A DNA stretch of 41,616 nucleotides from a virus. Its lineage: Duplodnaviria > Caudoviricetes. The DNA lies in the IMG/VR virus record IMGVR_UViG_3300042347_000083, positions 1 to 41,616 of that record; one strand, 5' to 3'. Positions 1 to 41,616 of this stretch are shown here, one piece after another (position 1 is the stretch's first letter; every line of letters starts with the position of its first letter). The translations under genes and the position numbers were made by a program. The notes under the pieces are model-generated. The model made no database searches. It saw only the letters and a list, made by a program, of their open reading frames with translations, and was not told the origin of the DNA.

Positions 1-142
1 GGCCTTTGTGCATATACATATCCTTCAGATGCGGCGTTGCACCTTTAGGGTAGTGAAACTCGCGGGTTTCTGTGTAGGTTTCTTTGGTCATCGACGAACA
101 AGCGCACAATGACATTGCTAGTAGTATTGTTGGTGTTTTCAT
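1..142 (-). CDS. Putative lipoprotein, runs off the window edge
   Basis: Manual translation MKTPTILLAMSLCACSSMTKETY...; hydrophobic signal plus lipobox-like LCAC; ATGA overlap with the upstream gene stop. Confidence 0.6.
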   Translation of the reverse strand, partial: MKTPTILLAMSLCACSSMTKETYTETREFHYPKGATPHLKDMYMHKG

Positions 143-687
143 ATGGTGTTATAGTAAGCTGTTCCGTAGCAACCTGACTCTGCTAGTTGAATTGTTTTAC
201 CTTCTTTTCCTGTCCATTCGTCTAGCTTTTCTTTGGTGAGTTCTATTGGATGTCCGTCATGCGGTGGGATGTCTATCCATTCAAAGATTCGTAGTGTCTT
301 TGCGGCTTTTAGTGCGTTCTTGATGATTTGTTCTGGATCGTCGGTATGCTGGAGGCAGTTGTATATCCACGCCTCGTCAAATCCTTCTTCAATTACATCT
401 TCACCACGGAAAACTAAACAATCAATTCCCTTCGCCGCATACCTTTCATAAGTCCACTCTGGATACTCCAATGGATCAACAACCAGTCCTTTACCAATGT
501 TAATCGTCTTGAGAAGCATGGATGTTGGCCCTCCTCCAATATCTAGGATGGATTTACCTTCTACATCGAAAGAGTATCCAACCCGCTTTAGTCCCATAAA
601 ACGGGCATAGACATAATGCTTCTGATCTTCATCGAAGGTATTACAGCAATCTCCCCAGTAGTTTGATTCAAACGTGTAGTCACTCAT
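139..687 (-). CDS. Class I SAM-dependent methyltransferase
   Basis: ILDIGGGP SAM-binding motif I, VVDP, FDEAWIYNCLQHTDDP post-II motif. Confidence 0.8.
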   Translation of the reverse strand: MSDYTFESNYWGDCCNTFDEDQKHYVYARFMGLKRVGYSFDVEGKSILDIGGGPTSMLLKTINIGKGLVVDPLEYPEWTYERYAAKGIDCLVFRGEDVIEEGFDEAWIYNCLQHTDDPEQIIKNALKAAKTLRIFEWIDIPPHDGHPIELTKEKLDEWTGKEGKTIQLAESGCYGTAYYNTI

Positions 688-1811
688 AGGTATTTTTTGT
701 AGTTAGCTAGGAGTCCGTTTGATTTGGAATACCACCCTTCTCCGGTGTATACATCCATCACATCCGCGAAATACTTCTCATACATTGGTGCTACATTCTC
801 TAGGATGAAGTTATTACCGAACGCCCAGCAATCGTAGGGTTCGATCATATTAATGCTGTTGATCGCTTCTACGTAGTCACCCATCGTGCGGCAGCGGAAT
901 CCTGTTACACCATGTAGGTTATTCTCTGTGAAGCTACCCCAGTCGGAGGTGATTGTTGGAGTCCCAGAGAGTAGGTTTTCTACTTGGACACCACCGAATG
1001 GTTCTACATACTGGCTAGGGACAAAGGATGCTTTGGCTTTCGACATGAGCCTCTTCCTAGTAGGAACGTCAGCGTAGCCTACATACTCTACATGGTCTGG
1101 AAGTTGATAACCTTCCTCTTTTTGGCCTGCGATGACTAGCTTTACTCCTGCCCGTTTAGTGGCATCTATAGCAATATCTACACCTTTTCCGCTATAAACC
1201 CTACCCAGATAGAGGAAGTAATCTTCTTTCTGGTCACAGAAGTCGAAGTCTTCCTTATCGAAGTAGTTTGGGATGACTACAGCATAGTTATCTTGCTGGC
1301 AATTCCCTACTGCCTGCATCCCGCAGTAGGCATGGTAGATTGCGTAGGATTCAAATACCTTCCACCTAGCCCAGTGTCCACCAGCATACCCAATGCCCGG
1401 CTCAACTGTTATTAGGTCTGGATGTGCGTCACAGATCGGTCTTACTCCGCTACCCCAGAAGGGTAGGATGAAGTCATGCTTGAGCTTCCTCTTACCTACT
1501 TCTTCGATAGCATTCTTGTAGAACGTCTGGTAGGCATGGTCATTCGTGTTGAACTTGAAGAATGTCTTCCTCCAGTCATGGCTACCATAGCTCTTATTGA
1601 AGTCATCGTTCGTTAATACTGTGACGTGTTCCGTGCATGGGAGTTGACTATCCTCATGCCCGTAGTGGATTACTTCATGGCCGCGCTCGGTCATCATCTT
1701 CCCGAACTTCACCACCTTTTGGGTGTAAGCACAGGCGTTGAATTCTTTGCTTGTCACTGTGTGAGGCAAGCCAAGGATGTGGAATCTGAATTTATCGTTT
1801 CCGATACTCAT
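684..1811 (-). CDS. GT-B (GT4-like) glycosyltransferase
   Basis: GHEVIHYG, VIPNYFD, LYLGRVYSGKGVDIAI and EPFGGVQVENLLSGTPTITSDWG (E-x7-E motif); start reassigned to ATG 1811 (MSIGNDK), which overlaps the upstream stop as ATGA. Confidence 0.85.
   Translation of the reverse strand: MSIGNDKFRFHILGLPHTVTSKEFNACAYTQKVVKFGKMMTERGHEVIHYGHEDSQLPCTEHVTVLTNDDFNKSYGSHDWRKTFFKFNTNDHAYQTFYKNAIEEVGKRKLKHDFILPFWGSGVRPICDAHPDLITVEPGIGYAGGHWARWKVFESYAIYHAYCGMQAVGNCQQDNYAVVIPNYFDKEDFDFCDQKEDYFLYLGRVYSGKGVDIAIDATKRAGVKLVIAGQKEEGYQLPDHVEYVGYADVPTRKRLMSKAKASFVPSQYVEPFGGVQVENLLSGTPTITSDWGSFTENNLHGVTGFRCRTMGDYVEAINSINMIEPYDCWAFGNNFILENVAPMYEKYFADVMDVYTGEGWYSKSNGLLANYKKYL
1792..1807. repeat. 16-bp palindrome, copy 1
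   Basis: TTATCGTTTCCGATAC, just inside the glycosyltransferase start. Confidence 0.85.
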
Positions 1812-2047
1812 AGGTTTTTTAGTATTTTCTTTGCCCAATCTGGGGTGTCTTCTGTGACTGATCCAGTCCAGACAACATTTGGTTCTGTTTTCTTTTTCTT
1901 TAGGTAGTTCCGGTTGGATAGGACAATAATAACCTCGTTGGTTGTGAATCTGAATCCACACTCACAAACCCTCCTCCGCATTACTGTCTTATTGATCTTC
2001 CTGCTGTTAACTACTGACGTTACTTTACCGCATTCTGGACAGGTCAT
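1808..2047 (-). CDS. NrdR-type zinc-ribbon DNA-binding protein without ATP-cone
   Basis: MTCPECG...VVNSR...RRRVCECGFRFTTNE matches the NrdR N-terminal pattern CPxC...DSR...RRRRECxxCxxRFTTxE. Confidence 0.75.
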   Translation of the reverse strand: MTCPECGKVTSVVNSRKINKTVMRRRVCECGFRFTTNEVIIVLSNRNYLKKKKTEPNVVWTGSVTEDTPDWAKKILKNL

Positions 2048-2211
2048 TTCTTATCAAATACAGGCATGAAAGTAGCCTTCTTCATTCCGCGTTTATCGAA
2101 GAACTTCTCGCAGGCTTTGACGATCTCCTTGGAGTTAAGTGGGTATTTCCACCCTACCCGTCCATCGTCATTCGATAGGTTCTCCGTGTTATTCTTTCCG
2201 TTGATTTTCAT
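2044..2211 (-). CDS. Hypothetical protein, 55 aa
   Basis: Manual ORF MKINGKNNTENLSNDDGRVGWKYP...FDKK; ATGA overlaps at both ends. Confidence 0.6.
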   Translation of the reverse strand: MKINGKNNTENLSNDDGRVGWKYPLNSKEIVKACEKFFDKRGMKKATFMPVFDKK

Positions 2212-2450
2212 TTCATTGACTTGCTACCACGGCAACGCCATTTTTTACGTGACAGGTTATTTGGTGAGTTAGGATCACTCTTCCAGTCACCCTTAATCTT
2301 CGCAGAACGAGCGCAATACGCATCGCCCTTGGCAGTTCCGGGGCGAATACGATCACCACCATCTTTAGCCTTACCAGCCTGCCCATACCTCACAGTCTTT
2401 GTCCTGCCAGTCTTGGCGTTCTTGACTACCTTTGTGAATCGCTTTTCCAT
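2208..2450 (-). CDS. Small basic phage protein
   Basis: MEKRFTKVVK...PGTAKGDAYCARS...DPNSPNNLSRKKWRC; start reassigned to ATG 2450. Confidence 0.7.
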   Translation of the reverse strand: MEKRFTKVVKNAKTGRTKTVRYGQAGKAKDGGDRIRPGTAKGDAYCARSAKIKGDWKSDPNSPNNLSRKKWRCRGSKSMK

Positions 2451-2451
2451 A

Positions 2452-2598
2452 TTATTTCTTCTTTGCTGTTTTCTTGGATTGAATGAACGCTTTAGCGGTA
2501 GGGGCGCCTTTCGAGCCAACCTTCCTCATCTTCTCGCCACTGCCAGCTTCGATGCGTTTTTTCTTTTGGTTAATGTTGTAGTAAAGTCCTTTATTCAT
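2452..2598 (-). CDS. Small Lys-rich protein, 48 aa
   Basis: Manual ORF MNKGLYYNINQKKKRIEAGSGEKMRKVGSKGAPTAKAFIQSKKTAKKK fills the gap between neighbours. Confidence 0.7.
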   Translation of the reverse strand: MNKGLYYNINQKKKRIEAGSGEKMRKVGSKGAPTAKAFIQSKKTAKKK

Positions 2599-2600
2599 AA

Positions 2601-2789
2601 TTACTTTTTCTTTTTGGACATTCCAGCTTGTGAAAGTGCAATCGCCACGGCTTGGGCGCGGCTTTTAGCCATAGGTGCTTTTTTCGGGCCTTTAGGGTTC
2701 ACTCCAGCGTGGAGCTTTCCAGCCTTGTATTCCCGCATGACTTTAGCCACCTTCGCGGCCTTACCTGCTTTAGTTGTTGGTTTTTTCAT
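2601..2789 (-). CDS. Small basic protein, DUF6496-like
   Basis: KVMREYKAGKLH...KSRAQAVAIALSQAG pattern. Confidence 0.65.
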   Translation of the reverse strand: MKKPTTKAGKAAKVAKVMREYKAGKLHAGVNPKGPKKAPMAKSRAQAVAIALSQAGMSKKKK

Positions 2790-3115
2790 AGTGCTTCCAT
2801 TCCATCCCTTAATAGTTTAAAGAACGTGTCGGCAGGGATTGTAACCTTCCAGTTCTTGTTATTCTTTTTATGAGCTACTGCCCACGCAATGCCTTTAGCA
2901 TCCCGCTCGGCCTGCTCACAAGCCTTATCTAAATTCAAGTTCTGAACGTGCTTCACCTCAAAGTGGAGCTTACCTTTCAGTTCTTCGCAGACTACATCCG
3001 GTGAGTCTTGACCACCAGCAAATTGCTGTCCTCGTTTAGCGTTGAATCCTTGGGCGCGGAGTTCATCCCGCCACTGGCGTTCTGCTCTAGCTCCCTTTGC
3101 TCTGGAGTTAATCAT
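2786..3115 (-). CDS. Holliday-junction resolvase-like PD-(D/E)XK nuclease
   Basis: SRAKGARAER...SPDVV...HFEVKH motif. Confidence 0.75.
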   Translation of the reverse strand: MINSRAKGARAERQWRDELRAQGFNAKRGQQFAGGQDSPDVVCEELKGKLHFEVKHVQNLNLDKACEQAERDAKGIAWAVAHKKNNKNWKVTIPADTFFKLLRDGMEAL

Positions 3116-3120
3116 AGCGT

Positions 3121-3300
3121 TTAAAGCTCCCAGCTTATTGGAAGTAAATCAAGTTTGTCTCGGTGGCGATCAACTTGCTCACGTGCCTCGTCGCGCTCGC
3201 GTTCCAATTGACGGGCGTGTTTCCATATAATCGGATGAGATAATATTGCCGCGCTTCCAAGCTGATCTTCAATATGGTCTGTTTCTGGTGTGTCACTCAT
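3121..3300 (-). CDS. Hypothetical protein, 59 aa
   Basis: Manual ORF MSDTPETD...ARQLERERDEAREQ...WEL; short coiled coil. Confidence 0.65.
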   Translation of the reverse strand: MSDTPETDHIEDQLGSAAILSHPIIWKHARQLERERDEAREQVDRHRDKLDLLPISWEL

Positions 3301-3523
3301 TGTCTCTGCACTCCTTAATCATTTTATCAATCGCCGCCTTTAGAGTCGGCCACTCATCATTGGAGACTTGGATTATGCCACAATTGTCATCGCTACATTG
3401 TGAAATTTTTAGGAACTCTCCAGCCGCCTCATCAACTACTTCAATTTCTGTCATTGAGTTGGAATACGTTGGACTCCCCTTAATGCACACGCCGATTTTG
3501 AGTGTTCTGATTTCGTAAGTCAC
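3293..3523 (-). CDS. Hypothetical protein
   Basis: ORF track; tightly coupled to neighbours. Confidence 0.65.
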   Translation of the reverse strand: MTYEIRTLKIGVCIKGSPTYSNSMTEIEVVDEAAGEFLKISQCSDDNCGIIQVSNDEWPTLKAAIDKMIKECRDNE

Positions 3524-3714
3524 GGCAACAAGCTATCTACATCTTGTAGTTCTGTCAATACTTTTGTTTCAGAGAAGTATTCATGGTATATCTTCATTCC
3601 TTCACTCCAGTAATTATCTGCGATACAATATCTTTCTTTGTCGAAAGACTCCCAGATCGTCAGGGCAGCGTCCATCAGCCTAGATGCTTTTGCGAATGCT
3701 TGGTCAGTTGTCAT
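3520..3714 (-). CDS. Hypothetical protein
   Basis: ORF track; overlaps both neighbours. Confidence 0.6.
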   Translation of the reverse strand: MTTDQAFAKASRLMDAALTIWESFDKERYCIADNYWSEGMKIYHEYFSETKVLTELQDVDSLLP

Positions 3715-4946
3715 CAGTATACCTCCTCTAGTTTGGAAATGTCACCACGCATGATGACTTCCGTTGTGTAGTTCCTCGCGCCACGGCGGTTCTTCTTGAT
3801 TGTTAACATACTCTTTGTCTTTAGGTGTTCGATATACACAACTTGGTCAGAGTGCATACCGATTGCCCGTGATTCGCGCAGTCTTCCCTCGTCGTTTAAC
3901 TGGGAAGCCGTCAGCATAATCGAATTATTCTTGAGTGCAGATACCTTTAACCGCCTTGCTATCTCTGAAATCTGCCCTTCGCGGCTGTCTGAACCATCAA
4001 AAGAGATGATTTGCAGGTAATCTACAACAATCACATCTGCCCGTTTTTCGCCTGTATATCGTGCGATATTGGCCTCAATTTCGGTGATATCGGCTATTCC
4101 GTCTACGATTTCAATGGGTAACTGGTGTAACTTGAGGAGTGCCGCGCTGATCGCCTTCAGTTCTCCTTGGTTTACATTCTTGTAATCCTCTGGTTCTCGG
4201 ATCGGGTAGCCTGCCATGTTGCAAGCCATGCGGGTTAGGATGTCTTTAGCCTTCATCTCTAGGGAAAAGAATAGGACTGACTTTCCATCCAGTAGATTTG
4301 CGAGTGCAGATTGGACTAGGTAGATGGATTTACCACCACCCGTCTCTGAAGCCACAGTCATCATCTCTCCTTTGTGCATCCCACCCTTGAGCGCACGATC
4401 TACTTTTGTCAGTCCAGTAGTAAAGCATTCGTTTACCGCTTTACCTTCCATCTCATCAATGATCTCGATGATGATATCCTTAACTGGTTTTACTTTGACT
4501 GTCCGATCCTCGGCGCACTTCATTATCGTTTCCGATAACGAGCGAAGGTCAGCCTTGCCAATCCGCAGGTCATTCTCGGTTTTCTCAATGATAGAGATGG
4601 CATCGCGGTATCCCTTCATCTTGTGAAGATTCTTCCGATAGTCATCGGCCATGTCTTGGCACACCTTACCGGATGCGATCTTCATCGTGCATAAAGTGTC
4701 GTGGACAGATTCTTCACCGCCGACTTCTTCTAGCTGTCCGGTTGCTTCAAGCTCTGCAATCGCGGAGAATTGACAGCAAGAGCCTGTCCGCTGGTGAACC
4801 CCTTGGAGGGCATTAAAGATGATTCTGTGGGCAGGTAGCGCGAAATAATCACTATCCCACGTTTGCTGGGAAAGGATGTTTCGATCGGTTGCTATCAGCG
4901 ACAATGCTGCCGCTTCGCTCTTGTGTGCTATTGGGACTTTTTTCAT
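3714..4946 (-). CDS. dnaB: DnaB-like replicative helicase
   Basis: Walker A ASETGGGKS, FFSLEM, IVVDYLQ, ASQLN, LRESRAIGMHSD, KNRRG. Confidence 0.92.
   Translation of the reverse strand: MKKVPIAHKSEAAALSLIATDRNILSQQTWDSDYFALPAHRIIFNALQGVHQRTGSCCQFSAIAELEATGQLEEVGGEESVHDTLCTMKIASGKVCQDMADDYRKNLHKMKGYRDAISIIEKTENDLRIGKADLRSLSETIMKCAEDRTVKVKPVKDIIIEIIDEMEGKAVNECFTTGLTKVDRALKGGMHKGEMMTVASETGGGKSIYLVQSALANLLDGKSVLFFSLEMKAKDILTRMACNMAGYPIREPEDYKNVNQGELKAISAALLKLHQLPIEIVDGIADITEIEANIARYTGEKRADVIVVDYLQIISFDGSDSREGQISEIARRLKVSALKNNSIMLTASQLNDEGRLRESRAIGMHSDQVVYIEHLKTKSMLTIKKNRRGARNYTTEVIMRGDISKLEEVY
4523..4538. repeat. 16-bp palindrome, copy 2
   Basis: TTATCGTTTCCGATAA, inside dnaB. Confidence 0.9.
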
Positions 4947-4950
4947 AAGG

Positions 4951-5655
4951 TTAAAAATTGGCGAAACGTTTTTCTTCGGGTTTAGTGCGGTTAATCCATC
5001 CAGAGAGGAATTGCTGTGTGAACTGGCGGTTTGGTTTCGCCAGTATCCAAGTCTTCGCTTTCTGAACCTCGCGTTCGACGTCCTTGTCGGGGTTAAGACG
5101 AATCAGTTCGTTGATGAAAGCATCGTCTGCGAGTTTCGGTTTTCGTTTTGTTTTCGGTTTTATGGAAATCAAATCAATGGATTTTAAAACTGTTTGCTGT
5201 GATGGTTCTATTTTCGGTTCCTTATGATGGTTCATTATAGGGAGACTAACCGGGGTTACCCCCTCCACCCCCTGCAACGGGTTACCCCCTCCCCCACTAA
5301 CACGGGTTACCCCCTCAACTGACCTAATTCTGCTTGGTGCTATAACCTGTTGAATGACATCTCGACTGATTTCATCGCTACCAATCTTATCAACAATGAT
5401 GGTGTAAAGATTCGATGTTTGCCTTCCGAAATGATCCTCTCGCTCATCTCTGGTAACTACTCCGACCTCAATCAAAGAATTCAAATACTTCTTCAAGATA
5501 GGTTCCGAGACATTCGCTTTTTCTGCTAGTTTCCGAATCGACGGCCAACAACTAGCATCGTCATTGCAGGAATCGGCTAGGGCAAGAAGAACCAATCTTG
5601 CATTTCCTTGAGTCCTGCTTTTCTCAAAGACCTCCGACATTATTCGGACGCTCAT
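4951..5655 (-). CDS. Replication initiator (lambda O-like, N-terminal HTH)
   Basis: RLVLLALAD...CWPSIRKLAEKANVSE...SNLY HTH; internal iterons; adjacent to DnaB; start reassigned to ATG 5655. Confidence 0.8.
   Translation of the reverse strand: MSVRIMSEVFEKSRTQGNARLVLLALADSCNDDASCWPSIRKLAEKANVSEPILKKYLNSLIEVGVVTRDEREDHFGRQTSNLYTIIVDKIGSDEISRDVIQQVIAPSRIRSVEGVTRVSGGGGNPLQGVEGVTPVSLPIMNHHKEPKIEPSQQTVLKSIDLISIKPKTKRKPKLADDAFINELIRLNPDKDVEREVQKAKTWILAKPNRQFTQQFLSGWINRTKPEEKRFANF
5253..5316. repeat. Three iterons GGGTTACCCCCTC, putative replication origin
   Basis: Exact 13-mers at 5253, 5279 and 5304 inside the initiator gene. Confidence 0.75.
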
Positions 5656-5909
5656 TGTATGTGTCCTTTCAAAAAATCTTCGATATAACCAGCAGATACA
5701 AGTTCCTTGTAAGCATTCTCGCCACCCATATCTGCTATAGCTTTCCACAATTCAATTATTGTAACTGTAGATTCTCCTTGTTTAGCGCAAACTAAACATA
5801 TTACTGCTGCTAATCCCTTTGCTTGTAAGGATAGTTTTTCATCTTGAGCCAACTGATGTGGCAAAAACGAATAACCATCTACCACTTTCCAGACACGATT
5901 GTTTTTCAT
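5652..5909 (-). CDS. Small HTH protein resembling a Rep N-terminus
   Basis: DEKLSLQAKGLAAVI...AYKELVSAGYIE winged-helix-like pattern. Confidence 0.55.
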   Translation of the reverse strand: MKNNRVWKVVDGYSFLPHQLAQDEKLSLQAKGLAAVICLVCAKQGESTVTIIELWKAIADMGGENAYKELVSAGYIEDFLKGHIQ

Positions 5910-5910
5910 T

Positions 5911-6053
5911 TAAAAAAAGGCGACCCCCATGGTGGCGAAGAAGTGCGGCAACTGACGCATGAAGGTGGATTACCACCATAGGGATCATTTATTATTGTTT
6001 ATTTAAACTTCTTCAATCCGGCCTTCACCCCGGATGCGTGATTTCTCACACGC
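5911..6053 (-). ncRNA. Structured leader / attenuator of the replication operon
   Basis: Hairpins 6036-6053 and 6016-6035, long stem 5922-5935/5973-5986, then a U7 tract just before the ATG. Confidence 0.5.
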
Positions 6054-6058
6054 GAAAG

Positions 6059-6087
6059 AAACTACTAGATGTTGTATTCAGTGTCAA
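6059..6087 (-). promoter_or_regulatory. Sigma70-type promoter
   Basis: TTGACA-17 bp-TAGTTT on the minus strand. Confidence 0.65.
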
Positions 6088-6096
6088 GCATCTTTT

Positions 6097-6112
6097 TTAT
6101 CGGAACCGATAA
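6097..6112. repeat. 16-bp palindrome, copy 3
   Basis: TTATCGGAACCGATAA, between a stop codon and a -35 box. Confidence 0.9.
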
Positions 6113-6481
6113 TTACTCTAGTTCAATCGTCTCAATCACGCCAGCAGACCAGTCTTCTAGTTTGTCGGTCAGAACCTCCCAGATGTCATCGGCATCACTT
6201 TTGTTTTTGCATTTGAAGATCGAGCGGCGTTCTCCGACACCTTCACCAGCGATAATGAAATCACACTTGATGACAGTATTGGAGTCATGGCCGCAAGCGA
6301 CAATGATACAGGTATTGTTTGGCTTGAGAGCCATCATCAGAATGCCCTCATCATTTTCGTATGTAGCAATGAAAGGTTTTTCTAGCGCGGTGGCTAAAGA
6401 CATATTTGTGACAAGGACAGTCTTTCTAACAGTATCCAGAAGTTCTTCTGCAAATGTATTGTTGTTGTTTGTGTTATCCAT
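6113..6481 (-). CDS. Hypothetical acidic protein
   Basis: ORF track; ATG 6481 (MDNTNNN) preferred because it lies just downstream of a predicted -10. Confidence 0.65.
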   Translation of the reverse strand: MDNTNNNNTFAEELLDTVRKTVLVTNMSLATALEKPFIATYENDEGILMMALKPNNTCIIVACGHDSNTVIKCDFIIAGEGVGERRSIFKCKNKSDADDIWEVLTDKLEDWSAGVIETIELE

Positions 6482-6489
6482 AAGAGATA

Positions 6490-6535
6490 AGGCTATCAAA
6501 AATGCCTTGACTTGTCAATAGTTCTGGTTTAATTT
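6490..6535. promoter_or_regulatory. Back-to-back divergent sigma70 promoters
   Basis: Plus: TTGACT(6507)-17-TAATTT(6530). Minus: TTGACA(6518-6513)-17-TAGCCT(6495-6490). Confidence 0.65.
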
Positions 6536-6542
6536 TATTCAA

Positions 6543-6950
6543 ATGAAACATCCATTAGAAGAAGCCTACGATAGTTGCATGATGGCTTACGAGCAATCAC
6601 GCACTGTTCGTTCTATTGGACGGAGGACTTTCGCCCAGCAACTGCGTGAGACTCGCAGGAAACTGAACATGACTGTCAGGGAGCTGGGCGAAAGGATCGG
6701 AGTGACTGGATCGCTCATCAACCAGATTGAAGTAAACTCCAAGAGTATTCTGAAAAAAGAACAAGTAGAAAAGATTATCGAACTATGCGTGTCTTCCTTG
6801 AAATCGAAGAGGGGAAATACAAGCTCCGAGTCAGTCCATACGCCGCAGAAACCCCAAGTCCCATGCACCAGCGAGGGAAGCCATTCCCCGACAGCTACAG
6901 TCCAGAATACGAAAGCATGGAGTTGGCCACCATCGGACTTCAAGAACTAA
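6543..6950 (+). CDS. XRE-family HTH transcriptional regulator
   Basis: LRETRRKLNMTVRELGERIGVTGSLINQIE. Confidence 0.8.
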   Translation: MKHPLEEAYDSCMMAYEQSRTVRSIGRRTFAQQLRETRRKLNMTVRELGERIGVTGSLINQIEVNSKSILKKEQVEKIIELCVSSLKSKRGNTSSESVHTPQKPQVPCTSEGSHSPTATVQNTKAWSWPPSDFKN

Positions 6951-7027
6951 CTGACTACTTTCAATGCTACGAAGAAAAACGCCTCTCAAAGCCAAAGCGG
7001 GTTTCAAAAAAAGCGGTGGCAAGTTAA
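6785..7027 (+). CDS. Hypothetical protein
   Basis: ORF track; overlaps both neighbours. Confidence 0.5.
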   Translation: MRVFLEIEEGKYKLRVSPYAAETPSPMHQRGKPFPDSYSPEYESMELATIGLQELTDYFQCYEEKRLSKPKRVSKKAVAS

Positions 7028-7278
7028 ATGCCTTCAGCAAAAGAAGGCGCGATGAGTATAAGATATACAAGGTTGCCCGTGAATTATATCTAAACAAACA
7101 TCCGAATTGCGAGGTGTGCGGGAATGTAGCTATGGATATTCACCACAAAGCAAAACGTGGTAAAAACCTATCAAACATGGAAACGTTCATGGCGGTTTGC
7201 AGAATCTGCCATAACAGAATCCACGATAACCCTGCATGGGCCAGAGAAAAGAATTATCTAATTTATGACCACAAATAA
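6964..7278 (+). CDS. HNH endonuclease
   Basis: CEVC...DIHH...RGKN...CRICHNRIH. Confidence 0.8.
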   Translation: MLRRKTPLKAKAGFKKSGGKLNAFSKRRRDEYKIYKVARELYLNKHPNCEVCGNVAMDIHHKAKRGKNLSNMETFMAVCRICHNRIHDNPAWAREKNYLIYDHK

Positions 7279-7492
7279 TACGTTTGAGCCTCGCGTCATC
7301 TGCGAGGGAACTGAAGTAGAAGAGAACCAATACAAGATTCTTTTCCAGCAGAAGTTTAACCAGTGCTGGGTTCCAAAGAAGGACATCCGCCTCAAGGAAA
7401 CGCTAGGGCATATCGGCGGAGAAAAAGTTATCCGTATCGTAGTTCCAGAAGAGGTAGCGAATATTCTGGAACTTGAAGGGATAATGGATTAA
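7265..7492 (+). CDS. Hypothetical protein
   Basis: ORF track. Confidence 0.6.
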   Translation: MTTNNTFEPRVICEGTEVEENQYKILFQQKFNQCWVPKKDIRLKETLGHIGGEKVIRIVVPEEVANILELEGIMD

Positions 7493-9346
7493 TTACCAAT
7501 CTCCATTATCATCTGATGAGTAAGCATCGTCATCAGAGAACACTTCAACTGGCTTTTCATCCCGCGCCCAGAATCTGTTAGTAGGAACAACTTTATCGTT
7601 TCCGATAAATACTAGCCCATATCTTCGCGCCATCTCTAGGCAGTAAAGATAGCTATCCGCCAAGTCGGGCGAGAACCCAGTTCTTCCCTTAAAGTCATCT
7701 TTAGTCTCTACAGAAATCTTCTTGGACTTAATCGTGTATCGGCGCAAGCAAAGTTCCCTCGCAAGATCAGAGCCACCATCTACACCATAGAGAACTCGAC
7801 TCTTGAATCCATGATAGGCTGAATACCAATATTCAGATACCAACCTATCATAAACATCCTTACATGGGCGTTTATCAACCTCGGCGGCGATACGCTCGGT
7901 AGGTTTACCCATAGAAGAGATGAGGGCGATTGCAGAGCCAGTAGAGTCAAATCGTAGCCACTCACGAATAATAGCCTGCCCGACTCGTCCACCATCACCG
8001 GAAACGTCCATTCCGAAGTTGGATGGTTTTACTCCAGTCGACCTGCAATAATTAACAACTTCAGTAGCAAGCTGGATTTCAAACTCGGCAGCAGCATTTG
8101 CGGACAACTGAATGACCTTCTGACTTTCCAGATACATGACACGATTGCGAGTCCCGCGAACGTATCCTAGCTTGGCGATGGTAAGAACGCATCGGTCTCC
8201 ACCAACTGTAAACGCGGTATCGAACCCTGCTACCTTGGTGAATCCTTCAGAATCCCATAGTGGTTCTTCGTTGGTATTAGCATTACGGATCAGATCGGCG
8301 GTGAGAATTGTTTGAGCGAATCCAGACTTCGGCCACCAGCCAATAGCGTTACGAACATAGTCGATAGCGTTCTCATCTCCGTAACATTGTTTAAGCATGA
8401 TCTCCTGCTTCTTCCGATCCATAAGGAACGGGAATGGAGATGGTTCATTGGCAGGCGCGGCGAAGTTTGGAGAGCGCATACCATTGTAAAATAAGCATAC
8501 GCCAGTTCCAGTTTCCCACTTGTCCATCTCTGGATTAACAGAATCAAAGTTAGAACAATCTTTAGGCATAGCCCAACGAGTGTGAGGGTTGTCACCAGCA
8601 GACGGGTTTCCGATACCTATAAACGTCACATCATTGTTAGCGGATAAGTTAACCTTGGCGGTAATCGCGCCTAGCTCCATTTCTGGCAACTCATCAAGGG
8701 CAAGCCTGATCCGGTCATTCTTACGACCACGGGTGGTATCAATAGCCTTCTGGCCTTCATTACCTGACTGGAATGCGAGAGCCTTGATAGCATTACGATA
8801 GTCTTTATCCTCATCGTTGGATGCGCCACCCCAAACAATCATGTGGCGATAGTCAATTAGCTTACCAAACTGAACGGCGGCACACTTCCAGAGTTTAGAG
8901 ATGATACCCCAGATACGATCCTCGGACGCACCGAGAGTTGTAGTAGCAACCCAAGAAGAAGTGCAGTGCGGGGCGGCGCACCAATCAAGATAGACCCATA
9001 ATCCAACAGGAAAAGATTTACCCATCGAAGCCGCGCCAGCTAAACAAATATCTGTATTGTTGCAAAGCTCCTCAAGAGTTCTCAACAACTGGGTATTGGT
9101 ATATCCACGATTGTAGATAGAAACTTCAGTCGGCCATTGGAGTTTTACGGCATTAATAAAATGTTCGTGAGGTGAAAGTAATTTAAAGTCACCGATATTG
9201 ATATTATGTTTAACACAATACTCTTTCCCGTATTCCCCTCTACTGATAGCGTAGCAATACAACTCAATACCAAGGTCATCCATGTTTTCTGGGAATTGAA
9301 TTCCATATCTACGAATTCCTTTGTTTGAAGAAAAAGCTCTTGACAT
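7493..9346 (-). CDS. terL: Terminase large subunit
   Basis: Walker A AGAASMGKS, Walker B LALDE, motif III GIGNP, RNase H-like AGFDTA and C-terminal SPDLADS. Confidence 0.88.
   Translation of the reverse strand: MSRAFSSNKGIRRYGIQFPENMDDLGIELYCYAISRGEYGKEYCVKHNINIGDFKLLSPHEHFINAVKLQWPTEVSIYNRGYTNTQLLRTLEELCNNTDICLAGAASMGKSFPVGLWVYLDWCAAPHCTSSWVATTTLGASEDRIWGIISKLWKCAAVQFGKLIDYRHMIVWGGASNDEDKDYRNAIKALAFQSGNEGQKAIDTTRGRKNDRIRLALDELPEMELGAITAKVNLSANNDVTFIGIGNPSAGDNPHTRWAMPKDCSNFDSVNPEMDKWETGTGVCLFYNGMRSPNFAAPANEPSPFPFLMDRKKQEIMLKQCYGDENAIDYVRNAIGWWPKSGFAQTILTADLIRNANTNEEPLWDSEGFTKVAGFDTAFTVGGDRCVLTIAKLGYVRGTRNRVMYLESQKVIQLSANAAAEFEIQLATEVVNYCRSTGVKPSNFGMDVSGDGGRVGQAIIREWLRFDSTGSAIALISSMGKPTERIAAEVDKRPCKDVYDRLVSEYWYSAYHGFKSRVLYGVDGGSDLARELCLRRYTIKSKKISVETKDDFKGRTGFSPDLADSYLYCLEMARRYGLVFIGNDKVVPTNRFWARDEKPVEVFSDDDAYSSDDNGDW
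7593..7608. repeat. 16-bp palindrome, copy 4
   Basis: TTATCGTTTCCGATAA, inside terL. Confidence 0.9.
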
Positions 9347-9367
9347 ATCAATAAGAAAATATATTTT
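9340..9367 (+). promoter_or_regulatory. Possible promoter of the virion operon
   Basis: TTGACA-16-TATTTT, overlapping the terL start codon. Confidence 0.4.
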
Positions 9368-9382
9368 CCGCGCAAAGGCAAG

Positions 9383-9760
9383 ATGAAACTTAAAAACAAA
9401 AATCTCGCACCAGTCGGTGGGTGGTATTGGAAGTATGAAATCAAGCGCGATAAGTTGACGTTCCCTGCGATTGTTTACGGAAGCACATTCAATAGCCTAA
9501 TGCAGAATATCCAGAAGGATTACAATTCTAATGGAATTCCAGTCCCCACGAATATTGAGCAGATGGTCGAGGATCAAATCTGCCAGCGTCAGCCAAGCGA
9601 GCGTTGTTGGTATAGCGATGGCATTGGAGATAAGATCGCGCAAGCCATCCATACTGTAGCCGCAACGGCAGACAAAGTTTTAGGAACAAAACTTGAACAT
9701 AAAGCTCGCGGATGTTCTTCTTGCAACCGCCGAAGAAATGCGCTTAACTCGTTATCGTAA
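9383..9760 (+). CDS. Hypothetical Cys-motif protein
   Basis: GIGDKIA...GCSSCNRRRNALN motif. Confidence 0.7.
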   Translation: MKLKNKNLAPVGGWYWKYEIKRDKLTFPAIVYGSTFNSLMQNIQKDYNSNGIPVPTNIEQMVEDQICQRQPSERCWYSDGIGDKIAQAIHTVAATADKVLGTKLEHKARGCSSCNRRRNALNSLS

Positions 9761-9767
9761 ACGATAA
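9752..9767. repeat. 16-bp palindrome, copy 5
   Basis: TTATCGTAAACGATAA, 5 nt before the portal ATG. Confidence 0.9.
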
Positions 9768-9772
9768 AAATT

Positions 9773-12271
9773 ATGTTATCCATCGGCCAAGACAACTTCT
9801 CACTTGCCACTCTCGACCAAGATGGCAAACCACCAGAAACACGAATCTCCAACGCTAATCATGCTTGGAACATTGCTAACCACTTGAGGTTGGCAAACAT
9901 CGGGCGCGAGAACAAACGCTTGCGTATCTATAAGGCTTACAAAATGTTCCCGCCTACAGGATACAGCAAGCTCGCGGAGAAACGCCTTCCTTGGCAATCT
10001 GATGTAAACTACGGACAACTTGGATTCATTGTAGATAATCAGAAGTCCAGCTACTACGATGTAATTACGGAACGTCAGGCTTGTTGCACGATCAAGACCA
10101 AGTATGGAAACGAAAAAGAACGACTCGTTAACTCCGAAAACATTTCCATCGCATTTGACCAAGCAATCCGCGAATGGCCCGGATACCTCTACAACACAGA
10201 GCAAGACCTTGAGGAAATGTTGCTGTATGGAAAGGGAATCGGAATGTGGGATTCACCTATGGGATGGATGCCAGAACACGTGTTCCTATCCGACCTTCTC
10301 TTTCCAGACGACATTAGGATCGACTTCTGCAACCTTGAGGAGTTTGTTCGCCGTGTCCGTCTGACACCATACGAACTCTACAAGAAGATCGAGAATCGTG
10401 CGGCGGCAGAAGCAATGGGATGGAATGTAGATGCGGCTATTGATGCTATCCGTTTCCACCGCGCATTCAGCAACCACCGCAAGACACGCGAAGACTTTTT
10501 CCGCACGATCAGCGAGGCAGGATTCAACTGGTCATTGTCTGTGAACCAGAAGATCGACCTCTACGAAGTTTACTGGAGGGAGTTCGACGGAAAGATCAGC
10601 AAGGCGATTATTCTCCAAGACTACCAACCAATCTCCGACTACATCAACTCCAACATCAAAGGAGCAGGTAAGATCAGCGAAGATGACATCAGAACCCAGC
10701 ACGGGTTTATGATGCTCAAGGTAGGACTCTTCAACTCTTGGGATGAGATCATGTATATGCTCACCGATTCGGTTGGAAGCGGACTCTTCCAAGACATCAA
10801 GAGCCAAGCGGAGTCGGCGTTCGTAGCTTGCCGTCAGTATGATTTCACGATGAACTCGCTGGTTGATGCCGTGCGTCTCAACTCCATGTTGATGATCGAA
10901 GGCCAAGGGCCAGACGCAACGAAGATGTTGAAGCAGATGGAATGGTTGCCAATCAGCGTCATGCCAGACGGGGCGAAGTTCATTCAGAACCGCTTCCAAC
11001 TCCCAGTAGCAGAGAGCATGAGCTTCATGCAGTTCTTCATGGGAGATATGTATAGGGGCATGGGGCAGTATCGTATCAACGCTCCTACCTCTGGAGGAAA
11101 GCAACGCACGAAAGGCGAAGCAGAGTTAGATGCGGCTGAATCAGCCAAACTCTCTGGAACGCAAATACGCCGATTCAACGAGTGCCAGACTCTCTACTTC
11201 AAACAACTCTACAAACGCTTTGTAAGCTCGAAATCCAGCGACGATGGATACGAATTCGTGAAGAAGTTCTACGAGATTCTTGATGAACTCAAGACTCCGC
11301 GAGAAGCCGCGCAATGGAAGAACATCACAAGCATCCGATCCAACCTCATCAATGGTGCTGGTAGCCCATCGTTCAAGCTGATCACCGCAGAGAAGTTGCT
11401 GAACATCACCGCAATCACTCCAGCAAACGAAGGCCAAGAGAACGCAGTTAAAGACGCAATCGCGGCACTCTCTGGACGAGACAACGTAGCTCGCTACCGG
11501 AATACCAAGGTAAGCAAGATCGACGATACCGCTCGCATCATTGGATTCGAGAATGCTGGCATGACTGATGCGTTCGTGAACCCAGCCAACTTCCCTGTGC
11601 TACCAACCGATCCGCACATTGAACACGCTCAAGGTCACTTCCAAGACTTGGTAATGCAGTTGCAGATGAATATGCAGTCTGTGCAGCAAGGTAACCCAGA
11701 GTTTGCTGAAATCTCGAAAGCGGTTCGTGCAATCAAATTCAAAGGTGGTCACATCATGGCGCACGTTGAGTATATCAGCAAAGACCAATCCAAGCAGGAC
11801 TTCTTGAAGCAATTCATGCAGGGAATGAACGAGGCTCAAAAGATGGCCGACGAACTTCAGCAAGTTTACGTCCAGATGGCAGAAGCGGAAGCTCAAAAAT
11901 CTGGCCAACCAAACTCCGAGGAAGATGTCAAACTGCAATACCTCGCTGCGAAGTCTGGTATCGAAATCGACACCAAGAAGAAGCTCGCCGACATTGCGAT
12001 TGGCAAGGCATCTATCAGCCACGCCCAGCGCACAGAGCAACGCAGGGAACAAGGTATCACTCAACTCGCTCTCCAGAAAGCCAAGGCTCGCGCCGAGATT
12101 CAGAAGGCAAAAGGCAAGATGGCGGCAGAGAAGCCAATGGAAGAAGAGGTAGAGATGGAAGAAGAAGAGACCGAAGAACCAGAGGAGATGGAAACCGAAG
12201 AGGTAGAGACTCCAGAAGGAACTGAAGAAGTTGAGATGGAAGTAGAGGAGCCGCCGCCAGCAACGCTATGA
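9773..12271 (+). CDS. Portal protein (putative)
   Basis: 832 aa, position after terL and before scaffold/capsid, Gln-rich helical C-terminus with an acidic tail. Confidence 0.7.
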   Translation: MLSIGQDNFSLATLDQDGKPPETRISNANHAWNIANHLRLANIGRENKRLRIYKAYKMFPPTGYSKLAEKRLPWQSDVNYGQLGFIVDNQKSSYYDVITERQACCTIKTKYGNEKERLVNSENISIAFDQAIREWPGYLYNTEQDLEEMLLYGKGIGMWDSPMGWMPEHVFLSDLLFPDDIRIDFCNLEEFVRRVRLTPYELYKKIENRAAAEAMGWNVDAAIDAIRFHRAFSNHRKTREDFFRTISEAGFNWSLSVNQKIDLYEVYWREFDGKISKAIILQDYQPISDYINSNIKGAGKISEDDIRTQHGFMMLKVGLFNSWDEIMYMLTDSVGSGLFQDIKSQAESAFVACRQYDFTMNSLVDAVRLNSMLMIEGQGPDATKMLKQMEWLPISVMPDGAKFIQNRFQLPVAESMSFMQFFMGDMYRGMGQYRINAPTSGGKQRTKGEAELDAAESAKLSGTQIRRFNECQTLYFKQLYKRFVSSKSSDDGYEFVKKFYEILDELKTPREAAQWKNITSIRSNLINGAGSPSFKLITAEKLLNITAITPANEGQENAVKDAIAALSGRDNVARYRNTKVSKIDDTARIIGFENAGMTDAFVNPANFPVLPTDPHIEHAQGHFQDLVMQLQMNMQSVQQGNPEFAEISKAVRAIKFKGGHIMAHVEYISKDQSKQDFLKQFMQGMNEAQKMADELQQVYVQMAEAEAQKSGQPNSEEDVKLQYLAAKSGIEIDTKKKLADIAIGKASISHAQRTEQRREQGITQLALQKAKARAEIQKAKGKMAAEKPMEEEVEMEEEETEEPEEMETEEVETPEGTEEVEMEVEEPPPATL

Positions 12272-13092
12272 AAATATACGATATATTAACAGATGTTGTT
12301 GCTGGAGGCAATAAAACTCCATCATTTGATGAAACGCAATATACTCAAGACGTTAGAAAAGATAGACAAAAAGTTCTTTTAAAAGGATTTAATCCAGAAA
12401 GTTCTGACTATGATTATGTAAATGCAGAAAAGGCTGGAATATTGCCAGAAATGACAGGCAAGAATAAAGGTCACATGGGTTCTGTAGCTCCTGTAACATC
12501 CGAAATATACGAGCAATATAAAAAACATGGATTGCCATCAGGGGAGGCTTACATTGTTTTAAAAGGAGTTAATCATCCAACTCACAATTATCTGGTAGAG
12601 GGAGAAGCTGAACGAGGATTTGAAATCAAAAAATATGGAGACAGATATTTTTCTGTTCCAAAACAAACAAAATCAGTTCTTGGATATCCAATCGTTGAAC
12701 CAGACGAGGAGCTACTTCAGTGGTTCAAAGAGAATCCAGAAACAACAGGAATGCAATGGGGAGTTGGCAAGAACGAATCTCCAAAAGACACTCCGCGTTC
12801 TATTGTTCTAAATCCATTTAGCAAATTAAATGAAGATCAAAAAATGGCGGTAGCAAAGAATGAAGCTATCAGACATTTCATTGATGAGAAAAACATCATA
12901 CCAAAATTCAATCTAACTCCAGAACAAGAGAAGGCATTTGCTGGAACTCAATATGGAAAGATTGCAGATAAAACCCCGCTCAAGCAAAGCATACTGGCTC
13001 GTATCATTACCGGAGATGAATCTGTCGGAACGATAACTCCAATGCAGCAAAAGTGGGCAGATTGGCTAAAATCACAACTACCAAAAGAATGA
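12268..13092 (+). CDS. Hypothetical protein (accessory, AT-richer)
   Basis: ORF track; ATGA overlaps at both ends. Confidence 0.7.
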   Translation: MKIYDILTDVVAGGNKTPSFDETQYTQDVRKDRQKVLLKGFNPESSDYDYVNAEKAGILPEMTGKNKGHMGSVAPVTSEIYEQYKKHGLPSGEAYIVLKGVNHPTHNYLVEGEAERGFEIKKYGDRYFSVPKQTKSVLGYPIVEPDEELLQWFKENPETTGMQWGVGKNESPKDTPRSIVLNPFSKLNEDQKMAVAKNEAIRHFIDEKNIIPKFNLTPEQEKAFAGTQYGKIADKTPLKQSILARIITGDESVGTITPMQQKWADWLKSQLPKE

Positions 13093-13334
13093 CAACCGAA
13101 AAAGTAAAATCCCTATGCGCGGCAATAACAGCACACGAAGATTGGAACAAGCTACAGGCATACCTGTTGCTTAACGTAAACCCACCCGAAGGAGTAACCA
13201 CGCTTATCCATGCAATCAAAGCTATTGATGCTATTGGAACAGAGGAACAAGGAGCATTCAAAAAAACCAAGCCTTCTTCAAGAAATAAAGAACTTAAAGA
13301 AAGCACGATTGATCCAGACCTCGACGAAATCTAA
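13089..13334 (+). CDS. Hypothetical protein
   Basis: Start reassigned to ATG 13089 (MTTEKVK), ATGA overlap. Confidence 0.65.
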   Translation: MTTEKVKSLCAAITAHEDWNKLQAYLLLNVNPPEGVTTLIHAIKAIDAIGTEEQGAFKKTKPSSRNKELKESTIDPDLDEI

Positions 13335-13337
13335 TTT

Positions 13338-14621
13338 ATGGCAGACACCGACAACACAGCAGAAGTAATCGCAGAACTGAAGTCTAAACCTCAAGTTCCG
13401 ATTAAGGGCAATACATCTGACTTCCTCAAGAAGTTCAGCAAACAACAAGCCGACGATGGCAAGCCAAGCGCGACCAATGTTGGAGACCCGAATCTCGGAA
13501 TACCTAAATACAATGAAGAAGAACCACCAGAAGAACCAACCGGAGTTACTGAAGCTGAAATCACGTCTGAACGGACAGGAAAGAAAAAGGGATTCGTTGA
13601 GCGACAAATCGAAGAAAACCGAAAGCTCAAAGAAGAACTGGAGAAATACAAGAAGGAAGAAGTTCCAAAGTTTGAAACCAAAATCCAAGAACTTGAGCGA
13701 TTGGTATCCGAGTCAAAATCGACGGCAGAAACCAACCACTACCAAGAACAACTCAACAAAGCCAACCAAGAGAAGTTGGAAGTTGAGCAACAACTATCCG
13801 AGCAGATTAAGGAATTGCGAAACAAACTGGATTTCCACGATATCACAAGCAATCCTGACTTTAAAAAGAATTACCTCGATCCCATCAAGAATACTTACGA
13901 CACTGCGCGGCAGTTGCTGGCGAATGATCCAACGCTTCTTTCAACATTCTCCCGTGCTGTCAATGCAAACGCCTCCATCTTCAATGCGTCATCCGAAGAG
14001 GATCGTCGAGCGGCAGAAGCCGACCGCGACCAAGCGTTCGAGGAAATCACGAACTCGCTATCGCAATTCAAGCAATACCAGTTCGCGGAGCAAGTCAACA
14101 GCTTCATCAAAGCAACTAACAACCACCATTCTGCCCTCGTTAACTTTGAGGAAACTAAACAAAACATCCTGCAAAACGCAAAGCAACGCGAGCAAGAAGG
14201 ACGCAACAAGTATCTGAATCAGTGGCGCGAAGGGTATAAAACTACCCAGCAAGAAATTGATAACGCTACCGCGATTCCTGACTCGCTGGCTGAATACATG
14301 AAGGAAAAGGGAATCAAGTATGACTTGTCCCGTGACGAAGCTATCGCTCTTGCCGCGACCCAGCAGAGTAATGAGCAGGCGTCGGTAGAAGATATGAACC
14401 GCCTCATCAACCAAGGACGGGCGTATCAGAAATTACAAGCCCAACTAAAAGCATTGCATGAAATGGTGAAAGAGAAAGACGAGTATATTTCACAACTGAA
14501 AGGATCGTCACGCATCACATCATCGCCAAGTGCATCGGATTCCCAGAAGCCAAGAATGAGTCTTTCGGAGGGACTGGCCGCGAAGATCGCAAGATTCTCG
14601 CCGCAAGCAAGAACTGCATAG
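13338..14621 (+). CDS. Capsid scaffolding protein (putative)
   Basis: Charged coiled-coil protein directly upstream of the capsid gene. Confidence 0.6.
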   Translation: MADTDNTAEVIAELKSKPQVPIKGNTSDFLKKFSKQQADDGKPSATNVGDPNLGIPKYNEEEPPEEPTGVTEAEITSERTGKKKGFVERQIEENRKLKEELEKYKKEEVPKFETKIQELERLVSESKSTAETNHYQEQLNKANQEKLEVEQQLSEQIKELRNKLDFHDITSNPDFKKNYLDPIKNTYDTARQLLANDPTLLSTFSRAVNANASIFNASSEEDRRAAEADRDQAFEEITNSLSQFKQYQFAEQVNSFIKATNNHHSALVNFEETKQNILQNAKQREQEGRNKYLNQWREGYKTTQQEIDNATAIPDSLAEYMKEKGIKYDLSRDEAIALAATQQSNEQASVEDMNRLINQGRAYQKLQAQLKALHEMVKEKDEYISQLKGSSRITSSPSASDSQKPRMSLSEGLAAKIARFSPQARTA

Positions 14622-14650
14622 CCCATCATTCCTAATTCTGGTTGTCATGA

Positions 14651-14693
14651 AGGGGGAGGTAGAGTCGATTGCTACCTCCCCCTAACTTTTTTT
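14651..14693 (+). terminator. Intrinsic terminator
   Basis: AGGGGGAGGTAG / CTACCTCCCCCT 12-bp stem followed by AAC and T7. Confidence 0.75.
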
Positions 14694-14740
14694 AAAAATA
14701 TCGCTTGACATAATAAATAGGAGATTGCAATGTGGCGCAC

Positions 14741-14948
14741 AAGAGATAGCCGAAATTATCGTTTACGATAAAATTAGGGATTCAGCCGCACTCTGGCTGG
14801 CGAGTTTTCGACCTCGCATGAAAAACGATTTCTGGACAGAATAAACTCTGGGTTGAGTCCAGCAGAGGAAACCAAGCACTCGCTTGCTATTCCTCTGTGG
14901 TATAGTTTAGCAGTGCAAAACTAAACTAAACAAAAATCAAATAAATCA
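14741..14948 (+). ncRNA. Multi-hairpin leader RNA of the capsid gene
   Basis: Five tandem hairpins at 14783-14928 plus the palindrome at 14756; upstream TTGACA(14705)-17-CAATGT. Confidence 0.5.
14756..14771. repeat. 16-bp palindrome, copy 6
   Basis: TTATCGTTTACGATAA, in the capsid leader. Confidence 0.9.
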
Positions 14949-16358
14949 ATGAGCGATCAACTCTACTTCAATAGTTGTGCTGAAATTGACAGTTTCTTCC
15001 GCGAGGGCCGCGAGTATTTCAACGACCTCTATGTTAAGAAACTCGTCACCAACAGTGCATATTTCACCCGTTTCGAGGAGCAATCTTGGCCCTTGAATCA
15101 CACAACCGAGCAGAAGGCTTTCCGCTTTGGCCGTGGATTCCACGATCCTTGCAGCCCCTTCCGCACGATCACCGACACCTACTGCGAGACTGACTCTTGC
15201 GATAGCAAACCCGAAGTCATCCAACGCCCCGGCACGGAGAGCTACACTTTCGAGCTTCTCCGCAAAGAGATGACCACTGACTGGATTTGCGTCGAGAGCC
15301 TTCTCTATCGCCTTTTCCCTGCTGAAGAGATTCTTCAGTTCGAGGAGTCCAACGCCCGTATCACCAAGAACGTTCACGAAGAGTTCCTTCGTAGCAACTA
15401 CATCGGTGGTGCTGGTCACAAATGGATGGGTATCACCACTGATGACGGAACCTACTGCGGTCTGGTCGATGACCAAGCATGGTTCGTTCCCGAACACACC
15501 CTCAACAACGAAGCTGGTTACGACCTCTGCGCTCTTCGCGTTAAGCTCGCTCCCGCCGATCTCAACAAGATCGCTTACCTCTCGCTTGATATGCTTGATG
15601 ACGCTCTCGTTGACCTCCAAGACGAAGATGACGCTTTCCGCCTTGATCTGCAAGATGCGACTGGTCAGCCTCTGCTCGACATCGTTATCCCTGATCCTCA
15701 AGTTGGCCGTGCGCTTTACTTCCAAGCCAAGCGCAACAATGGCTACTGGGATGCTAACACGGACTTCGATGAGCGTCTTACCCGTCTGAAGCTCGGCATC
15801 AATCGTATCATCGGCGACTACGCTTTTGGTTACGACATCAACGCCGCTCGCTTCAACGCTGACACTGCCTTCAACGCTGGTCTCGCTCCGTTCAACGAAG
15901 CTGATCCTGCTACTTGGGCGCGTCTCGTTCGCGTTCCTCGCTACATCAAAGTTGTGATGGAACAAGGTTGCGCCTACGTCCCGAACAAAGCCTACCGCAA
16001 TGCCGACTTCGGTATCTCGGTTGCTATGGTCAACAAAGCCATGTGCAAATGGACGATGCCTTCCTCGACTGGTTACGGCCAAGCCCAACAGATGACCCAG
16101 AACTACGCTGGTGATTGGGAATGGAAGAACCCTGATTGGGAGTGCAACCGCTGGCGTAAATCGGGCTTCTATCAAGCCCAGTTCCGTCTGGCCGCACAGG
16201 TCAAAGACCCAACCATCATGCACACCTTCCTGCATCGTATGCCGAAGAGCAAGAACCTCTATGGTTCCTGCTGCGAAGTTCAGAGCTACATCGTCCCTGA
16301 AAACAATCAGGACTGCTATAGCTGCGCTGGCGTCGGTGACATCGTTGTGCCTTCCTAA
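14949..16358 (+). CDS. Major capsid protein (putative)
   Basis: 469 aa, strong C/T-ending codon bias, follows the scaffold, flanked by a leader and a hairpin. Confidence 0.75.
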   Translation: MSDQLYFNSCAEIDSFFREGREYFNDLYVKKLVTNSAYFTRFEEQSWPLNHTTEQKAFRFGRGFHDPCSPFRTITDTYCETDSCDSKPEVIQRPGTESYTFELLRKEMTTDWICVESLLYRLFPAEEILQFEESNARITKNVHEEFLRSNYIGGAGHKWMGITTDDGTYCGLVDDQAWFVPEHTLNNEAGYDLCALRVKLAPADLNKIAYLSLDMLDDALVDLQDEDDAFRLDLQDATGQPLLDIVIPDPQVGRALYFQAKRNNGYWDANTDFDERLTRLKLGINRIIGDYAFGYDINAARFNADTAFNAGLAPFNEADPATWARLVRVPRYIKVVMEQGCAYVPNKAYRNADFGISVAMVNKAMCKWTMPSSTGYGQAQQMTQNYAGDWEWKNPDWECNRWRKSGFYQAQFRLAAQVKDPTIMHTFLHRMPKSKNLYGSCCEVQSYIVPENNQDCYSCAGVGDIVVPS

Positions 16359-16368
16359 AGTTAAATAA

Positions 16369-16395
16369 GGGGAGGGGCTATTAAAGCCTCTCCCC
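16369..16395 (+). terminator. Hairpin after capsid gene, no U-tract
   Basis: GGGGAGGGGCT / AGCCTCTCCCC. Confidence 0.5.
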
Positions 16396-16420
16396 ATAAC
16401 CTTAAACAAAATCAAAATAT

Positions 16421-17035
16421 ATGTCTAATAAACGACCACTCGCTTACGACCGCGTTAACTTGTTTGGCCCGGTTGCCGTTAACCTCCTCGCTGCTGGAGA
16501 TGCTGATCTCTTGGTTCTCAACGACCAAGACACCAAGTTTTTTCCAACTAGCATCGTTCTGGAAACCGCATACGCTCGCGGAACCACTGCCACCGATCCA
16601 GTTGTGATCGTGGACAATGGAACCACTGGCAATAACATCACTGGTTCTCTGACCATCACGGACGCTCTTGATAACCAAGGCCGCTACAATCCTCTTGCGA
16701 TTGCCGCGAATCCTTTTGTTATCACTGGCACTGGCAAACTCCGCTTGCTGAAAAGCACTGTGGGTGCTGGTCAAGCCACCGCTACTCGCTCCCGCACTTC
16801 GGGCGTTGCTACCATCGTTACTGCCGCTGCTCATGGATTCTCCACGGGCGATGTCATCACGATTGCCAGCATGACCGACACCTCGTTCAACGATGTGCAG
16901 GCGGAAGTTACTGTTGTTGACTCCACCACGTTCACCTATGCGAACGCTGGTGCTGATGTCGCTTCGGGCGCGGATACCGCTGGACGTGTTGGCGCACTCT
17001 ACGTGAATGCCTACGTTGTTGGTATCTACTACTAA
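16421..17035 (+). CDS. Virion structural protein, possibly head decoration
   Basis: Same codon bias as the capsid gene; TAAAHGFSTGDVITI...TVVDSTTFTY beta-barrel module. Confidence 0.55.
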   Translation: MSNKRPLAYDRVNLFGPVAVNLLAAGDADLLVLNDQDTKFFPTSIVLETAYARGTTATDPVVIVDNGTTGNNITGSLTITDALDNQGRYNPLAIAANPFVITGTGKLRLLKSTVGAGQATATRSRTSGVATIVTAAAHGFSTGDVITIASMTDTSFNDVQAEVTVVDSTTFTYANAGADVASGADTAGRVGALYVNAYVVGIYY

Positions 17036-17045
17036 TCACTAATCT

Positions 17046-17074
17046 GGGTGGGGGAGTTACATTCTCCCTCACCC
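17046..17074 (+). terminator. Hairpin / possible terminator
   Basis: GGGTGGGGGAG / CTCCCTCACCC followed by TAACCATTTT. Confidence 0.5.
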
Positions 17075-17089
17075 TAACCATTTTCTATT

Positions 17090-17356
17090 ATGGCTTGCTT
17101 TACCTCTCTACCCTACCGCGATAAAACCTATCCTTTCGTTCAGACGATTGCTACCGCCGCTGGCATTGAACCAATCTCTTTTGGTTGCTACGACTCGGCA
17201 AGCGATGCCGCCAAACTCTATCAGTTCTATGTTGGATTCGCAACCATTGGTGGCCTCACCCCAGTTACTCAAAATTGCTTTGTGCAAAAAACTGAAGACC
17301 AGCAATTCTTCCTTACTAACGAGGCTCTGTCTGCTGCTCTTAACCCTGTTACATAA
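17090..17356 (+). CDS. Hypothetical virion protein
   Basis: ORF track; internal duplication ACFTSL / GCYDSA / NCFVQK. Confidence 0.65.
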   Translation: MACFTSLPYRDKTYPFVQTIATAAGIEPISFGCYDSASDAAKLYQFYVGFATIGGLTPVTQNCFVQKTEDQQFFLTNEALSAALNPVT

Positions 17357-17372
17357 TTATCGTAAACGATAA
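17357..17372. repeat. 16-bp palindrome, copy 7
   Basis: TTATCGTAAACGATAA, intergenic. Confidence 0.9.
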
Positions 17373-17379
17373 CAATCTT

Positions 17380-17655
17380 ATGGCTACTCCAGCACTATCA
17401 CAGCCCTGCTTTGTTGATTTAACTCCAGATCAGCAGAACTTTAATATCTACGAGTCTCTAAAACAGATCGCAGGATTTGATATTCCTGAATACGATCAGA
17501 TTGATATTACTTACTACGGCTCGACTAACAATATTGCCACAGTGCAGTATCTGAAAGACGGGAACCCAGTTGCAACGCTAACTCTTACCTACGCTATTCA
17601 GCCTCCAGTTGCCAACGATGCCAATCTAACAACTGTGTCTGTAGCTTACCCATAA
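17380..17655 (+). CDS. Hypothetical virion protein
   Basis: YDQIDITYYGSTNNIATVQY...VATLTLTY. Confidence 0.65.
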   Translation: MATPALSQPCFVDLTPDQQNFNIYESLKQIAGFDIPEYDQIDITYYGSTNNIATVQYLKDGNPVATLTLTYAIQPPVANDANLTTVSVAYP

Positions 17656-17658
17656 AAT

Positions 17659-19518
17659 ATGGCACTTACATTTAATCCATTTACTGGTAAACTTGATTTT
17701 ATCGGAAGTTCAGCAACCGCTGGAATTGGCGCAACAGGAGCCACTGGCCCAAGTGGTGGCCCGACAGGAGCTACGGGAGCAACGGGCGAAGCAGGCGCAA
17801 CAGGCTCTGGAAGCACTGGGGCAACTGGTTTAGTTGGCGCGACAGGTGCTACGGGATTAAGTGTAACAGGTGCTACAGGTGCAACAGGAGTTGGATCGAC
17901 TGGTGCAACGGGCGTTGCGGGTGGGCAAGGCTCTACTGGTGCTACCGGAATCGCTGGCGGACAGGGATCAACGGGGGCAACCGGAACTGCTGGCGTTAAT
18001 GGTGCTACAGGAGCTACTGGCGTAGGTGCAACCGGAGCTACGGGAGCTACAGGTTTGCAAGGTGCTACAGGTTTGACTGGTGCAGGCGGAGCTTCTGGAT
18101 ATTGGGGATCATTCTGGTCAACTCAAAATCAATCTGCTACTGCCATCAATACTGGATATCCGATTACTTACAACAATACCGATCCAGATTCTATCGGCGT
18201 ATCAATTGTTGCCAATAGTCAAATTACCTTCCAATACACCGGAGTCTATTCCATCACATTTTCTGTTCAGTGGAACAATTCAGATAACCAAATCCACGAT
18301 GCAAATATCTGGCTCAAGAAAAATGGAACGAATGTCGCTGATACCGATTCTCGGTGGAGTGTTGTAGAATCTCATGGCGGGTCTGATGGACGGGCGATTG
18401 GAACTGTAAACTATGTTTTGAAGGTTCTTGCTGGAGAATATCTGGAACTTTTCTGGCAGACTACAAATACAAATATTTCACTTGAGTATTTCGGCGCACT
18501 TGCGCCTGCACCAGCTATTCCATCTGTCATCCTTACTGCGACCCAAGTAATGTATGGTCAGCTGGGTGCGACTGGAGCCACTGGTCTTACAGGTGGTCAA
18601 GGCTCCACGGGCGCAACAGGCTTGACCGGAGGACAAGGCAGCACTGGAGCTACTGGAGTCGGAACGCAAGGCGCGACTGGCGCGACTGGTGGAACGCTTT
18701 CTCCTCAAATTAACAGATTCGTAGGCTCTGGCACATGGACAAAACCAGCAAACGCAAAGCAAGTTGTAGTTGAATGCGTTGGTGGCGGTGGCGGTGGTGG
18801 CAGAGGAATTCAAGTTGCTGCTGGAGCTTCCGTATCTGGTGGTGCTGGAGGAGGTAGTGGTGGCTTTACAAGGGTATTGGTAAATGCAGTAGATTTAACA
18901 GATGCAACATATACAGTAACAGTTGGTTCTGGGGGCATTGGAGGAACTACAGGAAACGCAACAGCAGGAACTCCGTCAAATGTAAGCGGATCAACTTTAG
19001 GTGTTTTTGTAAACGCCAACGGAGGCGGCATTGGTGGAGTTGGAGTGGCAGGAGGGGTATCAACTGCGGGTGTGCCCGGTGCGCCTGCTGGAAATATAGG
19101 AGGAGCTGGAAATATAACTGCCGCTGGAGGAAATGGATCAGGACAAAGTTACGCTCCATCGAGCGGTGGTGCTGGAGGCGGATGTTCAACAACAACTCCA
19201 TTTAACGGAGGAACGAGTGGAGCAGCGCAGTTTATTTCGGGCGGAACTGGGGTTGGCGGAATTGCCTCAACTACTGGCAATGGAGGGAATGGAGCAGTTG
19301 TTACCCCTCGCGCAATACCATCGCTCGTAATCAATGGTAGTGGAGGCGGTGGCGGTGGGGCATCTACATTTGCTGGAGCAAGTGGCGGAGCAGGAGCAAG
19401 TGCCACTGGGTTTGGTTGTGGCGGTGGCGGTGGAGGATCGGTATCTGCTGCAACAGGAACTGGTGGCAACGGAGGTAATGGCGCACCCGGAATTGTAATG
19501 ATCACAACATATTTTTAA
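17659..19518 (+). CDS. Collagen-like fibre protein with Gly-rich C-terminal domain
   Basis: Long G-A-T/G-X-T triplet runs, central beta domain, [12 protein letters not shown]...GGGGGGG Gly-rich domain. Confidence 0.8.
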
Positions 19519-19520
19519 TT

Positions 19521-19685
19521 ATGGAAATCGACGACTGGGCAATAATTAACAAAGAAGGCAATTTCGTAGAAATGGTCATCCGCTGGGATGGCAACACCGA
19601 AACTTGGCCTTTGCCTGAAGGGACATATGCAGTTAAGCGAAAAGATTTAGATTATTCAACTATTAACGAGAAGCCAGAAGAATGA
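19521..19685 (+). CDS. Small fibre-associated protein, 54 aa
   Basis: Manual ORF MEIDDWAIINKEGNFVEMVIRWDGNTETWPLPEG... Confidence 0.6.
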   Translation: MEIDDWAIINKEGNFVEMVIRWDGNTETWPLPEGTYAVKRKDLDYSTINEKPEE

Positions 19686-19858
19686 ACGACAATACTGCTA
19701 TCAACGGAATTTTAGGAACATCTACTTCATTAGGTGGCGTTGCCATTTCTCTTTTCCCTCAAGTTGAGGCATGGGTTCGATTTAGCGGTGCTGTTGTCGG
19801 TTTGGTTGCTGGTATTCTTACTTGTATATACATGATCCAAAAGATTTCTAAACAATGA
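19682..19858 (+). CDS. Holin-like membrane protein, 58 aa
   Basis: Manual ORF MNDNTAINGILGTSTSLGGVAISLF...GAVVGLVAGILTCIYMIQKISKQ; two hydrophobic segments. Confidence 0.55.
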   Translation: MNDNTAINGILGTSTSLGGVAISLFPQVEAWVRFSGAVVGLVAGILTCIYMIQKISKQ

Positions 19859-20013
19859 ATGTAAAACAAATGGCACTCGGGTTGATCTTGATATCACTCG
19901 CCTTTCTTGCAATGGCATTCTTGACTGGATGCACAACGCTGGGAGTCTCCCTAGAAACACAATATGGTCGGTTCACATACGAACTACCAGAACCAAGAGG
20001 AACTAAAAAATGA
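19855..20013 (+). CDS. Lipoprotein, spanin candidate, 52 aa
   Basis: Manual ORF MNVKQMALGLILISLAFLAMAFLTGCTTLG...; lipobox LTGC. Confidence 0.6.
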   Translation: MNVKQMALGLILISLAFLAMAFLTGCTTLGVSLETQYGRFTYELPEPRGTKK

Positions 20014-20183
20014 AAATCGTAAATATACTATTAGAACGGCTATCAGAGAATAGCACATGGCGCGGCATCATCCTAATCGCTATGGCGGTAGGAGTGAAGC
20101 TGGAACCAGAGCTTCAAGAGTCCATCATCGTCGCGGGGCTAGGACTCGTAGGACTCATCAACGTTATCCGCAAAGGAAAATGA
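20010..20183 (+). CDS. Holin-like protein, 57 aa
   Basis: Manual ORF MKIVNILLERLSENSTWRGIILIAMAVGV...IIVAGLGLVGLINVIRKGK; two TM segments and basic tail. Confidence 0.65.
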   Translation: MKIVNILLERLSENSTWRGIILIAMAVGVKLEPELQESIIVAGLGLVGLINVIRKGK

Positions 20184-20722
20184 TTCCCCGCTCCAGACCA
20201 CAGCAGGCCAAGGAAAAGACACTCGCAATGGTAATCAAAGCGGGTATTGAAGACTTGGTTTGCTTGGTCGGGATTCGTGGATACTACCTCGATTCGATGG
20301 GAGCAAAAGGAAAGAACGACAGAGGTATCTACGACGATGCGATCATTCTTCTATCACCAAGCGTTCACGCTACGTTTAACGCTAATACTGATCCTTCAGT
20401 TTTCAAGAAAGGTATTGCTGTTCTTAAAACGGGCGTGCATCGCTATCGTAAAGGCAATCATGGTATCTCTAAACCCGGAGGTGGCTACCCAGCGTTACGA
20501 CCTTCTAACGAAAAAGAACAACTCCCTGTTACGCGAGATGGTGAAGGTGATTCGATGGGGATTGCGATAAACATCCATAAAGGAGGATATCGAACTACCA
20601 GCAGCGAGGGATGTCAGACGATCTATCCACCGCAATGGGACGGGTTCATAAATCTAGTCTACTCGGAAATGAGTAGATATAACCAAAAGACGATTCCATA
20701 TCTATTGGTGGAAAACGCTTGA
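20180..20722 (+). CDS. Putative endolysin, His/Cys peptidase-like
   Basis: INIHKGGYRTTSSEGCQTI resembles the YkuD H...S-x-G-C site; follows holins; start reassigned to ATG 20180. Confidence 0.55.
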   Translation: MIPRSRPQQAKEKTLAMVIKAGIEDLVCLVGIRGYYLDSMGAKGKNDRGIYDDAIILLSPSVHATFNANTDPSVFKKGIAVLKTGVHRYRKGNHGISKPGGGYPALRPSNEKEQLPVTRDGEGDSMGIAINIHKGGYRTTSSEGCQTIYPPQWDGFINLVYSEMSRYNQKTIPYLLVENA

Positions 20723-20735
20723 ATTAGATACTCAA

Positions 20736-20751
20736 TTATCGTAAACGATAA
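20736..20751. repeat. 16-bp palindrome, copy 8
   Basis: TTATCGTAAACGATAA, intergenic. Confidence 0.9.
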
Positions 20752-20756
20752 TCCAT

Positions 20757-21893
<1,137 letters not shown>

Positions 21894-21915
21894 AAACACT
21901 TGACAGAAACTTTAA

Positions 21916-21931
21916 CTATCGTTAACGATAA
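21916..21931. repeat. 16-bp palindrome, copy 9
   Basis: CTATCGTTAACGATAA, intergenic. Confidence 0.85.
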
Positions 21932-21935
21932 AACT

Positions 21936-22592
21936 ATGAGTTGCGGAAATTCCAGAAGTTCTAAATGCAATCCGTGTGGCCCAAGTGAGTCCGCAGTAAA
22001 TTCTATTGCGGATCGCGCAGCTTACTATGCTCGTATCGCAGTTGAAGCCGCTAATGTAGCTCAACTTGAAGATGGAGGTCATGCAAGATGGGCATATATT
22101 GGTAATGGAGTTCAGCAAATTTTTAACTTGCCGGGAGCAGGAACAACATTTTCTCCTTCTTATATTGTAGGCATTGATGGTGTTCTTCAAGACCCAGATA
22201 ACTATACAATTACTTATGGTGATCCATATACTCTTACTATGTCAGTTCCAGTTCCTGCTGGATCAGAAATTGTCATAGTATCAATTAAAGGAATAACAGG
22301 AGCTACAGGGCCAGTTGGCCCATCTGGTGGAGGAGCAACAGGAGCAACAGGGCCATTGCCACCATCTAATTTCGGTAATGCTTGGGCATACATTGGAGAT
22401 GGAATTCAAACAGTATTTGCTATTACTGGCGGATTAAGCACAATATCACTTGGATATTTAGTGCATATTGATGGAGTGTATCAAAAATCAACAAACTATA
22501 CAATCAATGCAATAACTCCAAGAGAGTTAACAATGTCATCTCCGGTTCCAGCAGGATCAGAAATAACAATTATATCAATTTCAACATTATAA
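21936..22592 (+). CDS. Fibre / adaptor protein with two repeated beta domains
   Basis: Two WAYIG(N/D)G...IDGV.Q...NYTI...PVPAGSEI repeats; start reassigned to ATG 21936. Confidence 0.7.
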   Translation: MSCGNSRSSKCNPCGPSESAVNSIADRAAYYARIAVEAANVAQLEDGGHARWAYIGNGVQQIFNLPGAGTTFSPSYIVGIDGVLQDPDNYTITYGDPYTLTMSVPVPAGSEIVIVSIKGITGATGPVGPSGGGATGATGPLPPSNFGNAWAYIGDGIQTVFAITGGLSTISLGYLVHIDGVYQKSTNYTINAITPRELTMSSPVPAGSEITIISISTL

Positions 22593-22598
22593 AAAAAT

Positions 22599-24158
22599 AT
22601 GCCACTAACTAAAGCAACACAAAATGTAGTCGAAGGAATTGTTTCGACTGGATCAACTGGAGTATCTGCTGGATCATTTCAAGTAGGACAGCAATACAAG
22701 ATTACTTCTCTCGGAACAACAACACAATCGCAATGGAATACTATTGCTGGAACCACAGGACAAACTTATGTCGTAGGTTCACTATTCACAGCAGCAACTA
22801 CTGGAGCAAGTTCTGGTAATGGCGCGGCTGCAGTAGCAAGGACATTGGCTAATAGGTTCGCTGATGTGGTAAATGTGTTGGACTTTGGAGCGGTCGGAGA
22901 TGGTGTTGCTGATGATGGCCCAGCGATTCAAGCGGCTATAAATTATGCTACAACTAAAAAAGCATCAATTTCTTTTACTGGTCAAACTTTTTTAATTAAA
23001 ACTGCTATTGAAATAAAAAGCAATGTTTCATTAATCGGAAACAATCAAACTGTATTATTTGTAGATAAATCCTGCTCAACTGGATTGAGTATTGGAGGAG
23101 GCCCAAGATGTATTTACACAAATATAAATACATCAAATGTGTTTATTTATGGAATAGTATTTCAAAGCGAAAAAGTAGGATTAACAAAAACTGTTTCTGT
23201 ATGCTTTCAAGATGTTTCTAATCTTAAAATAGAACGATGCCAATTTATTGATTTTGGAAACTCAACATATTATTCTCAAGGACTCGTTGTTTTTGGGGGA
23301 GAAAACATTTCTATTGTAAATAATACATTTAGCAATAATAGTGGAGATGGGTTTGCATTGTCTGACGGATCGCAAAATTTTGAATTTATTGGAAATACTT
23401 GTGAAAATAATTCAGATTGGGGTGCTGCTTTCACTAATTTATGTGCAAACGGAACTGTAGCAAATAATCTATTTTTGAATAATACTTCAACAGGAACAGG
23501 CGCAGATGAATGCACTAATGTTATATTTAGTGGAAATATTTCTAATTTTAATGAACATGGAATAAGAATTGCAAGATTTGGATCAACTACTGGGGATCAA
23601 AAATATTTTTCTATTGTTGGAAATATTTGCAATGGGAATCAATTTGGAATCTCATTAGAACAACTTTCAACAAATGGTCATTATTCATGTTCTGGAAATA
23701 GTATTACATTTTCTGCAAATCAAGGAATTAGAATTACAAATAGCACATTCGGGACAATTAACGGAAATCAAATATCTTCCAGCGGAGCAGAAGGAATATT
23801 ATTTAATGCAGATACAAGCAATACTGGCAATGCTGTAGTGTCTGGAAATTATATTGCTGTTTGTAATTATGGTATAAGGCAAATCCAAAGTGGAACAGGG
23901 GTTACAGAAAGAATTGTTGTATCAAGTAATGATATTGATGGTTTTACAATTCAACCAATTCAATTAACAAACGCTAATTTTATTGATTCAAATTCATCTT
24001 CATTATATACATCAACAAATAAAGTGTTCAATTTTCCATCTGGAGTATATTCTGGAACCGCAACAAGTGGAGGTGCATCCCTTCCAGCAAATCCTTGGGG
24101 ATTTATGCCGATATACCTTGGAGGGAATGAATATAAAATACCATTGTATAATGTATAA
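22599..24158 (+). CDS. Tailspike / depolymerase (right-handed beta-helix)
   Basis: VVNVLDFGAVGDGVADDGPAIQAAIN pectate-lyase-3-like start and Asn-rich beta-helix repeats. Confidence 0.8.
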   Translation: MPLTKATQNVVEGIVSTGSTGVSAGSFQVGQQYKITSLGTTTQSQWNTIAGTTGQTYVVGSLFTAATTGASSGNGAAAVARTLANRFADVVNVLDFGAVGDGVADDGPAIQAAINYATTKKASISFTGQTFLIKTAIEIKSNVSLIGNNQTVLFVDKSCSTGLSIGGGPRCIYTNINTSNVFIYGIVFQSEKVGLTKTVSVCFQDVSNLKIERCQFIDFGNSTYYSQGLVVFGGENISIVNNTFSNNSGDGFALSDGSQNFEFIGNTCENNSDWGAAFTNLCANGTVANNLFLNNTSTGTGADECTNVIFSGNISNFNEHGIRIARFGSTTGDQKYFSIVGNICNGNQFGISLEQLSTNGHYSCSGNSITFSANQGIRITNSTFGTINGNQISSSGAEGILFNADTSNTGNAVVSGNYIAVCNYGIRQIQSGTGVTERIVVSSNDIDGFTIQPIQLTNANFIDSNSSSLYTSTNKVFNFPSGVYSGTATSGGASLPANPWGFMPIYLGGNEYKIPLYNV

Positions 24159-24166
24159 TAAAAATT

Positions 24167-24919
24167 ATGAGTTACTGCACACCATGCCCACCATGCGACA
24201 CGAATTTTCCGTTGTTATGTGAACCACTTGAAACAACTGCCAATGGGAAACGATTGGTAGTAGAAGACTCCGCTGCTTGTCAGAAGACGATTCAAAGTCC
24301 AGTTGCACAACAAGTATTGAAGACTGATGGCGCTGGTAATTTGACTTGGACAAACGGAGCGAGCGGAACTGTATTGAGAAAGGATTCAACGGGTCTTGTA
24401 GAGTTTGCTACGCTTAATAGTGTCCTTCAATCTGGCCCAGTTGATCTTGGTAGCCAACCATTGACTACTACCGGAGCGGTAAGCACTGGAGCTATTACTG
24501 CAACGAGCGTGACTGCAACAGGAACAGGGTCATTTAAATCCGTATCAGTTACAAATACTGGAACTGGAAATGGAATTGCAATTCAAACAGAAAATGGAAC
24601 TTCGCTTTCAATCCAATCTACTCTTCGTGGAATATTAAAACTCATGCCAGATACTGGCGGCGAAATTGTTTATGATGGAGAGACTGATGGAGTTTTTTCT
24701 TTTAATAACATAAGCACAGCAGTAACCAAAGGAACTTGTTTTTTGGGAGCTAATTTTGGAATTGGAACAACCACTCCAGCTAAAACTCTTCATGTAAACG
24801 GAACAGTTCGTTTGCAAGGTCTTCCAACTTACGCCAACAATGCTGCTGCTATTACAGGCGGATTGGTTGCTGACGATGTTTATAAAACTGCAACTGGTGA
24901 ACTTCGTATTGTTGTATAA
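24167..24919 (+). CDS. Tail fibre-like protein
   Basis: GIGTTTPAKTLHVNG repeat unit, Thr/Gly-rich shaft, Cys-rich N-terminus. Confidence 0.65.
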   Translation: MSYCTPCPPCDTNFPLLCEPLETTANGKRLVVEDSAACQKTIQSPVAQQVLKTDGAGNLTWTNGASGTVLRKDSTGLVEFATLNSVLQSGPVDLGSQPLTTTGAVSTGAITATSVTATGTGSFKSVSVTNTGTGNGIAIQTENGTSLSIQSTLRGILKLMPDTGGEIVYDGETDGVFSFNNISTAVTKGTCFLGANFGIGTTTPAKTLHVNGTVRLQGLPTYANNAAAITGGLVADDVYKTATGELRIVV

Positions 24920-26937
24920 TGCCAGCAGAAGGATCAGTCTTTGATGGATTCACAAGTATCATCGCGCAAGACGCAGATACTCATCCATCGTATTTACCAG
25001 AGTCTGTAGTATCAGAGTCGGTAAATAGGACATTCCGAGGCGGCATTAACCGAACAAGGCCAAGCATTCGGAATATTCCGATTATGGCTGGAGATGGAGA
25101 AAGCCAGACTATCGTTAACGATATTCTTGGTGGCAGCTTCCAAGGTGCGTATCCATATCGTTCTACAAACTTGAGAACGAGCGATGGCATCCTGCTATCG
25201 GTATCTGGCATTATCTACTTTCTGAAGATCGTAAACAATCGTGCATTTGCCTACAAACTTATTGAAGGCAACGATCCGGGCATGATGCACACATGGTTCG
25301 TGCAAGCTGAAGATCGGGCGTATATCCAAAATGGCTACCAAAATGCCATAGCTTGGGACGGAGTATTGGGAACGCTGACTGCAAGTGAAATCCAAAATGG
25401 AGACTACTGCGAGATTGTTTCGCTTGGAGTTGGAACTACAACTACAGACTTCACCTTGATCGGCGCACCATCCAATACAGTTGGAGTTAAGTTCACAGCA
25501 GTCATCACAGACACTCAAAGGGGAACTGGGACAGGAACAGTTAAACTGCCTGCCTATCGACTAAACCCATACTTGGCAAAGATGCCAATTGGAACAATCA
25601 TGGAATATGCTTTCGGGCGAGTCTTTGTTTCTGACAGGTTCAACCAAATCTACGCATCTGACATCATCTATGGTGGTGGATTTACTGACACCAAGAATAC
25701 GGAGAACTTCACAGAGATTGGATACTGGGCAGAAGGTGGGGCTTTCTCGACTCCAGCCATGATGGGGAATATCACAGGGATGAAGGCGATGCCAGAGCTT
25801 GGATACAACCTTCGCGGCCAAGGTCAGCTAGTAGTCCTTACAGGAAACGGAGCATTCTCAATGGATGTCTCTCTACCAAGGTCACAATGGAACACATCGA
25901 ACATCCAGCGTATCTCACTCCTTGGGCGCGGATGCACCAGCCCTAATCTTGCATTGGTAAACTCCGAACTTTGGTTCAGATCACACGATGGTTGGGCGTT
26001 CTATTCCAATACCCAATCCGAGTTCAATAGATATTTCTCACTCCGCAAACTATCTAGGGATGTGAACAAGTGGGTATCAAATGATACTCCGTGGATGAAG
26101 CAATTCGCTTCTACTATCTTTTTCAACAACTACCTCATCAATACTGTCTCTCCACAGACCTATCGAGCAGAAGGGGTAGAGGGGCTGAATAGGTATCATC
26201 GTGGTATGGTTGTTCTTGACCTAGACCAATCCTCAACTCCCGCTCCAGACGCACAGCTTAATTTTCGCTGGAATGGTATCTGGACAGGCATCAGACCAAC
26301 TCAACTCCTGACTGCATTGATCCAAGGTGAGAAGCGCGGATTTGGATTCTCGTTTGATAAAGACAACAAGAATCGACTTTACGAGTTCACAACATCTCAA
26401 GGAGACGATTACGGGCCGAATGGAACTAGGCAGATTGAATCATTCTTCACTACTGGCAGGTATGACTTCAACCGAAGCGGGGCTACCAACAAGTTCCTCC
26501 GCAAAAAGATTACTGGTGGAGAAATGTGGATGAGTGAGATTAAGGGTGAGGTTGAAAGCGCAGTCGAGTTCCGCGCAGATAGTAACCCTTGCTGGTCAGA
26601 ACTAAAAGTGCCTACGACTTATGGGTGCGATCCATGCTCTCCTAAAGTAACTGAATGCTTTCCACAAAGGGGCGGTAATCGCTACAAACGCTACAAGTTC
26701 AACACGCCTGACCCAAGCGAGTGCAATGACTTGGCAGGCATCCCAGCGGTGGAAGGATCAGAATTCCAAATCAGAATCAACCTAACCGGAGCAGCTACAG
26801 TTGATCGAGTAAGATTGATGGCAAACATCAAGAACAACGATGACTCTCCAGTTGGTGACTGCCCAGAAGAAAATCAAGAGTGTGAACCATTTTTGTGTTG
26901 CCAAGAGAAATATTGGAACTACAATATCGTGAACTAA
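24919..26937 (+). CDS. Tail nozzle / tubular protein B-like
   Basis: 672 aa, beta-rich, propeller-like, position in the podovirus tail module. Confidence 0.55.
   Translation: MPAEGSVFDGFTSIIAQDADTHPSYLPESVVSESVNRTFRGGINRTRPSIRNIPIMAGDGESQTIVNDILGGSFQGAYPYRSTNLRTSDGILLSVSGIIYFLKIVNNRAFAYKLIEGNDPGMMHTWFVQAEDRAYIQNGYQNAIAWDGVLGTLTASEIQNGDYCEIVSLGVGTTTTDFTLIGAPSNTVGVKFTAVITDTQRGTGTGTVKLPAYRLNPYLAKMPIGTIMEYAFGRVFVSDRFNQIYASDIIYGGGFTDTKNTENFTEIGYWAEGGAFSTPAMMGNITGMKAMPELGYNLRGQGQLVVLTGNGAFSMDVSLPRSQWNTSNIQRISLLGRGCTSPNLALVNSELWFRSHDGWAFYSNTQSEFNRYFSLRKLSRDVNKWVSNDTPWMKQFASTIFFNNYLINTVSPQTYRAEGVEGLNRYHRGMVVLDLDQSSTPAPDAQLNFRWNGIWTGIRPTQLLTALIQGEKRGFGFSFDKDNKNRLYEFTTSQGDDYGPNGTRQIESFFTTGRYDFNRSGATNKFLRKKITGGEMWMSEIKGEVESAVEFRADSNPCWSELKVPTTYGCDPCSPKVTECFPQRGGNRYKRYKFNTPDPSECNDLAGIPAVEGSEFQIRINLTGAATVDRVRLMANIKNNDDSPVGDCPEENQECEPFLCCQEKYWNYNIVN
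25109..25124. repeat. 16-bp palindrome, copy 10
   Basis: CTATCGTTAACGATAT, inside the nozzle gene. Confidence 0.8.
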
Positions 26938-26940
26938 TTT

Positions 26941-27450
26941 ATGGACAATCAGTCTTCATCGCCAGCACTTACATTTCCAAATGTTCCAGATGATTTTTGT
27001 CCAACTGGTAACTGGCAGAATGTCTTCCAAGTATTCATTGATGAAGTTCTTACTAACGGAACCATCAATGTTCCGGGTCTTGGCGATGTAACTCCAGCGC
27101 AAGTTGCTCAAATCAACGAAGACCTTGCTGACCAGCAGAGTCAGATTAGCGCACTTGATACGCGAGTCGATGCTTTAGAATTAAATCCAACAATTAGGGT
27201 TAGATATAACACTGTTACTGGAATTATTACTGGAGACACGGCATCTATTGGAGTTACCTTTAGTTCTCCACTACCATCTGCTGTTTATGGTATTTCATTG
27301 ACTCCTATTTACGCTTCTGGGACTCCATTGACAACGCCGCTTTACACTATTGTTTCACAAAACACAGCAGGATTTACATTTCGCGTTGATAACAACATCG
27401 CAGAAATTACGAGCTTGAACTGGATGGCAGTTCATTCTTCGCAACCATAA
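26941..27450 (+). CDS. Tail-associated protein
   Basis: Short coiled coil followed by VTFSSPLPS...GFTFRV...LNWMAV fibre-tip-like domain. Confidence 0.6.
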   Translation: MDNQSSSPALTFPNVPDDFCPTGNWQNVFQVFIDEVLTNGTINVPGLGDVTPAQVAQINEDLADQQSQISALDTRVDALELNPTIRVRYNTVTGIITGDTASIGVTFSSPLPSAVYGISLTPIYASGTPLTTPLYTIVSQNTAGFTFRVDNNIAEITSLNWMAVHSSQP

Positions 27451-27473
27451 GCCATCACAAAGAAAATAAACAT

Positions 27474-27638
27474 ATGACACCACTAAAAGGAACCGATCCT
27501 AAACTCGTTAGCGGCGGCGCACCTACTCGCGGCATGATCCGTGAAGGTATGGGCAACATGAACCCACCTAACACTGGCAAGAACCCATACTCCAGCGCAC
27601 CGCTTCCCAAGTCTGGAAAGCCCGTTGGCTCGAAATAA
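27474..27638 (+). CDS. Small Pro/Gly-rich protein, 54 aa
   Basis: Manual ORF MTPLKGTDPKLVSGGAPTRGMIREGMGNMNPPNTGKNPYSSAPLPKSGKPVGSK. Confidence 0.6.
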   Translation: MTPLKGTDPKLVSGGAPTRGMIREGMGNMNPPNTGKNPYSSAPLPKSGKPVGSK

Positions 27639-27654
27639 TTATCGGAAACGATAA
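27639..27654. repeat. 16-bp palindrome, copy 11
   Basis: TTATCGGAAACGATAA, intergenic. Confidence 0.9.
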
Positions 27655-27659
27655 TCCCT

Positions 27660-28622
27660 ATGGCCGATACCCTCGAAGAGATGGTAGAGCTTGTGAAGGG
27701 GTTCGTCGGAGATTCAGGCACTTGTTCATACGAGCGCGGAGTCAAAGCCGTAAACCAAGCAAGGAGACTACTTTGGAATAAACGGGCATGGACTTCGCAA
27801 GAAGAGTATGTCCAGATTTGCTGTGTGAACGATTGCTTCACGCTTCCAGCCCGTTATGAGCAAATCAAACTTGCTTGGATCGGGGACAACTCTGCGAGCC
27901 TCGCTGATGAGTGGTTCAATGCGACCAACGCTTTTGCTCTTCATGCGGATCACTCATGCCATAGAGGAATCGTAGAGGTAGGAGGACTCCATGTCCTCTT
28001 CCGTGATTATACTACGCATCCATACCAAATCGGAGTAATGGCCGAGGAAGCTGAAGACATCGGCGTAGAGTTGATGTTTGAAGCGCAAGACCAGTATGAC
28101 ACCTACCACAAGGTTAAGGTAGCCACTGCCAATCCTCCAACGCTGGCAAAGTCTGATCTCCTCGTGAAAGGAATTCGGTCAGTAACCAAGCCAATTACCA
28201 AAGGTAGGATTCGTGTGTATGCCTACGATACGGCATTGGAAGCAAAGACGCTGATAGCAATCTATCAGCCGAATGATGCCAACCCAACATTCCGTCGATT
28301 CAAAGCTCCGAAGACTTGCGAGTGTATCACGCTTTACGCATCGAAGAAATACTTTGATTTGACCGACCCGAAAGAGTTGGTTGAGTTCATCCCAGATGCG
28401 ATGATCTATGCGGTTCTTGCATTGAACTCACGTGAGAATCGTAAGGCGCAAGAGTTCTTGAGTAACCTATCCCTTGCCGTTCAAGAGCAGGAGAAGGAGA
28501 TGGAGAACTTGGAGATACCAACAGCAGGGCCAATCCGCTTTGCCAACTATAGTCGGGCAGAAAACTTAATCGGGTCTGACCTACTCTCTCCTTCACCGAA
28601 CGACTACTTCTTATATCGATGA
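27660..28622 (+). CDS. Head-tail adaptor / tubular protein A-like
   Basis: Size, helical termini and synteny only. Confidence 0.45.
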   Translation: MADTLEEMVELVKGFVGDSGTCSYERGVKAVNQARRLLWNKRAWTSQEEYVQICCVNDCFTLPARYEQIKLAWIGDNSASLADEWFNATNAFALHADHSCHRGIVEVGGLHVLFRDYTTHPYQIGVMAEEAEDIGVELMFEAQDQYDTYHKVKVATANPPTLAKSDLLVKGIRSVTKPITKGRIRVYAYDTALEAKTLIAIYQPNDANPTFRRFKAPKTCECITLYASKKYFDLTDPKELVEFIPDAMIYAVLALNSRENRKAQEFLSNLSLAVQEQEKEMENLEIPTAGPIRFANYSRAENLIGSDLLSPSPNDYFLYR

Positions 28623-29107
28623 CGCTGACAATTCCAGACAAGATTGATGCAAGGAACGTAGTTGGATATGGCGACCCAGACTACGAACTCAACTTGATGG
28701 ACTTGGAGATTCTAAAACTTCCTCCAAGGGAATGTCCGCTGGTTCACAAGTTCACTCCGGGGATGTATATTCGGGAAATCTATATGCCGAAGGATACGAT
28801 TCTCACAACCTTGCTCCATCTTACTACACATCCATTCTTCGTAATGAAGGGTGATGTAACTGTCTGGTATCATGGCATTCCTGCCCATCGCTACAAAACT
28901 GGATATAGTGGGATCACAGAAGCAGGAACAAGGCGAATGCTTTACACCCATCGTGACACAATCTGGACTACCTGCCACGTCACAGACTTAACCGATCCAG
29001 ACGAAATTATTGACACGATCACTTCTAGAGACTTTAATCCTCACATCGCCAAGGAAGACCCAAGGGTGCAGAAGTGGCGGCATAACCGAACCGACTTAAT
29101 CAAATGA
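28619..29107 (+). CDS. Cupin-like protein
   Basis: HKFTPGMYIREIYMPKDTILTTLLHLTTHPFFVMKGDVTV double-stranded beta-helix pattern. Confidence 0.6.
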   Translation: MTLTIPDKIDARNVVGYGDPDYELNLMDLEILKLPPRECPLVHKFTPGMYIREIYMPKDTILTTLLHLTTHPFFVMKGDVTVWYHGIPAHRYKTGYSGITEAGTRRMLYTHRDTIWTTCHVTDLTDPDEIIDTITSRDFNPHIAKEDPRVQKWRHNRTDLIK

Positions 29108-30180
29108 GATTCCTTTTACCAGACCCGCTAGGCAACAACAAACATCCACAGATGTTTCACTCCAGCGGATTTGCTATTGCTGCTGGTGTGGTTTCGGTTG
29201 GAGCGGCGGCGGGTTCTGCGGCTATCTCGATGTCAGCAGCGGATCGGGCCAAAAGAGCGCAAGGTGCAGCGGCAGGAACATTTAAAAAACAACAGAGAAA
29301 AGCTACTGAAGGTTTTGTTAAAGGACAGCAACAAGTCCAAGGAATGATTGAGGGTGTCAAAGCTCCAGAGTATAATCTTGGATCAATGATCGGTGATGCT
29401 GGTAAAGTTTCAAAATACTATCGTCAGCAACTTGAGACATTTCAACCCGGAGCGGCACAGCAACGCCAACAAGCGCAAACTCAAATCGGGCAAGCGATGG
29501 ATGTTATTTCACAATATCTTCGCGGAGATATCCCACAAGATGTCAAAGATCAAATCACACGCAATGTCGCAGAGAGTGCAGGCGCAGGATTCAGCCCAGC
29601 GACAGCAGGACGAACTGGAGGATTCCAAGCGGCACAAGGTCAGTTAGCAAGAAACCTTGGACTAACTTCACTTGATATTCAACGACAAGGATTGGCAGCA
29701 ATCCCATCAATCCAAGGCACAGCACAGAACTGGCAGCAATTGGCGCGAGCATTCCAAGCAGAACCACTGGATGTAGGAAGACTGCAACTTGGCTACCAAA
29801 CAGCAGGGGCAGAAGTCGGATTGCAGAAAGCAAGGATGACATCTGATATGTTCACTAACATCTACAAGGCTCAATCTGGTTTGGCAGATCAAATCTACGG
29901 CGCGAATAAAGAAAACATCGCCGCAAGCTACGCTGCACAGCAAGCAGTCGGCCAAGGTGTCTCTGACATTGGTAAGGCTACCTCTGGTGCTTTGTTTACT
30001 GGGGCGCAGATTAACGCAGCCAATCAAGGGATGAACATAGGAGGCAACCCTTATAGTGGTGGCGGCGGCGGGGGTTTTGCAGGAGGATTTAATTACGAAC
30101 AAGCGTATGGCCCTGCAACTTATGGTGGAGCGAGGCCCGGATTTGGGAATTTTGATTACGGATCAGGAACAGGAGCATAA
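29104..30180 (+). CDS. Internal virion / ejection protein
   Basis: N-terminal Ala/Gly hydrophobic stretch, Gln/Ala-rich helical body. Confidence 0.6.
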   Translation: MRFLLPDPLGNNKHPQMFHSSGFAIAAGVVSVGAAAGSAAISMSAADRAKRAQGAAAGTFKKQQRKATEGFVKGQQQVQGMIEGVKAPEYNLGSMIGDAGKVSKYYRQQLETFQPGAAQQRQQAQTQIGQAMDVISQYLRGDIPQDVKDQITRNVAESAGAGFSPATAGRTGGFQAAQGQLARNLGLTSLDIQRQGLAAIPSIQGTAQNWQQLARAFQAEPLDVGRLQLGYQTAGAEVGLQKARMTSDMFTNIYKAQSGLADQIYGANKENIAASYAAQQAVGQGVSDIGKATSGALFTGAQINAANQGMNIGGNPYSGGGGGGFAGGFNYEQAYGPATYGGARPGFGNFDYGSGTGA

Positions 30181-30183
30181 TTT

Positions 30184-31644
30184 ATGTCTATCGCAGAACT
30201 CATAATGACAGGAACGGAGCGAGCATCCAAATCAACGGATTGGGTGGCAGATTCTTTGGCTAAAATTGGAGACAATGTTAGCAAAGTATTAACTGAACGT
30301 GAGCAAAACAGGCAAGCGCAAGAGATGCTTCCCTTCCTAAAGCAGAACCTACAAGCAGCAATGACTGATGCTGAAAATGGAAAGCCCGGTCAGGCATACT
30401 CCAAATTACTTGGATCACTTGATACTCAAACGCTAAAAATCCCACAGCTTGCAAACTTCGTAAAACTTGGATTCGATGCGATTGGTCAAACTATGGATGC
30501 CAAGAAGACAGGAGGAACTAGCCTTGTTGATTTCTTGGTAGCAAAAGAGCTTGGGCTTCCAATGCCAACTGGCGGAGATGGAACAGGAGGCGGCGGAACA
30601 GGAGGAGATGGAGGCGCCGGTGGAAGCCAAGATGTAGGAACGCCAGATGTCCCAGCGCAAATAGTTAAAGGAGTAGAATTAATTCAAGCACCCGGAATGG
30701 AGGACATCGATACAACTCAAGGAATAAGTGCTGTCCGAAACAATCAATTTAGCGTTCCCGTTCAAGGAAAAGATAATAAAACATACTACGCCCAGCCTAG
30801 AATGGATGCACTTCCAGTAGGTGGAGGAACAGGGCTTATTGATAACCCTGCGCCGTGGACGCCAACGAGAGGTAACGCTCAACAGCAACCAACCCCAGAG
30901 CAACAGCTTGCGGCAACATTTGTTCAACAAAACCAAAATATCGCACAAACACAAGGTGTAGGAACGGCATGGTATAACGAAGCAGTTTCTAAAGATTCTC
31001 CAAAACTAAAGCAACTAGATCAAACCCATGAACCGATTGATCTAAAAGGTGCAGATCAATTCCAATTCGGAACGATGTATTTCCCTAAAGAAAAAGACCT
31101 TGATAAAGAAATAAAAATCACAGCAAAAGGAAATGATTTTAATTTCTCCGTGGATAGAAATAAAGTTAACACAGAGTTGGAAAAAGAGAGAAGGGCTTTT
31201 AAGGTAAATATAACAACTGCACTTGAGAAAATGCAAAGCCAAGAAATCGATAAGCTATTTAAAGAATACGGATCAATTGAGAACTTCCCCCTGCCATCTT
31301 TGAGTGATCCAAAAGCAATAAAATTCCCAATAAAAGGTAAAGATGGAAAGCCTTCATTCGTAAAATTACCGATATCAGGGCAACCTAATCCAGATGGAGT
31401 AATTAAAAACATGGGACTTGGAGATGCGTTTACATTGTTGCAATCTGCGCCCGGATTGGGAAGGCCAATTGGCATCCTAATCGCACGATCTGGAGAGATG
31501 CCTGCTGTTGGTGGCGGTAGAGACGGCCAAACAAGCGTTAGTCCAAAAGTTTTAAACGCTATGGCTCAAGCTCAAAGGGAATTGCCAAATGCAAGCAAGG
31601 ATCAAATAAAAGCAAGAGCGAGAGAGATTGCAGGCGTAAAATAG
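30184..31644 (+). CDS. Internal virion / ejection protein
   Basis: Synteny between ejection genes; low-complexity Gly/Gln segments. Confidence 0.55.
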   Translation: MSIAELIMTGTERASKSTDWVADSLAKIGDNVSKVLTEREQNRQAQEMLPFLKQNLQAAMTDAENGKPGQAYSKLLGSLDTQTLKIPQLANFVKLGFDAIGQTMDAKKTGGTSLVDFLVAKELGLPMPTGGDGTGGGGTGGDGGAGGSQDVGTPDVPAQIVKGVELIQAPGMEDIDTTQGISAVRNNQFSVPVQGKDNKTYYAQPRMDALPVGGGTGLIDNPAPWTPTRGNAQQQPTPEQQLAATFVQQNQNIAQTQGVGTAWYNEAVSKDSPKLKQLDQTHEPIDLKGADQFQFGTMYFPKEKDLDKEIKITAKGNDFNFSVDRNKVNTELEKERRAFKVNITTALEKMQSQEIDKLFKEYGSIENFPLPSLSDPKAIKFPIKGKDGKPSFVKLPISGQPNPDGVIKNMGLGDAFTLLQSAPGLGRPIGILIARSGEMPAVGGGRDGQTSVSPKVLNAMAQAQRELPNASKDQIKARAREIAGVK

Positions 31645-31645
31645 A

Positions 31646-31673
31646 TTGCATAACCACTAAAGCATTCTAGGAT
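31646..31673 (+). promoter_or_regulatory. Possible promoter for a leaderless transcript
   Basis: TTGCAT-16-TAGGAT, 7 nt before ATG 31681. Confidence 0.45.
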
Positions 31674-31680
31674 TCAAAAT

Positions 31681-34600
31681 ATGGTTGATGAATTTGAACT
31701 CGCATTTACGCAATTAAACACTCAACCAAGAGATGAGTTTGATATAGCATTTGACGAACTACAACTTGCTGGACTAGCACCGGACGTAAGGCAGGAGCAG
31801 GAAAGAATCAACGAACTCAAGCGAGTCCCAGAGATGATTAACCGGACTGGCGGTCTTCCTGTAGGCGGAGAGCCTATGGTTGGTGGCCCAGATGTCTTGG
31901 ATATGGAGCCGGGGCAAACCAAAACCTTCATGGAAGATGAAGAAGGCAAGCCTGTAGAGGTTCGCCGCGCCCAAGCAATTGATATCGGAGGAAAGACAAT
32001 CCAAGAACCTATCAGCCCAGATGGGATGACGCTGGACTTCCGTGGGAATCTGATCAAAGAAAAGACCAAAGAACTCCAGTCTACTAGCGGTCTTCCATTC
32101 TCTGAATACATGAGCAAGTCCAATGCTCTACGTTCAGAGTTGTCCAAACTACAGCAGGATCAGCAGAAGCATGAGGCTAATCAATTAGACTTCTTGAGTA
32201 GATTGATTACAGGAAAGAAGGGCGTATCTGTAGATATAGAGACAGGGCTTGGAGAGGAAAGAGTAACTGGAGCAGAAGGTAAAATCACAACCGTTCCAAT
32301 CCGAACAAGACAGGGCGCGGCAGTCCAAGCTATCGGTGATCAGCGCGAATTCATAGATAACATTATCGGAAACGATAAATTCTTGGACTACCTAAAGACC
32401 AAGGGAATCGACACTCCGGGCATGATGTCGCGGATGGCTGGTCAGTATCTTGGAGCAGAAGAAGCACCAGCAAGAATCGAAGAACTCAAGAGGAATGTCG
32501 ATGTAAGGAAGCTCGCGGAGGAATGGGCAATGACCTCGCCCGACTTCATGGATACTGCTACGGATATCTTCAAGCGAGCATGGGATGGATACGCTGGAGC
32601 AGTTGGGTCTGGAACTATTGGCCCGATTGGTATGCTATTGAAGGAAGCTGGTTTTGAGCAGTCGGGGCAATCTCTAATCGAGGCCGCTGAATATGCAGAC
32701 CAAATGAGACTGAAAGGTCAAGACCCAAGAAAGGTTGGGGTATTAGCGCAATTCGGAAGGGATGTATCTGGTGGATTAGGTTTCACTGGCGCAGCTATTA
32801 CTGTCGGTGCGCTTGGAAACGCCGCACGTGCATCGCTTGGATTGAACTCTGCGAGGGCAATCAGTCTCTTCCAGAAGGGAACTACACTTACATTTGGTGG
32901 ACTTAACTCTGCATGGGCTGGATACTCTGAAGCAAAAGCAGATGGAGCCACTGAAGACCAAGCCAAACAAGCGGCACTCTTCTCTGCTCTAACTCAAGCA
33001 CCATTGGAACTTGTATCTCCATTGCAAAAGTGGATAGGCAGATTTGATTCAGCGCAGCAGGATAAAATTTACAAAGGTCTAAACAGGGCCGCGCAAGCTG
33101 TAATCGAAGGTGCTGAAGAAGCATTGTTCAACGAAATGCCACAGCAGATCGCAGGCAACCTCGTTAAGAAGTATGTCTACGATCCGAACCAAGACATCTT
33201 TGAAGGGACTGCATACGCTGGCGGGGTAGGTGGAGCGGCAGGTATTCTTACATCCATCTTTACCCAGATGATTTCTGGAAAGAAAGCAAAGAACAAAGCC
33301 TTGCAGGGTGATGAAGAAGGATCAGAAGAAACCGATATCGAATCCAAGGCAGATGAGGTTGCCGACCAACTAGCCCCAGATGAAGTATCTGACCTAGCCC
33401 AGCAGATGACTGCTGTTAGTGGCGAGATTGACAATCTCAAGCAAGAGATTGCTGACGACGAGATGGGACTACAGGGAATCGAAAAAACCGCGCCAGCATA
33501 CCAAGCCGCCGAACTGGCATTGAACGAAAAGAAAGCCAACCTCGCGCAATTACAGACCCAATTTGATAAGCTCTCCGCAGGCCCAGCAGAGGTTAAGGAA
33601 GCACCAGCGGCTGGACAAGTAAAGCCATCCGCTACAAAAGAAGAAGCTCAAGCCAAGATCGAGGAACTCAACAAAGAGTTCGATGCTTTGGATGAGAACG
33701 ACCAAGCAGGTATTGATAGGGTAAACCAAGCCATCTTCGCGGAGCAGAATAAGATCGCTGAACTCACAGCTATTGAACAAGGCATCGATCCGCAAGGCAC
33801 AACTCCTACCCGTCAGCCGGGGCTACCAGAGTCTGGCCGCAGATCGCCATTCGGAACCTTCTATCCAGAACGCCCAGTCCTACAAGCCTTCATGTCTGCT
33901 ACAGACAAGGTGATTGGAAAGATTCAAGCTACAGGTAAACGGGCGCAGAAGCTGAAGAACGCTATCCGAACAGCAGTGTCTAATAATGCTGGCTTCTTGG
34001 CAGGCACAGACACTCAAGTTATCTCCTCCGAGGAATACAATAAGCTGACTGGGAATAAACTCTCCGCTGATAGTGGAACATACAAAGCAGTCTTCTTTGG
34101 AGGTAAGAAGTATCTGGTTATCCCAGATGTAAACGTCCTCCAGCAAGTAGCGACCCAAGGTGAGCAACGGGCGGCAAGCAGAGATGCCGCACTGGATCAA
34201 GAGTCACGGGCAGCATCCAAGAAACTGGAAGAGGAGATGATCCATCTCTCCATGTTCCAAGGCATCCAAGACGAGTATAAGGCTCTCAAGAAACCTAAAC
34301 TCACAGAGCAGGAATACATCGTAAAGCGAATCTCTGACATAGCAAAAGAAGTAAAGCGCACGAATCCTAACGCATTGCCGGGGGTATCCAACGCATATCT
34401 AAACGATAAAACAAAACTCCTTGATGATCTTACTTTCTCCCAAGAGTTCATGCGAATGGTTGCCCAGCGTGTAAGGACGGGGCAGATCACCGAGGACTTG
34501 AATGCTATCAGAGCAGCGGAGAGAGAAACCTTCTCTGATAAAGACAAAGGAATAATCAGAGCATGGAAGGACTCACTCCTCAATGCTCTCCAGTTCCTCC

Positions 34601-37600
34601 GCACTTCCATCGCTCGCTACCTTGGTAAGGGAACCTCGACCAAGGAAGTAGAGAAGATGCTGAACACGATGAATACCATCTTGGATGAGTATGGCATCGT
34701 GAAGGGTGAAGCTAACTACGAGTTTAAAGATTACTCTGCTGCTCAACCTAAAGGTGAACTGAAACCTATTTCAACTGAAGATGAAAGGTTTATTGAAGAA
34801 AGAAAAAATGCTTCAAAACAAAAACGCCAAGAAAAAAATTTGAAGTTTGGAGAATATGGCGAAGATGTTAATAAACTTGAAAATAAGTGGGAGAAATCTG
34901 GCGTTGAATTAATATTATTCCCATCTGAACAAAATATAGAAATAACAATAATTAGAGTTCCAGAAAATGTTCGTGGAAAAGGAACTGGTTCATCAGTAAT
35001 AAACGATGTTAAAGCGTTGGCGGCAAAATATTCCAAATCAATAGTATTAAAATCTGAAGACATTGATGGAATAGGAAAAAATCCTGATGAGTTCTATCGT
35101 AAAAATGGATTTATTGAAACAGGAGATGGGAAATTCATTTATACTACAAAAGAAGCTACCCCAACTGTTAAGGAATCCTTGACAGTTGAACCAGCAGTAT
35201 CGGAAACGATAACTCCAGCAATCGAAGCGAAGGCTGGTGAAACTCCAACTCAACAATACGCACAAACATTCGAGTTGTTTAATAGGTATACCGAGCCAAT
35301 GGGTGTCCAGACAATTAGAGTCGAAGCAACTTCTGTTGATGAGGCTAGGAACTTGATTAAAAGGACAGAAGACTACAGAAGGATTAAGTCTAGGTATGCT
35401 AAAGTATTTGAGCGTGGTGAGCCAATCGTAGTTCCAAGACCCGGAGAGCCACCGATCATCGCCCGTGCAGGTGTAACTCCAGAAGGTGAACCAATGTCCA
35501 AGAAGTCTGAATCTGCAATGAAGCGGATCAGTAATGGAATTGTGAGTGACTTGAATAAGCTGGTGGAATCCTTGAAGCCAAAAGATAACAAGGCACTGAC
35601 GGAGTATAAGTCCAGAACAACACAGAAAGGTAAGACATATCCAAGACCTTTGATTTCTCCGTATTCGGTGGCCGCGAATCTATTCACATCGAATGCATTC
35701 ACCGCTGGAACGAATGCACTAAACAAAATCTTTCAAGGCAATCCAGACGTAGACTTCTTTAGAGTAGCTCAAGACATGGGCAGCATGGATGAGGCAGCAA
35801 TCCAGCGAGCATACAGCATCAACTCCGAAGAGCAGTTGGTTCTTTCTCAACTGATGTATAAGATGATGCCAACATTCATTGGTCAAGTTATGGATTCTAG
35901 TATGCCATTGTCTGCCCGTGAAGCGTTTGCATTGGATGCAAGGAATGTAGAAGCTAACCTCGCAAGGAAAGTAACTCTATCGCTTCGTGAGTCTGGGCGC
36001 AAAACCCAATACGCAAATACATTGAGGAATATCGGTGGCGCGGGAATGGCAATCCAGTCATACAAGTCCAGCATCATTGATGCGATGGGAAACATCTATG
36101 CTCTGACCAAAGCTCCATTTGAAAACATCGCAAATGCAATCCGAGGAGACCGCAGGAAGTCAGTAGATAAAGTAGCCAACATCCAGAGTGTATTCCGCAA
36201 GGCGGTATCACTCATTAAGCAATCCCAACTGAATCCAGAGAAGGTTCGCCAATCCATCCGCGCCGAGGTTGGCAAGAGAAAGAACGAAAGCACCCGCAAA
36301 ATCCTATTGGATTTCAGTGCGGGACTCTTCGATACCAAGGAAGACAAGTATGCCAACATGATAGTTGACCAGACTGTTCAGAACATCCTTGCGATTGGGA
36401 TGAACAGGAAGGGCTTCTCGATTGAGAATGTCAGCAACTTCATGTATCAGTCCTTCGCTACTGCCGCGAAGCAGATGGGAGTCCAGATGGCTGGAGTTCC
36501 CAAGCAGAAGGCAGGAAAGCGGAGCGGGAAATACTTGGAGATGGTTAAGGCGGTTATCGGAAACGATAATGCTTACAAGGCATTCTTGGCCGACCTATCG
36601 AACCGGATGGCAGAAAAGTATCAGAGCAAGGAAGCATTCAACGAGGACTTCGGCGACTTGTTCAAATCCCTCCGTTCAAACGAATGGTCGGACAGCTTGA
36701 GAACTCAAGCGATCAAGGACGCTACTGATGCTATCAACTACAAGTTCGCTGATCTATTCCAATACCTTGGAGAGAAGAGGAACGCTACCCAAGCTGGAGT
36801 GCGTGAGCATATCCGAGCAGAGCTTCGCGGAACTGGCGCATCAAACGAACTGATCGATAAGTTTATCCAAGATGCAGATGCCTATCTCAACCAAGAAACC
36901 AACAGGATTCTGACAGAAAAGCTAGGATTCACAGTCAACGAAGAGACTGGCAAGGTAACGCCAAAGCCTCTGATGAGTAAGAAGATTAAAGAGGAAGCCG
37001 AGGCGCAGTTCAAGAACATCAAGAATCTGAAGGACATTACCAAGCTATCCCTGACCGACGAAGGTAACTTCAAGGAAGGACTAATCAGCAGGATCATCAC
37101 AGAGATTGGAATGTCCAAGGAGAATGCGACTGAACTAGCAGACTTGATCTCGTCGGAGATGGATAAGGCACTCATCGCCCAGCGGAGCGAGAACCTGACA
37201 ACAGCCTTGAAGAAGGCTGAAGAAGTCTTAACGAACAATAAGATCAAGAGGAAGACTAACCAGAGGACATTACTCCAGCGTCTTATCCAGATGGCGAACA
37301 TGGGGATGCTGGACTCCGAGATGGTCTACGAGGCATTCCGCCAGACCCATGACTTTGATAAGAACTATCTGCCATACGATGCTGAATTCGTAAACACGAT
37401 CCGTCAATGGGGTGACAGGATAAGCCTGCTCCCAGAAGGCGTGATCCGAAGCATTGAGGAAGAGAAGATGGGTAGAGCTTTACTTGAGAAGAGTAAGTTT
37501 ACTAGTGGGGATATCCTATCCAGCTACTGGTATTGGAGTCTCTTATCACAGATCGGAACTCCAGCATTGAACATTGTTTCTGGAGTTAACAACCTTATAG

Positions 37601-39423
37601 GAAACATTGCTGTCTGGTCTTTATATAGTCCCAAGACATTCTTCCCAATGATGCAGGCGCTTTACGGAGCGGTAAGCGGAAAGCAATCTCCATCAGTGAA
37701 CTCATTCCTGTATGTCATGCGGAATGGATTGAACCCATCTGGAATGCAGGATGAGAGACGGGCCAAGTATCCAAAGACCAATGTCATTGAGAGTGCAACT
37801 CCCCAGAATGCGCCCAAGATTGTTTATTACCTGACCAACTTCGGTGATGGTAAGATCAACTTCTTACCTGACTGGTTTAATGCAGTTCTGAAGAATGTAA
37901 GTCCTAGAGCATTTATGAGATCGCTTCGGGCTACTGATGCGTTCCTTCGTGAAGCTGCATTTGAAGCAAAGATGGCATCGGCGGGGGCATCTCCATATAC
38001 ACAGCAAGGATTTGATATAGCGCGAAGACAAGCCGAACAGGAACTTGTATCCTCTCAAGCAAAAGGCAAACAGAAGGAGCAAGAGATCGTCATTCGCGCC
38101 AATGAAATCTATCGGGAACAGAGGGCTAAAGGGGCTAGGCTTGAGCTTGCAGAGATCGAGCAAGATGCATTGGAGACTGTCTTTAACCAAGACCCTCAAG
38201 GGATCATTGGAAGATTTGCAAACTTTATCAATGGATTGCTGGCGGATAAGGCGGGAGTAAAATTCTTTGTCCCATTCACGAATGTCGTTGCGAACGTCAC
38301 TAATGAGTTTATCAACTACACTCCGGGCCTTTCTCAAATCAAACTTGTTCAAGCTAGAAAAGCAGGAGTAAATGATCCATTCACGCAAGGCAGATCAGAC
38401 AAGCAGGCTGAACTATTTATCAAGGGGATGATTGGATTTACTGCATTTATTGTTCCTGCTGTTCTGCAAGCATTACAAGGTGGGGATGAGGAGGATCAAG
38501 AGAATAGACCTCCAGTTCAGTTCTACGCTGAAGGGCCACGTGATCCAAAGCAGCAAAGAATCTGGACGCAAAGCGGAGGCATTAGGTATTCAGTTAGGAT
38601 AGGAGATAAATACTTCTCTCTTCTTGGAACCCCTCTGGTTGTCCCGTTTGCTATGGCCGCGATGACTGCTGAAGAAATCCAAGCATTCAAAAAACAACAA
38701 CAGAAGAAGAGCGAGATCGACTATAGTGATCTTGCAGCACGGGCGTTTGTCGCTCCATTTGCAATCGCTACTGTAGCTGTATTGAACCAATCATTCCTTA
38801 CTGGTATTGCTGATATTCTTGGACTCACTCAAGCCCGTGATCCAGTCAAAGAGGGTGAAGGAATAATTGGTGGAATCATTGGACGCATGATTGTTCCAGG
38901 CCAACTTCGTGACATAACAAAAGTCACCTCTGATCAGCGAGCAGTTGGAAGCACATGGGCAAGCAACCTTCTAAAAGAAATGCCGGGATCAATTAACTTC
39001 TTGAATAAAGATGTAAACTACTTCGGCGATCCAGCCAGATACCCATCCATCGTAGCAGAAGATGGGCCGAGCAGAAGACTAGCCAGCTTGGTTGGAAGGC
39101 TAGCCTCACAAGAAACAGTAGACCCAGCATTCAAGATCATGTATGACATGAACCTGACTCCTCCTTCTTGGGATTCAAGTTTGAACTGGTCGAATGGAAA
39201 GAGGATGACGAAGACGCAAGAGTTAGAGTTCATCCGCTCCGCTGGGCCTGCAATGAGGGATTGGATTGTAGAGAACGAAGATGCATTGCGCGATCCAGAA
39301 CTTGATCTGGAAGAAAGGCAGAATGTTTTGAGCAATGGCATCAGTGGAATTCGCAGGCAATACAAGGCAGACCTAGAAGCTCAATACCAAGATGAGATAG
39401 GGATTGACTTTGAAAATATGTAG
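31681..39423 (+). CDS. Large internal virion / polyvalent protein with embedded GNAT domain
   Basis: 2580 aa, mostly helical, last gene of the virion operon; VRGKGTG...FYRKNGF GNAT motifs. Confidence 0.7.
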   Translation: MVDEFELAFTQLNTQPRDEFDIAFDELQLAGLAPDVRQEQERINELKRVPEMINRTGGLPVGGEPMVGGPDVLDMEPGQTKTFMEDEEGKPVEVRRAQAIDIGGKTIQEPISPDGMTLDFRGNLIKEKTKELQSTSGLPFSEYMSKSNALRSELSKLQQDQQKHEANQLDFLSRLITGKKGVSVDIETGLGEERVTGAEGKITTVPIRTRQGAAVQAIGDQREFIDNIIGNDKFLDYLKTKGIDTPGMMSRMAGQYLGAEEAPARIEELKRNVDVRKLAEEWAMTSPDFMDTATDIFKRAWDGYAGAVGSGTIGPIGMLLKEAGFEQSGQSLIEAAEYADQMRLKGQDPRKVGVLAQFGRDVSGGLGFTGAAITVGALGNAARASLGLNSARAISLFQKGTTLTFGGLNSAWAGYSEAKADGATEDQAKQAALFSALTQAPLELVSPLQKWIGRFDSAQQDKIYKGLNRAAQAVIEGAEEALFNEMPQQIAGNLVKKYVYDPNQDIFEGTAYAGGVGGAAGILTSIFTQMISGKKAKNKALQGDEEGSEETDIESKADEVADQLAPDEVSDLAQQMTAVSGEIDNLKQEIADDEMGLQGIEKTAPAYQAAELALNEKKANLAQLQTQFDKLSAGPAEVKEAPAAGQVKPSATKEEAQAKIEELNKEFDALDENDQAGIDRVNQAIFAEQNKIAELTAIEQGIDPQGTTPTRQPGLPESGRRSPFGTFYPERPVLQAFMSATDKVIGKIQATGKRAQKLKNAIRTAVSNNAGFLAGTDTQVISSEEYNKLTGNKLSADSGTYKAVFFGGKKYLVIPDVNVLQQVATQGEQRAASRDAALDQESRAASKKLEEEMIHLSMFQGIQDEYKALKKPKLTEQEYIVKRISDIAKEVKRTNPNALPGVSNAYLNDKTKLLDDLTFSQEFMRMVAQRVRTGQITEDLNAIRAAERETFSDKDKGIIRAWKDSLLNALQFLRTSIARYLGKGTSTKEVEKMLNTMNTILDEYGIVKGEANYEFKDYSAAQPKGELKPISTEDERFIEERKNASKQKRQEKNLKFGEYGEDVNKLENKWEKSGVELILFPSEQNIEITIIRVPENVRGKGTGSSVINDVKALAAKYSKSIVLKSEDIDGIGKNPDEFYRKNGFIETGDGKFIYTTKEATPTVKESLTVEPAVSETITPAIEAKAGETPTQQYAQTFELFNRYTEPMGVQTIRVEATSVDEARNLIKRTEDYRRIKSRYAKVFERGEPIVVPRPGEPPIIARAGVTPEGEPMSKKSESAMKRISNGIVSDLNKLVESLKPKDNKALTEYKSRTTQKGKTYPRPLISPYSVAANLFTSNAFTAGTNALNKIFQGNPDVDFFRVAQDMGSMDEAAIQRAYSINSEEQLVLSQLMYKMMPTFIGQVMDSSMPLSAREAFALDARNVEANLARKVTLSLRESGRKTQYANTLRNIGGAGMAIQSYKSSIIDAMGNIYALTKAPFENIANAIRGDRRKSVDKVANIQSVFRKAVSLIKQSQLNPEKVRQSIRAEVGKRKNESTRKILLDFSAGLFDTKEDKYANMIVDQTVQNILAIGMNRKGFSIENVSNFMYQSFATAAKQMGVQMAGVPKQKAGKRSGKYLEMVKAVIGNDNAYKAFLADLSNRMAEKYQSKEAFNEDFGDLFKSLRSNEWSDSLRTQAIKDATDAINYKFADLFQYLGEKRNATQAGVREHIRAELRGTGASNELIDKFIQDADAYLNQETNRILTEKLGFTVNEETGKVTPKPLMSKKIKEEAEAQFKNIKNLKDITKLSLTDEGNFKEGLISRIITEIGMSKENATELADLISSEMDKALIAQRSENLTTALKKAEEVLTNNKIKRKTNQRTLLQRLIQMANMGMLDSEMVYEAFRQTHDFDKNYLPYDAEFVNTIRQWGDRISLLPEGVIRSIEEEKMGRALLEKSKFTSGDILSSYWYWSLLSQIGTPALNIVSGVNNLIGNIAVWSLYSPKTFFPMMQALYGAVSGKQSPSVNSFLYVMRNGLNPSGMQDERRAKYPKTNVIESATPQNAPKIVYYLTNFGDGKINFLPDWFNAVLKNVSPRAFMRSLRATDAFLREAAFEAKMASAGASPYTQQGFDIARRQAEQELVSSQAKGKQKEQEIVIRANEIYREQRAKGARLELAEIEQDALETVFNQDPQGIIGRFANFINGLLADKAGVKFFVPFTNVVANVTNEFINYTPGLSQIKLVQARKAGVNDPFTQGRSDKQAELFIKGMIGFTAFIVPAVLQALQGGDEEDQENRPPVQFYAEGPRDPKQQRIWTQSGGIRYSVRIGDKYFSLLGTPLVVPFAMAAMTAEEIQAFKKQQQKKSEIDYSDLAARAFVAPFAIATVAVLNQSFLTGIADILGLTQARDPVKEGEGIIGGIIGRMIVPGQLRDITKVTSDQRAVGSTWASNLLKEMPGSINFLNKDVNYFGDPARYPSIVAEDGPSRRLASLVGRLASQETVDPAFKIMYDMNLTPPSWDSSLNWSNGKRMTKTQELEFIRSAGPAMRDWIVENEDALRDPELDLEERQNVLSNGISGIRRQYKADLEAQYQDEIGIDFENM
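32363..32378. repeat. 16-bp palindrome, copy 12
   Basis: TTATCGGAAACGATAA, inside the giant gene. Confidence 0.9.
35197..35212. repeat. 16-bp palindrome, copy 13
   Basis: GTATCGGAAACGATAA, inside the giant gene. Confidence 0.85.
36554..36569. repeat. 16-bp palindrome, copy 14
   Basis: TTATCGGAAACGATAA, inside the giant gene. Confidence 0.9.
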
Positions 39424-39438
39424 TGTAATGTTTCTTCC

Positions 39439-39515
39439 GCAGTCGGGTCTCTGATTGCTATTCGTGTTATTCATAAGGTTGACGCACCTCGGAGAAATCT
39501 GGGGTGCGTTTTCTT
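39439..39515 (+). ncRNA. Candidate small RNA, about 75 nt
   Basis: TTGACT(39404)-16-TAATGT promoter, 5' hairpin, single-stranded linker, terminator. Confidence 0.45.
39481..39515 (+). terminator. Intrinsic terminator
   Basis: GACGCACCTCGGA-GAAA-TCTGGGGTGCGTT followed by TTCTT. Confidence 0.75.
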
Positions 39516-39516
39516 A

Positions 39517-39532
39517 TTATCGGAAACGATAA
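39517..39532. repeat. 16-bp palindrome, copy 15
   Basis: TTATCGGAAACGATAA, between terminator and promoter. Confidence 0.9.
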
Positions 39533-39561
39533 AATATTTTTAGAAATATTACAAAAACCTA

Positions 39562-39589
39562 TTGACGATTATCGGTAGAATGATAGGCT
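39562..39589 (+). promoter_or_regulatory. Sigma70-type promoter
   Basis: TTGACG-16-TAGGCT with extended TG, 7 nt before GTG 39597. Confidence 0.5.
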
Positions 39590-39596
39590 TTGCGGA

Positions 39597-39845
39597 GTGG
39601 ACAACAACAACCCTGTCCATATAAAACCAATGAAAGAAACACCAAAAGTAAAAGTAGAAGCAGTAGAAAAAACAGTAGTTCAGAACATCGATCTTCAGCG
39701 CGAGATTTTTCTCCGCTTGGTCTCATCGGCGGCAGCAGACGGACGATTCCTTCTAGGCAATCTTCCCAACGCACAAGCAGTGGTCAAGCAAGGCGACCAT
39801 CTTCGCGGAGTATCTGAACTGCTTGCTAACTGCTTCGAGAAATGA
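39597..39845 (+). CDS. Hypothetical protein
   Basis: ORF track; ATGA overlap with the next gene. Confidence 0.6.
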   Translation: MDNNNPVHIKPMKETPKVKVEAVEKTVVQNIDLQREIFLRLVSSAAADGRFLLGNLPNAQAVVKQGDHLRGVSELLANCFEK

Positions 39846-40714
39846 CCATCACAAATAACTTCAATCTGCCAGCTCCCATGTATCGGGCGTTGGCACACGA
39901 TGGGTATACACCCGGCACGAAGAAGGCAGACATCTCGGTGACTACCTTAATCGGGCCACCGAAGATCAGCCAACTCAAGAAACGCTACTCCGACGAGATC
40001 GTAGAAGACGCATCCGACAGGGTGTGGGCATTGCTCGGTCAGTCTGTGCATAAGGTTCTTGAGCTAGCTGGAGGAGAGGAAGAGCTTACTGAAAAGCGTC
40101 TCTACTTGGATATCAATGACTGGACGCTGACAGGACAGACTGACCTCTACGAGACTGGCAACAAGACTATCTCTGACTTCAAGGTAACATCGGTCTTCTC
40201 CTTCCTGCTCGGCGGCAAGTCTGAATGGGAAGCACAGATCAACCTCAACGCCATGCTCTGGAGAAGCTATGGATATGAAGTAAAGAAAGGTCAGATCGTC
40301 GCCATCCTCCGTGACTGGCAGGCAAGCAAGGCAGAGTTTGACAAAGAGTATCCTCAATGTGCAGTCCACATTGTTGACATTCCTCTTTGGGATAACGAAG
40401 AGTGCATCGCCTACGCTACGGAACGGATCAAACTCCACCAAGCGGCGGCTGAAATGCCAGACGATACGATCCCGTGCTGTGATCCAAAGGAACGCTGGGC
40501 TAAACCAGATACCTTTGCCATCAAGAAGGACGGGAACAAACGAGCAGCCAAAGTGTGCGAGACCTTGGAGGAAGCAGAGAACCTGCTACCTACCTACGGG
40601 CCGAAGCACAGCATAGAGAAACGAAGCGGTGGGGATATGCGATGCGAGCGTTATTGCTCCGTAGCCCCCTTCTGCCACTACTACAAATCAACATACAACA
40701 AACCAAATGAGTAA
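39842..40714 (+). CDS. PD-(D/E)XK exonuclease (Cas4/RecB-like)
   Basis: GQSVH, LTGQTDLY, ISDFKVT, QINLNA and C-terminal Cys cluster RCERYCSVAPFC. Confidence 0.75.
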   Translation: MTITNNFNLPAPMYRALAHDGYTPGTKKADISVTTLIGPPKISQLKKRYSDEIVEDASDRVWALLGQSVHKVLELAGGEEELTEKRLYLDINDWTLTGQTDLYETGNKTISDFKVTSVFSFLLGGKSEWEAQINLNAMLWRSYGYEVKKGQIVAILRDWQASKAEFDKEYPQCAVHIVDIPLWDNEECIAYATERIKLHQAAAEMPDDTIPCCDPKERWAKPDTFAIKKDGNKRAAKVCETLEEAENLLPTYGPKHSIEKRSGGDMRCERYCSVAPFCHYYKSTYNKPNE

Positions 40715-41510
40715 CCAACTAGACGGAATCGAACAGAAAGACATCATCAAACGAGTGACTGGCAAGGTCACTAAATTGTGGGAAGCCAAGACATTTACTG
40801 GCCCGAAGGGTGAGTTTGTCATCCAAGGCGGAGAGATTGAGATCGACGGGCAGACCTACGGCCTCAAGTTCTTCAACAACACACAGGAACAATCTATCAA
40901 GGGCAATGTAGTCACGCTCTCGTCAGTCCGTGGAAAGCATGGTCTGACCGGAGTGTCCTTGGAGCATGAGTCCTACGAAGGTAAGAACGGGAAGGTAGAT
41001 CGTGACATCATCAAGGTCACTGCTACTGGAAAGATTGAGTTCGACCAGCCCAGCGAAGAGCCTGCCCGTGTAGCAAAATCCGCTACACCTATCGTAACCG
41101 ATAATCCGGAGAGGGCGATTGATGAGATCGTAGACTTGCACCGCTTCATCAATAGCTTGGTGCGCCACACCTACAAAGATGTGGAGGACGAAGAGACCCT
41201 TCGCTCCTATGTATCGTCGGTCTTCATCGAAGCAAACCGCAAGGGAATCCGATACGCCAAGTCTTCTCCCAAGGTAGAGGAACCCAAAGAGGAACCGAAG
41301 GAAGAACTCGATCCAGCGGACTGGGCATCAGCCATTGTCCCATCTGGATCACAGAAGGGCAAGAAGCTCGCCGAGATTGGCAAGCCTGCACTCACTAAAC
41401 TCTATGAGTATTACTTGGAGAAGGGGTTCACTACTCCATTCGCCAAGTGCGTAGAGCAAGCCGCCGAAGACCTTCAACTCGATAGCCCAGCAGACGATAT
41501 TCCATACTGA
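40707..41510 (+). CDS. Single-stranded DNA-binding protein-like (OB fold)
   Basis: VTGKVTKLWEAKTFTG...GEIE...LKFF OB-like N-terminus and acidic DDIPY tail. Confidence 0.6.
   Translation: MSNQLDGIEQKDIIKRVTGKVTKLWEAKTFTGPKGEFVIQGGEIEIDGQTYGLKFFNNTQEQSIKGNVVTLSSVRGKHGLTGVSLEHESYEGKNGKVDRDIIKVTATGKIEFDQPSEEPARVAKSATPIVTDNPERAIDEIVDLHRFINSLVRHTYKDVEDEETLRSYVSSVFIEANRKGIRYAKSSPKVEEPKEEPKEELDPADWASAIVPSGSQKGKKLAEIGKPALTKLYEYYLEKGFTTPFAKCVEQAAEDLQLDSPADDIPY
41089..41104. repeat. 16-bp palindrome, copy 16
   Basis: CTATCGTAACCGATAA, inside the SSB-like gene. Confidence 0.85.
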
Positions 41511-41554
41511 TCCTGTTCCTCCCAGAACAATCAACCTAATAACATACAACCAAA

Positions 41555-41616
41555 ATGAAAAAGAAAGAACTAGAATTGTTTAGTCCAACTCAAGAGGGAA
41601 TACTTGTCCCTCTGTC
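41555..41616 (+). CDS. Partial hypothetical protein
   Basis: MKKKELELFSPTQEGILVPL, open to the window edge. Confidence 0.45.
   Translation, partial: MKKKELELFSPTQEGILVPL

Follow-up and report, generated by a model that had tools for sequence, protein, structure and literature searches.

A genome-wide grid of palindromes in an uncultured phage clade and its candidate ParB/LmbU-type reader

Why does a phage genome carry the same short palindrome every few kilobases, both within genes and between them? The question is raised by a 41,616-nucleotide stretch of caudovirus DNA (IMG/VR record IMGVR_UViG_3300042347_000083), which we refer to in its entirety as the window. Relative to the ~53-kb genomes of its uncultured phage clade, the window is a 79% fragment. 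No cultured relatives of the capsid, the terminase, or the core of the candidate reader protein were found, and a host assignment from the glycosyltransferase (71-74% to cyanophage genes) was dropped, the gene being too mobile.

The palindrome grid and its conservation

The grid is real. An initial annotation placed 16 copies of TATCG-N4-CGATA in the window, and we verified the coordinates of all 16; dinucleotide shuffling (100 shuffles; largest count, 1) gives an expectation of 0.03. Nowhere in the window are TATCG and CGATA paired across any other spacer length from 0 to 11, and there is a single core with one mismatch, at 11959. The longer form given for the element, TTATCG-KWWM-CGATAA, holds exactly in 11 of the 16 copies, whereas four are off at one outer base and one at both. 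Based on 264 sites in 13 genomes, the refined consensus is D-TTATCG-K-W-W-M-CGATAA-H, with a central spacer pair that is AA/TT 152 times, TA 89 times, and AT only 4 times. The most frequent spacer is GAAA.

Density, intragenic copies included, is about one site per 2.6 kb. Eight copies lie within coding sequences, one lies over a stop codon, and seven are intergenic, yet 96.5% of the window is coding. Site 1 (1792..1807) covers the region around the glycosyltransferase start codon, where it is read as MSIGND. Further intragenic copies occur in the genes for a DnaB-like helicase (site 2, 4523..4538; LSETI) and the terminase large subunit (site 4, 7593..7608; FIGND), in gene 24919-26937 (site 10, 25109..25124; IVND), three times in a 2580-aa gene (site 12, 32363..32378, IGND; site 13, 35197..35212, VSETI; site 14, 36554..36569, IGND), and in gene 40707-41510 (site 16, 41089..41104; IVTD). 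Site 5 (9752..9767) overlaps the stop codon of gene 9383-9760 and lies 6 bp ahead of the portal start. Sites 7 (17357..17372), 8 (20736..20751), 9 (21916..21931), and 11 (27639..27654) are at gene junctions, although site 9 would be intragenic if translation starts from the TTG at 21900.

The initial annotation had also claimed that the eight intragenic copies are read in differing frames and that selection acts on the nucleic acid. Both claims were borne out. We counted two frames, and 1,000 synonymous-codon resamplings yielded a mean of 0.31 intragenic copies (maximum, 3) compared with the eight observed. The motif was present in 80 of 80 relative loci selected by capsid. Among distinct relatives, the intragenic copy was intact in 17 of 17 for site 2 and in 48 of 48 for site 4; it was likewise intact in 19 of 19 for site 10 and 9 of 12 for site 16. 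These copies are locked at synonymous positions (in the terminase, 48/48), while the spacer tolerates amino acid change. At one orthologous site, spacers occurred in both orientations (TTAC, 19; TAAC, 19; GAAC, 3; GTTC, 3; TTAA, 1). Because spacers flip orientation at orthologous sites, we read the signal as DNA. Selection at the nucleic acid level is thus supported by conservation, codon resampling, spacer flips, the synonymous lock, and spacing.

With regard to spacing, gaps between sites in the window range from 1180 to 5004 bp and are more even than chance (CV = 0.44, P about 0.0003). A junction-aware null gave P = 0.00025 for the CV, P = 0.008 for the largest gap, and P = 0.0001 for the smallest. 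Spacing was even at P < 0.05 in 11 of 14 related genomes; significant evenness was absent in G014 (which has a 15-kb gap), G015, and G021. Three of the five 68-kb genomes were also without significant evenness, and gaps there reached 18.6 kb under the strict pattern. A hypervariable giant gene carried one to three sites, at differing offsets, in 11 of 12 genomes. In a gap-if-removed test, intragenic sites closed no larger gaps than intergenic ones (p = 0.19).

A candidate reader and its covariation with the motif

The best candidate for a protein that reads the grid is encoded at the cut end of the window, where the first 20 codons of a plus-strand gene for a ParB/LmbU-type HTH protein (41555..41616) are interrupted by the contig end. 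We consider it quite probable that this ParB-family phage protein is the reader. The window start of the gene matches 18 of the 20 initial residues of a full-length ortholog, P0001 (L061:10480-11457), and the protein is 325 aa long (318-341 aa among clade relatives). Its gene sits in an exonuclease operon, outside the virion genes, and none of the grid-bearing lineages examined was without it. Among 43 clade gene families, the only ones common to all four grid-bearing lineages were the portal, terminase, HNH, gene 27660, and the candidate reader. Two other candidates, an XRE-type HTH protein (6543-6950) and a putative small terminase, were rejected, as neither has a detectable homolog in G014, which shares the motif.

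P0001 was compared with known folds by structural modeling. The core (residues 164-267) matched the ParB DBD-parS chain 6s6h with Z = 8.5 (rmsd, 3.2; 96 aligned), followed by Spo0J (7.4), KorB (6.5-6.7), and SopB (6.3), but Raf1 ranks among these matches (6.9-7.3), and with helical folds Z values of this size may be unspecific. Foldseek gave the Noc DBD 6y93 a probability of 0.98, with no match at E <= 0.001 and ParB-type matches at E of 0.1-0.4. From the model, we predict that the reader core folds like the DNA-binding domains of ParB, Noc, and KorB. A 31-residue helix (148-178) precedes helices 182-191 and 196-208, the predicted HTH; residues 1-95 were modeled as a helical domain, and ParB matches were confined to residues 161-270. 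An N-terminal ParB/Srx CTPase domain was absent from P0001, which has no such Pfam family and whose model has no such fold. The C-terminal beta domain, modeled alone (pLDDT 85), gave no fold match at Z >= 5. Searches with P0001 and 65 family members found no Pfam or PHROGs family. The LmbU family NF038070 matched P0001 over the HTH core at E = 7e-7, with 29.3 bits, below the cutoff of 125, and matched 37 of 65 members of the reader family at E <= 0.1. P0002, P0138, and P0176 had no LmbU match at that threshold, and a PDB sequence search with P0002 returned nothing beyond coiled-coil noise.

Across four phage lineages, changes in the recognition helix go together with changes in the palindrome. 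The loci within each lineage are kin, and a host protein or any other clade-specific factor could show the same pattern. Specifically, among 62 loci selected by exonuclease, the 12 with helix Y[SP]TVS..R carried 77 TATCG-N4 sites and no TTGTT-N-AACAA sites, and the 19 with helix YS[HA]VS.W carried one and 50, respectively. The 31 loci with neither helix had no TATCG-N4 and 10 TTGTT-N-AACAA sites. A fourth lineage (G055; helix YSTLSAYAR) had 33 TT[AC]T[TC]G-N4 sites (P = 0.003). Between the 53-kb and 68-kb clades, shared genes are 72-82% identical and the motifs are mutually exclusive. More distant LmbU-like genes, in G059 and six cellular genomes, were found without a grid. Judging from these sequence comparisons, the palindromes are likely bound by the candidate reader.

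Coating, regulation, and other explanations

We hypothesize that the palindromes are evenly spaced loading points from which the phage ParB/LmbU-type protein coats and organizes the whole chromosome without CTP or ParA. We hold this mechanism tentatively, with slightly less than even confidence; if the identity of the reader is correct, genome-wide coating as its main purpose becomes marginally probable. A dimer would occupy one site, each helix reading one TTATCG half, and might then spread a few kilobases in both directions, in the manner of ParT, a CTP-free clamp. Given such spreading, gaps of at most 5-7 kb would leave no part of the genome uncovered. Copies beside sigma-70-type promoters, that of the reader's own operon included, may also tune transcription. 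The initial annotation had proposed a genome-wide protein-binding grid with five possible functions and had named no binder. The DNA-level grid is supported, whereas two of the functions are disfavored: classical partition by the absence of ParA (PF13614; 0 of 12 near-complete genomes, with the control found in 14 of 14) and of a CTPase domain in the model, and prophage silencing by the absence of a tyrosine integrase (0 of 12 genomes).

A bolder form of the coating hypothesis, which we regard as quite doubtful, is that a broad group of lytic phages repurposed the ParB DNA-binding domain as self-specific chromatin. A CTP-free clamp that loads at a private, evenly spaced address grid would coat only the phage's own genome, distinguish it from host and co-infecting phage DNA, and shield it from host and phage nucleases, silencers, and DNA translocases. 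The address would diversify between clades as the recognition helix changes and, possibly, as C-terminal domains are exchanged (4-bp versus 5-bp spacer).

Alternatively, the same phage protein could be a site-bound global transcription regulator or roadblock (KorB-like, stoperator-like, or an LmbU/VirB-like activator) that does not spread; even spacing would then simply follow from each transcription unit having one site. This is a real possibility, if on balance an unlikely one. Half of the sites (8 of 16) are at gene junctions, and three window sites have TTGAC boxes at distances of 9, 29, and 45 bp. Site 3 (6097..6112), directly after gene 6113-6499, stands upstream of a leftward TTGACA box (6087-6082), at a distance of 9 bp; site 6 (14756..14771) falls within the putative major capsid gene's leader, 45 bp downstream of TTGACA (14705-14710); and site 15 (39517..39532) is flanked by a terminator-like hairpin (about 39482-39515) and by TTGACG (39562-39567), which is the putative promoter of the operon containing the candidate reader gene. 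In relatives, several promoters have sites concentrated 8-33 bp upstream of them, and in G001 there is overlap with a -10 region. The distant relative LmbU regulates transcription, has a central HTH, and forms homodimers (PMC6510168). However, a static regulator fits poorly with eight sites in coding sequences, three of them in a single 7.7-kb gene. Placement relative to promoters is inconsistent (upstream, overlapping, or downstream), and there was no significant helical phasing when each distinct distance was counted once (p = 0.42). There is also no evident prophage to silence, because no tyrosine integrase was found in 12 genomes, and stoperators are asymmetric and oriented (PMC4351075), which the window palindromes are not.

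Recruitment of a host nucleoid, partition, or regulatory protein, with motifs differing because hosts differ, is improbable. The three motif variants do have a TT[AC]T[CT]G half-site in common, a pattern that orthologous host proteins could produce, but the 53-kb and 68-kb clades, for all their shared genes, have mutually exclusive motifs. In the 3 parts, out of 64, of a genome collection that were scanned, there were scattered single matches in many phyla (one match each in 79 of the 80 loci listed), and among 301 genomes of one candidate phylum, 43 had a match, with at most four each, compared with up to seven for the control. A host link via a candidate phylum was rejected: 6 of 401 genomes carry distant LmbU-like genes, but the elements are gridless.

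Guidance of packaging or ejection by the small terminase subunit, HNH, or an internal virion protein is less probable still. The grid spans the whole genome, and portal, terminase, and HNH are also common to the four lineages, but in the other three lineages no homolog was detectable for either the putative small terminase or the XRE-type HTH protein, although G014 has the same motif, and the candidate reader gene is not among the virion genes. That the element is an RNA or single-stranded DNA hairpin with a tetraloop (a boxB-like signal) is highly improbable: GAAA is the commonest spacer, and in some relatives the motif sits at the tip of long hairpins that precede early genes (z of -4.0 to -5.8), but a single orthologous site shows both spacer orientations, the arms are invariant rather than covarying, and Rfam gave no match at gathering score in the window or L061.

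Comparison with known systems

Coating by a spreading reader, if correct, would carry CTP-independent ParB-like clamps beyond plasmid partition, into the organization or protection of a lytic phage genome. With natural helix and motif variants in four lineages, the question can be put to the test using short duplexes and a single purified protein, and the variants would offer small orthogonal protein-site pairs. We found no description of the TATCG-N4-CGATA motif or its pairing with a reader in the open-licence PMC and bioRxiv literature. The closest known systems are the Cluster O mycobacteriophage repeats, KorB-OB, and ParT-parS.

The initial annotation also likened the grid to L5 stoperators, a comparison that holds in part. 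Cluster A (L5/Bxb1) stoperators belong to temperate phages; in the phage group studied here, no tyrosine integrase was found in 12 genomes. Like the window sites, they are numerous in each genome and favor short intergenic gaps, but they are asymmetric and oriented with transcription (PMC4351075), whereas the window sites have palindromic arms and spacers that flip orientation. LmbU regulators (NF038070) act at cluster promoters, whereas the candidate reader has extra N- and C-terminal domains and occurs in a phage with a genome-wide grid.

The suggested analogy to KorB and parS survives at the level of the predicted protein fold; it fails in that the modeled reader has no CTPase domain and the phage has no ParA. 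The KorB-OB system of plasmid RK2 has palindromic operators dispersed near and far from promoters. KorB and the candidate reader would share a ParB-type DNA-binding fold, according to the model, as well as dispersed palindromes. However, KorB is a CTP-dependent sliding clamp that cooperates with KorA (PMC11790492).

ParT of plasmid SCP2 is comparable to the modeled reader in architecture. As described in PMC12260392, it is ParB-like without a CTPase domain and has a long helix, alpha2, before its M domain, resembling the long helix that precedes the HTH in our model. Its parS is palindromic and may lie within coding sequence, as window sites do, and its ChIP peak is ~5 kb wide, a spreading range near the largest gaps of the window grid; it did not condense DNA in vitro (PMC12260392). 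ParT acts with ParA from one parS (PMC12260392), whereas the phage grid has 16-33 sites and no ParA. Sequence homology between ParT (SCP2.04c) and the candidate reader was not detectable (probability 0.3%).

The Cluster O mycobacteriophages offer a likeness in layout. According to PMC4351075, these phages carry >30 17-bp dyads with invariant arms throughout the genome, some within genes and others in short intergenic gaps, their function being unexplained. As in the window grid, the spacer is A/T rich and unoriented. The Cluster O phages also lack an integrase and encode a ParB-like protein, Corndog gp90 (PMC4351075), comparable to the absence of a tyrosine integrase from 12 genomes and the predicted ParB-type fold found here. 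The Cluster O repeats differ in sequence and host group, and gp90, annotated with a ParB-like nuclease domain, did not match the profile of the candidate reader family. The Cluster O study proposes no specific reader (PMC4351075), whereas here helix and motif covary across lineages. Among phage palindrome arrays, previously unexplained, one is thereby tied to a candidate reader.

Selection on the palindrome grid across the clade

The motif array is real, strongly selected, and clade-wide. All 16 copies of TATCG-N4-CGATA listed in the initial annotation are present (0.03 expected), and 11 of these 16 match TTATCG-KWWM-CGATAA exactly. In the window, there were no matches to the same half-sites at alternative spacer lengths and only one near-miss core. 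Although 96.5% of the window is coding, seven sites are intergenic; one crosses a stop codon and eight lie within genes, in two reading frames, as had been claimed. Synonymous resampling (1000 runs), the proposed codon-preserving control, never left more than three intragenic sites, compared with the eight observed. Gaps between sites (1.2 to 5.0 kb) are regular (CV = 0.44, P = 0.0003), including under a junction-aware null that confined nine sites to actual gene junctions and let the other seven fall anywhere (P = 0.00025). The smallest and largest gaps are each unusual under this null.

To characterize conservation, we used 80 relative loci picked by capsid similarity, independently of the motif. 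The motif was found in all 80 (388 sites in 1.11 Mb), while ten complete relatives (52 to 58 kb), which came from a motif scan, contain 16 to 32 sites each. Spacing was more even than random (P < 0.05) in 11 of 14 genomes tested, which are kin and not independent trials; the exceptions were G014, G015, and G021. In a set mixing capsid-selected loci with motif-selected genomes, the site was intact in the terminase (48/48 distinct sequences), gene 24919 (19/19), the helicase (17/17), and gene 40707 (9/12). Intragenic sites are locked at the synonymous level. The Ile codon of the terminase site is ATC without exception, a constancy seen at 0 of 22 other conserved Ile positions, while an Asn-to-Thr change is tolerated in the spacer, in keeping with the original proposal that selection acts on nucleic acid. 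Of 12 genomes, 11 have one to three sites within the hypervariable giant gene; the record of the remaining one lacks an intact giant ORF.

The window record (41.6 kb, a single virus, 79% complete) encodes a terminase, an SU10-like portal, tail-fiber and spike proteins, a 2580-aa protein, a DnaB helicase, and a replication initiator. Neither its capsid nor its terminase matched any of 50,697 deposited phage records. Searches for ParA and for tyrosine integrases in 12 near-complete genomes from the window's group and its sister groups turned up neither. Within 7493-9383, the large terminase subunit gene (minus strand) diverges from the portal operon, 36 bp away, an orientation also seen in G001 and G053. 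The glycosyltransferase gene (684-1808) is 71 to 74% identical to genes from large Synechococcus phages and 75% identical to its counterpart in the 68-kb clade; it is recently exchanged and nonetheless has a motif site across its start. The hypervariable 2580-aa protein (31681-39423) is mostly nonhomologous among relatives; its residues 1089 to 1145 gave a weak GNAT-like hit (E = 0.001, below cutoff).

A candidate reader that covaries with the motif

The motif scan returned a distant phage, G014 (terminase ~25% identical), with nine copies of the same motif. Among the few genes that it has in common with the clade is a ~325-aa candidate reader, predicted to be a ParB/LmbU-type HTH protein and present in 10 of 10 complete relatives. 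The window ends inside its gene and contains only the first 20 codons, starting at 41555. The model of a full-length ortholog (P0001, L061:10480-11457; pLDDT 87) comprises a helical domain at the N-terminus, a helix of 31 residues, an HTH core, and a small C-terminal beta domain, with no evident CTPase domain. The core matched DNA-binding domains of ParB, Spo0J, KorB, SopB, and VirB (best Z = 8.5, rmsd 3.2, 96 residues), but Raf1 also scored among these hits (Z = 6.9 to 7.3). Foldseek ranked ParB and Noc at the top, but at E values of 0.1 to 0.4, and the LmbU match (E = 7e-7) scored far under the LmbU cutoff. Atlas neighbors with a Pfam family fell in DUF1016_N, DUF6192, and DUF3102 clusters. 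The family (191 representatives at 50% clustering) has varied recognition helices. The candidate is specific and testable, and we infer that it dimerizes and binds the sites.

Helix and motif change together. The window's 53-kb clade and G014 pair the helix SY[SP]TVS with TATCG-N4-CGATA. The 68-kb sister clade (helix SYS[HA]VS.W) has one such site in 582 kb (44 loci); instead, each genome carries 12 to 21 copies of a related 17-bp palindrome, TWMTTGTT-N-AACAAKWA, which is absent from the window and G001. Spacing is significantly even in only two of five 68-kb genomes. A fourth lineage (G055, 72 kb, helix SYSTLSAYAR) has 33 evenly spaced sites (P = 0.003) of the form TT[AC]T[TC]G-N4-C[AG]A[GT]AA. 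Among 62 newly added loci (of 80 exonuclease-selected), the 12 with the first helix held 77 TATCG-N4-CGATA sites versus 0 of the 68-kb motif, the 19 with the second held 1 versus 50, and the 31 with neither held 0 versus 10; some of the last are probably 68-kb fragments without the reader gene. Apart from the candidate reader, just four of the 43 clade families (portal, terminase, HNH, and gene 27660) are common to all four lineages; this set includes neither the XRE HTH nor the putative small terminase. In the 5-bp-spacer lineage, a single event, the candidate's C-terminal region differs as well, and C-domains in other lineages align at only 15 to 18%. LmbU-like genes that are more distant also occur in G059 and in six cellular genomes, none of which has a grid, and this speaks against a general rule.

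Other palindromes were seen elsewhere. An unrelated viral fragment (L211 of G033, 55% GC) has six copies of TTTTATCGG-NN-CCGATAAAA within 2 kb (3570-5620), adjoining a terminase-like gene; its 5.7-kb record contains no homolog of the candidate reader. L399 and L402 (phages G057 and G058) have eight to nine copies of GGCAACG-N6-CGTTGCC, plus GGAG-N7-CTCC, and no ParB-like gene at E ≤ 0.01. G054 has a second palindrome, TCCGT-N5-ACGGA (six copies, 0.03 expected). Locus L061 also encodes a 242-aa early protein (17891-18619) that looks, on visual inspection, like another ParB-like helical domain, occurs in few relatives, and lacks Pfam or PHROG support. At L061:14050-16220, and in G006 and G008, repeated ~90-nt leaders precede early genes. 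In each leader the motif sits at the tip of a long, imperfect hairpin (z = -4.0 to -5.8), and a conserved A-rich stretch separates the hairpin from the start codon. The region is missing from the window, the leaders are absent from G004, and L061 had no Rfam match.

Possible uses of the sites

Three sites flank TTGAC boxes: 6097 (9 bp upstream), 39517 (29 bp upstream, right after a terminator-like hairpin and ahead of the candidate reader's own operon), and 14756 (45 bp downstream). A regulatory role for these three is likely. Most sites are distant from promoters, and the evenness of their spacing calls for an explanation acting at a distance. By analogy with the plasmid protein ParT, the sites may be loading points from which the candidate reader would coat the chromosome of the phage; control of promoters would be a secondary use. 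The largest gaps across 12 clade genomes (4.7 to 7.2 kb) approximate the span that ParT-like spreading would bridge, which favors such a loading grid, and we tentatively prefer it over all rivals. Two supporting tests failed: the gaps closed by intragenic sites were no larger than those closed by intergenic sites (p = 0.19), and phasing relative to promoters was not significant when each distinct distance was counted once (p = 0.42).

A purely static regulator is the least unlikely alternative. Binding by a host factor is improbable. A scan of 3/64 parts of a genome collection gave single matches scattered across many phyla. The proposed check of candidate host chromosomes covered 301 genomes of the phylum to which G060 belongs (Tichowtungia, in Verrucomicrobiota; only a guess at the host) and found at most 4 sites per genome versus up to 7 for the control. 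Both results lower this reading. The protein-binding grid originally proposed is supported; a packaging or ejection function is quite improbable. An RNA element is very improbable: the arms do not vary, the spacer has no fixed orientation (at one orthologous site, TTAC 19, TAAC 19, GAAC 3, GTTC 3, TTAA 1), and the center of 264 sites prefers AA/TT (152) or TA (89) over AT (4), a pattern that suggests recognition of duplex DNA by a symmetric protein and not an RNA loop; neither the window nor L061 had an Rfam match.

Comparison with known systems

Open-licence PMC and bioRxiv literature yielded no account of the motif or its pairing with this protein. ParT of plasmid SCP2 (PMC12260392) is ParB-like, lacks a CTPase domain, and has a long helix ahead of its HTH domain. 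It loads at an 18-bp palindrome within its own gene and slides without nucleotide, giving a ChIP peak ~5 kb wide; ParA adjoins 45 of 112 homologs. The modeled phage protein is alike in outline, but without sequence similarity. KorB requires CTP and KorA (PMC11790492), and the HTH regulator LmbU forms homodimers (PMC6510168). Among described features, the repeat of Cluster O mycobacteriophages (PMC4351075) comes nearest: Corndog has 34 invariant, unoriented dyads whose function is unexplained, and Cluster O phages have a ParB-like gene and no integrase. Corndog gp90 (L451:10425-11933), annotated as ParB-like, does not match the candidate-reader profile; it is a natural candidate reader for those dyads, although the paper does not single it out. 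The phage system is not a member of the ParABS, LmbU, or stoperator systems, but would work as a ParB-family protein does at operators scattered along a replicon.
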